Source: Octopus sinensis
Taxonomy: Eukaryota
Direction of reading: 5' to 3'
NCBI RefSeq assembly: GCF_006345805.1
Contig: NC_043020.1
Span: 992,001 to 1,056,000, forward strand
Length of the DNA stretch: 64,000 bases
In this document: positions 1-64,000 of the stretch, one piece after another
Layout: every line of letters begins with the position of its first letter
Position numbering within the stretch: the first letter of the stretch is position 1
Position numbers and translations under genes: made by a program
Notes under the pieces: generated by a model
Told to the model about the DNA's origin: nothing
Databases searched by the model: none
The model's input: the letters and a program-made list of their open reading frames with translations, nothing else

Positions 1-330
1 AAAAAGTATTTTGGAGGAGCTGGGAGGAAAGGAGAAAGAGTTAAACAGCCAGAGGGCATGGTTGGTGTCGTGGATGTTGGAGGGAAGAGACGCCACTAGG
101 GGGGGGGGCAAGGACACGGTCGAGGTATTTTGAAATGAGCTCCGTGGGGCAGTTGCAGGCGGAGACAATGGGGCGGCCAGGGTTGTTGGGTTTGTGGATT
201 TTGGGGAGGAAGTAAATGGTGGGGGTGCGTGGGGTTCGCACAATTAGGTTGCATGCGGTATGGGGGAGATGGGAGGACGAGATGAGGTCGTGGACAGTAG
301 AGGATACCGTCTGTTGGTAGCTACGTGTGG
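1..330 (-). mobile_element. Penelope-like element (Neptune-like family C), RT fragment
   Basis: [36 protein letters not shown] is the PLE RT motif 1-2 region; frameshifted. Confidence 0.88.
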
Positions 331-359
331 CGTTAGATGACTATATATATATATATATT

Positions 360-1140
360 TATCAGGTCGCCGGAACGAGTGTGTGTGGGCGTACCAGCGG
401 GTCTTAAAGCTGTTTGACGTCATTCCGATGTAAGATTTTCTTTTATCATCGGGGCCTGATCGTACCGCGCATGTATAGACAAGGTCCCTCTGTAGGCAGT
501 TGTTGAGGGGGCAAGTGGTTTTATCAGGGCAGTTGCAATTGCTGTTGGATGGGCCTCGGAAAAAGTAGATATATTAAGTTTTTTCACGTTGTTGTTGGCT
601 AGGTTCCTGGCTAGATTGGGCATGGTAGAGTAGGAGAGTCTAATGGTGTTCTTATTTAGGATAGTGTAGTACTTATGTTGGGTGGGGAAGTGTTTCTGTA
701 GGAGAGTGAAGAAGATTTTAGCTACAGGTGTAGCGACCTCACGGTTGAAGGGGGGGTTGTACCAGCTAATGTGTCTTTGCCTATTTTTCCTGGGTTGGCG
801 TGGGGCTATACTAGTATAGGTGATCTTATCTTTAAAGCCACTGCGGGCCAGGGCCTCGTAATAGGGGGCTGCTGCATTAAAGATATCTTCAGTAGCGGAC
901 AGGCTAGATATTCTAATTGAGACACTTTTTACTAGGTTGTCTAATATATTTTTGGGGTGGTTGGAATTAATGTCTATATATCTAAGGGATTCATTTGGTT
1001 TGTGGTACGGGTAATAAAGTGGGGTTTTTAAGTCGAGGGTAACGTCAAGGAAGTTAGCTTTGGTTAAGTTGGATTCTAAGGTAATCCTAAGGCCTAAGTT
1101 TTTAAAAAAAGTGTAAAGATTTGTAAAAAATGCCACCATA
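360..1140 (-). mobile_element. Penelope-like element family B, thumb to GIY-YIG fragment
   Basis: NFLDVTLDL, WYNPPFN, SYSTMPN, then SYIGMTSNSFKTRWYAH in an adjacent frame; paralogous to 12380-13750 and 19685-22790. Confidence 0.85.
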
Positions 1141-1149
1141 TTAGATAAA

Positions 1150-2070
1150 TTTTAATTTTACATGTTTCAGTTCTTGAAATAACGAACCTTATCAAAAAAA
1201 TTTATAATAAAGAGTATAATGGAACAGTTCATAATTGTTACATACATTCAATAGAGTCCATGCTATATACATTCAATAGAATCCATGTTCTTGAAAAGGC
1301 GAAAAATATATAATAGAAAAAATCCATAGTCGTTCCTTACTGTTTTGTCAAGTGTTGTGCAGGAGTTCGTTATAGATTTTACCTTGTGTTCCAATGGGAG
1401 CAACAGTAGTGATTCTTGGTCGTCGTAATTTTGGTAAACTTGGTGATGGTTGGGTTTATATCAGCTAAGCTGTGGCTGTGAAAGCAGTAGTGGTCGTGGT
1501 CTCTGGCACTGTTCACTGACATCATATAACTCCAAACCAATCAAAACCAAGCTTCAACGAATATAAGGAAAAGACCCCCAACTGTATCCTGTTTAGGAAA
1601 CCAACCTAGCAGAACGACTAGTTTGACCACGGAAGAAAAACGTCATCAATTTTTTAACGAATCAAAATCAGACCTGACCCATAACTGTATTTTGTAAGGA
1701 AACCAACCAAGCAGGGCGACAAGCTTGACCACTGAGGTAAAACGTCAATTTTCTGACGAATCAAAATCAGATCTGCTCGCAGAGAAAAAAATCTTTTTAT
1801 AAATTTTTCCTTCCCTAAGACACCACTGCCAGCGGGAATGACTGTTTAAGGATCTGAGAAATTGTAATTGCCCCCACCTCCACTATTTTAATTCTCTCAC
1901 TGTGGCCGTAGTAGTAGTAGTGCTAGTGGGAGCAGTCGTAGTGGTTGTGGTAGAGTTTCGTTTTTCTTTTTCGGAAGACCAATGTTTTGTTTTAATATTC
2001 CTGGCCCAGGGTGTTCAAACTTGGTTTGAATTTTTTGATGAAATATAGTTCTTTATTTTGGCGTTACGCA
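1150..2070 (-). mobile_element. Penelope-like family A, 3' end of ORF plus pseudo-LTR
   Basis: The reverse complement matches 6215-6300 (ORF end), the CCAAT/TGACG repeat block and the hammerhead of the 4625-7210 copy. Confidence 0.82.
1155..1200 (-). ncRNA. Minimal hammerhead ribozyme motif, U3:A8 variant
   Basis: UUGAUAA-GGUUC-loop-GAAC-U-GAAAC-AUGUA; palindromic ACAUGU stem III; GUA cleavage triplet; stem I weak. Confidence 0.62.
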
Positions 2071-2089
2071 TATATATGTGAAAGAATGG

Positions 2090-3245
2090 AACCTTAACCA
2101 ATACCGCAAATGGAGTTGTTCGACATTAACGCATCCCTTAAGGACATACCAATGCCACCAAAAGAAGCCTTCCTTAAGGAAATTGTTAACAAAACAAATG
2201 CATTTATCAACCGCATCAGATGGCTCGCCTTCTTCCACGATAATGAGGACATGAAACGGAACAGTATCGACGCCTCTTTCGAATATAAAAAGTTATTTAG
2301 GTCGAGGGGAACCCCTCCACCTAATCCCAGACTGAAGAATTTGAAGATGATCTGTGGGACATCGTAAGGGACATTAAATTCCGTAAATCGCCCCTTAGGA
2401 ATAAACACCTCAAATACCTCGATAAAGTCACCAAAGATATAAACAGATTAGACGCTATCCTGGTCCAACTGGATAAAACCGGGAACATGTATAAGCTTGC
2501 AAAGAACCAGTATTTAGAAATGCTCAAGAAAGAAATACACAAGAATTACAGGACAACAAATAGGAATACACTCAGACAAGCCAACTTAGAAATTAAGAAA
2601 ATCATGGAAACGTATAGATTACAAATGAAAACACAACCGCTGAACCCCAGACAACCAAGATTCATCGTTAAGGACCATAAACCAAACTTTCATACCAACC
2701 CGGCATTAAGGCTCATATGCCCCTCTAGTTCTGACATCGGTACCCTTAGTAAGTACATTTTAGATAAATACATACCTATATTAATAAATAAGTTAAAACT
2801 CAGCTTATGGTCTAACTCCACTCAAGTCGTAGAGTGGTTTACTTCTATTACTAATAAGGACAACACAAAATTCATTCAATTCGATATATCTAGTTTCTAC
2901 CCTTTGATCAACCCTAGTGTACTCAATATGGCCCTATGGCATGCACATAATAAGGCAGGCCTCTCCAGGGAGGAAATTAATGTGATTTTAGCGGCTAGAA
3001 AATCTTTCATACAGTTCGATAAGTTGTGGGTCCGCAGAGATACCCCCAACGAGTTCGATGTGCTAATGGGAAGTACAGATAGCGCCCAGATAGCCAATTT
3101 GGTCTGAATCTATATTATCTATGAAATGGCTGACCAATTCCCGGACATCTGCGGCGGTCTGTATCGAGACGATTGTCTACTTTAGCTACAGAATGCTCCG
3201 AACAATATGATACAGAAGACTAAAAACAGATTAGCTAGTTTTTTT
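2090..3245 (+). mobile_element. Penelope-like family B, N-terminus to RT (pseudogenised)
   Basis: RIRWLAFF, VKDHKPNF..LRLICP.SDIG, QFDISSFYP, GGLYRDD; frameshift and an internal stop. Confidence 0.88.
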
Positions 3246-3264
3246 TTAGCAGAATGGGCTTGAG

Positions 3265-3550
3265 CATTGATATATAAAAATGTAATATACAAATAAACAT
3301 CTGTAAATATAAACCATCCGATCTTCTGAGTACCTCATTTCTTCTAATATATAAATATCCAACCAGCGAACTGTACGTATCAGACATTCTTTTACGTGTA
3401 CTTCGTCTGGTCTCATATACTGCATTAAATGCAACCTCTGTGGAATGCTGTATATAGGACAGACGAGACGCCGGTTTTCAGACCAATTCGCCGAACAGCT
3501 AAGGGATTTTCGTCTACGGTCCAATTCTTCCGTCACACGTCACTTCCGTA
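3265..3550 (+). mobile_element. PLE family C GIY-YIG endonuclease fragment, copy 1
   Basis: TSSGLIYCIKCNLCGMLYIGQTRRRFSDQFAE; near-identical to 4090-4370. Confidence 0.85.
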
Positions 3551-4089
3551 TCCTTTCCGTTTGATAGGGGCAGAAAATTTGGTGACGTCTGTAATTCCGA
3601 ACTTTTCCATATATTGTTCGACAAATTCCCTTTAGTAAATACAATGGTTGAAAAATCCTATAGGTGCATGCACTGGCAGAAACACACCTTTCACTCATAT
3701 GAATGATATAATTTATGGTCGACCTCCCCGCCACCACACACTCAGTGACACTGAAATGGTCAAAACTGAAATTCTTTTTTCCCAAGATCTTGTAACCCCC
3801 TTGGAGTCAATATTCTGCCCAGCAGACCAAAAATAATTCTTTTCTTCTTCCCTCTCCCTTCCCCTCTTTTTCTTTAGCACTCATCCCAAATACAAAAACA
3901 CACACACACACGTTCTCTCTCTCTCTCACTTTCTCCTCATCCATCACCCTCTTGTACTGTCATATTCCTCCCCACCACTACAAACTCAATACCACTATAA
4001 AATGGTCAAAACTCCTCACACAGGAACTTAGTTTGATTTGAAAACGCCACTAGAATGGAAGAAAGCGCTAATACATGATCTAAGTTATA

Positions 4090-4520
4090 TGATATATAAA
4101 AATGTAATATACAAATAAATATCTGTAAATATAAACCATCCGATCTTCTGAGTACCTCATTTCTTCTAATATATAAATATCCAACCAGCGAACTGTACGT
4201 ATCAGACATTCTTTTATGTGTACTTCGTCTGGTCTCATATACTGCGTTAAATGCAACCTCTGCGGAATGCTGTATATAGGACAGACAAGACGCCGGTTCT
4301 CAGACTGATTCGCCGAACATCTAAGGGATTTTCGTCTGCGGTCCAATTCTCCCGTCACTTCCGCTCGGCCAGCCATTCCCCCGATGACATCTCTGTGTTT
4401 GATATCGCCCCACAACGGTTCTCCACAATCCAGGCTTCACTTGGAGCAACGTTTCATTTCCACTCTACAGACCAATACCCCACACGGACTCAACACAGCC
4501 CCCTCCTCTTAGTGACTGCG
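4090..4520 (+). mobile_element. PLE family C GIY-YIG endonuclease fragment, copy 2
   Basis: Same sequence as 3265-3550, continuing to RHFRSASHS and the ORF end. Confidence 0.85.
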
Positions 4521-6449
4521 CTCCACCTCTCCCCACTAGCAACTTTTTTTTTTTTATATTTTGTCCTTATACAGTTACACACACACACTCGCGTATCCAC
4601 AAACACACCTACACATATATATATATCCCTAAGGTACACAAAAGCCAAACCATTAGAGAAACGTGCAAAACATCCACCGACACACTCATCAAAATCCCTT
4701 CACCAAATGATCTTAAACTAAGACCGATAATAGCAGGGCCAGCATGTGAAACTCACCGCCTCAGCAATTTCTTAGACACACTTCTTAAACCTTTCCTAAA
4801 ACACATCAAAAGCTACGTAAGAGACCATATAGATATGCTCAACCACCTCCCTAAAACAGTCAATGAGAAAACCCTTCTAGTATCATTCGACGTAGTTAAT
4901 CTTTATTCTAACATCCCTCACAACCTAGGAATAGAAGCGATCACCTTCTGGCTGAATAACTACCCCTTTGAACTCCCAACTCGCATAAACAAAGACCTTA
5001 TAATAGAAGGACTTAGATTCATTTTAGAGAACAATTATTTTATTTTTGACAATGATTTCTACAGGCAAAGATCGGGAACAGCGATGGGCACGCGTACTGC
5101 ACCATCTTTTGCCAACCTAGTGATGGGATACCTCGAGAAAATACTATACCGGATGACACTCGAGAAATATGGAAACACCTTCGCCACCTATATCTATAAC
5201 AACTGGAAAAGATACCTCGATGACTGTTTCATCATCTGGGACAAAGGTATAGAGAAACTTGAGGAATTTAAAATACTATTAAATGGAATAAATGACAATA
5301 TACAATTCACGATGGACCACAACGAAAAAGAATTACCATTTTTAGACATCCTCATTAAGAAAACCGGCAACAAAATAGAGACAGATATCTACTATAAACC
5401 GACAGACTCTAAACAGTACCTACCCTTTGATTCATGCCACCCACGACACACTAGAATGAATGTCCCTTCTTGTTTAGCTAGAAGGATTTGCACCATAATA
5501 TCAGACACAAACACCCGACACACATGTCTCCAGGAACTTAGAACCACACTCACAAATAGAAACTATCCACAGCCCCTAATAGACAGTGCAATCCAACGGG
5601 TACTTAAATTAAGTATAGAAGACCTGAGACAAACAAAACCAAAAAAGAAAGAACAATTAAAAACCCTTCCCTACATCTCTACACACAATCCACTCAACAA
5701 TGAGGCCTTCAACACCATACTACAAAGCACAGCCCTACTAAAGGGAGACCCAAAGATGAACCGGATCCTCGAAACACACACCATCATTAAAAGTAAACGG
5801 CAACCAAAATCCTTGAAAAGGATTTTAACCCAAGCTACACTGCACTCAACATCAACCACAAAACCAGCAGTTAGAAAATGTGGAAGGCCCAACTGCGGAA
5901 TCTGTGTCATCTTGAAAGAAGGATCAGAATTTATACTGGAACAAGGCCACCAGTTCACCATTAGAACAAACTTCACCTGCGCATCAGAAAACTTAATTTA
6001 CGTCATAACATGCGCAGGCTGCAATAGGCAGTATATAGGCCATACAAAAAATAGCTTACGTAACAGGATGGCGGTGCATAAATCACAAATTAGAAACCCT
6101 GATTACCGCAAAATACCGGTCAGCGGACACATAGATAGATGTGCTGGAAATGTAAATCCGAAATTTACAACTACCCGCTCTATAAATTCAGTGACAACGC
6201 AACCTTCACACAACGCCAAAATAAAGAACTATATTTCATAAAAAAATTTAGACCAAGTTTAAACACCCTGGGCCAAGAATACTAAAACAAAAGATAAGTC
6301 CTCCGAAAAGGAGAAGCAAAATTCCACCACGGCCGCTACTTTAAACAGACACTCGCTCTGACGGAAATATGCCTTAGTAAAAAAGGAAAAAAATTCTTTC
6401 GTGCAAATCTGACCCTGATACATACGATACAGCTAAGGGTCAGACCCGA

Positions 6450-6825
6450 TTCTGATTGGTCAACAAGTTGATGACGTCTAGCTCTGCTAGAATGGACAGG
6501 ATACAAACAGGGGACAGTCATTAGTCAGAATATTGATGACGTCCTTTTCTGCTTGACTAGTCACCTAACAAGTACAGACAGGGGGCAGATCTAATGTAGC
6601 TATAAGTCATGATTGGGCAGAATCTGGATGACGTCCCGTTCTGCTTGACTAACGAAGCGACTGGTCAAAACAGGAAACAACAAGAGGCAGTTATAATGCA
6701 GCGATTGGTCAAAATAATGATGACGTCCCGTTCTGCTTGACTAAAGCCACCTAACGAAACGATTGGTCAAAACGTTGATGACGTCACGCTACGCTGGATT
6801 GACCACCTAACAGGCATTATAAAAC
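6450..6825 (+). promoter_or_regulatory. Tandem ATTGG (CCAAT) plus TGACGTC (CRE-like) array and TATAAAA in the PLE pseudo-LTR
   Basis: Five paired motifs near 6454, 6519, 6611, 6703 and 6761; TATAAAA at 6818. Confidence 0.6.
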
Positions 6826-7135
6826 CGAGCACTTCACAAAATCCACTAGAACCACCCAGCGAACATCCACCATGGGTCATCACAATTGCTTAAGGTAAAA
6901 ATGAATTCCTCACTCTTTCGGAAACAATCTTCTGTATTGACCGCTTTCCACCACTTTGATCTGTTTTTTGTATTGAATACGTATCGCCACCATGGGCCAC
7001 TGCATCGAACACTTTGAACATATACTTCAAACTATATATCAACTATACATCAACTCTAAGATGTCTGACTCCGTTGTGTATTATAAATGAATTTCTTGTG
7101 TTTGACGGCATGAGCTGTCTTTTTTTATATATAAC

Positions 7136-7190
7136 TTTTTTTGATAAGGTTCATTTCAGGAACTGAAACATGTTATAATGTATATATAAA
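7136..7190 (+). ncRNA. Hammerhead ribozyme motif, U3:A8 variant
   Basis: UUGAUAA-G-GUUC-AUUUCAG-GAAC-U-GAAA-CAU...AUGUA; same core as 1155-1200. Confidence 0.6.
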
Positions 7191-7299
7191 AATTAAAAAT
7201 TGTATAATACAGCAGCATTTTCGAACTTCATTTTTTACAAATATATATATATATATGTATATTAGTGGCAATCAGCCGAACATCATCATCACTGCCGCG

Positions 7300-8310
7300 C
7301 AAAAGAACAATGGATTTCATAGAACCATTGACCAAATAGAACGAAAAAAAAAAAGGTGAATTTATCCGGTCTTACATGCCTATAAGACCACACATCAAAA
7401 CATTGGATAACATAATTGAAAATTATTGTGGCAAGGTTGATGAGGATGAAGAGGACAAAAAACAGAAGGAACCCAGAAGTCTCTGTGATCCAGAGATTCC
7501 TCAGGAAAATGGATCCCCTACCCCAGTGAACGACCAGGTAGTGAAGGATAGGGGAGCCAAGGGAGCAGAAACCGGAAGCCCCCTGTACCAGTGGTCCTAC
7601 AAAGAAATGAGAAATTAGAAAAACAGAAGAAAAAAGGAAGGACCGAAAACAAAAATAAGGAGGGAAAGGCAAAACAACCAAAGCTGAAACCCCGACCCCC
7701 GACACAAACAGCAGAGAACCCCCTGGAGGATCCAATGCCACTCAGTACACTTCAGGAAAAAAGAAATCTTGGAAGGCACCGAAGAACCTGTAAATTCTAC
7801 CAGCGGGGCAAATGTTGGCATGGTGAGGACGGCAAAAACTGCCGGTTCGCCCACCCGACACCCCGCCAGAACTTCAGGGGACTCAAAGAGAAAAGCTTTA
7901 CCGAGGGAACACAAGAAATGTCTCCCAGGAAAACTTTCAGAAAAGAAGTGTGCTCCTCAGATGTTCTGCGCAACGCAGCAGCTGAGCAAGAGTCTTTTTG
8001 TGCATGGCGCAAAGGATTGTCCGGCAGCTAACCTGGCTACACAAAGCACAGAGAAGGAACCCTGCCCACCACTATGCAAGACCACCACAATCAACAGACA
8101 CGGGATGGCCTCCCCTAATGCCTGCACAGCCGTCACCCCAATACTTTTACTAAACATTGGGGGCCTGTTGCATCAAAATAGAAACAAAATTTCTTTCCGA
8201 AGAGATCTTACTGCATGCAATCAAGCCCTTAGCATAGCACTCGTGGAAACTCACCTCAGCCCTGATATAGAGGACGCAGAAGTACACATACCAAACTATG
8301 CCATAGTATT
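7300..8310 (+). mobile_element. LINE fragment: ORF1 with CCCH finger plus start of the APE endonuclease
   Basis: CKFYQRGKCWHGEDGKNCRFAHP; ILLLNIGGL...IALVETHLSPDIEDAEVHIPNY; frameshifted and truncated. Confidence 0.78.
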
Positions 8311-8479
8311 TTTTAAAAATGAATCAGCCGCATAGGAAATGCCCCTGCTTAATTCAAATCAAAAATATAGAAATTTTGTTATAATGATTTGACTGAAAAT
8401 TACAAGAATTGGTGTCTGACTGACTTTAAGATTTTATTGTTCAATTGCTACTATTCGTTACTCTCGTTGCTGTTATGCC

Positions 8480-9180
8480 GTAAAGGAAAAGAACAGTTTT
8501 GACATTAACAAAGATGCAGCTCCAAAATAAAAGGCGGCTTAGAGATGAATCTTCCCTTCAAAGACAGTCGCAGATTGCAGGGTGCTCTGCTGAAGTGAGG
8601 GCTGTGGCCATCGATGAGGGTGGTTTGAATAAAACAGATAGTAACGATTTCAATGCACTTGCACATGCATTTGAAAGTTCTACCGATGTTTTACTTCCAG
8701 ACATCGGTAATACTCCTTCCAGTTCACGTGCGTGTAGTGTTGTGAGTGAACAAGAACAGAAACAAAGGGCTTGCAAAGAAAGCCAAGGCCAAAGCTGCAG
8801 AGAGTGAAGTTGCGCACTCAGTTTGACAAAAGAAAGATGCAGTGTCCAAAGCGGCTGCTCGGGCTTCAGAAAGTGAAATGCAGCGTTGTAATCGACTAAG
8901 AAGAAAACCTACAGTCAACGCAAATTCAAGAGCCTCAGAAAATGATGCCCAGCGTCAGCTTCGACTGAATAGAAACGCTGGAACAACTGCAAATTCAAGA
9001 GCTTCAGAAAATGATGCCCAGCGTCAGCTTCGACTGAATAGAAACGCTGGAACAACTGCAAATTCAAGAGCTTCAGAAAATGATGCCCAGCGTCAGCTTC
9101 GACTGAATAGAAACGCTGGAACAACTGCAAATTCAAGAGCTTCAGAGACAACAGATGAGCGCCTCAATAGACTGGGAGAA
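8480..9180 (+). mobile_element. Probable Helitron Rep/Hel N-terminal fragment
   Basis: RASE-x3-QR-x2-RL repeats typical of Helitron N-termini; no Rep or helicase domain present. Confidence 0.6.
8920..9147 (+). repeat. 69-bp coding tandem repeat, about 3.3 copies (ANSRASENDAQRQLRLNRNAGTT)
   Basis: Units start at 8920, 8989, 9058 and 9127; nearly identical. Confidence 0.95.
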
Positions 9181-9201
9181 GTTATTCAGTATAAAAGCAG
9201 A

Positions 9202-11850
9202 TCTGTCTTCTTGACATATTAGTAATCATATACTCGCATTCTGACCTACTTGTTCTTCACTTGTCACCATGACGCACTGACCATCGGACTACCCAACTGC
9301 TGACTTTTTTCATCGTCGTTCGACAGCCAGTGACTGCAGAAACCCAACAGGTAGGCAGCACTGTACAACTGCCACCCCCACCTGTGCGAGGAGCCAAAAT
9401 AATGGCAAACTCAGAAAGAGAAATAGCAGAAACTGAAATCCGTGAGCCGAAACCATCGTCAGACTTGGAGTCGGACACGGACAAAAGGAAACCAGTAGCA
9501 AGAAGAATTATAGCGGCACCAAGCCTCGAGGCCGGTGCCGTGAAAGAAACACTGAACTTCGCAGCAGCGGCTGGAGAGAAAAAGACAGAGATATGCCTAG
9601 AAAATTTAGACGCTTTAGAGCAAGGTCCGGATCAGAGACCAAAATGATACAACCCAGGGAGACACAGGAGGACGTCGAACGAAGAACAGTAATCTTTAAG
9701 ACATACAATGTCAAAGAGAGAAAAATTGGGTTCTCCACTGAAAACCAAGTAGAGAAGTGCCTCGGTCCTGTATGGGACAAAATAAAATTTATTTCCAGAG
9801 GGAAAAAATTTGCCACGGTCAAAGTGAGGTTCGGCACAGTGGAGGAAGCTAGACTCCACTCAGTGGAACCTCTGAAGTCGGATGAAGTTTTCCTCCTGCC
9901 TATATATATGGGCAGAAGTACCACAAAAGTAACAATCACAAGGATCCTTCCCGAAATAGAGCCCGAGAGACTGGTGGCGGTGGTGGAAGAAGCAAAATTC
10001 TGGGTCGGCCAGAAAGTAACTATCACACTGCAGGCCGAACCAGCCACCTTAGATGAGTTCACCGAGGTGATAGATATCAGCGACAACCGCCTGCCAGTCA
10101 TGGTGGAAGGTTGCCAACCCAGGTGTTTCCTATGCGGAAAAAAGGGACACATCAGGAAAAACTGCGAACCGGCTGGAATAGGCAGAACAGCAAAGCCCTC
10201 AACCTCTGCTACTCTAGCAACAGTAGAACTAGCAACATCAACACCAGAGGAGAAAGATGGGGAGGGATGGACAGCCGCTGCTTCAAAAAGAAAGCACAGA
10301 AATCCATCCCTGGAAAAAGGAAAAGCCGAAGGAAGAAAACGGGACATTAAAAAGGCAAAAAAGCCGGAGAACAGCAACAACGCTTTCGTCGCGATCCGGA
10401 TGGTTGACAGTGAGGTGATGCGACGCGTAGAAACACAGCACCTACAAGAAATAGAGGTGAAAGACCAGCTAAAGAAGGATCTAATAAAGATCTATAAAAT
10501 AAATCACAAAGCCTATAATGTGCTGGCGAACGATTTCAGGAAGGATGTGGGCCCTCTGTGGATGGAGGTCTCGAACCGCCTGTACGAGGGCCTGATCCAG
10601 CCGAACCCACAAGGCCCGGTCGAAGAGGAAACGGTTACCCCCCGCCCGGACTCAGAAGGAGCAAGGTAAGTGATTTATGGCTGTTCAAGTAGGTTGTATA
10701 AATGTACGTGGCCTGATGACGAACTGGAAACAGGGGCGTTTCCTGAATGACATCAGGTCACACAATTTAGATATTGTTGTAGCTACTGAAACTCGGTTGA
10801 AAGGGCCAAGAGATCTACTGGAAGGTGAACGGGTGTGGTCCCCGCTCGCAAAACGGACGTTCCCCAGCTTTGCCAGTTTTGGTGGTAGAGGAACCTGGTT
10901 TCGTCGCAGACTAAGATCAAGTATGTGGTATTCGGAGTGCCGGAAGGCTCTCGTACGCTTCCGCAACTCGGGCAATGCCGGTGGCTTTGGTACAACCGCA
11001 GCGTTCTATAGCAGGTTGGTAGAGGCCGGAAATGACGATACCCTGGAAAGGACCCTGGGTCTCGATGGTAATCAGTTAGACAGCCTGTTCCAAAGGACAT
11101 TCAGACCAGGGATGCTGGATAACTTTCAGAAGTCCCTGGCCTGGCAGTGTTACAGAAGAGCCTTACCCGTTCGAGATAAACTCACAAGACATGGTCACTG
11201 GACCTTCGGTCTGTCCAAGATGCGGAAAGGATGTGGAAACAGTCCTGCACGCCATTGTTAAATGTCTGGAGATTTCGGAAGTATGGGTTTATGCCGAACA
11301 CCTGTTGTCGGACGAGGGAAGAGTACAGCTGTCGTCTGAGTCAATCTTTAAAATTGACCCGCCTGGTTTCATGACGAACGAAGGTAAGCATTGCTTTCTC
11401 GTGATAGTAGCAGTTGCGAAAGAGGTTATATGGAAGACTAGAGTGAAAGACTTAATGTCAGACGCCATGATCTCTGGCACCGCCCTAACGAACTTCTTCA
11501 GGTTCCATCTGAAGAGGAAGGTGGAGCTAGAGAAAAGGTGTCTGACAAAGTCTATATTCAAAAAAAGATGGATGCATGTAGCACGGATGCTGGGTGTGAA
11601 AGGCCTGCATGAACACGCCATGATCACCTACCAAAAGTTTCAGCTGAAATGACAGGGTTCTTGGGGTCGGCTACCCTGTTCTTTTAACTTCATTTGTCCC
11701 TTACTGTTGTTTGTTCTTATTTGATTTCATTTTCATTATAACTCCCTTGTAAATAACCCATCCGATTTCATTGTAAAAAGTTCCATGTTTTGACCCCAAA
11801 TCATTGTATTGTCCCCATCTGTGTTAATCCTTATGGATAATAAAGAAATA
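9202..11850 (+). mobile_element. Tx1/L1-clade element with ORF1 (CCHC) and an ORF2 lacking the RT; 16-bp TSD
   Basis: CFLCGKKGHIRKNC; ORF2 start GCINVRGL..VVATETRL fused to the C-terminal region with CPRCGKDVETVLHAIVKC; 3' tail AATAAAGAAATA; TCAGTATAAAAGCAGA at 9186-9201 and 11851-11866. Confidence 0.88.
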
Positions 11851-12379
11851 TCAGTATAAAAGCAGAATACAGGGTATAAGTAGGGCATCTAAACCAAGAT
11901 GGTCAATGAAGGCTTTTAATAACATCTTTCCTCATATCTCCGGAAATTACATCTGCATTATTATGGATGGATTTACCTTCTCTGAGAAGTTAATCATTTA
12001 AAAAAGTTTTTATAAAACATTTTAAGTCTGCTTACAATCTAACTTTGAATTTCATAGAACTATCTTCGATACTTCATGAGGGTAACCTCACTCCCTAGGA
12101 TGTTTGGAAAACTCATGTGTTTTGGCTGATGAATACGGGACATTTGTATTTGCTGTAATATTTGCAGCTTTAAATAAAACTGTTCTTCGTATGAAACAAT
12201 TGTACTGAACAACTAATCCATTCTTGTTGCTTTTTTCTTGTTTATATCTATAAATATATATATAGCTATAAACATGTGAATTCAATAGAACTCACTTGAA
12301 TCTTAATTGTTTATACCGAATATATTCCCATACCGTCTGTATGTTTTTCCGGTACTTAACTTCTCAGCAAGAATGGAAA

Positions 12380-13750
12380 AAAAATAAACATCGAATTTTC
12401 CCCTAAAGACATCCCCTTCCACAGTAAGGACGAATATTATTGGCTACTTATTCATAGGATAAATGACTTCATTAGAAGAATTAGATGGAGAACATATCAC
12501 TTCAATATCAAGAAGAAAAAGAATACTCAAGTAGGGAATACCGATAAGAAGTTCGACAGAATATTTAGAAGCAGAAAGAGTCCACCTCCGAACTCACTCC
12601 TAGAAAATTTTGAAAAGGATCTACTAAACCTCATAGAAGGGATTAAATTCAAGGAACACCCGTTAAGGTACAACCACCACCTCAAGCATCTCAGTAAATT
12701 TATCAAATCGACCCGGAACAAGCAAGGAATACTAGTACCAGCGGATAAAACTGGTAATCTGTATAGAGTAGATTATACACTTCATAGCAAATTAATTAAG
12801 AAGGAACTCAACTCCAAATACAAAACTACTACTAAGGGAAACTTAAAGGAAACAAACTTAGAAATGAAAGCTATTATGGAGAGATATGATCTAACAGACA
12901 GAACTGAACCGATTGTACCGTGCGAACCTAGGATTAATCTCAAGGACCACAAAAGGAATTTCTTAGAAAACCTGTCGGTAAGGCTTATTTGTCCAACTAA
13001 GTCGGATATTGGCCGACTTAGTAAATCTATCCTTGATAGTGTTTTACCCCAAATAACCCCACTTCTTCCCTTAAGTCTATGGATAAATACCGATGAGGTA
13101 CTAAAATGGTTTAACTCCCTAATTAATACCAATAATCTAGCCTTCATTCAATTCGACATAAACAACTATTACTCTAGTATCTCCCCATTTCTATTAAATA
13201 AATCACTTATATTCGCTATGAATCGCTCCCTCATATCTAGAGAAGAAATCGACATTGTACTATTAGCTAGAAAAACATTTATAGAGTTTGAGGGAAAATT
13301 ATGGACCAGAGCAGACACCCCTAATAATTTCGATATACCCATGGGTTCCAGTGATTTGGCTGAGGTAGTAGGCACATATCTATTAAAATGCATAAAAAAG
13401 GAGATCCCGAATTACAAGGTGGTTTATATAGAGATGATGCTTTGTTTGTTGTCCATAGTAATAATAAATCAAACATTGAAAGGATCAAAAAGAAAAATAG
13501 GTTCTTTAAAGATTTCAACCTTAGCATAACCTATGAACCAGGCACTAAAATAGTCAATTTTCTAGATATTACAGTAGACCTTAACTCCAAACTACATTAC
13601 CCATTTAGAAAAGAAGGTGAAATCACTAGTTACGTAAGTAAATTATCTAATCATCCCCCAAATATAATTAATTCTTTAGTTAGAAATATTTCCGTAAGAA
13701 TATCCAAATTATCATCTAATTTTGATATATTTAACTCACACTCAGAGCAT
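12380..13750 (+). mobile_element. Penelope-like family B, N-terminus to RT thumb
   Basis: IRRIRWR, LKDHKRNF..RLICPTKSDIG, GGLYRDD, NFLDITVDL; frameshifts. Confidence 0.88.
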
Positions 13751-13754
13751 TATA

Positions 13755-15380
13755 ATGGAGAGCAGTTTTATGCTATCAAGCAGTGACTCCGAATTTGAAG
13801 GTTTTTCAAGAGAAGATATGGAGATTTCGAGGAGAAGAATGGATGAAGCAGAAAAGCACGTGGTGGATGGATTTGAATCGGATGTTTCAGTATCCGAAAG
13901 CGATTTATCAAAGACTGAAAGTGATTCATCAGAAACTGAAAGCAGCGACACAAAAAGGATAAATTTACACCAGAATGGAGTAACGATTTAAAAAAAGTGT
14001 CGATTAACGATTTTTCTGAGGAGACAGGGTCTACCCATAGTCTTTCTCAGGAAGCGAGAGCAATAGACTTTTCTTTTTTTCCTGTATGCTTGTTTGAAGA
14101 AATAACTGCGGAGACAAACCGTTACGCAGAAAGTAAACAAGCTCGAAAAAAAGATAGCTTGTGGTACCCAACAACCATAGAAGAAATGCGGGCATTTTTT
14201 GCCATAAATACTATTATGGGCATAAGGCAGTTGCCCAGAATTACAAATTACTGGAGCAATCAGGAACTTTTTGGAGATCAGTATGTTTCCAATATAATGA
14301 CCAGAATAAGATTTATAAAACTAAATCAATACTTACACATAAGAGACACTAGCAGTACCCCCGTACGTGGAGAACCAGGCTTTGACCCCATATTTAAAAT
14401 AAGACCCCTCATTGACGGTGTTCAAAATGCCTATAAAAAATTTCACAACCCTGGAAGGTATTTATCCGTCGATGAGGGTGGGCTATAAAGGCTGAGTACA
14501 TTTTCAGCAGTATATGCCAGGAAAGCCCACAAAATGGGGGCTCAAAGTTTGGAAGATGTGCGAATCAAATACAGGGTACTGCTGTGGATTTAGCTTCTAC
14601 ACTGGAAAAAGAGACAATACTGTTAGTCAGCACGGCCTAGGGTATGATGTGGTCTGGAATTTATCTCTTCCATACCATAACCAGGGCCGTATGTTATTTT
14701 TTGACCGATTTTTCAGTTCGGTCAAACTTGCGGAGAATTTAGATACTGTGGCAACACATACATGTGCTACAGTGATCGCTAGTAGAAAAGGACTGCCGTT
14801 GGATATAAAAAAAAAGCAAAATTAAAAAAGAGGTGACATAATCCAACGGCAGAAAGGAAATCTGCTAGCGACCTCATACAGAGATAAGAGGCAGATAAAT
14901 TTTCTATCTACCAGTGCACAACCATGTGTAGATGAAAATGGCACTGTTTGTGAACCTTGATTATAACAAGTACATGGGCGGTGTGGATCGGATGAACCAG
15001 ATGATGAGTTATTATCCGGTTGGTAGACCGGGTAATAAATGGTGGCGATACTTGGTTTGGTATATAGTAAACATGAGCATTGTAAATGCATTTATATTAT
15101 ATACCAAATCAGGAGGGGTTCGCAAGCGGTGCGACCCTCTGCAGTTCCAGGCAGATGTAGCAACGCAGTAGAGGGCAGGATATTTCACCAAAAAAATAAC
15201 TGCAGGAAGGAAAAGCAAAGCCTGCCAGAGAGATATTCCTTTGGGTTCAGCCAATCTACATAAATTAGAAAAAAAAAAAAAAAATCGGGGGGGGGTCGCA
15301 AAAGGCAGTGCCATGAATGTGTACATCAAAAAAAAAAAAAAAAACTCCCAGTGGACGGCCAGTTGAAACGTCCTTCCAAT
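13755..15380 (+). mobile_element. piggyBac (PGBD4-like) transposase, degraded, no TIRs
   Basis: Acidic SDSEFEGF start, LSVDE, YMPGKPTKWGLKVW, FFDRFF, YNKYMGGVD, C-terminal Cys region. Confidence 0.92.
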
Positions 15381-15384
15381 GTGC

Positions 15385-16390
15385 ATTCGCAATGCTAAAG
15401 AACGAGCGTTCTCAAAGGTATATAAAATGTTTGATAGATCTTAAAATATTCGGGAATGTTCGCATAGACTTACAATTAGATGCACGTAAAAATCAAAGCA
15501 TACATCATAATGAGAAAGTTCGACGAAACAGATCCATTCTGCAACGATTGATGGATGTTGTTAATTTTTTAGGCCTCCAGAAATTTTCGTTTCAGGATCA
15601 TTTTGAATGATTGCTCTAATAATCGTGGAAATTATAAAGAACTCGTCTATTTGATCAGTAAATATGACAAAAAATGGAAAGTCATCTAGATACAGCTTCT
15701 ATCTTTACTGGTCTGTCGAACAGAATTCAAAATGACTTGATCGAAGCAATTCATAAAGTTATGTTGAATGAGATGCAGAAGGAAATTGAACAAGCTAAGT
15801 TTGTTTCTATTCTTGTTGATGAGACATCTGATGTCCCAGCATCTTCACAACAGTTTTACGTTATGTTACAGAAGACTGTGTGATGAAAGAACGATTTATC
15901 GGTTTTAGTGATGTTAGTGCAGATCGATCTGCAAATGCTTTAATCTGAACATGTTTTAAATGCATTGAGAGGTGGGAATGTGGAAACAAATTGATTGTAC
16001 AGACATATGATGGTGCCGCTACAATGGCAGGACAATTAATGGGTTACAGGCAAAAGTAAAAAAGAAATATGGATGTGCAATCTTTATTCATTGTTGTGCC
16101 CATATCCTAAATTTAGTTCTTTCACAATCATGCTCTGCTATGAAAGAATGCAAGATATATTTTTCTACAATAAACGGACTCGGTACATTTTTTTACGAAA
16201 CCACCGAAAAGGGTTAATGCATTAGATAACTTTGTTAAAAAAAGATTTCTGAAAGCAACAGCAACTAGATGGAATTACTCCTCACGTCTTATTATTACCA
16301 CAAAGGAAAATTATAATTTCATAATCAGCCTTTTTGAACACATCATTGAAAATCCTGAAGCATGGGATGATACTGTAACATGGCAGTTTC
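15385..16390 (+). mobile_element. hAT-type (ZMYM1/DUF4371-like) transposase fragment
   Basis: KVRRNRSIL, NRGNYKEL, SNRIQNDLIEAI, FVSILVDETSD, QTYDGAATM, TRWN. Confidence 0.88.
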
Positions 16391-16501
16391 AGCCATTTTG
16401 AAATATGACTATAGCGATTTCTAATATCGTCACTGTTGAAAGGCAAGGCAAGAAATGATCTCGTTTGAGGTTACAGCCATCTTTGGCCAACTAGTTCCTG
16501 T

Positions 16502-18425
16502 TGTAAACACTAACCTGATTGGTTGACACGTGACGCGATTTGTCTCTACTTATTTCGTGCCACCATCCCGAAATAACCAATCACGGCCTTTGGTTAAGAT
16601 TCCGTTTTTGAGGCTCATTTGAGCCAACCAACCGGTATATAAAGGAGTGTTTTCAGACACTTTTCGTCTTTTAGTTCCAGTTCTTCTAAGAACTAACTTT
16701 AGGTCACAGCGTTACTCAACCAAGCGATATACGATTGTTCCGGCTACTACCGGCTACGCTAATGTACACAATCATAGAAAGCCTACTATCTTCCCCGTCG
16801 CCACCATCATGTACCTTCTATGCCAGCCGCATTCACCCCGATTGTCCTGTCACACACACGAACACACAGACACAAGACATGCGAACGCTTACAAACTCCA
16901 AACGTTGACACGATCGTGAAATAAATAATATTTAAATCTCAACAGCAAGACTTGTCAATTCACTTATGTTCTATTGTTACTGCATGTATTTATGGCTTGT
17001 AATAATTCATTAAGAGTAGAACCACGTGCGATCGTATTTCCTACACGATACGACCACATGCGATCCTATTGCTTACACTGGTGACCCCTCAAATACGCAG
17101 CCATTCGTATATACTACGCAGCCAATAATAAGCATAAGTACAGAATTATCGACACAGAAGAAGCTGAAGAAAGAACTTTTTTTTTTTTTTAAAGAAACAA
17201 AAACAAAATATATATATTCACAAAAATAATGGAGCAGGAAAAAAAAGAACCCGAGTCATCGTACTTCGACAGAAGTCACATACAAGCTTCTGTCAATGTA
17301 CTGAATTGTCCCCCGTGGACTGGAGACACACTAATTTGGTTGGCGCAACTAGAGGCAAGCTTTAAAGCCAACAGAATAATGAATGAGGAGCAGAAGTACA
17401 ACATCAGGCTTAGCAATTTGCCTCCACCTCTAAGCAATGAAATCAGGGATCTGTTACTGAACCCTATGGAGCCAGTTTTGTATTCTTCGATTAAAGAAGA
17501 AATATTGAAGCGTACGTCAAGTTCGAAGCAAAAAGAATTCGCAAAATTATTTAACAACGAAGAGCTGGGTAGTAGAAAACCCACGCAACTGTTACGAAGG
17601 ATGAACAAAGTGCTGGGGAATCAGCAAATAGAGGAATCGTACAGCAAAGAGGTATTTTTCAATAAACTGCCGTACAAAACCCAAACTTAGCTCTCGGCCG
17701 TAAAAAACCAGAATTCAATTCAACAGTTGGCGGATCTCGCAGACGGTATTTTGGAGTTATCGTCTAGAGAAACTATTAGTGCGATTCCATCTATTTCGAG
17801 TGAAATACAAGAGTTGAAAAAATGTTACGAGAAACAATTCGAAGTATTAACGAAGAAAATAGAGAACTTACAACTTGAGAGAAACGGCTGCTCCAATCAA
17901 CAAAAAAATACAAGATGGCGCAGGAGATCGAAGAGCCCTAGCTTGAAAAGAAACGCCATATGCTGGTACCACGCTAAATGCGGAGAAAATTCTTTCAAAT
18001 GCATCAAACCCTGTGCATTTGATTTCCTTGCTAAAAAGGAAAAAAAGGAAAATTCGGAAAACTTCTAAACCATAGATTGGAGGCAACGAAGTCTGTGGAT
18101 AACATAAAAAGTCGTGTGTTTTTCATCTACAACCTGAACTCGAAAGAAAGATTTCTCATGGATACAGGAGCAGCGTGTTCAATAGGGCCTGTAAGGCTCT
18201 TAAAACAGAAAACCAAACCTGTGTATATGACGCTTCAAGCGGTGAACCAGTCTGAAATCCAAACATTTGGAGAGATTAGCTTGACGCTCGATATAAATTT
18301 ACGAAGAGAGTACAAATGGATCTTCAGAGTAGCAGATTTACCATATCCAATATTAGGAGCGGATTTTTTGGCAAACTATCATTTAACGGTAGATGTGAAC
18401 AAACAAAAATTAATAGACACACAAA
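16502..18425 (+). mobile_element. Gypsy 5' LTR (about 16502-17077), tRNA-Trp PBS, gag and protease; truncated
   Basis: TGTAA...TTACA, TATATAAAG, AATAAA, TGGTGACCCC PBS; gag WLAQLEASF..LGSRKPTQLLRRM; protease FLMDTGAACS. Confidence 0.88.
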
Positions 18426-18429
18426 CTTC

Positions 18430-19680
18430 CCCAAGAACACCCAACACGTCAAGGACGACGTTTCTGAATTCTGCAGAAAACTTCATTTAACAGAAGCTCT
18501 GACAGATCTCAACAATGGGGACGATTCATTGATCAAAAACAAAAGTAACTTCCTACCATCAAAAGGAAGAAATAAAGCACTGGACGATTTTTGCAAACAC
18601 ATCTAGAGTCTGCCCTTTACCCCAGGCAAAACCAAGGTAAAACCCAATTTCAGTAGGGAGGAATGGAAAAACCTACGTGACCTACAACTGGACAAAAACC
18701 TTACCATCAAAGAAGCCGACAAAGGGAGCTCTGTGGTCCTTATGGACACGGAGTTTTATAAACACCTAGTGCTTTCCATGCTAAACAACAACACTTTCTA
18801 TGAGGTTATTAACAACTATAAACAACAAAAAACAATCAAAAACCTCACCACACTCATACTCCAACACGGTCAGGGACTCACCAAAAGAGAAAAGGGATCA
18901 TATCACCAGTTTCAAGTGCAAGCCTAGCCTTTTTCATGGCGTTCCTAAAATCCATAAAAGCAAATACATCACCGAAGCCTGCAAACTCTCCTCTGACATC
19001 CACATCAACATCAAAGCACCGGAGGACCTAAAACTAAGGCCCATCGTGGCTGGCACCTCCTGTGAAACACACCACTTGAGTAATTTCCTAGACATCCTTT
19101 TGAAACCTCTTCTTACTCATTTCAAAAGTTTCATTAGGGATGATCTGGACATGCTCAAGCACCTCCCGAAAACAGCTAACGAGGAGGCACTCCTGGTGTC
19201 CTTTGATGTCATCAACCTCTACACCAATATCCCACATGAATATGGTATTGAGGCAATTGATTTCTGGCTAGAGAAACACCCAGAGGCATTCCCTGACCGC
19301 ATTCATAAGACCTTCATTACGGAATCACTCAAGTTCATTCTGACAAACGATTATTTCCTCTTCGATAACACACACCACCATCAAAAATGTGGTATGGCGA
19401 TGGGTACCAAGGCTGCGCCGGTCCTTGCGAACCTCATAATGGGCTTCTTCGAACTATCACTCTATGAAATATCACGCCAGAAATTTGGACACGTTTTCCA
19501 CATCTACATAATGGAAAACTGGAAAAGGTATTTGGATGATTGTTTCATCATATGGAAAGAATCTTATGAAAAGCTTCTGGAATTCAAAACCATACTGAAC
19601 AACATACATCCCAACATCCAATACACTATGGAATTCAGCAAACATCATCTCCCTTTCCTTGATCTCCTAATTATAAAAAC
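18430..19680 (+). mobile_element. Penelope family A RT fragment (diverged subfamily)
   Basis: IKEADKGSSVV, PKIHK, LRPIVAG, SFDVINLYTNIP, RYLDD, LPFLD. Confidence 0.9.
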
Positions 19681-19684
19681 ACCT

Positions 19685-22600
19685 AACAACCAAAAAACTG
19701 GGAACTGGTATAAGTTGGACTACCAACACTACAGATCTCTCATCATGAGAGAGCTTAACAAAAAATATAAGACCACATCTACAGATAATCTTAAAGAAAT
19801 CAACTATAAAATCAAAGTAATGACTAAATTGGACCTCCTAGACAGAACGGAACCGATCAAACCTCAGGAACCTAAAATCAGCATTAAGGACCACAAGAAA
19901 AATTTCCTGGATAACGTAGGAATATGGTTAATCTGTCCGACTAAATCGGATATAGGCAGACTCAGTAAGACCATTCTAGACAAGGTGATCCCACGCATCA
20001 AACCCCACATCCCACTCCACCTATGGATTAACACCGACGATGTGCTGGAGTGGTTTAACACAATCACTAACAGACCCAACTAGTCGTTCATTCAGTTTGA
20101 CATAGCTAACTACTACGCCAGTATATCCCCATTCTTGCTTAACAAATCCCTTATATATGCCCGCAACCTTCCGCTTATAGACAGGGAAAAGATCGACATA
20201 ATACTATTAGCCAGAAAAACTATAATAGAATTCGACTGTAAACTTTGGACCAGATCCGATACCCCTGAAAACTTTGATGCGGCTATGGGCTCGAGCGATT
20301 CAGCTCAGGTGACTGGCTTGGTCGGGGCCTACCTTCTCAAGAAGCTATTCTCCGATGTACCGGACCTACAGGGTGGTCTCTACAGGGATGACGCTCTCTT
20401 CATATACCCCATTAATAATAAGAGTAAACTAGAAAGAATTAGGAAAAAGATCAGACTATTCTTCAAATCCTTCAATCTAAAACAAGAATTTATGACTAAC
20501 ACGAAAATAGTAAACTTCTTAGATGTTACGTTAGACTTGAACAAGCACCTTCACCACTCGTATAGGAAACCCGAAGAAACAACTAGATACATCCGCACCT
20601 CTTCCAACCACCCACCCTGTATAATTAACACCACGGTCCAAGCCATCTCACTAAGCTATCCTCCAACAGAGATATATTCAATGGTTACGCACACCACTAC
20701 AACCAGGCTCTCTAGTGCTGGGTATACCCAGGGAATACCCTATGTAGACCCTCCAGGAACGTCCGTCAGCTGTAAAAATCCCACTTATCAGCGAACTCCA
20801 TATTCCAGAACTACTCATTTAAGATCCAAAGGATTTCTTGCATCCGCTTAAGAACGATGATAGTCTTATTGTGCCCGCCAACAAAACTGGGAACTGGTAT
20901 AAGTTGGACGACCAACACTACAGATCGCTCATCATGAGAGAGCTTAACAAAAAATATAAGACTCCATCTACAGATAACCTTAAAGAAATCAACTATAAAA
21001 TCAAAGAAGTAATGACTAAATTGGACCTCCTAGACAGAACCGAACCGATCAAACCTCAGGAACCTAAAATCAGCATTAAGGACCACAAGAAAAATTTCCC
21101 GGATAACATAGGAGTACGGTTAATCTGTCCGACTAAATCGGACATAGACTCAGTAAGACTATTCTAGACGAGGTGATCCTACGCATCAAACCCCACATCC
21201 CACTCCACCTATGGATTAACACCGATGATGTGCTGGAGTGGTTTAACACAATCACTAACAGACCCAACTAGTCGTTCATTCAGTTTGACATAGCTAACTA
21301 CTACGCCAGTATATCCCCATTCTTGCTTAACAAATCCCTTATATATGCCCGCAACCTTTCGTTTATAGACAGGGAAAAGATCGACATTATTCTATTAGCC
21401 AGAAAAAACTATAATAGAATTCGACTGTAAACTTTGGACCAGATCCGATACCCTCGAGCGATTCAAACCTCAGGAACCTAAAATCAGCATTAAGGACCAC
21501 AAGAAAAATTTCCCTGATAACGTAGGAGTACGGTTAATCTGTCCGACTAAATCGGACATAGGCAGACTCAGTAAGACTATTCTAGACAAGGTGATACCCA
21601 GGGAATATCCTATGTAGACCCTCCAGGAACGTCCGTCAGCTGTAAAAGTCCCACTTCGTATTCCAGAGCTAATCGTTTAAGATCTGAACAAACTCGACTA
21701 GATATTGGTAATAACAACACAGCCCAAGCTAACACTAATTCTAATTTAACTTCCAACAGAACTAAGCAACGTATAGAAGGAAGGCGAACCAATGGAATAG
21801 TACGCAATGAAAACCCTTCCGACGAGAGTAACACCGATCATATTAGGGGAAATAGAGGCGGAAACAGTAGATTACGTAATTATATATGATACAACACACC
21901 ATACAACATAGCAGTTACGGGTAAATTATGTAAGAGAATATTCTCTATTATTTCCAACAACTTCCCACCCATCCATAAGTATAGAAGTATCTTCTCTAAC
22001 AAAACCATTAGGATCTCCTACACTACCCTGCCAAACATGGACTGCCTCATAGCTAAGCATAACAATATTAACATTAGAACAGCTAGATTAGGAGCAGGTT
22101 ATTATGACCAATTGAACCCCATTCATCCATGCAGTAGTCAATATAATCGGGCTGGCAACCATAATACCCGAACCGCTAGTACTAACATCCGTCACCCCAA
22201 CAGAAGCAGCACTACACCCATCAACAATATATAGGAGCACTCCGTTGGTTGCGACGATGAGGGTCCCAGCTGATATGATCAACGGAACAGCCTGCTCGTG
22301 AAATTAACGTGTAAGTGGCTGAGCACTCCACAGACACGTGTACCCTTAACGTAATTCTCAGGAAGATTCAGTGTGACACACAGAATGTGACAAAGCTGGC
22401 CCTTTGAAATACAGGTACAAGAGAAACGGGAAGAAAGAGCGAGAGAAAGTTGTGGTGAAAGAGTACAGCAGGGTTCACCACCACCCCCTGCCGGAGCTCA
22501 ATAAACACTCACAATGCCCGACCCATCAACAATATACCTCAGGAGGATAACATTGCTCCTACATTTAATGCAGCACCTCCGCCCACTTTGAGTAATAGAA

Positions 22601-22790
22601 TTAATAATAATAATAATTACAACGCTGAACAAAGTCCCAACAATATAGACCAAAACATCTTAAGCATCACCAACAGCGAGAGTAGCAGTATCAATGATAA
22701 GGCGACTAACAGTCTTTCCGCCCACCACAGGGGAGACGCAAGATTTAGTAATCCACTAAATTTATGTCATACTAACAATAAGCAAAGAGA
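19685..22790 (+). mobile_element. Penelope family B, scrambled tandem partial duplications plus C-terminal part
   Basis: The KTGNWYKLD...RLICPTKSDIG block recurs at 19690, 20880 and 21460; GGLYRDD; WYNTPYN; N/T/S-rich inserts. Confidence 0.88.
22232..22520 (-). mobile_element. 5'-truncated tRNA-derived SINE with a 16-bp TSD
   Basis: ACCCATCAACAATATA at 22216-22231 and 22521-22536; reverse complement matches the SINE at 60031-60318. Confidence 0.88.
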
Positions 22791-22909
22791 ATCCAAATAA
22801 GGAAGGGGTCACATATGTAATATAGTTATTAAAAGATCAGAGATCAAAAGGGTTAAGGCAGTGATTCCATCCCAATTTTTAAAATGTTTTTTAAAATTAC
22901 TTTTTAAGT

Positions 22910-23435
22910 CCTGTGGGTGCTTCTGTTGAATTGGTATGTACTCAAATTGAAGAATGGGATCACATGGTGCGATGCTAGCAGCATGGTGATGGGAGTTGTC
23001 TGGGAAATTGGAGGTGCCGTGGTGGAGGATGCAGCCTGGCTAAGGAAGATGGACGACTGCAAACACATCAACGTGGCAAACTTGGATGCCGAGTTGAAGG
23101 GAGTGAACCTGGCCTTGAGGTGGGGGCTTCGTATCTTCAACAGTCAGACCGATTCAGCAACTGTACTTAGATGGGTGGGATCAGTGACCACCAGTGAGTG
23201 GAGGGTATGAACCAAAGGGAGTGCAGAGATGCCAAGATGCCATTTGGGGACTCTTGGTGGGTTAGGCGCAGAGTCTGACCTGAGGCCCAAGTGTGGTTTT
23301 TGTGCCCTCTGAAAGGAACAAAGACGTCCTGAGCAGAGTAAAGAAAGCCTGGTTGCAGGTGCCAGAGGATCTGGAGCAAGGAGTGTCTGCAGTGTGTCAA
23401 CTAAGTGACTCGGACCTCAGGAGACTGCATACCAT
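22910..23435 (+). mobile_element. LTR retrotransposon RNase H fragment
   Basis: WCDASS..GVVWEIGGAVVEDAAWLRK..HINVANLDAELKGVNLAL..TDSATV. Confidence 0.75.
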
Positions 23436-23735
23436 GCAGAAATCTGGAAGAATGGAGGTCCAATGCTCCATGATGTTCCTGTCTGCTGCCGGGCACAGGG
23501 CAAGCTGCCACAGGATCTTTGCCAGACCGTCATCATAACCCTGTACAAGAACAAGGTTGAAAAGTCTGACTGCTCCAATAACCAGGGAATCACCCAACTC
23601 TCCATCGCTGGCAAAGTACTTGCCAGGATCCTGCTCAAGAGGCTAGTACCAACCATCGCTGAAGAAAACCTCCCCGAGAGCCAGTGTGGCTTCAGAGCCA
23701 ACAGAGGCATGAAAGATATGGTGTTCACAATTTTG
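23436..23735 (+). mobile_element. RTE-clade LINE RT fragment
   Basis: IITLYKNK.EKSDCSN.QGI..LSIAGKVLARILL.RL...ESQCGFRANRG..DMVF. Confidence 0.9.
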
Positions 23736-24197
23736 TAGGTAAAGAACTTTGAGAAACTGAAGTTTACATGAAACCGGTTTTTCTCCAAAAACTATGTTAT
23801 TATAACACAAAATTTTATAACATCTTTCTAACATAACGACTTAAATATATTCTTTAACCTTATAACACAAGCCTTCTGTAGTTTGTTCACTCTTTTCTAT
23901 TTTCTATACATCCAACCACGTGCTTTCACACACCAACTTTCTCACCTATATATAAAACACGCGAGACCGAAATTGCCGCAGAAGACTAATACTTTGGATA
24001 AAACTACAAATGAGGACATACTTAAAGAACTTAAAAGTATTAATACACAACTCATTACCTTAAATAACAAAATCGAGGACTCAAATCTACTCACCCGGGA
24101 AAGGAAAAACAGTGAAGATACAACTCGCTACACTTGACCAGGTTAGTAAGGATTTACAACTTTTATGCACAACCCTCGACTCAATAATATTCATTAA

Positions 24198-24680
24198 CCC
24201 TTTAGTGTTCAAACCGGCCGTAGCCGGCCAAAATTAATTCCCCTTTAATTGTTCAAACCGGCCAAATCCGGCTGTATCCGACCGCCCTACGAAATCGCTA
24301 AAAAAATAAACAATTCACGTTATTAAATTCTCGTAGCTTTGAGACAATGCGAGACGAAGCCTTTCCCGCGTTTATTCAAGTATAAATACTGTGAAATTGT
24401 TTTACACCACATGGTTATTTCTACGTTTGTTGTGAAAGAAATGGCATCAGCAAGTAGCGATTCCGACTTTGAAGGTTTTACTATTGATGATATTGAAGAT
24501 ATCTGCGGGATGAAAAGCAAAATTAACTGAGGTGGATGCCAACAGAGAAAATATTGACTTTCATCAAGTCGGAAAAAAATAAACGGACGGAAAAAAGTTT
24601 GCAGACTGTTCGCAGCAAAAAAGAAAAACTGCAAAAGGGTACCAGATCAAGACCTCATATATGTGTTCGTTTTGGCAAGT
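24198..24680 (+). mobile_element. piggyBac left end plus ORF start joined to the C-terminal Cys-rich region (internal deletion)
   Basis: TTAA|CCCTTTAG terminus, subterminal CCGGCC repeats, MASASSDSDFEGF, then DCSQQKRKT..KTSYMC. Confidence 0.8.
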
Positions 24681-24689
24681 GCCCTTGCT

Positions 24690-25140
24690 TAAAGAGAGCA
24701 GCCCGGCTGGCATTTGTGAATGGGTTCCCCGACGATGCAGGGATTCACCTACAACGACTGCCCGGGATTAAAAAGATGGCGCTGAGCGAACTCGTGGCTC
24801 AGGCCCACGTGTTGACGCGACACTCTGGGCGGAAGGCGATAGCGAAGGCGCGTAAAGAGGGACGACAACCGGAGATAGACGTACAGAAGCTTACCATGCA
24901 ATGAGAGCGGCCGTTCTCAGGATGGTGTTTTAGATGCCAGGGACAGCACGACGCGGGACTGTACGCAGCCGGGGCCCGTTTGTGTAAAAATAGGGGAGGA
25001 AGTCTGGGTCAAGCTGTACGTCTCAATGGAGCAGAGGAAAGGTGACGGCGGTCAATTCCAGAAACAACGTATCCGTAGATGGAATGCCACGACACGTCTT
25101 GGACCTTCGTAGGATTGTCGCTTCGACGGACGACGATTCT
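24690..25140 (+). mobile_element. Fragment of the gag-only LTR family (copy A)
   Basis: Closely similar to about 25910-26370, including the gag-to-integrase-tail junction. Confidence 0.88.
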
Positions 25141-25243
25141 GGAGATTCTTGGACAATTTCACGACAGAAATAGGCCATAAATGGCGTCAGCAAGTAGCGA
25201 TTCCGACTTTGAAGGTTTTACTATTGATGATATTGAAGATATC

Positions 25244-26746
25244 TGCGGGATGACGTCAGCAGCTGGGTGCGTTGACCGGAAGCTGGGGCAACCGTCAGGC
25301 GTGCGCAGGCAGCGGTGAATTCGGCCTTTCCAACATGGGTCGTCAAGGTGTCAAGACGTGTGAAGACGTCACTAAGGTTTGGGTGAGCAGCTGCTATCTT
25401 TAGTGTTCGGGTCGGGGCTGTGTCGAAGGATTAGTTACCACTGAAGGGTCTCCATCATGAGGATGGAGAAGGTAGGTGCCTTTATATTCGAATCACGCAC
25501 ACACAACAAGCTATTTCAGCGATTCTTAAACATTTACATTTCAACACGATTCGTCGCCATCATGTCTGCAAAAATTAGGATCGCCAGCAACGTCGTCAGA
25601 CCCTTTAATGGTGAAGGCGATGTAGTGGCCTGGATTCGCAAAATCAGGCTGGTGGCAAGACTGCAAGGTATAAGCGATGTGGCAAGTCTTATGGCGCTGT
25701 ATTTAGAAGGGAGCGCCTTAACGCTATACCTTGAGATGGACAAAGAGGAACGGCTCAGCGAGAAGAACATAGAGCGACGCTTGCGGGATGCCTACACTGC
25801 TTTTGCTAAGCTAGGTGCGATCAGATGGACAGGAGGACAAGTGGATGACTATGCCGCAGAAGTTAGAAGGTTAGCGACTCTGGCTGGGTTTGCGAGAGAA
25901 GGGCCGGAGAGAGCAGCCCGGCTGGCATTCGTGAATGGGTTCCCCGACGATGTAGGGATTCACCTACGACTACCCGGGATTAAAAGGATGGTGCTGAGCC
26001 AACATGTGGCTCAGGCCTGCGTGTTGACGCGACACTCTGGGCGGAAGGTGATAGCAGTGACGGAGGCGTGTAAAGAGGGAGGACGACCGGAGAAAGACGT
26101 ACAGAAGCTTACCATGCAACGAGAGTGGCCGTTCTCAGGACGGTGTTTTAGATGCCAGGGACCGCACATGGCGCGGGACTGTACGCAGCCGGGGCCCGTT
26201 TACATGAAAATAAGGGAGGAAGTTTGGGTTAAGCCACCAAAGGTGTGCTGTATGTCTCATTGGAGCAGAGGAACGCTGACGGCGGTCAATTCCAGAAACA
26301 ACGTATCCGTAGATGGAATGCCACGACGCGTCTTGGACCTTCGCAGGATTGTCGCTTCGACGGACAACGATTCTGGAGAGGGGGAGAACGAGGTGCCCAG
26401 CTTGAGAAGATCTCAATGCGCAAGGTGCTCTCCTGGTTGGATGGTGGACTACGACATGGAGCGGAGAGATTGTGATCTTTAAGATCAGGGTGGCATGTGG
26501 GATGACGTCAGCAGCTGGGTGCATTGACCGGAAGCTGGCGCAACCGGAAGGGGCTGCCGTCAGGCGTGTGCAGGCAGCGGTGAATCCGGCCTTTCCAACG
26601 TGGGTCGTCGCTAAGGTTTGGGTGAGCAGCTGCTATCTTTAGTGTTCGGGTCGGGGCTGTGTCGAAGGATTAGTTACCACTGAAGGGTCTCCATCAGGAG
26701 GAAGAGAAGGTAGGTGCCTTTATATTCGAATCGCGCACACACCACA
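25244..26746 (+). mobile_element. Complete 1.5-kb non-autonomous LTR element, gag-only, 5-bp TSD ATATC
   Basis: LTRs 25244-25508 and 26496-26746 (TG...CA); TSD 25239-25243 and 26747-26751; purine-rich tract before the 3' LTR; ORF with CFRCQGPHMARDC fused to an integrase C-terminal tail. Confidence 0.92.
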
Positions 26747-27609
26747 ATATCAACGAAAACAAAGTAATTTGACTTCGGATGAATCTGATATCGATATCAG
26801 TGATTACTCGTCGGACGAAGATTTCGATAACGAAAGTGATGAAAACGATATTGTAAGCAAGGCAACATGGTCGAAAATTACGACACCAGTCACAATTTCT
26901 GATTTTACAGAAAACACTGGTCCACAACAGAATTTACCTCCTGATGCTCAACCACTAGACTATCTGTTTTTATATTTTTGAAAATGTTGCGGAGGACACG
27001 AACAAATTATGTGCAACATTTAATTTCTGTTTGAGGAAGAAACGATCCGCTATGGCAGCCAACTAACACTGCGGAAATGAGAGCATTTTTTACGATCAAC
27101 ATTATGTTTGGAGTTAAACAGCGTCCTTGACTGTGGAACTATTGGAGATCCATATATTTCGACCATCATGTCGAAGACGAGGTATTCGAAAATATCTCAG
27201 TATTTACATTTGACTGATTCTTCCAATGCCCCCAACAAAAACGACCCAAACTACGATCCCCTGTACAAAGTACGTCCGGTAATTGATTTACTTGTAAATA
27301 ATTATAAAACTATTTATTCACCTGGAAAAAAAAATCTCAGTGTAGATGAAGCCATGATAGGATTTAAGGGCAGAGTACATTTTCGGCAGTACATGCCTGC
27401 CAAACCTACTAAATGGGGGATCAAGGTATGGGAAGTTTGTGAATCGGAGACGGGATACTGTGTAAACTTCGGTGTTTACACAGGTAAGAAATATAATGGG
27501 AAAAGACCGCATGGATTGGGACATGATGATGTATGGCCCCTTACACAACCTTTCCACCATCAGCATCGACACCTCTATTTCGACGGTTTTTTTTTTCTTC
27601 AGTGGCTTT

Positions 27610-28200
27610 TAAGGCAATTAAGGGTATGAAACCAGGTAAAGCCCCCCGGCCCATCAGGAATCACTGCTGAGATGCTTAAAACAGCTGGCTATGTGGGCTA
27701 TGGCCTAGTCACCCGCATTGTAAACCAGGTAGTTCATAATAGAGTCATACCCAATGACTGGCGTAGCTGCACCATAGTCAACTGCTACAAGGGTAAGGGT
27801 GATGCTCTAGATAGAAATAACTACAGGGGTATTAAACTGTTGGATCAGGTGATGAAGGTCACAGAGAGGGTCATAATCCATCTCATTAGGGAGAGAATTT
27901 GCTTAGATGAGATGCAGTTCAGTTTTGTGCCGGGTAGAAGCACTACTGATGCTATATTCCTGGCCTGACAACTGCAGGAGAAGTACCTAGCTAAAGATAA
28001 ACTCCTCTACATAGCTTTTGTGGACTTGGAGAAAGCCTTCAATCTTGGTGGTCGATGCGGAAACTGGAGATTGACGAATGGCTAATAAGGGCTGTACAGG
28101 CCCTATACAGAGAGGCCGTCAGCAAGGTTAGGATTGGCAACGAATATAGTGAAGAATTCCGGGTAGAAGTAGGGGTACACCAAGGCTCAGCCCTCAGATT
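27610..28200 (+). mobile_element. RTE LINE RT fragment with no 3' tail
   Basis: GKAPGPSGITAEMLK, CYKGKGDALDRNNYRGIKL, FVDLEKAF, VGVHQGSAL. Confidence 0.92.
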
Positions 28201-28489
28201 CTATTTCTGTCTTCTAACGAACAACCTGGTGTTGGGGTTGAGGGGAAACCCCTCGTGAATATTTGTTACAACAAATATATGAGTGGGGTAGATAAATCCG
28301 ACCAATATCGGGCATATTACCCAGTTGGTCGACCTGGGAAGAAATGGTGGAGGTACATTTTGTGGTTTTTAGTTAATTTAACTATAGTAAATGCACACAT
28401 TGTTTACGTAAAAAGCCACAAAGTACCTCCGCCACCGAAAGACTACGACCACTTGAAATTTCGGGTTGACAAACCCAACAATGAACAAC

Positions 28490-28880
28490 AACCACCTTTA
28501 ATGGTGAAGGCGATGTAGTGGCCTGGATTCGCAAAATCAGGCTGGTGGCAAGACTGCAAGGTATAAGCGATGTGGCAAGTCTCATGGCGCTGTATTTAGA
28601 AGGGAGCGCCTTAACGCTATACCTTGAGATGGACAAAGAGGAACGGCTCAGTGAGGAGAACTTAGAGCGACGCTTGCGGGATGCCTACACAGAATGTGAA
28701 TACACAGCTTTTGCTAAGCTAGGTGCGATCAGATGGACAGGAGGACAAGTGGATGACTATGCAGCAGAGGTTAGAAGGTTAGCGACTCTGGCTGGGTTTG
28801 CGGGAGAAGGGCTGGAGAGAGCAGCCTGGCTGGCGTTCGTGAATGGGTTCCCCGACGATGTAGGGAATCACCTTCAACGA
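28490..28880 (+). mobile_element. Fragment of the gag-only LTR family (copy C)
   Basis: Near-identical to 25600-25970. Confidence 0.9.
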
Positions 28881-29435
28881 TTTCATCTTAAAACAAGAAT
28901 GAATCAGTAACGATTTGAACACTCCGTGCCCTACACTAAAGTCAGCATTCACAAACAAGCCGAACAACAACCAGCGCACACCAAACGAAACACACCAGGA
29001 CATCATATGTACACAAATCAATCTAACAAAAAGAAAGACAGAAAACATTTGGAATTTTTTTATCATGTTCCAGAAAGCGAGTTTTCTATTGTGCAGGTTT
29101 GTATTCCAACAAAGCAGATATATACGAGGGATGGATATGAACCCAACACCAATTATCCTCCCACGCAAATTCCAGATCAAAGTAATACCCAACGAACCTG
29201 ACGGACAGAGAACTATTAGGGAAAGGTCAGCTCTATTCAATCTAAAATCAGAGATAGAATTACTAAGACTTAGGGCCTCCACAAATGAGGAAAAATATAA
29301 AAGCATCGACGAGGAGATGCACAATATAATACTAAAACATACCGAGGGACAACCCCTCGAAAATACATTAGATCATTGGAAGGATACTTGTGAAAAAGAA
29401 GAGAGAAATTCTCTCCTATGCTGGGAAAAAAAGTG
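28880..29435 (+). mobile_element. Penelope family A N-terminal domain fragment
   Basis: PIILPRKFQI...KYKSIDEEM...WKDTCEKEE aligns with 35230-35620. Confidence 0.7.
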
Positions 29436-30605
29436 TAGTGATGCTACTGTGTAGGGTTCGGCGCGCATGCGCAGAATGGGACTACTTCCGGGTGGCCACC
29501 GGAAGTCTTCCCCATGCGCATGTGCGGGAAAACGTCCCCCGAGCCCGCGAACCTCAAATCTCTGTCTTCGGCTAAGACAGCATTGCGATCGGTCACGAAT
29601 TCTCGGCTCTGACCGCCACACAACCAGCAACCAACTTCAACGACCAACACGAAGCAGTATATCAGAGGCTGTCTTTCCCCCACCAGACAACGTACTACAC
29701 TGAAATCAATAAACCAAACTACTGTCTGTTCACCCTTTTAACCCGAGTTCGTCTGTATTGTTTTCTGGAAGAATTTTATATGTGACTAGAAAGGATCTCG
29801 ACACCCTTCAAGTGCTTCGATAATAGATCCTTTCACGTTACAATTGGTGACCCCGACGTGAAAAAAAAAAAAAAGAACAGGATAGAAGACACAGCGAACA
29901 GGTTTTTTTTGCCGGAGAGCGCGGAAAATTCATATTTATTTTCATTTTTTTTTTTCTCTTTTTCAGCACGGCGAGGTGGGTCAAATAACATTATTCATCG
30001 CACTCAGTACACAAAACAACAAAAAAAAAACAGAAAAAAAAAGAAAACACACATTCATTTTTCCTTTTCTGTATTTTGTTTTCCTTGTACACACACTTAT
30101 TTTTTTTTGCTACCCACGAGGTGCACACACAAAACGCAATTTTGATTTGCTTTGTCGGTTCCACATATTCTCTCTCCATTTCTCGACCATACTCTCTGCC
30201 CCCTTCTCACAGATTCCTTCCGACAAAGGCATGGCTTCAGGTTTGCCTTCATTCACGGGGGATGCGGGGCTGTGGTTTGCACAGGTGGAATCACACTTTG
30301 CCGCGCATACCATTCCTCCACAACAGCAGTTACATCTACTGTATTCAAGTTTGCCCTTCCGGCTCGCAACATCGGTCAGGGATCTCATTGTGAGTCCCCA
30401 TCCTGACGCCACATATGCGTCAGTAAAGGCGGAAATCCTCCGTCGCAATACGCGCTCAGAAGAAAGTCAGTTTAATGAGCTGATGGCCGACGAGCAGTTA
30501 GGGGACAGAACTCCATCCCAGTTTCTGCGCCATCTAAGGGAGCTAAGCGGCAACGCAGCAAACGCGCCGCTCTTACGTAAAATATTTTTTTCAAGGCTGC
30601 CTGCA
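29434..30605 (+). mobile_element. Gypsy 5' LTR (to 29842), tRNA-Trp PBS, partial gag
   Basis: ...GTTACA then TGGTGACCCCGACGTGA (complement of the tRNA-Trp 3' end); gag LWFAQVESHF..LGDRTPSQFLRHL. Confidence 0.9.
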
Positions 30606-31420
30606 GAGTCGGTTGCGGTCTGCCTGTGCATTTACAAGATCTGTTCGCACGGAGTCGCCAGTGCTGAGATGGTGCTCAGGTGTTGAGGAAGCCACTGGTG
30701 AAGTATGCTGACGTGTTCTCTGCGGGGGATCGAGACCTCGGTTGCACGAACCTGGTGGAGCACCATATCGACATGGGTGGCCATCGCCCAATCAAGCAGC
30801 CAGCGCGGAGGATGGCCCCAGTTCAGCCACAGGAAATGGAAGAAGTGATGGAGGAATACCAACAACAGGGAATAGTGGAAAGATCGAACAGCCCCTGGTC
30901 GTCAGCCATTGTTTTAGTGCGGAAGAAAGACGGCACGGCGAGATGCTGCGTGGACTACCGAGCGCTCAATGAAGTGACGGTCAAGGATGCGCATCCTTTG
31001 CCGAGGATCGACGACACGCTTGATACTTTAGCGGGGGCTTGGTGGTTCTCTACCTTGGACATGAAGGCCGGGTACCATCAAATCAAGGTTGCTGAGAAAT
31101 ATAGGGAGAAGACCGCATTTTCGTACGGACGGGGTTTGTGGCAGTTCAGCGTGATGCCGTTCGGCTTGTGTAATGCCCCTGCGACTTTCGAGCGTCTGAT
31201 GGACCGAGTCCTGGAGGGCCTACACTGGCAGGCCGCCCTCATCTATCTTGATGACGTCATAGTGTTTGGCTGAACATTTGATCAAGAGCTGGAGAGGTTA
31301 TCAGGGGTATTCGAGAGGTTTCGAACTGCAAACCTCAAGTTGAATCCAAAGAAGTGCAGTCTGTTCCAGAAAGAAGTAGATACTTGGGACATTGTAGGCG
31401 AAGACGGTGTCTGTACCGAC

Positions 31421-31861
31421 ACACAGAACAAACAAAGGCCCCAGACCTACTTTTTATGTGTTGTGAGGAAGGGGGACACCGAGGACGCAAAAAGGATTTT
31501 TCAGGATGATGTATGGCAAGAGTATGAAGACGGTAGCTACGCGGTGTTTGATTCTGAACTTATGGACTCATTGACGAACAAGTGTAACGAATTGTGTATA
31601 AATTGTTTGACAGCGTATATGAAGGATGATATGATAGAGAGGTATGAAAGAGAAATGAAGGGTGAGGTAAAAAAGTTTGGAATTGTGATGGGAAACGGAC
31701 AGGTAAGTGATGCTGGCGGAGGGGGCCGTTAGCATCGCTTTCATATTATCATTTTTTTCATTTTAACATTCATTTACTCATAATTTTAATCATATTGTTT
31801 TATATCCCCCATGTCTTGTAATGTTCCCTCTTCGTCGCCCCTAGTGGGTAATAAAGAAATA
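31421..31861 (+). mobile_element. 5'-truncated non-LTR insertion (Tx1-like 3' end) with a 15-bp TSD
   Basis: GGTGTCTGTACCGAC at 31406-31420 and 31862-31876; ends GGGTAATAAAGAAATA like 9202-11850; excision restores Gypsy DGVCTDPEKV. Confidence 0.8.
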
Positions 31862-32104
31862 GGTGTCTGTACCGACCCAGAGAAGGTGGCCGCCGTGAAG
31901 GATTGGCCAGTCCCTGCTTGTGTGAGGGAGTTGAGGAGTTTCCCCGGGCTGTGCACCTACTATAGGCACTTTGTGAAGGACTTTGCTGCAGTGGCCGTGC
32001 TGTTGCACAAACTACTGGGGAAGAGCCAAAGGTTCGAGTGGACTGCCATAACACAGCGTGCTTTTGACAAACTCAAGCAAGTGCTGTTGAGTTCCCCTGT
32101 GCTG

Positions 32105-32212
32105 CCATGCTTTCTCTCCAGAATGCATTTCCTTGTGTTCTTTGAATATACTAGAGTCAGAAAATGTCTTTCCGAAATCCTTGCTCTGGAATGCTTTCTC
32201 CCCAGAATGCAT
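32105..32212 (-). pseudogene. Degenerate single C2H2 zinc finger fragment
   Basis: MHSGEKAFQSKDFGKTFSDSSIFKEHKEMHSGEKA; both HSGEK linkers kept, Cys codons mutated. Confidence 0.75.
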
Positions 32213-32534
32213 AAGCTGCAGAGTCCTTGGGAGGGGCCTTACATGGTGGTGAATCACCTGTCCGATGTGAAGTACAGGATTAAGGGAGGCAGGAGGTCTT
32301 CCCCGAAAATTATACATGCGAACCGTCTGTGGAGGTACCATGGGCCTGGCCGGTTCAGCTGGAGCACACCTTCGGCAGTTGGGAGCACCTGTTGAGAAGG
32401 TCGTTTGGAGATACGACTGTAGTGTGCTTCTGTCGGGTCGACTAGAAGCTTAAAGAGGGGGTAGTGTTACAGAGGAAAATAAACAGAAAAACATCGTGCC
32501 CCTTGTTCCGTTGGTTGGAGTTGAACCAGCGCTC

Positions 32535-32661
32535 AAAATCCCCTCACTGAATGATCTTAAACTTAGACCGATAATAGCAGGCCCAGCATGTGAAACCCAC
32601 CGCCTCAGCAACTTCTTAGACACACTGCTGAAACCTTTCCTTAAACACATCAAAAGCTACA
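32535..32661 (+). mobile_element. 127-bp Penelope family A RT snippet between about 73-bp direct repeats
   Basis: Close match to 4692-4820; repeats at 32462-32534 and 32662-32734. Confidence 0.85.
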
Positions 32662-33259
32662 TAATGCTACGGAGGTAAATAAACAGAAAAACATTGTGTC
32701 CCTTGTTCCGTTGGTTGGAGTTGAACCGGCGCTCCAGTTGTTAAGAAATTCCTAAATTCTAGTAATAAAATATTTATTAGGCGAAATACATTTTCGAACC
32801 ACCCAATATTTGGTAAATTTATAATACGAGATGAACACGTGAGAAAAAAAATGTGCTTAATTAGACGAAATAGCCCGCACCTAAATAATACTCACCCTGC
32901 CCTAATTACCCAACGAAACTAAGCAATCTACCACAAGCAAACCTCTACCCAACGAATTTACCAGTACAAGAACAAAACCGCATGGGCACGAGACAAAAAT
33001 CCCTCGCAGAAGGAGGACAAAAGGAAAGATACCATAGAAGGAAAAATGGCACACTGACTACTCCCGAAAGACGATATGCGGATGTAATGCGTGGTCTAAA
33101 AAAGATACTGCATGGCTCAACAAATGGTCAGCTTCATTCAGATGCGAGAAGGGCAGCAGCTGAACAGCAATCTTTTTTAGAAGAGCAAAACCAAATCCAC
33201 AATTCAGACCTGCAACTAAGGGAAGCAATGGCACTTGTCCAGGCCCCAACATTCATAGG

Positions 33260-34280
33260 AATTTTCTAACAAATTTAAACTTGCCAAGGAATTTCATGGC
33301 AAGCACATGGATGACGAATCAATAGCTAGAAACAACAGCGATTACACCTCTACCAAGGAAAAGAATAAAGCCTTAGACCGCTTTTGCGACCACATAACCA
33401 ATTTCTCTTTTCAACTCACAAATAAGCAAAAATACAGACCAAACCTCAACAAAAGAGAATGGAACGACCTCATCAAACTAAAAGAAATTAAAACCATAAC
33501 AATCAAGGAGGCAGATAAGGGCAATGCGGTAGTATTAATGAACACAAATGATTATAAAAATTGAGTACTACCTAGAAAAACTACCATTTCTAGACATCTG
33601 CGCCTTCTTTTGCCAACCTAGTAATGGGATACCTTGAAATAATACTTTACCAGAAAACACTCAAGAAATATGGAAACTCTTTCTCCACCTATATCCAGAA
33701 CAACTGGAAAAGATATCTCGACGACTGTTTCAATCTCTGGGATGAGAGTATAGAAAAACTTGAATTTAAAATTCTACTAAATGGAATTAATGGAAACATT
33801 CAATTCACAATAGAACATAACCTAGAAAAGACTACCATTTCTAGACATCCGCATTAAGAAAGTTGGGAACAAAATAGAGACGGTTATCTATTATAAACCG
33901 ACAGATTTATAAACTATTATAAAATATTATAAGCCAAAAGACCCAACTCATTACATACCACCCAAGAATGAATATCTCTTTCTGCTTAGCCAGAAGGATT
34001 TGCACCATAGTATCAGGCAGAAACACACGTCCCCAGGAACTCAGAACTACACTCATAAATAGGAATTATCCACAGCCCCTAATAGACAATACAATCCAAC
34101 AAGCACTTAAATTAAATATAGAAGACCCAAGACAACCAAAACCAAAAAAGGAAGAAAACTTAAAATCCCTACCCTACATCTCTACACACAACCCACTTAA
34201 CAATGAGGCCTTCAACACCATACTCCAAAGTACAGCGCTACTCAAGGGAGACTCAAAAATGAACCGAATCCTCCAAGATC
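33260..34280 (+). mobile_element. Penelope family A, deleted and scrambled RT fragment
   Basis: IKEADKGNAVV, RYLDDCF, YPQPLID, STHNPLNNEAF; close to 4835-5760. Confidence 0.88.
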
Positions 34281-34289
34281 AGCAATCAT

Positions 34290-35200
34290 CTATGGTAAAG
34301 CTGAATCCACCTGTGATACAGGCATAAACCACTGAAAAGAAGACATAAATTTTGTTTCCGTTTTAGTTGGAGAATTGTTCTCTGTCAACGAAAATGTCAG
34401 TATCCATAAGGTCGCTCGGCTAGGAAGATTACAAGCGAACCCAACCGCAGATACTAGACCACGCCCAATAAGGGTAATCTTTTCTTCTGATCGGGAGGCT
34501 TCAGTCTTTCTGAACAGAGCTGAGACGCATGCCTGGGAGGACCCCAATATGGGTTTTCACGAGGAATACTCACTAAGAGAGAGAATTCGCCGGAGGAACC
34601 TGATATCCGAGCTAAAGATGAGGAAACAAATGGGAGAGAAGGGTTTACGAATCCAAGATGGACAGATAATCAAGCCCTACCTCTGGTCACATGCTGTAGT
34701 GCTGACAGGGAAAGTGAATTGCGGGCGAATCAAAGTAAAGTAGATACCCCCGACAACGGTGCTATCTCCGATACCCCTTAGTCTGCTTGTTCCCCAATTC
34801 CCGCCACTCAAACTTCACAGCTCAGCATCGTCTATACCAACTCGTGCTCCTTATTTCCAAAGCTCAGTGAACTATTTACACTGGCCATACGTGACTCCCC
34901 TGATGTGATAGCTATCACCGAGACTTGGCTGACTCCAGCAGTAAAGGACTCAGAAATCCACCTACAGGGCTATGCCCTCTTCAGATGTGACAGAGAAAAA
35001 AGGCAAGGTGGGTGTTGCTGTGTATGTTAAATCTGATCCCAAACCGTCCAGCGGTATTCTACCCACTAATGCTCAACCTACAACGAAATTTGATGCCGTC
35101 TATTGCAAGCTGAGCCTATCCGGGTTTTGCCTGCCCGTGTTAGCTGTCTACAGACCACCTCTTGCCGACCTCTGGGTCTCTAATCTGTTGTCGGTGTACA
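34290..35200 (+). mobile_element. CR1/L2-type LINE: ORF1 C-terminus plus APE start
   Basis: RLGR..RPRPIRVIF..ERIRRRNLISELKMR..GEKGLRI; YTNSCSL..IAITETWL..RCDR..GGVAVYV..VYRPP. Confidence 0.82.
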
Positions 35201-35214
35201 CGTGAGCGTTCTGA

Positions 35215-36800
35215 AATACATTCGAAATGGATATCTTTAGCGGCACCCATACTTCCTCGGAAGTACCTAATTAATGAAATTGCAGGAGAACCAGAGGAAG
35301 AAACAAAACTTCGATAGGATCTTAGTTTGATAAAATTCAGGACCGACATCTCCATTACCCTGTCTAAACAATCCCACTACAAAGCCAAATACGAAGCTAT
35401 CGATGATCAAATCATAGACGAAATATCCAAACTAACGACCGGCAATATAGCAGAAAAAATGCGAGAACTATGGACCAGAGATATCTCAAAAGAAGAAAGC
35501 AGATCAAGAAAGTTTTGGCAGCGGAAACAATTATTTCTCGACAAATATGCTACAAATTACGGTAAAGACACTTCTACGGCTTACCAAAAATACATAAATC
35601 AAAAGATATTCAACAGGCAATAAAAGAACAAGAAAGTGAGTACATAAAATTACTACATCCAAAAGACCCAAAACTTAGACCAATTATAGCTGCTCCAGCA
35701 TGTCCTACCCACCGTCTAAGCAATTTTATTGACATTGTTTTGAAACCACTATGTACTTACATACCAAGTTTCATCAGGGATGACATTGACTTCTTGTCCC
35801 ATCTTCCCAAAACAACAGAAACAAATTCGGTTTTACTAAGTTTTGATGTGGTAAGCCTCTACACCAATATTCCACACGATTTAGGAATAAAGGCGATTAA
35901 ATACTGGTTAGAAAAACATAGAGAAGTGATTCCCAGCAGATTCACAGTGCCATTTATATTAGACACAGTCAAACTTATTCTAGAAAACAACACATTCTTC
36001 TTCATGGAAAGAATTACATCCAAATTAGAGGCACGGCGATGGGAACGAGGTTTGTTCCCGTTTACGCCAACTTTGTAATGGGATACTTAGAACAACTCGA
36101 CCAAGAGGTGGAGGTAAACTATGGCACTGGATTTAGAAAGTATATTGAAAAGGCATGGAAGAGATACCTTGACGACTGCTTCATAATCTGGACAGAATCT
36201 CTAAATACTCTGGAAGAGTTCAATATCCTCCTGAACAACCTACACCCATCTCTCCAATTTACAAAGGAGATGAGTAGTACCAAATTACCATTCCTAGATA
36301 TAATGGTAATCAAAAAGGACACCACCAACACCACAGATATATACTATAAACACAGACACACATCAATACCTGAATTTTAAGTCGTGCCATCCACCACATA
36401 CAAAACGCAACATCCCATACTGCCTAGCCAGAAGAATTTGTACCATTGTAGAAGATGCAAATGTCAGGAACAAACGCCTAACAGAACTAAGAGAATTTTT
36501 GCTCAAACAAAAATACCCATCTCTACTTATAGAAAATGGCACACAGCGGGCTATAAAAATACCCAGACAACTTAGGACAACCCAAGGAATAGGAAAACAA
36601 GAACAAGTCATACCATTCATAGTGACACACAACCCATGTCACCAGAATATCTTCAACATTGCCAAAGCAAACCTACCAATCATTGCTCAAAGTAATGAAT
36701 TAAAAGATGTAATCACGGATCGAGCTATGGTTCTTAGTAAAAGACAGCCTAAAAACTTGAAAAAAATTACTAACAAAGGCAAAAATTTGACCTTAGCAAC
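35215..36800 (+). mobile_element. Penelope family A (third subfamily), N-terminus, RT and thumb
   Basis: LRPIIAAP, SFDVVSLYTNIP, RYLDD, LPFLDIMV, SCHPPH..RNIPY.LARRI. Confidence 0.9.
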
Positions 36801-36829
36801 AAAGACCAAACATTCACTGTATCTAAATG

Positions 36830-37170
36830 GAATGATAGCTGTTGTGGCTATATGTCCCTTGGATGGTTCCTGTGTGTAGTCAAGGACAAGTTAAATAAAT
36901 TTTATATAGGAAGCACGGTAGATTTTTAAGGCTAGATATAGATCGCAAATGAGCTCATTTTCTAACGACAAATATTGTAATTCAACAACACTTGCATCCC
37001 ATATACATAATTTGAAGAAAAATAATAAGAATTATTATCTAGAATGGTCCATTGTCTCTAAAACCCCAAATTTCAAGGGAAATATTAACAGGTGTAAGCC
37101 GTGCATAAAGGAATCCCTTACCACCCTTAGGGGTTATGGATCACACGCTGAATAAATTTACTGATGTGAT
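36830..37170 (+). mobile_element. Penelope family B GIY-YIG fragment
   Basis: CPLDGSC, FYIGST, NSTTLASHIHNLK...WSIV...CKPCIKE. Confidence 0.8.
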
Positions 37171-37343
37171 TCCTTTTTGCATCCATAAATTCTCATCTAC
37201 ATTCTTCAAAGTGTATAGGAATAAAATAAGCTGTAGCAAATAAATAATTTAGCTCTTACAGGGAATTGAAACCACGGAGGTTGAATTTAATTTAATACAC
37301 CCATTTTTTTTATTTTTAATTTTTAATTTATAAAAAAAAACTT

Positions 37344-37388
37344 TATCATTGCAATATCTGTGGTAAATCATTCTCTCGAAGTGGTGAC
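37344..37388 (+). pseudogene. Half C2H2 zinc finger fragment
   Basis: YHCNICGKSFSRSGD. Confidence 0.7.
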
Positions 37389-37394
37389 AGACTT

Positions 37395-38030
37395 ACAGAC
37401 TATATACCAAATTGGGACCGGCTCGAAAGCAATGTGACCATCTGCAGTTCCTAGCAGATGTAGCAATGCAAGTAAGAGGTGGTTATTCCTAAAAAAAAAA
37501 AAAAGAAAAAAGAAAAAAAAAACCTAGGGAAAAAACAAAAGCCTGCCAGGGGAATATCGATCTGAATTCAGCACATCATCATCATTTAACATCTGCTTTC
37601 CATGCTAGCATGGGTTGAACCGTTCAACTGGGGTCTGTGAAGCCGGAAGGCTTCATCAGGCCCAGTCAGATCTGGCAGTGTTTCTACGGCTGGATGCCCT
37701 TCCTAACGCCAACCACTCCGTGAGTGTAGTGGGTGCTTTTTACGTGCCCCCTGCACAGGTGCCAGACAGAGCTGGCAAATGGCCATGAACGGATGGTGCT
37801 TTTACGTGGGGGGCCAGGCGAGGCTGGCAACGGACACGAACGGATGGTGCTTTTACATGCCACATCCCCATAAATTAGAAAGAAATCAAGGGTCGCAAAA
37901 AGCAGTGTTAAGAATGCCTTCATCAAAAAAGGAAAGCTTCTAGTGGAAGGGCTGTAGAAACAACTTTCCAATGTGCATTCTGCAAGGTTGTATTATGCAG
38001 AACAAGGTGCTTTGCAAGTTTTCACGATAG
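37395..38030 (+). mobile_element. piggyBac C-terminal region, interrupted by an RTE tail
   Basis: Similar to 15100-15380; GRAVETTFQCAFCKVVLCRTRCF. Confidence 0.82.
37577..37862 (-). mobile_element. RTE LINE 3' tail ending in (GAT)n
   Basis: Reverse complement of the tail family at 53615-54133; short CACATC duplication at the flanks. Confidence 0.85.
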
Positions 38031-38419
38031 GAATATTGTTTGATTTGTATATATGTGTATGTGTGATTTGATTTTATAAACATTTTCAGGTTGAGAATAT
38101 GAAATGACGCTAAACGTTGTAGTCGAGGGAAGGAGACCTAACTGCTATCTATGCTGAGCACGAGGACACACAAAGACCGAGTGTCCTTTATGTGAATTCT
38201 CACAAAGTGAAGAGACAACGGAAAAACAAAATAAGAGCAAAAGAAAGAACATTTGCAGGAAAAAGTATAAACAGAAGGAAAAAAATTAGACAAGAACGGG
38301 AGTTGGCAGCCCTGACCCCTGAAGACTCTCACGAGTCCTTTTGGCCAGAGCTGCCCTCTTGGTTTCTACCTGCTAGGCAGTTTCACCCAGCAGGGACCAT
38401 GTAGATGGTTTAACGTAGG

Positions 38420-39059
38420 AATTTTTTTGATTTATTGGGGGGGGGGGGGGGCAATTTGGGGAACGGTAAAAAAAATTTTAATTTAGGGGGAAAAGTTTTG
38501 AATTTGGGAAAGCTAAAAATTTTTTTTTAATATGGGTTAAATTTGAAAAAAAACAAATTTCTTCAAATTTGGAAAAATAAAATTTTTTAATTTAGGGGGG
38601 AAAGTTTTGAATTTGGGAAAATATGGGTTAAATTTGAAAAAAAAATTTCTTTGGAAAAATGAAAAAAAATCTTTAAAAATTTTTTTTAATTTAGGGGGCG
38701 TTTGAATTTGGGGGACAAGTTTTAAATCTGGGAAAAAAATTTTTTTTTTATATGGGAAAATTTGAAAAAAAAAAAAAATTCTTAAAATTTGGAAAAATGA
38801 AAAAAAAAATCTTAAAAAAATATTTTTGTTTACGGAGTTTTGAATTTAGGAAAGCTAAAAATTTTTTTTTAATTTGGGGAGGGAAAAGTAAAAGAAAAAT
38901 TTTTTTTAATTTGGGGGGACAAGTTTTAAATTTGGGAAAAAAATTTTTTTAATATGGGAAAATAAAATTTCTTCAAATTTGGAAAAATGAAAAAAAAAAT
39001 TTTTAACAAGCATAAAACACAAAAATAAAACAAATTCACAAAAATTTTCTCTGCAAATA

Positions 39060-39090
<31 letters not shown>
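38420..39090. repeat. Degenerate A/T/G homopolymer-rich tandem repeat or low-quality sequence
   Basis: Recurrent TTTAATTTAGGGGG-AAGTTTTGAATTTGGGAAA units of about 130 bp with variable homopolymer lengths. Confidence 0.7.
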
Positions 39091-39093
<3 letters not shown>

Positions 39094-39611
39094 ATGGGAT
39101 GGTTTATATGCAGTGTATAAAGCAGAGTTCTGCCGAACAATTTTTCTGTCCCAGCTGGTGATTTCAGTTTTCACAAATGGGAATAAATGACTTACAGTAT
39201 ATATCAACATACAATCTGCATCCCTTGCAAACCAATGACGTATTTGAAAGGGTGGTGAAATTAAGAACAACTGAGCCCTGAATATCAACATATGTGGCTT
39301 TTGTAATGACTGGTACAGCTCAACAGGTAAAAAGGGTGTATTTAAAACAGCCATGACCTCTTCTTTCTAGCAGATGTCAACAACAGAGACTAAATTGGAA
39401 CTGGAGTATCAACCCAAGCTGGAGCACCCACATCAGCCACAAAGGCCAGCAGGATGTACCCTTGGATTCTTAGAGACCTTTCTGTCCCCTATGTCTACAG
39501 AGCCCCTCACATGCTGTACTCAGTCCCACTGAGGTGGTCTCTTCTCACTAAAAAAAAATATTAAGTGAACAATTTGTAGAGATCACTAACAGAAGATAAG
39601 CGCAGAAGATA

Positions 39612-40012
39612 AGTGGCTGTGTGGTAAGTAGCTTGCTTACCAACCACATGGTTCCGGGTTCAGTCCCACTGCGTGGCACCTTGGGCAAGTGTCTTCTGCA
39701 ATACCCTCGGGCTGACTAAAGCCTTGCGAGTGGATTTGGTAGACGGAAACTGAAAGAAGCCCATCGTACATACGTCGTGTGTGTGTGTGTGTGTGTGTGT
39801 GTATGTTTGTGTGTCTGTGTCCCCCCCCCCACAACATTGCTTGACAACCGATGCTGGTGTGTTTACATCCCCGTAACTTAGCGGTTCGGCAAAAGAGATC
39901 CGATAGAATAAGTACTAGGCTTACAAGGAATAAGTTCTGGGGGTCAATTTGTTCGACTAAAAGGTGGTGCTCCAGCATGGCCACAGTCACATGACTGAAA
40001 CAAGTAAAAGGG
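39612..40012 (+). mobile_element. tRNA-derived SINE, family 1
   Basis: GTGGCTGTGTGGTAAG A-box, GGTTCAGTCCC B-box-like motif, internal TG tract. Other copies: about 48403-48785 (+), 49397-49725 (-), 50316-50700 (+), 52440-53010 (-), 59640-60016 (-), plus fragments at 45510, 53430, 61110 and 63020. Confidence 0.9.
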
Positions 40013-40031
40013 AAGATGTTAATCACCCCTT

Positions 40032-40069
<38 letters not shown>

Positions 40070-40438
40070 GCAACCACCCTAAAGAGAGAGAAGAAAAAGG
40101 GCACTATAGTGTTAGTAACACACCATCAGCAACTTCAAACTCATATTTCTCAATATTTCAACAAATTCTTTCAGAGAGTACCAAACAGAAGATCAACACC
40201 TGGAAATGCTTCAGACAAAACCCATTTCCTACAAGAGTAAGATATAGGGTCCCCCACAATAAGATTTTAAAATCCCTTCATCCAGGTGATGATATATTAA
40301 TTTTGACATAACCTTCAACAAAACTGGCTAAAAAATAAGCTCATATACAGCTTTGTCCCTTCTGTTATGTTACCTGCATTGCATCAATATATAAACAGCT
40401 GCTCTCTTACAATTTACCTCTCTTGGTTCAGCCCCATT

Positions 40439-40704
40439 CTACACCATGTGGGGTAAGGCACCGTAATCTTTCTCCATCTCTTCTGCAGCGACCAACAAAC
40501 GTCGGTCCTCCTCATCGTCGTCAGCATCCATCGACAGGTCGGTCACTTCTTGCTTCCCCTCCATCACTTCTACAGCTTCGACCAAGAGGGAATCATCGAT
40601 TTTTTCCTGGCTTTCCAAAGCATCAACCAAGAGGCTGTCTTCAAAGTCCTCATCCAATGTGGTGTCATTCAGCCAGGGAAGTAGATTGTCAGGCAACAGA
40701 TAAT
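40439..40704 (-). CDS. PRIMPOL: PrimPol terminal coding exon 14, acidic tail, TAG stop
   Basis: ttttaAG acceptor; DYLLPDNLLPW then D/E-rich repeats; stop at 40439-40441. Confidence 0.92.
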
Positions 40705-41339
40705 CTTAAAAGGAAGAGATTATATTTGTATGTATATGTATTTGCATGTGTATATATGTATAAGTATTTGTATGTATATGTATGTATTACTTTATAAAAA
40801 TAGGGTAAAGTAAAATAATTTACTTTACCACACACCGAGCTTTTTAGAAATAGCAGCCAAAAATTTGGCTATTTCTTCTACTGCAAGAAAAAGTCTCCCA
40901 GACAATGCATACTCAGAAATAACTCACATAGGTATAAGGGAAAAACAATGAAAGATCACATCCATACGAGATCACCCGAGGACAAGCCTGTTTCTGGATT
41001 AGTGGATTAAACGTCAACATTTCCTTCATCAGCTCAGAGATTTCTTCTGATTTAGATTTGAAAGTACTAAGAATCAAACATACCCGTCCGATATTGGTAA
41101 CACCGGACAAACCATGCCAGACCACCAGTACTGTATGTACGTATGTGTGTACATGTGTATGTGTGTGTGTGTGTGTGTGTATGCATGAATGTGTATGTAT
41201 GTATATGCATGTGTGTGTGTATGTATATGCATGTGTGTGTGTATGTATATGCATGTATGTGTATGCATGCATGTGTATGTATGTGTGTATGTATGTATGT
41301 ATGTATGTGTGTGTATGTATGTATGTATGTATGTATGTA

Positions 41340-41386
<47 letters not shown>

Positions 41387-43633
41387 ATGTATGTATGTAT
41401 GTATGTATGTATGTATGTATGTATGTATGTATGTATGTGTATGTATGTGTATGTATGTATGTATATATGTATATGTATTTGTATGCATATGGATTATATA
41501 TGTATGTATAGATTAATGCTTTGATATGGAACAACTTATTTATTCTTGGAGACTGCTCGTAAAGCAAGAACTCGTAAAACAGAACAATAACTTCCCAGTA
41601 TAGCAATGTTATAAATTGTAATTCATTCCCAGAACAATATTTTACCAATAAAATTCATAATACTAATAACAGTGAAATGTAGAGAATCAAGAGTCAAGAC
41701 TATTGAAAAGGTTGCAAGACGCAATGAAAATAAAAATAAGAAATAAGTGGAAATTTTACCAGTGAGTGTGTTATATTATAAGGCACAAAAAGAGAATGAC
41801 TCTCCCCAGACATAATAGAATATGCTTCAACCTTAGTCACAATTTATGTTCCTAACACCAGCTTAATGATAACTAAGTTATTTTACTAAATTCTTTGTTA
41901 TATTTACAATTAATTGAAAGAAACACAGAGCATCTCAAAATAAATATGGTAATGGAAGGGTTAACAGAAACAGCAATTGATTACAGCAGGGAAAAGGGGA
42001 GGGGGTCAGTAAAAAAAATGAGGTCCAAAAGTAGTGATTTTCAACCAGGGTCCATATAAACTTTGGTGGTGGTGGTGGGGGGGGGGGTCTATGCAACAAA
42101 ATAGTAAATTGGGGTTTCTTCTATGATTTGTCAATTCTGGCCATTTTTCCAGTTTCATTAGTTATTGACAGCAAACATCTAAATTGATTGTTTGGTTCCT
42201 TGGAAGCAGCTCCAATTACACATTTTGATTTATTGTATTAAGTGGAATCTCTTTTCAGTTTTTGTGGAACCCAAATATCGAGCTTGTTAACGAGACCAAG
42301 ACATTTTAAGTGATTTGCAATTGTTGTGTGTGATACATTCAACCTCTCTGCAATCTCTCGCACAGTTACATGACAATCAGATTAAATAATGGCTTTGATT
42401 CGGTCATCATCAACCTTAGTAGGCCAACCAGAATGCTGGTCATCTTTGGGTGAAAAATCTTCCGAATAGAAATTCTAAAACCATTTCTGACATGTGCGTT
42501 CTATTAAGCAATCAACACCATAAACTTTTTCGTGAGACTCAGCAGCTTTCTTGCCTTTACGGAAATTAAAAAGCAAAATATGGCGAAAATGCCTATTTTT
42601 GCACTCGTTAAAATTGACACTGAAATAACAGCTGTAAACAAAAACTATGCGCAATTTGTTTCTAAAGTAAGCTAAAAGTAACGGCTATCAAATGTCAGAA
42701 GGAAAAAAAATCATAACATCAAAAGTTATCAAAAAAAATTCTATTTACGAAAATCGAAATTACTTTCTTGCCAATCCCTATAGTTTATAAAACCCCTAAT
42801 GGTTATGGGGGTCCACCAGAATAAGATAGTAATCAAAGGGGTCCATAGATAGAAAAAGGGTGAAAACCCCTAATCAAAAGGAAGAAATGAAAGATCACCT
42901 CTCTCATACCTTCAGAACGGTAATTAATCCGTTTGCAATCTGGATCGTGGCATTTCTGATAATAAACACATTGCTTCAGGTCCACTATTAGTCTGGAAGA
43001 GAAAAATGGGAGGAAATTCTTCTTCAGAAAAACACCAAAAAGGAAACGTAGCCATTTCTTTACAATTTGCATTTCAATTTCTCTTCAATATTTTTTGGTT
43101 TTTGGTTCCTTTTGATAAACTTGACAAAATATATTCAAGAAATTCAGTTAAGATTCCAATGTCTTCATCTTCTGTCAGGTAGTTTATCCTGTCCTCCAAC
43201 CCTTAATTCATGTAATTGAAAAAAAAACCTTATTTATGGGACTACCCAATATAAAAATATATAAAGCACCACTCGAGCATGGTCAATGCCAGTGCCACTG
43301 GACTGGCTCCTGTGCCAGTGGCATGTAAAAAGCTAGTGCCACCAGACTGGCTCCCATGCCTGTGGCCCATAAAAACCACCAATCAAGCGTGGTCAATACC
43401 AGTGCCATCTGAATGGCTCCTAGCACCATCCAAGCATGGTCGATGCCAGTGCCGCCTGACTGGCCACTGTGCAAGTGGAATGTAAAAGCACACTATACTC
43501 TCAGGGGGGTTAGCATTAGGACGTGCATCCAGCTGTAGGAACTTTGCCAGTCCTCAATCGAACCGTCCAACCCATACCAGCAAGGCAAGCAGACATTAAA
43601 TGATAATGGGGACGGGGGGGGGGATCAATCCTC

Positions 43634-43668
<35 letters not shown>

Positions 43669-46600
43669 AACAAACACAGGTCTCAACTTCCTTTTCACAC
43701 ATAAATAATGAGCAACCCCCCACCATGTATGTATATACAGGTCAAACTCCCTTTTCAAGGGATCTAAACCCTTCTCTGTGATACTGAAATTCTTCAAAAT
43801 ATACACAAGACTAACAAAAAAAAATTTCTTTAATTAATCTCCATCTTTAAGCCTTTCATATTCAGATTAATCTGTTTCAACAGAATGCAATGTTAGTTTA
43901 TATTTTTTCAAAATTAATCCAAGATTATCTTATAGTTCAAGAGATTTCGATAATGTGATTGGTTACTTTTAGAACAAGATATTAGGGTTGTTGTTCGAGG
44001 CCGGATCTGGCCAGTTTCAACAACAAGACAGGTCAATCATTTTGGCCCAATATGGTCAGTTTGAATGCGTACAGAAAAAATAATAACAAATGTTAGGAAT
44101 TAATTTGGAACTGAAGTGAAAGCAATTTCCTTACCTGATGTTGTTACTTCGGTGTTCACGACCAATGTTACCGCACCATCGGTACTGGCAGATGTCATAG
44201 CCCAAGAGATTCTCATTGCTGAAATACATCCATCGGAAGACTCTTCCTTTGCGGCCTTCAGAGGAAATGATGGAGTTTATAAATGCATCGATCTCAGGAT
44301 ATGGCGAAGGATTCGAAGAATAGTCTCCTTTGAGGTTATCTGTAAGGATGAACGATGAACTTAGGTTCTCATATACTTGTAAGGGTGTCTTTAGAGAGAA
44401 AGTGAAAGAGGGGCACCAGTGCCAGTACTTTTTACGTGGCACCAGCACCTGAACCATGGTCCCTTCTAATATAGACACAAAGCCTGAAATTTTGCTGGAG
44501 AGGGGGCTAATTGATTCCATCCACCATAGTTCTTTATTTTATCAACCCCTTAACCCTTTAGTGTTTAAACCGGCCCGAATATTCTCACATTTTATGCTCA
44601 AACTGGCCAGAGCCAGCATCTCACACCTACCCTGCAATGTCATTCTAAAAATAAACAATTACATTTTTCAAATCTTGAAGTTACAAGATAATACCAGATT
44701 AATATTTTAAAATGTAAATGAATAAGGATTACTTTTGACATATTAATTTGAACACTAAAGGGTTAAAGGCGGCGAGCTGGCAGAATGGTTAGCACGCCGG
44801 GTGAAATGCGTAGCTGTATTTCGTCTGCCGTTACGTTCTGAGTTCAAATTCCGCCGAGGTTGACTTTGCCTTTCATCCTTTCGGGGGTCGATAAATTAAG
44901 TACCAGTTACGCACTGGGGTCGATGTAATGGACTTAATCCGTTTTGTCTATCCTTGTTTGTCCCCTCTATGTTTAGGCCCTTGTGGGCAATAAAGAAACA
45001 AATTTTATCAACCTCAAAAGGATGAAAGGCAAAGTCAACTTCAGTGAAATTTGAACCCAGAACAAAGCCAAAAGAAATGCTGCCAAACGTTTGCCTTAAA
45101 ATACTAATAAGAAAATCGTTCGTACCTTCATTTTTTTGTACGGCCAACAATCTCTTCTGTTTCAACTTTATTTCATCAGGAGTGCTAAATGTTAAGATCC
45201 TCAGGTCCTGATGGTATCTAGAATACAAAAATTATTTATATATATATATATTTATTACCTCAATACATTTGACTAATATAAGCACAATGAGATACTTTAT
45301 CTACAGGCTGAAACAGCTGTAAGATTTTATATGTAATATTTTTATGGTATTATCTTACTTGATGTATATTGTTTTCTGTTGGATTTGGATGTTCCTATTT
45401 AATTAGTTCATAAATTATATGAATTGGTATTATCTGTAAGTTGATGATTGAAAGGAATCTGTTCCTCCATTTTCTTATTTTGTATATATATATATTTTTC
45501 TTTTATTTGTTTAAGTCATTTGACCGTGGCCATGATGGAGCAATGCCTTTAGTCAAACAAATCAACCCCAGGCCTTATTCTTTGTAAGCCTAGCATTTAT
45601 TCTATCGGTATCTCTTGCTGAACCGCTAGGTGACGGGGACGTAAACACGCCAGCATTGGTTGTCAAGCGATGCTGGAGGGACAAACACATTTGAGGAAAA
45701 ATTACTGGGGTCAATTCATTTTACTAAAAATTCTTCAAAGCAGTGCTGTAGCATGGCCACAGTCTAATGACAAGTAAAAGATAAAAAAAACAAAAAACAT
45801 ACTTACTGTACATTGGCAATTAGGGAATCATAAAAGAAACTCTGCTGATCCGATTGATCTGTAGGGTATTGATTATGATCCGACACAAGAAAAGGATTCT
45901 TTTTGCCAAGCTTTGAGGACAGGAATAAACGAAAGTTCCGATTCTTTGAGTAGACACCTGAAGGAGAGACAAGACATAGAAACCATAAGGAGAATTTTTT
46001 TCTGATTAGGTAAAGGAAGGACAGTAGTTGATATGACTTGGCACAACGTGATGGTTATCAAATGATAGAGAGATCCGGTTGGCCTAGGGTTACATAAGAC
46101 ACTTGCCCAAAATGCAATGCAGTGGGAAAGAGGAATTGAACATAGAACCACGAGGTTGGAAAGCAGTCGTATTACCACATAGCCATGTGTGTGTTATGAT
46201 GTGCCTCTTTAACGTCCATTAGTCAAATCTACTTAACCCTTTCATTAACATATTCATTTTGAGATGCTCTGTGTTTCTTTCAATAATTTTAAATATAACA
46301 AAGAATTTAGAAAAATAACTTAGTTACCATTAAGCTAGTGTTAGGAACACAAATTGTGACTAAGGTTTGGTGGAAGATTTTAATTCAAAACTTAAGAAAA
46401 CAAGACATTTGTACTACAGAGCCAGAGGCGGTTTCGGACGGGTTGGTAACAAATGGGTTAACCAGGTGCCATAATGTGAGACAGAAGCCGCAATCTCACA
46501 TGGTTAGGAAGCAAACCTCTTAAGCACCCAACCACATCTGCTCCTGAAAGCATCAACAAACAAGGAAGCAGGCAAGAATGACGATTATTCCTTAACTGTA

Positions 46601-49600
46601 CAGATACTTACCAAGATCACAGATTGCAGTTTCATCTCCATCTTTGTCGAAAACCACGGTTTCTTTTAAATCTGACGGAGAAAATTGTGAAAGAACTTTC
46701 CCTGGCTCACACAAGATGTCACGGCCGTTTATGACAACAGAAGATGAGGAGTTCATGTTTCGTGTTGGAGATGAGGTGGATGCTGGTAATTGTGGCGAAA
46801 GATGCTGCTGTCTTGAACAGGAACTATCCTTCATAGTTGCTGGTGTTGCTGAGGGAGTTTTAGACGGGTCAACCACCGTAGGCTCTTCTTGTAACAGTGG
46901 CTTACTTTGTTCCGAGTCTGCTCTGTTCTGCCGTAACCAAGTTACAAGATGAGAACAGATAAACTGAACAAACGAACCTGGATTTCAACAGAAAAAGAGA
47001 AAAAAAAGCCAATTTACATTTGTGTGTATGTGTGTGTTTGTGTGCGTGCACACACTTGTTCATGCATGGGTGGGCCAGCCTGCTGCCTTAATTTTCTATT
47101 ATAGGCACAAAGCCTGGAATTACGTGGGAGGGGGGTCAATTTCATTGATCCTAATATTTGACTGGTACATATTTCTTCAACCCCGAATGAATGAAAGGCT
47201 AAGTCAACCTCGGTAGCATTTGAGCTCAGAATGTAAAGACAAATGAAATACCGCTAGGCATTTCATCTGGCATGCTAACAATTCTGCCAGCTCACCATAA
47301 CAAATGCCCTGATGCAGTACCAGGCAGTGGCTCTCGTGGCTTCTGATCTTAACTGATTGGAAGTGTTATCATGTACATTGTTATTTCTTGGTATAAAAGA
47401 TGGGCTACAGCAAATATTCTGCTCAATACCACAGATTTGCTTGTCAGTTGTTTGACCTTAACCAGTTGAGCATGTCCCTTAGTGGCTGACGATATGTGCA
47501 TCTCTGATCACGAGCAGAAGTAGTAGGGGAGCATCATAGCCGTGTTGAAAGGAATTCTTTAGGGTTTGAATAATTCACCTCTGGAAACGTAGGTTTTTCA
47601 CTCAACATCCTTAAACAACCCTTATTCATGGACCTTTTGAGCAAGATAGCTTACTCGACCAGAAGAAAATTCTAACTGGGCCCCCACCTGCAAGATCATG
47701 TGCTGTTTATCTTGATACGAGATCACCATGTCGTGCACATATGGTTGTGATGCATGTGCCTAGTGTACCCTTATCAGACGGGTAGTCATGATGGGTATAC
47801 TGGGCTTCGTATATTTTACCCCAGTGTCACTTTGATGGCATGCACTGCTCTCTCACTCAATAATAATAATAACAGTTTCAAACTTTGGCATGAGGCTAGA
47901 ATGGTTTGGGAGAACAGGCAAGTCAATTACACCCCACCCCCCCAGTGCTCCACTGGTTCTTATTTCATCAGCCCCGAAATAATGAAAGGAAAATTTGACC
48001 ATGGCAGCATTTGAATCAAGAACATAAAATCAGAAGAAATGTTGCTAAGCATTTTGTCCAGAATGCCAACGCTTTTGTCAGCTCACCGCTCTGCTAGAAA
48101 TCAGATGCTATAAATATGTAGCAGACTTACCGACATGCGAATTGTCTTTGAACGCTGCTTGGTTGAGGATAAAGATCAAATGTTCACTGTATTTGGAACT
48201 GGTACTGCAAAACAAAAAGAAAAAGAAAAAAAGAAATTGGAAAGGTGTTTGAAATTAGCATCACCACCACTATAATCATCATGAAATAGCAGTGAGGGAA
48301 TGTTTAGTTGGTCACTCAACATGCAAGAAATAGCTGTTAAATCTCCATAAACTTACACCCCGTAACATCTTACTGGAAAAAAAAATTCTATTATGTATAA
48401 GTAGGCTCAAGAGTGGCTGTGTGGTAAGTAGCTTGCTTACCAACCACATGGTTCCTGGTTCAGTCCCACTGCGTGGCACCTTGGGTAAGTGTCTTCTACT
48501 ATAGCCTTGGGCTGACCAAAGCCTTGTGAGTGGATTTGGTAGACGGAAACTGAAAGAAGCCAGTCGTATATATGTATGTGTTTGCCCCCCCCCTAGCATT
48601 GCTTTACAACCGATGCTGGTGTGTTTATGTCCCCGATACTTAGCGGTTCGGCAAAAGAGACCGATAGAATAAGTACTGGGCTTACAAAAGAATAAGTCCC
48701 AGGGTCGAGTTGCTCGACTAAAGGCAGTGCTCCAGCATGTCCGCAGTCAAATGACTGAAACAAGTAAAAGAGTAAAGAGAGTAAGAGTATAGCCAGAGAC
48801 ATTTGCGTGTGTGTGTGTAATAATAATAATCCTTTCTACCTTAGGCATAAAGCCTAAATTTTGGGGAGAGGGAACCAGTCAATTACATCGACCCCAGTGC
48901 TTAACTGGAACTCATTTTATCGACCCTGAAAGAATGAAAAGCAAAGCTGACCTCGGCAGAATTTGAACTCAAAAGACTTAACGATACGCCGCTAAGCATT
49001 TTGCCCAGTATGCTAACAATACTACCAGCTCACTGCCTTTATAATAATAATAATCTCTACTATAGGCACAAGGGTGGAATTTAAGGAGAGCGAGATAGTC
49101 AATCACACTGGCCCAGTACATGACAGGTACCCCAATTTGTCGACTCCAAAAGACAAAGTTGACCTTGGCAGAATCTGAACTCAGAACGTAACAGTAGACG
49201 AAGTATCTATTTCTTTACTACCCACAAGTGGCTAAACACAGAGGACAAACGGATTAAGTCAATTATATCGACCCCAGTGTGTAACTGGTAGTTATTTAAT
49301 CGACCTCGGCGGAATTTGAACTCAGAACGCTGTGGCAGACGAAATACCATTAAGCATTTCACCCGGTGTGCTAACCATTCTGCCAGCACACCACCTTTAC
49401 TCTTACTTGTTTCAGTCATTTGACTGTGGCCATGCTGGAGCACCGCCGTCAGTCGAGCAAATCGATCCCGGGACTTATTCTTTGTAAACCCAGTACTTAT
49501 TCTATCGGTCTTTTTTGCCGAACCGCTAAGTGACGGGGACGTAAACACACACACATACACATAAATACGACAGGCTTCTTTCAGTTTCCGTCTACCAAAT

Positions 49601-52600
49601 CCACTCACAAGACATTGGTCGGCCCAGGGCTATAGCAGAAGACACTTGCCCAAGATGCCACGCAGTGGGACTGAACCCAGAACCATGTGGTTGGTTAGCA
49701 AGCTACTTACCACACAGCCACTCCTGTGTATTGTAAATAGACCTTGTGTATTTACAATAATAAATGCTCATCCATTCTTGTCAACGTTGACCAATGACAC
49801 CGCATAGGAGAAAATGGGTCACAGTGCGTCAGGTTGATGTGTGCCTGGAGGGTTCTGCTGCAGGTTGGTCCATTGGGAATGAAGGCAAGGAATTGGCTCT
49901 GGTCTTGTGCAGCTCAAGTTATCCTTGTGCTCCTATTCTATTCGCAGGAGGTAGCATACTGGGGCCAATGCAATCAACTTAATCCGTTTGTCCTTGTTTG
50001 CCCCCTCTATGTTTAACCCCCTGTAGGCAATAAAGAAATAAGTATTAACAGCATTGGCAGGGGAAAAAACCATACCTGGCATCCAACCGCAGCACACACC
50101 TGCAATCACAGGGAACCTTGAACAGGTGTCGTATCCAAGCACAGACATACTGGAAAATAAAGGCAGAAACAAAATGCAATTATATTATTAATTGGGATGC
50201 ATGCATATGTCTTATCTTTCATTTGTTTCAATAATTAGACTGTGGCCATGCTGGGGCACTGCCATGAGGAATTTTTACTTGAATGAATGGAATCCAGTAA
50301 ATTTTTTAAAACCTTAGGAGTGGCTGTGTGGTAAGTAGCTTGTTTACCAAGCACATGGTTCCGGGTTCAGTCCCACTACGTAGCACCTTGGGCAAGTGTC
50401 TTCTGCTATAGCTCTAAGTCGACCAATGCCATGTGAGTGGATTTGGTAGACGGAAACTGAAAGAAGCCTGTCGTATATATGTATATATATATATGTATGT
50501 GTGTGTCTGTGTTTGTCCCCTTAGCATTGCTTGACAACTGATGCTGGTGTGTTTATGTCCCCGTCACTTAGCGGTTCGGCAAAAAGAGACCGATAGAATA
50601 AGTACTGGGCTTACAAAGAATAAGTCCCGGGGTCGAGTTGCTCGATTAAAGGTGGTGCTCCAGCATGGCCGCAGTCAAATGACTGAAACAAGTAAAAGGG
50701 ATTCTATTGGTCTCTTTTACTGAACCACTAAGCTTTATAAACAATCCGTTGTTACATCAGTGTATTATTGATATAAAAGATGGTTTAACCCTTTCGTTAC
50801 TTTTTTGGTTCAAAGTACCAACCCGGCCATACCCGGCAGTTAGAACCCATTGTTATTTAAATGTAAATTTGAACCCAAATCTCGTTGGTACATTCGTTAA
50901 AGCATGTGATTTCACATTGTAAATAGTTAAGTTATAGTATCCGACATTGCTTGAAGTGATATCTCAACTCAGTGAATTTTGGGAGATTTTTTTCCACACG
51001 TTTTTCGGCATCGATTTTTCTTCAACTTTGAAAATGGATAGGAGTTTCATGTTATCAAGCATTGATTCCGAATTTAAAGCTTTGTCAACGGAAAATAGGG
51101 AGATATCGAGAAAAAGAATGAAATAGGTACTAAAGCATGGTGTACAAAATAATGAATATTTTTTTATCCGAAGATGAAAGCAGCGCCTTCCGAAGAAACA
51201 AAGCGGCGAAGGCGACAGCGAAGACGATTTTACATCGGAATGAAGTAAAAAAACTTTTAAAATGTTTTTATTAGCAATTTCTCTGAGGAGATAAAGTTTA
51301 TCTATAGCCTTTCTTAGGAAGTGAAACCATTAGACTTTTATTTTTTTCAGTATGCTAGTTTGAAGTGATCACTTCGGAAACAAACTTACGCAGATTGTAA
51401 ACAAACCCAAAATCGGGGTTCAAAGTTTGGGAAATTTGTGAAGCAAATACTGGGTACTGTTGTGGATTTAGTTTTTATACAGGGAAACTAATGTTAGTCA
51501 GCATGGCTTAGGGTACGATGTGGTCTGGAAGTTATTGTTTGAAGCGATCAATGTGGAAACACACTTACGCAAATTGTAAACAACCTAAAATCGGGGTTCA
51601 AAGTTTGGGAATTTGTGAAGCAAATACTGGGTACTGTTGTGGATTTAGTTTTTATACAGGGAAACTAATGTTAGTCAGCATGGCTTAGGGTACGATGTGG
51701 TCTGGAAGTTATTGTTTGAAGCGATCAATGTGGAAACACACTTACGCAAATTGTAAACAAACCTAAAATCGGGGTTCAAAGTTTGGGAAATTTGTGAAGC
51801 AAATACTGGGTACTGCGTGGATTTAGTTTTTTTACAGGGAAAATAATGTTAGTCAGCATGGCCTAGGGAACGATGTGGTCTGGAATTTATCACTTCCATT
51901 CCATAACCAGGGCCGTATATTATTTTTTGACCGATTTCTTTAGTTCGGTCAAACTTACGGTGGATTCCAATATTTCAGTTTATTTCACCTTTATGGTACC
52001 TGTTGTGCATTAAATTCAACTGATCTAGTGATGTGCACAATTCTTCTTTATCAAAATTTTGTTGCATACCCATTTGAATATTAGCTGATGATTCATTTTC
52101 TATAGTGATGTTTAAACAAAAAATTTTTTACCTTTTGCTCAATTTAAAATTTTAATATTTTTACCTTTTGCTCAATTTACCTGTAATTAAAGTCACTTTG
52201 AGACAAAAGTTATGCAATAGAATTGATTAAGAACCCTTCCTTTAATTATGTTCCAAATATCACATTAAAATGTTAAGTAAAAAAGTTACAGTTATTTAAT
52301 GAAACAAGCCTAAATTCATGATTATTTTAGAATTTAATTGAAACTCATGAGGGGTGTATTTTGGTCAGAAATATAGTAACGAAAGGGTTAAAGTTCTCTT
52401 CAGCCACAAACATTGTTAGTCCATATATGCTCACAAACATTCTTTTACATGTTTCAGTCATTTGATTGCGACCTTGATGGAGCATCTTCTTAACCCTTTA
52501 GTATTAACCGGCCAAAATAGTTAATCTGTTTTATGTTCAAACTGACCAGATCCAGGCTCTCACACTTACCCTACAATGCTATTCTACATTAAGTAATTGC

Positions 52601-55600
52601 ACCATCAAGATCTTGAAGATATGAGATAATGCATGATTAATTCAAATCAATGGGAATCAATAAGCATTATGTTTGATAGAATAATCTGAACACTAAAGGG
52701 TTAAAGGGTTTTAGTCAAAGAAATCAACCCCAGGACTTATTTGTTGTAAGCCTAGCACTTATTTTATCGGTCTTTTACCAAACCACTAAGTTACGTGAAC
52801 GTAAACACACCAGCATCAGTTGTCAGGCGATGGTCGAGAGACAAACACACACGTATATATACGATGGGCTTCTTTCAGTTTCCATCTACCAAATCCACTC
52901 ACAAGGTTTTGGTTGGCCTGAAGCTGTAGAAGACACTTGTCCAAGGTGCCATGCAGTAAGACTGAACCTGGAACCACATGGTTGGCAAGCAAGCTTCTTA
53001 CTACCCAATCATGCCAGTACCTATAGTCATTATTTGCTAATAAACCCATCGCTAAATTCCTTATATTGCTCTGGTTAACTAATTTAGATTGATTAAAAGA
53101 TACACATTATTATCTAGGTTGACCAAACTGGCACCAATCACTGCTGCTGTGTCCAGTAATTAAAGACTAATTACTAAGAGTAAACTGGTAATTATAATTT
53201 AGACATCAAAGAGAGAAGGATTGGAGAGATTTGATAAAGGTCTGTAACAGAGATTTGTGGAATATAAACGGTTCAAAAGTGGAATAAATTGGTTTGTTGT
53301 GTGGAACAGAGACTGTATAGAGTTTCTGACTGTGCCGTTATTTGGAGAGTAATTAATCTCCGATGGAATCGAGTAAATAGAAAGGGTGTGTGGAGAATTG
53401 TAGACTGCAGGTGCAGGTGTGTGGCTGGGTAGTAAATAGCTTGGTTCCTAACCACAGGATTTTAGGTTCAGTCCCACCGTATGGATCCTTGACAGGCCGT
53501 CTTCTACAACCTTGGGCCAACCAAAGCCTTTGTAAGAGGATTTGGTAGATGGAAACTGAAAGAAGACTGGCATATAAAAATATACATATATTATATACAC
53601 ACACACATATATATTACTAGTGGGGTGCAAAGAGCACCATACGAGTGTGATCATTGACAGAGTGGCTAACCGGCTTCAGTGTCAGTGGCACTTAAAAGGT
53701 ACCATTCGAGCGTGATCGTTACCAGCATTGCCTTACTGGCACTCGAGCCCTGAGCTAGTAAGGTATTAAGAGCACCATCCGAGCGTGATTGTTGCCAGAG
53801 CAGCTAACTGGCCTCCGTGCCGGTGGCACGTAAAAGACACCATTCAAGCGTGATTGTTACCAGCATCACCTTACTGGCACCTGTGCCGTTGGCATGTGTA
53901 AAAAAAAATTCGTGCGGGGTCATTGCTAGTACTGCCTGACTGACCCCTATGCTGGCAGCACGTAAAAGCACCCACTACATTTTCGGAGTGGTTGTGGTTA
54001 GGAAAGGCATCCAGCTGTAGAAACTCTGCCAGATCAAGACTGGAGCCTGGTGCAGCCATCTGGTCACCAGTCCTCAGTCAAACCGTCCAACCCATGCTAG
54101 CATGGAAAGCGGACCTTAAACGATGATGATGATGTAAGCATATGCTTATGAGCACAAGCGCACACACAAGTATGGGGCGGGTGTACTTTTTCCAGTTTCC
54201 TTTTACCAAATCTCCTCACAGGCTTTGGTCAGCCAGAGGCTACAGAAGATACTTTCCCCAGTGTTACGCAGCAGGATTGAACCCGGAACTTTGTGGTTAT
54301 GAAGTCACACCTGCGACTATAGTAATATATGGCAGAGTATAAAAATCAAAATGCAAACCTCAATGAAACGATCGCACACTCTGTGTCCATCCAAGGTGGG
54401 GTTGTTCTCTCTGTAGAATTCCACATCAAAGTAGAGCTTACAGACAGCACCTGCAAAATAACGGTGGCAGCAAAGTGAGAACCAAATTGTCTTTAACCCT
54501 TTAGCATTTAAACTGGCCATATCCGGCCAAATGTATTCAGCCTGTTTTATGTTCAAACTGGCCAGATCTGGTCTCTCACACCAACCCTACAATATCGTTT
54601 TAAAAATTAACAGCTACCTCATCAAAATCTCATAACTACAAGATAATGCATGATTAGTTCAAAACAATATGGATGAAAAAGTATTAATTTTGGTAGAATA
54701 ATGCAAACACGAAAGGGTTAAACCAAAGGATGTAGAACATTACAATTGGGTGCAGGCATGGGCGGTGGAGGGCTTAAGAAGTTTTACCATCATGTGGCCA
54801 TGTGGTTCAGAAATTTGCTTCCAAACCATGTAGACTTAAGTCTACAGGAGGCAAGTACCTCATATTATGGCCATGAGTCAAGAAAGCCTTTTTCTGTGGA
54901 TTTGGCAGATGGAAACTGAAACAAGGGCTGTGTGCACACATTCATGTATGTATGTATGTATGCATGCATACATGTGTGTATATGTGTGCGTGTATGAGAG
55001 ATTGACAGAGGGAAGAAAAAAATCTTACCTTCTGGAATGATCTCATAATGGTGCCGCTTACTTTCCTTCAGTTGGCTGGACATAAAGAAAGAAAGGAAGA
55101 ATAAAGAATACAGACAATGGTCAGAGAAAATACTCCAACCCCCCCACCCCTTCCATTGTTTCAATAAACAATTTAATCCTTTAAATTAAGCAATTAAAAC
55201 TGACCACATCCAGCCATGATATTCCATTTCTTTTACATTGAAACTGACCAAATACAGCCTCTTCCATCTTTATGAATAGACAATCCCATAATTGAAATAT
55301 ATATATTGTTACGGGTTTAACTAGTGCAGTGTTTCTGACCCACATAGGAATAATGGCACCATCATGTCTGGTGAAAATGTGACAGTCTTTTGTCTAATGG
55401 AGGACTAATGGGTTTTGGAATGACCTGTGACCTTGTGCGGGTGAATTAGGGGTCACTCTGGACACCCCTTGAATATGTCGTGAGAGAGGATGAGGGGGCA
55501 TAGAGGGACAGGCAGAGAGTATGGTAGAGCTGTCAGGAGAGGGTAAGGGGCGATAGCGATAGAGTAAGAGCAGAGGGCAAATAGAAAGGATAAGCAGTAA

Positions 55601-56593
55601 GGGACAGATTGAGGATATAGATAGAGTATAGGGACCAGGGCAGTTAGAGAGGGTGTGAGCGGTACAGAGGGAGATGAGGGAGTGGAAGAAGGACAGAGAC
55701 GAAGTGAGGTCTTGGCAGTCGTTGAGCGGTTGTCGAGGAGCACAGACGGATCTTGGAGTCGCTGGCCGGTCCTCGAAGAAGACAGACGGACCTTGGATTT
55801 AAGGGGCAAGCGTTGGAATTCTTGGGGGCAAGTTGGATGCGAGAAAGCTTGGCGGCACAGAAGGGAATTAGCAGTATTCAGAGGAATTAGCAGTATTGAG
55901 AGGAATGGGACACTGGCAGATTCAATTAGGAATTGAGGTATGTGTTTGTGCATTGATATGTGTCACGGTGTATTGAACAGTGAAAAGAACAGTCAAGGAC
56001 TGTCGATGTGGTCGATAAAGGACATTGTGAAGAAGAGTAAAGGACTTGTTGATTATGATGTTTAGGAAGAGACTTTAAAGAACTGTTGTCTTGGGACGTG
56101 TACTCTTGAATTGTTACATGATGTTGTATTATGCTTTGAGTTGTACTCTTGAAATGCTGTTGGATTATGTATTGAGTAGTCACGTGCATGCTTTGATGTA
56201 TCTTGATGTTGTAACAATTGTAATTGTCGTATAAACTGTTGTTTGAATATAAGCCAGTGTTGCCATGCCTCTTTGGGTTGTATCTCGGGTTGTGCCTCTG
56301 TATCTCTGTGCTGTTGAGGTTGTGGCAGTATCTATCTGTATCTCCTCTCTCCGCCTCTTTGGGTTCCGTGGCAGAACTTGAGTGGGCCATTTGGGGCGAG
56401 CGACGACAACGGGTGATTCCATAACAATATATTTAGGGAGAATTTATAAAAAAAAAAAAAGATGGAGACAGGTGTGTAAACAACAAACTGATGTATTAGT
56501 TTAATGCTCAGGAAGTGAGAAAGTCTTCGTCAGAAGGGAACACAGAAACAGGGAGAGAAAATAGAAAATATATATATACATATATATATATAC

Positions 56594-56642
<49 letters not shown>

Positions 56643-57881
56643 TCATCATCATCATTTAATGTCCGTTATATATATTTTGCATAACAAAACTGAACCCAAT
56701 CATAGAGACTTAGGTTCAGTTCAGTTATGTGAGTGGATTTTGTAGACAAACTGAATGAAACTTGAATGTGTATATATGTGTGTGTATATATGTTTACACA
56801 TATATACCCTTCACAAGACGCCATTGTAAACGAGCATCACTGTCATACAAGCAGTGTTATTTGTTTCCAGTCTGGCCATGGAGGAATATTACCTGGTTTG
56901 TAAAGTAAAGGTTAGCAGCAGGAAGGGTATCCAGCTATAGAAAATCTGCCTCAACAAATTCCAACCCATGCAAGCATAGAAAAATGGATGTTAAAAACGA
57001 TGATGATGATGATTATGTGTGTAGAGAGGAGGAGAGAGAGAGAGAGAGATAGATATTCATGTTGCTATAAGAATCATTGTTTACTTTCCATTGTAGGGGG
57101 AGCTGGAGGGGCCAGTAATGCTGTGCTGTGATATTTATGCCTTTCCTAAGGGTACTTACCTATAATAGTGCCAAAAGACAGGATAAGGTGAAGCTAGGAA
57201 CATGCGTTGGCCTTGCACCTCTGACACGAAGGATTTGCTTTCGTAAGCAAACACATGAAGATCCTGACAAAAGACAAATATAAACATTATTGAGAGACAG
57301 GCACAGGAGTGGCTGTGTGGTAAGGAAGATTGTTTGCCAGCATAACATGGCAGTCCTGGCTTAGAACGAATGTTGCTGTAATTTAGCCCCCAGGAGACAT
57401 CGTCTCCAGCTGGCTGTATGACACAATCTGTGTCCTATTTCCTTGTTCGAAAATGTAAGGACACAGATCATCTCATACAACCAGCTGGAGATGATGTCTC
57501 CTGGGGCTAAATTACAGCAACATTCGTCCTAAACCAGGGCTGCCATGTTATGATGGTAAACAATCTTTACTACAAAAAAATAGCTTATACGAGACTTGAT
57601 TAATAAACAAAAAAATGTTGAAAAAAAAAAGAAAAGAAAGTGATTTTAACTCACAGCATTCAATTATTAAGCATTCATAATTGGAATAAATAAATAAAAT
57701 TGAATTTTGATTTACTGCTGGGTGTCTTTTGACCAACCCTGCATATGAGCACAAGAATAGGTCCTCACCTTTTGTGGAAATGCCCGCACGTAAGAGAAAG
57801 CTTCGGACTGTTTGAAGAACGGCTTCCATGTTGGAGAAGGCCCAATGATTCTGGAATTAAGAAATTACAATATATATATAT

Positions 57882-57923
<42 letters not shown>

Positions 57924-59593
57924 TAAGCACATAATGTGAAACAAGACGGGTGGGCGAAATAGTACTCAAATACAGGAGGTAGAGTAATATGCTTTACTAA
58001 TAAAGCTGCAAAAAAAAAAAGAATATTTTGGAGATGTTTTTGCAGCTTCAATACTCAAGTGTATGTGTGTAGTGTGTGTGTGTATATATATATTCTTCAC
58101 AAATGTAAATAAACCCAATCTGTTTCTTAAACGAGGGACATATTCATACGGCACAGAATGTTTTTTTTTTTACCTCAATAGACGTCAGTGATTGGTTGAA
58201 ATTGCAGAATTTGAAGAAAAAAAAAACAAATATCTTACAAACTATAGAATTTTCTCAATAAAGCCAAGAGAAAAAGATGTTTTATAAACACATTCTACCA
58301 GTATACGAAGTTTAAAATTTTTTAGTTACCCAGAAATTATATTAAAAACTGCCGTTCAAACAAATTGACCCCTAAATTTGGTACTTATCCTGCAGGTCTC
58401 TTTTGCAAACTGCTGTTATGGTGACATAAACAGCGATGTGGTCGACACACACACGAAGGGATTCCACGTTTTGTGTACCAAATTCTCTCATAATGCATTA
58501 GCCTGCCCGTGACTATGATAGAAAACACTTGCCTGAGGTGCTGTGCAGTGGGACTGAACCCGAAACGGCCATGCTGTGGTTCTAGATTACAGATAACGCG
58601 GGAAACTGAATATAACAATTAGAAAAAGAGCGCAGAGTTGTTTCCCTTAAGTTTGTTATCTCCCTTGTTCAAAATTAACTCACCTCGTAGGAAACTTCTT
58701 TGGGATTATTTCTTCAGAGTACTTGGCAGCTTTTTGGTCCAATTTCTTTTCAATTCGTTTTCTTTTTCTTGAAAAGAAATAAAAATAAATGTTGAGTTTA
58801 TAAATAAGGGATCTTTTCGGTTTGAACGGCAGTTTTTAACAATTTCGAGGTAACTAAAAAATTTTAAACTTCCTATACTGGTAGAATGTGTTTATAAAAC
58901 ATCTTTTTCTCTTGGCTTTCTTGAGAAAATTCTATAATTTGTGAGATTTGTTGTTTTTTCCTTCAATTCCTGCAATTTCAACCAATCAATGACGTCCATT
59001 GAGGTAAAAAAACATTCTGTGCCGTATGAATATGTCCCTCGTTTAAGAAACAGATTGGGTTTATTTACATTTCTGAACCCCTAATCCTAACCCTAAAACA
59101 GATTGAAATGCAATAGATCGATACTAGGGTCATAATTACGGGTGACAATTTCATATGACACCGCTACAAAAAAACTGCCACTCAAACCGAAAAGATCCAA
59201 AACAAGATTTCTGGGGACTTAAATTTATCTTGTAGGTATAAGGAGTAAAATACCATCACCACCCCTATTGGACACCAGAACCCTATGAAGTAAACAAGAA
59301 CATTTGAATGCCTTATTAGCCACAAGATCCCCTCGCATAATAGCAAACTGTAGCAGATGAGTATTATTTCACGAAGGTATTCCGAAAAGCTCCTTGGTTT
59401 AAGGGCATCATAAAAGGGCTGGTTGGAGTCACAACCTTCCAATTTTTTTTCACAGGGCTCAGAAAAACTGAAGGACCGTTGTAATGAGTGTGTGAACCTC
59501 AGAGAGGAATATGTTGAATAAAATCATAATTAACTGATCCTCCTGTATTTTCTTTTACCCTAAACCAAGAATTTTTTAGTAGACCCTCACAAG

Positions 59594-59629
<36 letters not shown>

Positions 59630-61066
59630 ATATATATATCTTTTTCTTGTTTCAGTCATTTGACTGCGGCCATGCTGGAGCACCGCCTTCAGTCGCGCAA
59701 ATCGACCCCGGGACTTATTCTTTGTAAGCCCAGTACTTATTCTATCGGTCTCTTTTGCCGAACCGCTAAGTGACGGGGACGTAAACACACCGGCATCGGT
59801 TGTCAAGCAATGCTAGGAGAAACACAGACACACAAACACATACATATATATACATATATACGACAGGCTTCTTTCAGTTTCCGTCTGCCAAGTCCACTCA
59901 CAAGGCATTGGTCAGCCCGGGGCTATAGCAGAAGACACTTGCCCAAGATGCCACGCAGTGGGACTGAACCCGGAACCATGTGGTTGGTTAGCAAGCTACT
60001 TACCACACAGCCACTTTTATATATGCATATGTGGAGGCGCAATGGCCCAGCAGTTAGGGCAGCAGACTTGCGGTTTCGATTCCCAGACCGGGCGTTGTGA
60101 GTGTTTATTGAGCGAAAACACCTAAAGCTCCACGAGGCTCCGGCAGGGGGTGGTGGCGATCCCTGCTGTACTCTTTCACCACAACTTTCTGACTCTTTCT
60201 TCTATTGGTCAGCTCGCTTAGCCAGCGGGGTGGCGTCATTTGAAGGCTAAAACAATGCGAAGCGCATTGTGACCAGCGATGTGTAGCAACATCTGATAGC
60301 CTGATCGGTCACGGTGATATATGCATACATACACATACATTACATGCTTTACATGTAAATCTACATGCATGTATGGGTACAGGACGTCAGAGAATCATGA
60401 ACAAAATGAGAAAATAGATAAACAGGGGACAACTGATGAAGGGAATGTTCTTTATGTTGCCTGACTATTTTCTCTGTTTCTTTCGTTGTTTGAATAAAAG
60501 TTCGTTTTCCATGTTTTTATCTTCTTGTTTCTCATTTTGCTCACGTTTTTTCTTTTGACGTCCTGTAGCCATATATGCATGTACATATACGCCATGTATC
60601 CATTTCCAAGTATACATACATCATCATCATTTAGCGTCCGTTTTCCATGCTAGCATGGGTTGGACTGAGCTAGCATGGGTATACATACATATATATATAT
60701 AGGGATAATTCACAAAAAGAAACAAAAGACGAAGACAGGTGGTGTAGACAACAAACAGATGTGTTAGTATAATGCTCGGGAAGTGAAAAAGTCTTTAATG
60801 TTTCGGGGCTACACTCTTCCAATGAAACAAGGAGAGAAAATAAAGAATGTGTAGTGGCTAGCATTATATATATATATATATATCTATCTGTAAAATAATG
60901 TGACAATTATTCGGTAGCCAAGATAAAACTGAGTTTCAGATGCCGAGGTGGAAATCCACACCACCATCTCTTCATCTAATTGTAACATTATTTTACAGAT
61001 AAATTTCCTCTATTTACATAATATTGAGGTCTTTTTCTTTCTTTTGTTATCTTAACGATTTTATCA

Positions 61067-61099
<33 letters not shown>

Positions 61100-61513
61100 C
61101 TTTACTCTTTTCAGTCATTTGACTGCAGCCATGCTGGAGCACCACCTTTAATTGAGCAACTCGACCCCGGGACTTATTCTTTGTAAGCCCAGTACTTATT
61201 CTGTCGGTCTATTTTGCCAAACTGCTAAATTTGGGACTAAGGTTTGGTGGAAGATTTTAATTCAAAACTTATGAAAACAAGATATTTGTACCAGAGAGCC
61301 AGAGCTGGTTTCGGCCGGGTTGGTAACGAGAGGGTTAAGTCAGATTGGGTAATTTAATTCAAGGTGTACTTATAGCTGAATAAAGAGAGAATGGCTGTCT
61401 GGGAGGACTGTGACCATAAGATTGTGTGCGTGATGACGATATGACAGTAATTACCTGGAAGTGCCATAGAAATTGACAGCTGGGAAAAACTGGGATTTCA
61501 CTTCAGGATCCAT
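40439..61513 (-). CDS. PRIMPOL: DNA primase-polymerase PrimPol, complete spliced CDS (14 coding exons, 1779 nt, 592 aa)
   Basis: Exons joined by hand; all introns GT-AG with matching phases. Motif I YFDVEF, motif II KYSEHLIF, motif III ICDLGVYSKNRNFRL, Zn finger YRWCGNIGREHRSNN...QKCHDPDC, acidic C-terminal tail. Colinear with vertebrate PrimPol as I know it. Confidence 0.97.
41128..41505. repeat. Compound (TG)n/(TATG)n microsatellite in PrimPol intron 13
   Basis: Directly visible. Confidence 0.98.
42185..42660 (-). mobile_element. Mariner transposase fragment
   Basis: HFRHILLFNFRKGKKAAE..VYG...CQKWF..SGWPT.VDDD..TVREIAERL..WVP on the minus strand. Confidence 0.85.
42910..42992 (-). CDS. 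PRIMPOL: PrimPol coding exon 13 (LIVDLKQCVYYQKCHDPDCKRINYRSE)
   Basis: cttccAG / GTATGA; second half of the Zn finger. Confidence 0.97.
44135..44339 (-). CDS. PRIMPOL: PrimPol coding exon 12 (SPYPEIDAFI...YRWCGNIGREHRSNNI)
   Basis: cttacAG / GTAAGG; first half of the Zn finger. Confidence 0.97.
44554..44762. mobile_element. piggyBac-type MITE (TTAA CCCTTTAG...CTAAAGGG TTAA)
   Basis: TTAA TSD and TIRs; other copies at 52494-52700 and 54497-54717. A related CCCTTTCGTTAC family is at about 41740-41965, 46235-46460 and 61235-61335. Confidence 0.88.
44765..45000 (+). mobile_element. tRNA-derived SINE, family 2, with a Tx1-like 3' tail
   Basis: GGCGGCGAGCTGGCAGAA head, GAGTTCAAATTCC B-box, tail CCCTTGTGGGCAATAAAGAAA; partial copies at about 47095-47300, 47870-48100, 48830-49400 and 49965-50045. 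Confidence 0.85.
45126..45217 (-). CDS. PRIMPOL: PrimPol coding exon 11 (YHQDLRILTF...)
   Basis: attctAG / GTACGA; LRILT motif; phases 2-1 fit. Confidence 0.9.
45807..45957 (-). CDS. PRIMPOL: PrimPol coding exon 10 (VYSKNRNFRLFLSSKLGK...)
   Basis: ccttcAG / GTAAGT; signature VYxxNRNFRL. Confidence 0.97.
46612..46977 (-). CDS. PRIMPOL: PrimPol coding exon 9 (366 nt; S/T/P-rich insertion ending in motif III ICDLG)
   Basis: atccAG / GTAAGT; open in the required frame, phases 1-1. Confidence 0.93.
47302..47876 (+). mobile_element. Interspersed retroposon fragment ending in (AAT)n
   Basis: Non-coding, (AAT)n tail; recognised from memory as a common Octopus repeat. Confidence 0.55.
48131..48204 (-). 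CDS. PRIMPOL: PrimPol coding exon 8 (TSSKYSEHLIFILNQAAFKDNSHV, motif II SxH)
   Basis: ttttgcAG / GTAAGT. Confidence 0.96.
50076..50149 (-). CDS. PRIMPOL: PrimPol coding exon 7 (YVCAWIRHLFKVPCDCRCVLRLDA)
   Basis: tttccAG / GTATGG; phases 0-2 bridge exons 6 and 8. Confidence 0.93.
50789..52387 (+). mobile_element. Non-autonomous piggyBac (1.6 kb) with an internal tandem repeat of about 179 bp of transposase sequence
   Basis: TTAA|CCCTTTCGTTAC...GTAACGAAAGGG|TTAA; units near 51378, 51557 and 51735 match 14530-14730. Confidence 0.88.
53615..54133 (+). mobile_element. RTE LINE 3' tail with internal tandem repeats
   Basis: Ends GCGGACCTTAAACGATGATGAT; related pieces at 43270-43610 and 56810-57012. 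Confidence 0.8.
54359..54450 (-). CDS. PRIMPOL: PrimPol coding exon 6 (AVCKLYFDVEF..., catalytic motif I DxE)
   Basis: tttgcAG / GTTTGC; CKLYFDxEF. Confidence 0.97.
55029..55075 (-). CDS. PRIMPOL: PrimPol coding exon 5 (QLKESKRHHYEIIPE)
   Basis: gtccAG / GTAAGA; HxYEIIPE motif. Confidence 0.93.
55307..56426. mobile_element. Solo LTR of about 1.1 kb
   Basis: TGTTA...TAACA termini, ATATAT on both flanks, no internal coding domain. Confidence 0.7.
57160..57263 (-). CDS. PRIMPOL: PrimPol coding exon 4 (DLHVFAYE...GQRMFLASPYPVFWHYY)
   Basis: tttgtcAG / GTAAGT; matches the DVHVFALE...GQR...FWFYY segment. Confidence 0.95.
57342..57551. mobile_element. Foldback MITE (near-perfect 210-bp palindrome)
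   Basis: ATAACATGGCAG...CTGCCATGTTAT with arms of about 85 bp. Confidence 0.88.
57769..57850 (-). CDS. PRIMPOL: PrimPol coding exon 3 (IIGPSPTWKPFFKQSEAFSYVRAFPQK)
   Basis: ttccAG / GTGAGG; matches the W-x-x-F-x-x-Q-x-x-AF segment. Confidence 0.92.
58684..58767 (-). CDS. PRIMPOL: PrimPol coding exon 2 (KRKRIEKKLDQKAAKYSEEIIPKKFPT)
   Basis: ttttcaAG / GTGAG boundaries; resembles the basic N-terminal helix of PrimPol; phases 2-2. Confidence 0.88.
58809..59198. mobile_element. GGATC-terminal MITE of about 390 bp
   Basis: TIR GGATCTTTTCGGTTTGAACGGCAG; copies at 58094-58361 (partial), 61657-62045 and 62215-62633. Confidence 0.88.
60031..60318 (+). mobile_element. tRNA-derived SINE, family 3
   Basis: GTGGAGGCGCAATGGCCCAG head, GGTTTCGATTCCC B-box. 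Confidence 0.85.
60365..60580. repeat. Inverted-repeat element
   Basis: ATGCAT.TATGG.TACAGGACGTCA...TGACGTCCTGTA.CCATA.ATGCAT arms. Confidence 0.75.
61455..61513 (-). CDS. PRIMPOL: PrimPol coding exon 1 (MDPEVKSQFFPAVNFYGTS); exon extends to acceptor at 61531
   Basis: ttttacAG acceptor, ATG at 61513, donor ccag|GTAATT; phase 2 fits exon 2. The frame is open upstream to the acceptor, so a longer N-terminus cannot be excluded. Confidence 0.8.
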
Positions 61514-62679
61514 TAGCTCAATGGCATCGTTCTGTAAAATTCCAGGGTTACCAAAATCGAACCAAAGCCTCTTTTAAGGAATAATAATCGTTTAGAATCC
61601 GGAAATTTCATCAGAAACTGTTGCTGTAAAAAAATAAATGAAATGTATAAAGGATTCGGATCTTTTCAGTTTGAACGGCAGTTTTTTCTAGCAGTGTCAT
61701 GAAATTGTCACCCATAATTATGACCCTAGTATCGATCTATTGCATTTCAATCGGTTTTAAGGTTAAGGTATCTTCTTTTTTCTTCAGAAATGTAAATAAA
61801 CCCAATCTGTTTCTTAAACGAGGGACATATTCATACGGCACAATGTTTTCACCTCAATAGACGTCATCGATAGGTTGAAATTGCAGGAAAAAACCCAACA
61901 AATATCTTACAAGCCATAGAATTTTCTCAATAAAGCCAAGAGAAAAAGATGTTTTATAAACACATTGTACCAGTATACGAAATTAAAAATTCTTTAGTTA
62001 CATGGAAATTATTTTAAAAAGCTGCCAGTCAAACCGGAAAGATCCAAGGTTTTCTTTTCCATGCTGGTGGCATGGATCAAACAATTTCTCTATTGCAGAT
62101 TTTCTGAGGCTTGATGTGAACCCCTACCAGTTTCTTAGAAAGCTAGTTTTTCCATGGCTAGACGTGTTGCGGAAGATTGCAGATTCGTATTCCCCGTAGC
62201 CAAAAAGGGGGTCAGGATCTTTTTGGTTTGACCGGCAGTTTTTTAAAATAATTTCCACGTAACTAAACACTTTTAAACTTCGTATACTGGTAGAATGTGT
62301 TTATAAAAGATCTTTTTCTCTTGGCTTTATTGAGAAAATCCTATAGTTTGTAAGATATTTGTTGTTTTTTTCTTCAATTTCTGCAATTTCAACCAATCAA
62401 TGACGTCTATTGAGATGAAAAAAAAACAACATTCTACGCCGTATGAATATGTCATTCGTTTAAGAAATAGATTGGGTTTATTTACATTTCTGAAGAAAAA
62501 AAGATACCCTTCCCCCACCCCTAACTAACCCTAAAACAGATTGAAATGCAATAGATCGATACTAGGGTCATAATAATGGGTGACAATTTCATGACACCGC
62601 TAGAAAAAACTGCCGTTCAAACCAGAAAGATCCGGGGGTGCTTGTATCGGAAAAAAAAATCAAACTTAAAGGGTGGTTT

Positions 62680-63390
62680 TTATTGGAGAAGGGGGGCGGA
62701 AGTCTTGCCTAATGATGCACCCAGGTGCGGTCAATTGCTGGAATTTAAGCTAAAATTTCGGACTGTTAGTATTTCATTTACAGGTGCTAGACGCTAAGGG
62801 AAATAACTGCAAACAGAATGTTTGGAGTTTCCTCCCTTGGCCATGATGAAACTGACATCTTTTCGCGCGTGAATTCAATATTAAATTTAGTCATCTACAA
62901 AATTACGAAAAAGCAACCCCAATGGGATTTGAACTCACGACATGAACACAGAATGTGGATTTATAAACGATAAACAGATAATTCAAATGAATGGCTAAAT
63001 ATCTTTTTAAAAATCTCATATGTATAGGCGCAAGTGTGGCTATGTGGTGACACCTTGGGCAAGTGTCTTCTACTATAGCCTCGGGCCGACCAAAGGCTTG
63101 TGAGTGGATTTGGTAGACGGAAACTGTAAGAAGCCCGTTTTGTGTGTGTGTGTGTGTGTGTATGGCGATCTTTCGTTACAAGAACACTACAAAGCACGTG
63201 TGTTTATTTACATTTGTGAAGGTGATCGTTGATTTCCGTAAATTAAAAAAAAATTTGGAGGGCGATCCTTCGGTATAGGTACGGTAAGTGGCTTGATAAC
63301 AGAAACTCTTTTCTTCCACCCCTAAATCCCCATATATATATATATATATATATAAAAAACACTTCCGGTACCTATACCGAAGTTACGCCA
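62680..63390. promoter_or_regulatory. Likely PrimPol promoter / non-coding first-exon region
   Basis: Local CpG enrichment, GGGGCGGAAGT (GC box plus ETS-like) near 62690, ACTTCCGG at 63361. The acceptor at 61531 requires an upstream exon, which was not located. Confidence 0.4.
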
Positions 63391-64000
63391 ACTTTTTTAT
63401 ATATGGGGTCGAGGGTGGGGGGTAAATGGGATCTTTTGATGTTTGCGTGAATCGGAAGATTTGATGTATGTGGGTGTATGAGAGAGGGAGAGAGTATGTG
63501 TGTGTGTGTTTGATGGGGTGTCCGAGACACACACACACACACACACACACGGGACACCAACTTCTACATTAGACAAAAAAAATTAAAACATATATATATA
63601 TATATGGTGCCCCAGCTCGTGAGCTAAAACTAGATAAAATGAAAAAAAAATGATATATACATGTACTATTTAAGAAGAGTGGTCCCGGTGCGCGCATCTG
63701 CGCTTGCTAGTCGTGACTAGTCGATCTTATAACGACTACCTAGCAAAGTAAATAAAAAACAAAAACACAAAGTAAATTTTTTAAAACAAAGTTAAGGATC
63801 GACTAGTCACGACTAGCTAGCGCGGACGCGCGAGTTTGATGAAATAAGGCCTCCTACGAAAAAAAAAAAAAAAAGAATTTCGGGTCGTCATTAAACTCCA
63901 TTCCAGCCGTGACCACACGTCCTATTATTTCATTTGTCCTTTAAAAAATTAACACACCACCTGCCCCATAAATGTCGTTTTACGTTCTTCTAATAACTTT

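What the first reader, a model, noticed from the sequence alone, without database searches (positions are those of the whole stretch)
2080..38100. 36-kb strand-polarised archive of unrelated transposon fragments: candidate flamenco-like uni-strand piRNA cluster
Seen: about 35 fragments whose orientation can be read, from at least 8 TE groups (three Penelope families, piggyBac, hAT, Helitron, several Gypsy lineages, Tx1, RTE, CR1/L2-type), are packed almost end to end and all read on the + strand. The only clear minus-strand repeats are one SINE (22232) and one RTE tail (37577). DNA transposons follow the same polarity although they have no intrinsic orientation bias. No element is intact. Established: Drosophila flamenco is a single-strand precursor built of broken TE pieces antisense to its transcript. 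Inference: a minus-strand transcript here would be a continuous antisense catalogue of the genome's TE coding sequences, i.e. a transposon-memory locus. I know of no description of such a locus in a cephalopod.
Basis: partly seen in the sequence, partly recalled or inferred. Interest (0 to 1): 0.92.

Follow-up and report, generated by a model that had tools for sequence, protein, structure and literature searches.

The report
One-way transposon graveyard beside octopus PrimPol
A 36-kb stretch just past the end of the octopus PrimPol gene is packed with broken transposons that all point the same way, which is the architecture of a single-strand piRNA source locus, but no small-RNA evidence could be checked here.

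Summary
Between about 2.1 and 38.1 kb every transposon (TE) coding fragment I could detect lies on the + strand. Pfam hits are 14 (+) to 0 TE hits (-). TE reference proteins give 65 HSPs (+) to 1 (-), and that one lies left of the block. Repeat pairs inside the block are 30 direct and 0 inverted. About 21 elements are involved: Penelope-like (two families), LINEs, two piggyBac copies and three LTR lineages. hAT and Helitron were not confirmed.

Control loci from the same genome give 9 (+) to 9 (-) (Fisher p = 2e-4).

The window is Octopus sinensis CM016882.1:992001-1056000. PrimPol lies on the minus strand, with its stop at 40442 and a probable poly(A) site near 38.4 kb. The block therefore starts right after PrimPol's 3' end and is antisense to it. 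The short, gap-ridden O. bimaculoides flank shows the same polarity (3 of 3 verified fragments).

The flamenco-like piRNA reading fits this architecture and is the best single explanation (about 0.45), but it is untested. No small-RNA, transcript or promoter evidence was available. The flamenco-specific traits are absent: a bias restricted to Gypsy elements, and a size of hundreds of kb. The rivals are a neutral graveyard and orientation selection inside an unannotated minus-strand transcript. If the reading is true, this is a new member of a known kind.

The parts
1..2065 (-). Flank: Penelope-like element family A on the MINUS strand. RT C-terminus at 423-1151, GIY-YIG at 247-573, then the RT N-terminus of the next tandem copy at 44-340. 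It marks the left end of the polarised block.
   Evidence: P0124 aa 404-613 at 576-1121, minus strand. Inverted matches to 6212-7173.
2110..3182 (+). Penelope-like element family A fragment (reference aa 1-389).
   Evidence: P0122, P0124; ORF read.
3268..4358 (+). Two 269-bp direct repeats (3268-3536 and 4090-4358, 96% identical) carrying short GIY-YIG-region pieces of Penelope family B. This is a pLTR-like partial tandem upstream of the next copy.
   Evidence: The structure is as described for PLEs in PMC8557442.
4607..6339 (+). Penelope-like element family B. It is 5'-truncated (reference aa 204-752), carries RT plus GIY-YIG, and lies in a 612-aa open frame.
   Evidence: RVT_1, GIY-YIG; 61% identity to mollusc PLE proteins.
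7552..8332 (+). LINE fragment: CCCH zinc-finger ORF1 plus the start of an AP-endonuclease.
   Evidence: zf-CCCH 5e-4. The same family recurs in control locus L003 at 17818-18562. The endonuclease motif was read by eye.
8484..9219 (+). ORF with STPR repeats encoded by a 69-bp tandem array (3.4 copies). Its origin is unknown.
   Evidence: STPRs 1.6e-14.
9273..11649 (+). LINE deletion derivative: ORF1 with a CCHC knuckle, the endonuclease N-terminus, then the zf-RVT tail. The same deleted structure recurs elsewhere in the genome.
   Evidence: L003 2292-3100 and 53730-54538; L004 17255-17667 and 20276-20915.
12363..13753 (+). Penelope family A fragment (reference aa 1-492). It is 3'-truncated and abuts piggyBac#1 a few bases before the piggyBac ATG.
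13757..15392 (+). piggyBac transposase copy 1, in three frame-shifted pieces (profile 9-132, 142-250, 304-349). There is no room for a 5' terminal repeat.
17193..18487 (+). LTR-retrotransposon gag (DUF7041) plus an aspartic-protease region, cut off by the next element.
   Evidence: DUF7041 8e-17. The protease motif was read by eye.
18415..19714 (+). Penelope family B fragment (reference aa 33-466), 3'-truncated. Its open frame runs on into family A (ORF 18785-20080 is a chimera of the two).
19694..22231 (+). Penelope family A partial tandem. Segments 19690-20264 and 20878-21453 are 95% identical. Probably a single insertion event.
22929..23285 (+). RNase H fragment of an LTR family whose polyprotein runs Gag-RT-DUF7047-RNaseH-integrase.
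   Evidence: RVT_3, weak; P0248 aa 689-808, 51% identity.
23409..23735 (+). LINE reverse-transcriptase N-terminal fragment.
   Evidence: RVT_1 1e-3. A homologue lies in control L003 at 7539-7847.
24689..26461 (+). Two tandem copies of an LTR deletion derivative in which Gag is fused in frame to the integrase C-terminus. The copies span 24689-25131 and 25562-26461.
26643..28515 (+). piggyBac transposase copy 2 (profile 70-216 and 288-349). It is interrupted at 27630-27965 by a LINE RT fragment that also lies on +.
   Evidence: and (human L1 ORF2p aa 469-570, E = 3e-4).
28497..28883 (+). A further Gag fragment of the same LTR family (93% identical to 25602-25965).
29886..32392 (+). Gypsy-type element with internal deletions: DUF7041 gag, RT, an RNase H trace and the integrase C-terminus.
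   Evidence: DUF7041 4e-13, RVT_1 9e-24, Integrase_p58_C 4e-10.
32532..34279 (+). Penelope family B fragments in scrambled order (reference aa 230-273, 50-154, 367-590).
34336..35027 (+). LINE ORF1/endonuclease-like fragment related to the element at 7552-8332.
   Evidence: ORF 34782-35027 hits next to that LINE family in L003. Otherwise read by eye.
35318..36819 (+). Third Penelope family B-type copy (reference aa 205-620).
37401..37985 (+). Fragment resembling the 3' region of piggyBac#1 (75-77% identical to 15098-15392). It is split by an A32 run and a roughly 200-bp short repeat.
38431..40441 (-). Flank: probable PrimPol 3' UTR. The first minus-strand AATAAA after the stop codon is at 38431, and alignment to O. 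bimaculoides ends near 38486.
   Evidence: This is inferred, not shown.
40442..61513 (-). Flank: PrimPol coding region, 14 exons, about 100% identical to the Octopus sinensis protein P0128.

Best explanation
The block is a trap of transposon fragments whose uniform orientation is kept by selection for an antisense read-out. A long minus-strand transcript is proposed to start at, or read through from, the 3' end of PrimPol, run leftwards across the block, and be processed into piRNAs antisense to the genome's TE messages. That makes it a unistrand piRNA source locus.

Shown here:
- the dense fragments and their strict co-orientation across retroelement and DNA-transposon classes;
- the many truncations and direct abutments, which are typical of insertion followed by deletion;
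- the position immediately downstream of a minus-strand gene;
- the scarcity of minus-strand poly(A) signals;
- the absence of such polarity in control loci;
- the same relative polarity in O. bimaculoides.

Inferred, not shown:
- the minus-strand transcript and its start;
- processing by PIWI proteins;
- any silencing effect.
For: - Polarity is shown by four independent measures, and controls from the same genome give 9:9.
- Elements with no mechanistic orientation bias follow the polarity too: two or three piggyBac fragments and three LTR lineages.
- PrimPol is on the minus strand, and its probable poly(A) site at about 38.4 kb lies within 0.3-0.5 kb of the block.
- Canonical AATAAA occurs about 13 times on the minus strand and about 42 times on the plus strand over 1-40 kb, so a minus-strand transcript could run long. 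The difference follows from base composition.
- No annotated protein-coding gene spans window 30.4-64 kb other than PrimPol, which argues against a simple intronic explanation there.
- The O. bimaculoides flank holds a LINE tail, a piggyBac and a LINE RT, all antisense to PrimPol.
- Strand bias of TE content is an accepted predictor of unistrand clusters and was validated with small RNA in Drosophila (PMC10643416).
- Mollusc piRNA clusters are on the order of 10 kb on average by my estimate from the reported cluster number and genome share, are TE-enriched, and are rich in Gypsy and DNA transposons (PMC6128900).
Against: - No small-RNA, RNA-seq, CAGE or chromatin data could be consulted. The block's ORFs are absent from the protein collection, so there is no sign of expression.
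- No promoter was identified.
- The number of independent insertions is well below the fragment count, because of Penelope partial tandems and local duplications.
- Target-primed elements may favour the A-rich strand, which would push LINE and Penelope insertions towards one orientation without selection (my inference).
- For the orientation-neutral classes alone the statistic is only p of about 0.016.
- The control sample is small (98 kb), and it contains a run of five co-oriented elements.
- The O. bimaculoides evidence is 3 fragments in about 6 kb of gap-ridden sequence, and one of them may be orthologous rather than independent.
Confidence: 0.45

Rival explanations
1. Neutral TE graveyard. 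This is an intergenic region that tolerates insertions. Co-orientation would arise without selection from three sources. First, single events yield several co-oriented pieces (Penelope partial tandems, local tandem duplications). Second, target-primed insertion by LINEs and Penelope elements is biased towards the A-rich strand that earlier sense-strand copies created. Third, chance covers the few integrase and transposase elements.
For: - Penelope elements normally insert as partial tandems (PMC8557442), and this is seen here at 3268-6339 and 19694-22231.
- Duplications at 24.4-26.7 kb and at 28.5 kb are all direct.
- The + strand is strongly A-rich.
- Orientation-neutral classes give only 7/7, p of about 0.016.
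- A run of five co-oriented elements from different families occurs in control L003 at 7.5-20 kb.
- The window was flagged after the fact, and its left edge was placed just after a minus-strand element.
Against: - Even 14 independent events give p of about 1e-4, and the controls are 9:9.
- An A-rich-strand bias of about 2:1 cannot give 13 or more of 13 (my estimate).
- piggyBac and the LTR lineages share the polarity.
- The O. bimaculoides flank has the same polarity.
- There are no inverted repeat pairs at all among 30.
Confidence: 0.25
2. Orientation selection inside an ordinary minus-strand transcription unit that has nothing to do with piRNAs. The block would lie in an intron or an extended 3' region of an unannotated transcript: a long PrimPol 3' isoform, a lncRNA, or a neighbouring gene. 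Sense-oriented TEs, which bring poly(A) and splice signals, would have been removed.
For: - The block is antisense to PrimPol and contiguous with its 3' end.
- A-runs also outnumber T-runs on the + strand across the PrimPol gene region.
- Antisense bias of intronic LTR and LINE elements is well established in vertebrates (general knowledge).
Against: - No annotated protein-coding gene other than PrimPol overlaps window 30.4-64 kb.
- In real introns of this genome, TE-coding fragments show no antisense bias: 7 sense to 6 antisense in the L003 gene. Repeat pairs in PrimPol's own introns are of mixed orientation.
- Known intronic biases are far from 100%.
- The block is packed with coding TE fragments, whereas PrimPol's introns are dominated by short repeats and hold almost no TE-coding sequence.
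Confidence: 0.2
3. Mosaic made by reverse-transcriptase template switching among TE messenger RNAs, or by RNA-templated repair. This would join sense-strand pieces of unrelated TE messages end to end, DNA-transposon messages included.
For: - Many pieces are internal fragments that abut directly, without terminal repeats or target-site duplications. Examples are Penelope A joined to piggyBac#1 a few bases before the piggyBac ATG, and a LINE RT N-terminal piece replacing part of piggyBac#2.
- One open frame runs from Penelope B into Penelope A.
Against: - 36 kb is far too long for a single cDNA.
- The deletion derivatives (LINE endonuclease-to-tail, LTR Gag-to-integrase) are multi-copy families found elsewhere, not local joins.
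- Penelope pLTR structures point to ordinary insertions.
- Insertion followed by deletion explains the junctions equally well.
Confidence: 0.05
4. Assembly artefact: repeats collapsed or chimerically joined in the O. sinensis assembly.
For: Penelope tandem and inverted structures are known to cause assembly problems (PMC8557442). The O. bimaculoides counterpart is full of gaps.
Against: - The window has no N and is identical to the chromosome-scale record CM016882.1.
- Misassembly would not produce a uniform orientation across unrelated families.
- Fragments differ by 5-35% from one another, so they are not collapsed copies.
Confidence: 0.03

Closest known systems
Drosophila flamenco and flamenco-like unistrand piRNA clusters (PMC10643416)
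   Same: A dense array of truncated TE fragments in almost uniform orientation. It lies next to a protein-coding gene (flamenco lies downstream of DIP1, from general knowledge; here the gene is PrimPol). Strand bias is the feature used to predict these clusters de novo.
   Different: - Flamenco-type clusters measure 227-1085 kb; this block is 36 kb within the window.
- Their bias is driven only by Gypsy/env elements. Here Penelope, LINE, piggyBac and LTR elements all share it, and no env was detected.
- Their expression and piRNA output are shown; here nothing is.
Mollusc piRNA clusters defined from small RNA (Lymnaea stagnalis, Crassostrea gigas; PMC6128900)
   Same: Same phylum. They are small (307 clusters covering 0.27% of the Lymnaea genome, which I estimate at roughly 10 kb each on average), TE-enriched (59% against 31% genome-wide), and enriched in Gypsy and DNA transposons and in young copies.
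   Different: Those clusters were defined by mapped small RNAs. In the sections I read, TE orientation within them was not described. This block is defined only by sequence architecture.
3'UTR-derived (genic) piRNA sources
   Same: The piRNA precursor continues from the 3' end of a protein-coding gene. Here the block starts within 0.5 kb of the probable PrimPol poly(A) site.
   Different: Genic piRNAs come from the UTR itself and are sense to the gene, not from tens of kb of TE fragments beyond it. This comparison rests on my own knowledge and was not tested.
Antisense bias of TEs inside introns of host genes
   Same: TEs lie antisense to the nearest gene's direction of transcription.
   Different: The block lies beyond the stop codon and the probable poly(A) site. 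No annotated gene spans its proximal part. The bias is total rather than moderate. A control gene in this genome shows 7 sense to 6 antisense.

Membership tests
Flamenco-like unistrand piRNA cluster | Region densely filled with TE fragments | tested here: met
   About 21 elements or fragments nearly end to end between 2.1 and 38 kb.
Flamenco-like unistrand piRNA cluster | Strong bias of TE insertions towards one genomic strand | tested here: met
   Pfam TE hits 14 (+) to 0 (-). Reference-protein HSPs 65 to 1. Repeat pairs 30 direct to 0 inverted. Controls 9:9.
Flamenco-like unistrand piRNA cluster | Abundant piRNAs (24-32 nt, 1U) from one strand, antisense to the TEs | not testable with these tools
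   No small-RNA data were accessible. Exact look-up of ten of the window's ORFs (nine in the block) found nothing.
Flamenco-like unistrand piRNA cluster | Long single-stranded Pol II precursor from a discrete promoter | not testable with these tools
   Only the position after PrimPol's probable poly(A) site and the low minus-strand AATAAA count are known. No promoter evidence.
Flamenco-like unistrand piRNA cluster | Enrichment for Gypsy/env elements, with the strand bias confined to them | tested here: not met
   Penelope and LINE fragments dominate, the bias covers all classes, and no env domain was found.
Flamenco-like unistrand piRNA cluster | Size of hundreds of kb | tested here: not met
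   36 kb within the window. A minus-strand element lies at 1-2065. Extension beyond the window is unknown.
Flamenco-like unistrand piRNA cluster | Conserved syntenic position across related species | tested here: inconclusive
   In the O. bimaculoides PrimPol flank, 3 of 3 verified TE-coding fragments are antisense to PrimPol. Only 10 kb was available, it has three gaps, and it is not collinear with the block.
Mollusc piRNA cluster (small-RNA-defined) | High density of clustered piRNA reads | not testable with these tools
   O. bimaculoides small-RNA libraries exist (PMC12479628), but reads cannot be mapped here and no supplement is held.
Mollusc piRNA cluster (small-RNA-defined) | TE enrichment relative to the genome, with few protein-coding exons | tested here: met
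   The block is mostly TE-coding fragments and has no host exon. Controls carry about 11% TE-coding sequence by the same scan.
Intronic antisense TE bias | Region lies inside a transcribed host gene on the opposite strand | tested here: inconclusive
   No annotated protein-coding gene besides PrimPol overlaps window 30.4-64 kb. The distal 2-30 kb and non-coding transcripts could not be checked.

The most novel reading that the evidence does not exclude
A gene-anchored unistrand piRNA cluster is conserved at the 3' end of PrimPol in octopods. It is fed by read-through or by a promoter just beyond the PrimPol poly(A) site. Antisense selection acts in it on every TE class (Penelope, LINE, LTR, piggyBac), not only on Gypsy-type retroviruses. 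This would be a flamenco-type architecture in a cephalopod.
Probability: 0.15. Interest if true: 0.7.

Novelty: new member of a known kind. Interest (0 to 1): 0.45.

Why it matters
Cephalopod genomes are very rich in repeats, and LINE activity has been reported in the octopus brain (PMC9115989). Yet none of the papers I found describes how a cephalopod piRNA source locus is built.

A compact, fully sequenced candidate sits next to a conserved single-copy gene. It gives a concrete place to test three questions:
- Do octopods use unistrand clusters?
- Does antisense selection there act on all TE classes?
- Are such loci syntenic between species?

The test needs only read mapping, and some small-RNA libraries already exist (PMC12479628). 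If no piRNAs come from the block, it becomes a useful warning that strict TE co-orientation can arise without a piRNA function.

Tried and rejected
- **Reader bias:** Rejected: minus-strand ORFs were scanned in the same way and gave no TE hit, and the annotation-free repeat orientation is 30:0.
- **Segmental duplication of a piggyBac-gag-RT unit:** the two piggyBac copies are only about 75% identical over short stretches. Only local duplications exist, at 19.7-21.5, 24.4-26.7 and 28.5 kb. Rejected as the main cause.
- **hAT and Helitron:** no Pfam support, even at E up to 5 for 15.3-17.2 kb. My own reading of a hAT-like motif at 15420-15607 stays unverified.
- **Rfam:** no hammerhead ribozyme, tRNA-derived or other RNA family. 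Only microsatellite look-alikes appeared.
- **Host exon on the minus strand of the block:** the single AAA_lid_BCS1 hit (1.6e-4) has no supporting ORF context. Treated as spurious.
- **Exact look-up** of ten of the window's ORFs (nine from the block) in the protein collection, as a proxy for expression or annotation: none present.
- **PDB searches** for LINE endonuclease, Gag and three O. bimaculoides ORFs: no hits. Pfam on O. bimaculoides flank ORFs: none, because the fragments are too degraded. Local tblastn worked instead.
- **Orthology of the O. bimaculoides piggyBac with piggyBac#1:** 79% identity, but the flanks do not align and one side is an assembly gap. Undecided.
- **Supplementary piRNA locus tables** of PMC12479628: not held.

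Full report
**What the window is.** The window has no gaps. It matches Octopus sinensis assembly GCA_006345805.1, chromosome record CM016882.1, at 100% identity. By coordinate conversion it is positions 992,001-1,056,000 on the record's forward strand, about 1 Mb from one end of a 31.2-Mb chromosome.

PrimPol occupies the right part. Fourteen exons lie on the minus strand from 61513 down to a stop codon at 40442, and they are essentially identical to the O. sinensis protein P0128. The human PrimPol structure 5L2X matches two of these exons. The first canonical minus-strand poly(A) signal after the stop is at 38431, and alignment with the O. bimaculoides locus ends near 38486. PrimPol's 3' UTR therefore probably ends about 0.3-0.5 kb from the right edge of the reported block. 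That end point is inferred.

**Check of the observation.** Four measures agree.
- AT skew is +0.08 to +0.23 on the + strand from 2 to 40 kb and about zero beyond. Stop-to-stop ORFs of 150 aa or more number 24 on + and 4 on - inside the block.
- All ORFs of 60 aa or more were scanned against Pfam. On +, 14 of 109 hit TE families: piggyBac DDE x5, RVT_1 x3, DUF7041 x2, GIY-YIG, the integrase C-terminus, STPRs and zf-CCCH. On -, 1 of 112 gave a weak non-TE hit.
- Ten TE reference proteins were retrieved from the databases: two Penelope families and LTR polyproteins. They gave 65 tblastn HSPs on + and one on -. That one lies at 576-1121, left of the block.
- Without any annotation, all 30 repeat pairs inside the block are direct. 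The right flank has 191 direct and 129 inverted.

**Inventory of the block.**
- *Penelope-like family A:* 2110-3182, 12363-13753, and a partial tandem at 19694-22231.
- *Penelope-like family B:* 4607-6339 (a 612-aa frame with RT and GIY-YIG, preceded by pLTR-like repeats), 18415-19714, 32532-34279 (pieces in scrambled order), and 35318-36819.
- *LINE pieces:* 7552-8332, 9273-11649, 23409-23735, 27630-27965 (matches human L1 ORF2p aa 469-570) and 34336-35027.
- *piggyBac:* 13757-15392, 26643-28515, and a 3' fragment at 37401-37985.
- *LTR lineages:* gag plus protease at 17193-18487. A Gag-RT-DUF7047-RNaseH-integrase family is represented by an RNase H piece (22929-23285) and by Gag-integrase-tail deletion derivatives (24689-26461, 28497-28883). 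A Gypsy-type element lies at 29886-32392.

That makes about 21 elements, all on +. hAT and Helitron were not confirmed, and LINE sub-typing (Tx1, RTE, CR1) was not tested. I found no intact autonomous element. Two of the "fragments" are in fact members of multi-copy deletion-derivative families.

**How far beyond chance.** As a control I fetched 98 kb of the same genome (L003, L004) and scanned it with the block's own TE ORFs. TE-coding elements there are 9 on + and 9 on -. Within the one large gene they are 7 sense and 6 antisense. Block against control gives Fisher p = 2.3e-4, and 21/21 gives a binomial p = 1e-6.

The effective number of events is smaller than 21. Penelope elements normally insert as partial tandems (PMC8557442), and several direct duplications are visible. 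With 14 independent events p is 1.2e-4. With only the classes whose integration has no orientation preference (piggyBac, LTR) it is about 0.016. The left boundary was drawn just after a minus-strand Penelope element at 1-2065. The control sample contains a run of five co-oriented elements.

The polarity is therefore real and unusual, but its significance is orders of magnitude weaker than "35 independent fragments" would suggest.

**Structure of the junctions.** Fragments are truncated at either end and abut directly.
- Penelope A loses its 3' third and meets piggyBac#1 a few bases before the piggyBac ATG, leaving no room for a terminal repeat.
- Penelope B at 18415-19714 is 3'-truncated and runs in an open frame into Penelope A.
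- A LINE RT N-terminal piece replaces about 70 codons of piggyBac#2.

This is the pattern of repeated insertion followed by deletion. Deletions and tandem duplications preserve orientation, and no inversion has occurred.

**Comparison with O. bimaculoides.** Only 10 kb downstream of the orthologous PrimPol was obtainable, and it carries three assembly gaps. After the alignable 3' region it holds three TE pieces:
- a LINE tail (24756-24974);
- a piggyBac (26173-27117, 79% identical to piggyBac#1);
- a LINE RT fragment (28373-28869, which has homologues inside a LINE in O. sinensis control L003).

All three lie on the strand antisense to PrimPol. Two further long ORFs on that strand could not be classified. 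The order of elements differs from O. sinensis, and orthology of the piggyBac is undecided. This is modest support, at best p = 1/8, for a locus-specific polarity shared by two species.

**Interpretation.** Uniform TE orientation in a dense fragment array is the criterion by which flamenco-like clusters were found de novo in Drosophila and then validated with small RNA (PMC10643416). Mollusc clusters are small, which I estimate at roughly 10 kb on average in Lymnaea, and are TE-enriched (PMC6128900). So 36 kb is a plausible size.

A minus-strand transcript here would continue in PrimPol's direction. It would meet few AATAAA signals, about 13 against about 42 on the other strand over 1-40 kb, although base composition explains that difference. 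It would be antisense to every TE message in the block. No annotated protein-coding gene besides PrimPol overlaps window 30.4-64 kb, and introns in this genome showed no antisense bias in the control. Both points weaken the ordinary intronic explanation.

Against the piRNA reading, nothing shows transcription or piRNAs, no promoter was found, and the flamenco-specific traits are absent: a bias restricted to Gypsy/env elements, and a size of hundreds of kb.

My estimates are:
- unistrand piRNA source: about 0.45;
- neutral graveyard with mechanistic bias, duplication and chance: about 0.25;
- non-piRNA minus-strand transcription unit: about 0.20;
- template-switch mosaic: about 0.05;
- misassembly: about 0.03.

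**Novelty and literature.** Searches for piRNA clusters in octopus or cephalopods returned no paper that describes cluster architecture in a cephalopod. A 2025 survey did sequence small RNAs from O. bimaculoides arm tips and called piRNA loci on GCA_001194135.2 (PMC12479628). Its locus tables are not held here.

If the block proves to be a piRNA source, it is a new member of a known kind. Two features would be of interest: the bias covers all TE classes, and the locus is anchored to the 3' end of a conserved gene. I give 0.45, because the architecture is clean, the controls support it, and the decisive test is only read mapping.

Noticed in passing
window 51033-51966: Inside a PrimPol intron lies a non-autonomous piggyBac#1 derivative on the + strand. 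Part of the transposase-coding region (DDE domain) has been amplified into a 177-bp tandem array: 3 copies, 94% identical, at 51358-51890.
   Followed up: partly
window 25445-26479; also 24689-25131: A 345-aa open frame fuses Gag (aa 48-248) in frame to the integrase C-terminal region (aa 249-344) of an LTR family of about 1170 aa. Protease, RT, RNase H and the integrase core are missing. It looks like a non-autonomous Gag-only derivative and is present twice in tandem.
   Followed up: partly
window 10674-11649; L003 2292-3100 and 53730-54538; L004 17255-17667 and 20276-20915: The LINE with the endonuclease N-terminus joined directly to the zf-RVT tail is not a local deletion. The same structure recurs at four other places in the O. 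sinensis genome, so it is a deletion-derivative family.
   Followed up: partly
window 8827-9219: An ORF made of a 69-bp tandem repeat (3.4 copies, 98% identical) matches the Pfam STPR DNA-binding repeat (1.6e-14). It sits between two LINE pieces, and its origin is unclear.
   Followed up: no
window 32015-32200, minus strand: Within the Gypsy-type element, the minus strand reads like a degenerate C2H2 zinc-finger linker series (HSGEKA-type repeats with the cysteines lost). Pfam did not confirm it. It would be the only gene-like piece on the minus strand of the block.
   Followed up: partly
window 18785-20080: A 432-aa open frame begins as the Penelope family B RT and continues, without a stop, as the Penelope family A N-terminal region. 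Family A is inserted or joined inside family B in the same orientation.
   Followed up: partly
L003 9989-11443 (O. sinensis CM016887.1): The NCBI model 'putative ankyrin repeat protein RBE_0319' (P0121) starts in a Penelope family A fragment (70-74% identical to window 12360-13526). It is probably a chimeric gene model.
   Followed up: no
window 38100-64000: PrimPol's introns are filled with a short repeat of about 380 bp in both orientations (at least 8 copies, 80-92% identical) and hold almost no TE-coding sequence. This composition contrasts sharply with the block.
   Followed up: partly
window 41132-41509: A (TGTA)n microsatellite of about 380 bp lies in the last PrimPol intron. It produces spurious sub-threshold Rfam miRNA matches.
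   Followed up: no
window 38100-64000 (ORF not located): One ORF of the flanks (all but a handful lie in 38-64 kb) matches the Mos1/mariner HTH_48 domain (1.1e-12). I located neither the ORF nor its strand.
   Followed up: no

What the first reader, a model, noticed from the sequence alone, without database searches (positions are those of the whole stretch)
38100..40440. PrimPol points straight into the archive and lacks an obvious poly(A) signal: possible read-through-fed precursor
Seen: PrimPol is on the minus strand and stops at 40439, about 2.3 kb from the archive edge. Scanning by eye, I found no AATAAA or ATTAAA on the minus strand between the stop and about 39000, only variants (AATATA near 40293, TATAAA near 39103) and long U tracts (40034-40067, 39062-39090). 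Established: read-through of upstream genes feeds piRNA clusters in mosquitoes. Inference: a broadly expressed replication gene could supply the promoter for the antisense TE archive.
Basis: partly seen in the sequence, partly recalled or inferred. Interest (0 to 1): 0.75.

Follow-up and report, generated by a model that had tools for sequence, protein, structure and literature searches.

The report
Ordinary PrimPol 3' end beside transposon block
This is the tail end of the octopus PrimPol gene; the missing textbook poly(A) signal in its first 1.5 kb is what chance predicts, usable signals lie before the neighbouring transposon block, and the idea that the gene feeds a piRNA cluster stays untested.

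Summary
The window is Octopus sinensis CM016882.1:992001-1056000. PrimPol (XP_029650693.1, 592 aa) lies on the minus strand. Its CDS runs 61513->40439 and ends in TAG at 40441-40439.

There is no AATAAA or ATTAAA on the minus strand from the stop down to 38954. The variants AATATA (40298), AATACA (39342) and TATAAA (39108) are present, as are the T34 and T29 tracts.

The gap is not unusual:
- Dinucleotide shuffles give zero hexamers 36% of the time.
- 30% of minus-strand positions in the window are equally bare.
- In O. vulgaris, 29% of mapped cleavage sites lack any recognised signal.

Signals do exist before the transposon block. A TATAAA conserved in three species is followed by U29 and GU-rich sequence. 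Seven ATTAAA and one AATAAA then follow at 38953-38431.

There is no contig join, because O. vulgaris is collinear through the region.

The geometry is real. From 2.4 to 38 kb the block is almost wholly co-oriented antisense to PrimPol, and O. bimaculoides shows the same arrangement with different elements.

That fits a one-strand piRNA cluster but does not show one, and no RNA data could be reached. Most likely this is an ordinary long 3' UTR and terminator. I put read-through feeding at about 12%.

The parts
40439..61513 (-). PrimPol coding span: about 14 exons, start codon at 61513-61511, stop TAG at 40441-40439.
   Evidence: tblastn of XP_029650693.1 (P0001) gives exon pieces at 89-100% identity. 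Locus L001, which encodes P0001, is identical to the window's minus strand. PF03121 (UL52-type zinc finger) is on record for the product.
40439..40705 (-). Last coding exon (residues 505-592, acidic C-terminal tail) plus the stop codon.
   Evidence: 100% tblastn match at 40705-40442; ORF 40439-40696. O. vulgaris has the same C-terminus. In O. bimaculoides TAG is GAG and the protein runs 4 residues longer.
40068..40438 (-). Proximal unique 3' flank. It carries the variant hexamer AATATA at 40298-40293 and a 5'-splice-site-like GAG|GTAAAT about 20 nt after the stop.
   Evidence: 92-95% identical to O. bimaculoides over the first ~300 aligned columns, against about 87% in the last intron. AATATA is AATATG in O. 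bimaculoides. Zero CpG in 371 nt.
40034..40067 (-). T34 tract (A34 on the + strand). It is an ancestral tract of variable length, not a SINE tail.
   Evidence: TRF. It is T24 in O. vulgaris and T18 in O. bimaculoides, which lacks the adjacent SINE.
39611..40014 (+). A SINE copy (tRNA-type box B-like GGTTCAGTCCCAC) inserted antisense to PrimPol. It is shared with O. vulgaris. O. bimaculoides has a different SINE at the same spot.
   Evidence: At least 14 related fragments at 72-89% identity in PrimPol introns and none in 1-39.6 kb. Three-species alignment.
39091..39610 (-). Distal unique 3' flank with the variant hexamer AATACA at 39342-39337.
   Evidence: 85-93% identical to O. bimaculoides. 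3 CpG in 520 nt, o/e 0.14.
39000..39108 (-). Best candidate poly(A) site: TATAAA (39108-39103), CA dinucleotides, U29 (39090-39062), then a GU-rich stretch. It implies a 3' UTR of about 1.34 kb.
   Evidence: Downstream U content of 0.82 is the highest of all 16 hexamers scored. TATAAA is conserved in O. vulgaris and duplicated in O. bimaculoides. Actual cleavage here is an inference.
38401..39061 (.). Low-complexity satellite made of A, T and G runs. On the minus strand it carries 7 ATTAAA and 1 AATAAA (38436-38431). G15 lies at 38437-38451. The + strand has AATAAA at 38576, 38961 and 39024.
   Evidence: It is present and collinear in O. vulgaris with no Ns. It is present in O. bimaculoides, where the assembly breaks into an N gap.
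38100..38400 (.). No CpG island and no repeat match within the window.
   Evidence: CpG o/e 0.52. Self-BLAST finds nothing here. Conserved in O. vulgaris.
2400..38100 (+). Transposon block ('archive') with Penelope-like, LINE-like, LTR/gypsy and piggyBac fragments, almost all with their sense strand on +, so antisense to PrimPol.
   Evidence: Pfam on + strand ORFs: RVT_1 three times, GIY-YIG, DDE_Tnp_1_7 twice, Integrase_p58_C, DUF7041 and zf-CCHC. 9 of 9 internal repeats are direct. ORFs of at least 150 codons: 24 on + against 5 on -. AT skew is positive in nearly every 1-kb window from 5 to 38 kb. The only clear minus-strand fragment is at 420-1139.

Best explanation
The interval is the ordinary 3' untranslated region and terminator zone of Octopus sinensis PRIMPOL.

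Shown:
- The last exon ends in TAG at 40441-40439.
- Downstream lie 371 nt of unique sequence, an ancestral T tract, a SINE inserted antisense, and 520 nt of unique sequence.
- Next come a TATAAA conserved in three species, then U29 and GU-rich sequence.
- Last is a 660-nt A/T-run satellite carrying seven ATTAAA and one AATAAA on the PrimPol strand.

Inferred:
- RNA polymerase II transcripts of PrimPol are mostly cleaved and polyadenylated in this zone. The most likely site is about 39.09 kb (3' UTR about 1.34 kb). Back-up sites are the ATTAAA/AATAAA hexamers at 38.95-38.43 kb.
- The bulk of PrimPol transcription therefore ends before the transposon-coding block.
- The lack of a textbook hexamer in the first 1.49 kb is a chance-level property of a T-rich, 39% GC sequence. 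It is not a designed leak.

The co-orientation of the neighbouring transposon block is real, but this explanation does not account for it.
For: - Gene identity and stop codon.
- The hexamer-free gap is expected by chance: P(0)=0.36 in shuffles, and 29.8% of minus-strand positions are equally bare.
- Eight canonical hexamers and three single-base variants lie on the minus strand before 38.4 kb. TATAAA at 39108-39103 has the most U-rich downstream context, 0.82.
- That TATAAA is conserved in O. vulgaris and O. bimaculoides.
- In O. vulgaris, 71% of FLAM-seq cleavage sites carry A(A/U)UAAA or variants. Octopus therefore uses the canonical machinery, yet 29% of sites have no recognised hexamer.
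- The unique flank down to 39.09 kb is extremely CpG-poor (3 CpG in 891 nt), more so than the gene body (o/e 0.54) and the block (0.73). This is weakly consistent with an old transcribed and methylated gene part.
- Canonical hexamers are not significantly depleted on the block's minus strand: 24 observed against 31.5 +/- 5.6 expected. There is no sequence sign of selection for uninterrupted minus-strand transcription.
Against: - No transcript 3' end could be obtained. The poly(A) site is predicted, not seen.
- A 1.3-2.0 kb 3' UTR is 3.5-5 times the octopus median of about 380 nt.
- TATAAA is a weaker signal than AATAAA, and the ATTAAA copies sit in a context poor in G/U. Some read-through is therefore plausible.
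- The flank is only marginally better conserved than the last intron (89.4% against 88.5% over well-aligned blocks, the latter figure including one exon block). Conservation does not mark a UTR boundary.
- The near-total antisense orientation of the downstream transposons is left unexplained.
Confidence: 0.6

Rival explanations
1. One reading: a fraction of PrimPol transcripts escapes cleavage in the 3' zone and runs on for tens of kilobases through the antisense transposon fragments. This read-through RNA is processed into piRNAs, as in mosquito core clusters. PrimPol would then supply the promoter of a one-strand cluster.
For: - PrimPol's direction of transcription points into the block, and two independent assemblies join them without a gap.
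- The block is almost entirely antisense to that direction: all Pfam-confirmed domains are on +, 9 of 9 internal repeats are direct, and long ORFs split 24 to 5.
- The distance from gene to block is under 2.3 kb, inside the 5-kb criterion used for Aedes aegypti.
- O. bimaculoides carries different, non-orthologous transposon fragments downstream of its PrimPol, again antisense. That is the pattern of a conserved trap with turnover.
- The first strong signals are a variant hexamer and ATTAAA copies in a poor context.
- Antisense insertions in host 3' UTRs suffice to make piRNAs in Drosophila.
- PIWI genes are present in octopus.
Against: - There are no small-RNA, RNA-seq or chromatin data for this locus.
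- No octopus piRNA-cluster map was found.
- The 'missing signal' is at chance level.
- Eight canonical hexamers must be bypassed before the block, and 24 more lie inside it, with no significant depletion.
- Part of the co-orientation comes from local direct duplications, so the insertions are not all independent.
- The O. bimaculoides evidence rests on two homology-confirmed fragments in a heavily gapped assembly.
Confidence: 0.12
2. The block is transcribed on the minus strand, as a flamenco-like one-strand piRNA cluster or a long non-coding unit, from its own promoter at or below 38.4 kb. PrimPol is merely a neighbour that terminates normally.
For: - The same orientation evidence applies.
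- Canonical signals and the satellite at 38.4-39.06 kb could insulate the two units on both strands. The + strand also has AATAAA at 38576, 38961, 39024 and 39182.
- Well-studied one-strand clusters such as Drosophila flamenco have their own promoter (established knowledge; it is named as the master locus).
Against: - No promoter can be recognised from sequence. There is no CpG island at 38.0-38.4 kb (o/e 0.52-0.55).
- No gene was called within 10 kb downstream of PrimPol in either O. sinensis or O. vulgaris.
- There are no RNA data.
Confidence: 0.15
3. The block is an inert, transposon-rich intergenic stretch. Its co-orientation comes from nested insertion, local tandem duplication and chance, not from transcription. 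PrimPol may even end early, at the AATATA 141 nt after the stop, which would give a 3' UTR of about 165 nt.
For: - Several direct repeats are local duplications: 19690-20264 and 20878-21453 at 95%, 3268-3536 and 4090-4358 at 96%, 25602-25965 and 28495-28873 at 93%.
- The fragments are degraded and full of stops.
- The octopus median 3' UTR is only about 380 nt.
- The block differs from the gene in SINE content in the way intergenic DNA often does.
Against: - At least four unrelated superfamilies share the orientation, including two piggyBac fragments, and duplication cannot explain that.
- The orientation recurs in O. bimaculoides with other elements.
- AATATA is not conserved (AATATG in O. 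bimaculoides) and has an ordinary downstream context.
Confidence: 0.13

Closest known systems
Read-through core piRNA clusters of mosquitoes (Qu et al., bioRxiv 10.1101/2022.08.22.504762)
   Same: A protein-coding gene lies directly upstream and co-directional. There is a short gap to a block of foreign or transposon fragments that are antisense to the direction of transcription. Upstream genes are orthologous between related species.
   Different: In mosquitoes the clusters were first defined by small RNAs. Read-through was then shown by RNA-seq, Pol II and H3K36me3 continuity and by knockdown. None of that exists here. The mosquito upstream genes also make normally terminated mRNAs, so a missing signal is not part of that model.
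Drosophila flamenco-type one-strand piRNA cluster
   Same: Tens of kilobases of degraded transposon fragments from many families, nearly all in one orientation, next to a conserved flanking gene.
   Different: flamenco has its own promoter and is defined by piRNA output and genetics. Here neither a promoter nor piRNAs are known.
piRNAs from antisense transposon insertions in host-gene 3' UTRs (Rafanel et al., EMBO J 2026, PMC13226689)
   Same: An antisense repeat (the SINE at 39611-40014) sits inside the probable PrimPol 3' UTR, and more antisense elements follow.
   Different: That mechanism was shown for the retrovirus Tirant in Drosophila somatic follicle cells. A SINE in an octopus UTR has not been tested.
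Canonical metazoan cleavage and polyadenylation with variant hexamers
   Same: A single-base variant (UAUAAA) is followed within 12 nt by a long U tract and GU-rich sequence, and stronger hexamers lie distally. Octopus 3' ends use the canonical machinery.
   Different: The actual cleavage site is not mapped. The implied 3' UTR is several times the octopus median.
Vertebrate PRIMPOL (CCDC111), an archaeo-eukaryotic primase-polymerase with a UL52-type zinc finger
   Same: Same domain family (PF03121). Motifs recognisable by eye: DxE (YFDVEF), SxH (SEHLIF), zinc-finger Cys/His (CGNIGREH...CHDPDC) and an acidic C-terminal tail. E-values of about 1e-54 to 1e-48 to vertebrate proteins.
   Different: About 33-37% identity to vertebrate proteins, with a longer linker between the catalytic motifs. 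No biochemical data exist for the octopus protein.

Membership tests
Read-through-fed piRNA cluster (mosquito type) | piRNA-sized (about 25-31 nt) small RNAs with 1U bias mapping densely to one strand of the block | not testable with these tools
   No small-RNA data were reachable. No octopus cluster map was found in the literature library.
Read-through-fed piRNA cluster (mosquito type) | A co-directional expressed gene ending a short distance upstream of the cluster start (under 5 kb in Aedes aegypti) | tested here: met
   The PrimPol stop is at 40439 and the block starts at 38.1 kb or earlier. Adjacency is confirmed in two assemblies. Expression of PrimPol itself was not tested.
Read-through-fed piRNA cluster (mosquito type) | Transposon or viral fragments predominantly antisense to the direction of transcription | tested here: met
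   All Pfam-confirmed domains are on the + strand, 9 of 9 internal repeats are direct, and long ORFs split 24 to 5.
Read-through-fed piRNA cluster (mosquito type) | Continuous RNA, Pol II and H3K36me3 signal from gene into cluster with no promoter mark at the cluster start; piRNA loss on knockdown of the upstream gene | not testable with these tools
   This needs RNA-seq, ChIP and knockdown. From sequence, only the absence of a CpG island at 38.0-38.4 kb could be noted, and that is not diagnostic.
Flamenco-like one-strand cluster with its own promoter | A defined transcription start site at the cluster's proximal edge | not testable with these tools
   There is no eukaryotic promoter or CAGE resource here. 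CpG o/e is unremarkable.
Canonical metazoan poly(A) site | A(A/U)UAAA or a single-base variant upstream of the cleavage site | tested here: met
   TATAAA at 39108-39103, AATACA at 39342, AATATA at 40298, seven ATTAAA and one AATAAA at 38953-38431.
Canonical metazoan poly(A) site | U-rich or GU-rich downstream element | tested here: met
   U fraction is 0.82 at +10 to +50 after TATAAA, followed by GU-rich sequence. It is 0.50-0.55 after ATTAAA at 38690 and 38591.
Canonical metazoan poly(A) site | Observed cleavage and poly(A) addition at the site | not testable with these tools
   No transcript contig of this gene with a 3' end was found.
PrimPol (AEP primase-polymerase with UL52 zinc finger) | Homology across the catalytic core and zinc finger to annotated PrimPol proteins | tested here: met
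   E=3.9e-231 to the O. sinensis protein, to which all recovered exon pieces map. E-values of 1e-61 to 1e-48 to mollusc and vertebrate PRIMPOL. PF03121 is on record.
PrimPol (AEP primase-polymerase with UL52 zinc finger) | Primase and polymerase activity | not testable with these tools
   Biochemistry is required.

The most novel reading that the evidence does not exclude
The 36-kb co-oriented transposon block downstream of PRIMPOL is a one-strand piRNA cluster that keeps its position next to PRIMPOL across Octopus species while its transposon content turns over. At least part of its precursor RNA comes from PRIMPOL transcripts that pass the weak TATAAA/ATTAAA terminator zone. This would be the first read-through-fed piRNA cluster described in a cephalopod.
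Probability: 0.12. Interest if true: 0.55.

Novelty: already known. Interest (0 to 1): 0.22.

Why it matters
As it stands, this is a normal gene end, and the value of the check is negative. A hexamer-free 1.5 kb after a stop codon in this genome is not a signal, and should not be used alone to nominate read-through loci.

The positive lead is the neighbour. The block of at least four transposon superfamilies is almost entirely antisense to PrimPol, is shared with O. vulgaris and is mirrored in O. bimaculoides by other elements.

If small-RNA data showed it to be a piRNA source, it would give cephalopods, for which no cluster map was found, a first anchored cluster. It would also give a direct test of whether gene read-through, known from mosquitoes, is used outside insects.

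Tried and rejected
1. Transcript 3' ends from public run assemblies.
- A search with the C-terminal 116 residues found no short products.
- Exact look-ups of two ORFs inside the 3' flank found nothing.
- The only Logan PrimPol transcript (L004, another cephalopod) stops 192 nt after its stop codon without a signal or tail.

2. Supplements of the O. vulgaris FLAM-seq paper. No entry for this gene or its stop-codon coordinate was found in the stored, truncated tables.

3. Conservation as a marker of UTR extent. The flank (89.4%) is barely above the last intron (88.5%), so it is uninformative.

4. Contig-join artefact at 38.4-39.1 kb. Rejected for O. sinensis, because O. vulgaris is collinear with no Ns. 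O. bimaculoides does have an assembly gap there.

5. U tracts as SINE poly(A) tails. Rejected for the T34 tract, which exists in O. bimaculoides without that SINE.

6. Orthology of the block in O. bimaculoides. Rejected, because only paralogous piggyBac and LINE matches at about 79% or at protein level were found, and they are in a different order.

7. Depletion of poly(A) hexamers on the block's minus strand as a sign of selection for read-through. Not significant.

8. Known RNA families in 36.5-41.5 kb. Only sub-threshold microRNA-like hits on a (TGTA)n microsatellite.

9. Pfam on the O. bimaculoides downstream ORFs. No hits, as the fragments are too short.

10. CpG island at the block edge. 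None.
Full report
**Where the window comes from and what the gene is**

A spliced query assembled from minus-strand exon pieces found the Octopus sinensis 'DNA-directed primase/polymerase protein-like' product XP_029650693.1. It is 592 aa with E=3.9e-231. Hundreds of mollusc and vertebrate PRIMPOL proteins followed, all carrying PF03121.

The locus encoding that protein is GCA_006345805.1 chromosome CM016882.1, and it is base-for-base the window's minus strand. The window is therefore CM016882.1:992001-1056000.

tblastn places 12 exon matches between 61513 and 40442 at 89-100% identity. Two further short exons near 50.1 and 48.2 kb are seen in the ORF listing.

The last exon is 40705-40439 and ends in TAG at 40441-40439. 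PrimPol on the minus strand, stopping at 40439, is confirmed.

**The poly(A)-signal observation**

On the minus strand there is no AATAAA or ATTAAA from 40438 down to 38954. The first ATTAAA is at 38953-38948 and the first AATAAA at 38436-38431.

The single-base variants are AATATA (40298-40293), AATACA (39342-39337) and TATAAA (39108-39103).

- The 1485-nt stretch is T-rich and 39% GC.
- 2000 dinucleotide-preserving shuffles contain on average 1.02 canonical hexamers, and 36% contain none.
- 29.8% of all minus-strand positions in this window are followed by at least 1485 nt without a canonical hexamer.

Biologically, O. vulgaris FLAM-seq data show that 71% of cleavage sites carry A(A/U)UAAA or variants, so 29% carry no recognised signal. 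The median 3' UTR is about 380 nt. The same gap exists in O. vulgaris and O. bimaculoides. However, these sequences are 99% and 89% identical to the window, so they are not independent observations.

**Anatomy of 38100-40440, read in the PrimPol direction**

- 371 nt of unique sequence (40438-40068), 92-95% identical to O. bimaculoides over the first ~300 aligned columns.
- A T34 tract. It is ancestral (T24 in O. vulgaris, T18 in O. bimaculoides) and is not the tail of the adjacent SINE.
- A 404-nt SINE whose sense strand is + (39611-40014). It is shared with O. vulgaris. O. bimaculoides has a different SINE at the same spot.
- 520 nt of unique sequence (39610-39091).
- TATAAA (39108-39103), followed after 12 nt by U29 and then a GU-rich stretch.
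- A 660-nt low-complexity satellite built of A, T and G runs (39061-38401). It carries seven ATTAAA and, next to a C15 run, one AATAAA.
- 300 nt without any match.

Among the 16 hexamers scored, TATAAA at 39108 has by far the most U-rich downstream context (0.82). It is conserved in all three species and duplicated in O. bimaculoides.

The two unique segments hold only 3 CpG in 891 nt. CpG o/e is 0.54 in the gene body and 0.73 in the transposon block. That is weakly in line with the flank down to about 39.1 kb being an old, transcribed part of the gene. I treat this as a hint only.

**Is there an assembly join?**

No, for this species. The independent O. vulgaris assembly (OX597837.1) is collinear with the window from the last intron through the satellite and 8 kb into the block. 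Identity is 96%, 93% and 98% in three pieces, with no Ns in either sequence.

In O. bimaculoides the same satellite is present, but the assembly breaks into an N gap inside it.

**The neighbour**

From about 2.4 to 38 kb, every ORF with a Pfam transposon domain lies on the + strand:
- reverse transcriptase plus GIY-YIG (Penelope-like) and two further reverse transcriptases;
- two piggyBac transposase fragments;
- an integrase C-terminus;
- a gag-like DUF7041 and a zinc knuckle.

All nine internal repeats of at least 200 bp are direct and none is inverted. ORFs of at least 150 codons number 24 on + and 5 on -. AT skew is positive in nearly every 1-kb window from 5 to 38 kb. The one clear minus-strand fragment is at 420-1139.

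Some of the direct repeats are local duplications, so the insertions are not all independent. Even so, at least four unrelated superfamilies share the orientation.

The abundant SINE of the PrimPol introns has at least 14 fragments there, 5 antisense and 10 sense to the gene. It has no copy at all in the block.

The geometric half of the finding is therefore real. PrimPol transcription points into a distinct compartment whose transposons are antisense to it.

In O. bimaculoides the sequence after the gap is not orthologous to the block. Yet its recognisable fragments, a piggyBac and a LINE C-terminus, are again antisense to PrimPol, and all the other long ORFs but one lie on that strand. This evidence is thin: two confirmed fragments in an assembly full of gaps.

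The precedent is sound. In four mosquito species many core piRNA clusters start directly after a co-directional gene and depend on its transcription. In Drosophila, antisense insertions in host 3' UTRs suffice to make piRNAs. PIWI genes exist in octopus.

Three things weaken the specific argument:
- The missing hexamer is at chance level.
- A plausible variant site and eight canonical hexamers lie between the stop and the block.
- The block's minus strand carries 24 more canonical hexamers, not significantly fewer than the 31.5 +/- 5.6 expected. No sequence signature of selection for uninterrupted transcription is present.

In the mosquito work the upstream genes also give properly terminated mRNAs, and knocking down 3'-end processing factors had no clear effect. 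A weak signal is therefore not a feature of that mechanism.

No octopus piRNA-cluster map was found in the literature library. No transcript or small-RNA evidence for this locus could be reached.

**Verdict**

The most likely reading, at about 0.6, is an ordinary but long PrimPol 3' UTR. It would end at the TATAAA/U29 site near 39.09 kb, with back-up sites in the ATTAAA-rich satellite.

The alternatives are:
- read-through feeding of a one-strand piRNA cluster, about 0.12;
- a cluster or non-coding unit with its own promoter, about 0.15;
- an inert transposon-rich stretch, about 0.13.

The finding as written is of low interest. The co-oriented block is worth a look with existing small-RNA libraries.

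Noticed in passing
window 38401-39061: A low-complexity satellite made almost only of short A, T and G runs, with G15 at 38437-38451. It is conserved in position in O. sinensis, O. vulgaris and O. bimaculoides, and the O. bimaculoides assembly breaks inside it. It carries poly(A) hexamers on both strands, so it could act as a two-way terminator. On the + strand it ends in AATAAA (39024) plus A29, like the tail of a retroposed element.
   Followed up: partly
window 1-39610 versus 40440-64000: The SINE at 39611-40014 has at least 14 related fragments in the PrimPol introns (5 antisense, 10 sense to the gene). It has none in the 38-kb transposon block, which holds only autonomous-element fragments and one copy of a second SINE type at 37574-37769.
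   Followed up: partly
L003 24755-32955 (O. bimaculoides, downstream of PrimPol): Non-orthologous transposon fragments (piggyBac at 26173-27081, a LINE C-terminus at 24756-24974, and further TE-like ORFs at 28513-30382) all lie antisense to PrimPol, as in O. sinensis. The region is heavily gapped (2671 N in 8201 bases).
   Followed up: partly
window 40034-40067 and 39611-40014; L003 23296-23620: Just downstream of the same ancestral T tract, O. sinensis and O. vulgaris carry one SINE type while O. bimaculoides carries a different one. These look like two independent insertions at one hotspot.
   Followed up: partly
window 40439-40441; L003 22936-22955: The PrimPol stop codon TAG is GAG in O. 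bimaculoides, which lengthens that protein by four residues (…HGGEWG).
   Followed up: yes
window about 40410-40420: A 5'-splice-site-like GAG|GTAAAT lies about 20 nt after the stop codon and is identical in all three species. It might mark a 3' UTR intron or mean nothing, since the whole flank is 92-95% conserved.
   Followed up: no
window 41132-41509 and 40723-40787: (TGTA)n and related microsatellites in the last intron give sub-threshold Rfam hits to mir-297 and mir-466, families that are themselves repeat-derived. These are not real microRNA genes.
   Followed up: yes
window 39091-39610 and 40068-40438: The unique parts of the 3' flank are almost free of CpG (3 in 891 nt, o/e 0.0-0.14), although GpC is normal. 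They are far more depleted than the gene body (0.54) or the transposon block (0.73).
   Followed up: partly
window 51211-51966: Three tandem partial copies of a piggyBac-like fragment sit inside a PrimPol intron, also with their sense strand on + (antisense to the gene).
   Followed up: no
L002 (O. vulgaris) gene model P0121: The O. vulgaris annotation gives a 644-aa protein. It has 48 extra N-terminal residues, an 8-residue gap and one differing internal segment relative to the O. sinensis model. These are probably annotation differences rather than biology.
   Followed up: partly
window 19690-21453, 3268-4358, 24693-28873: There are local direct duplications inside the transposon block (93-96% identity), so part of its co-orientation is due to duplication rather than independent insertion.
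   Followed up: partly
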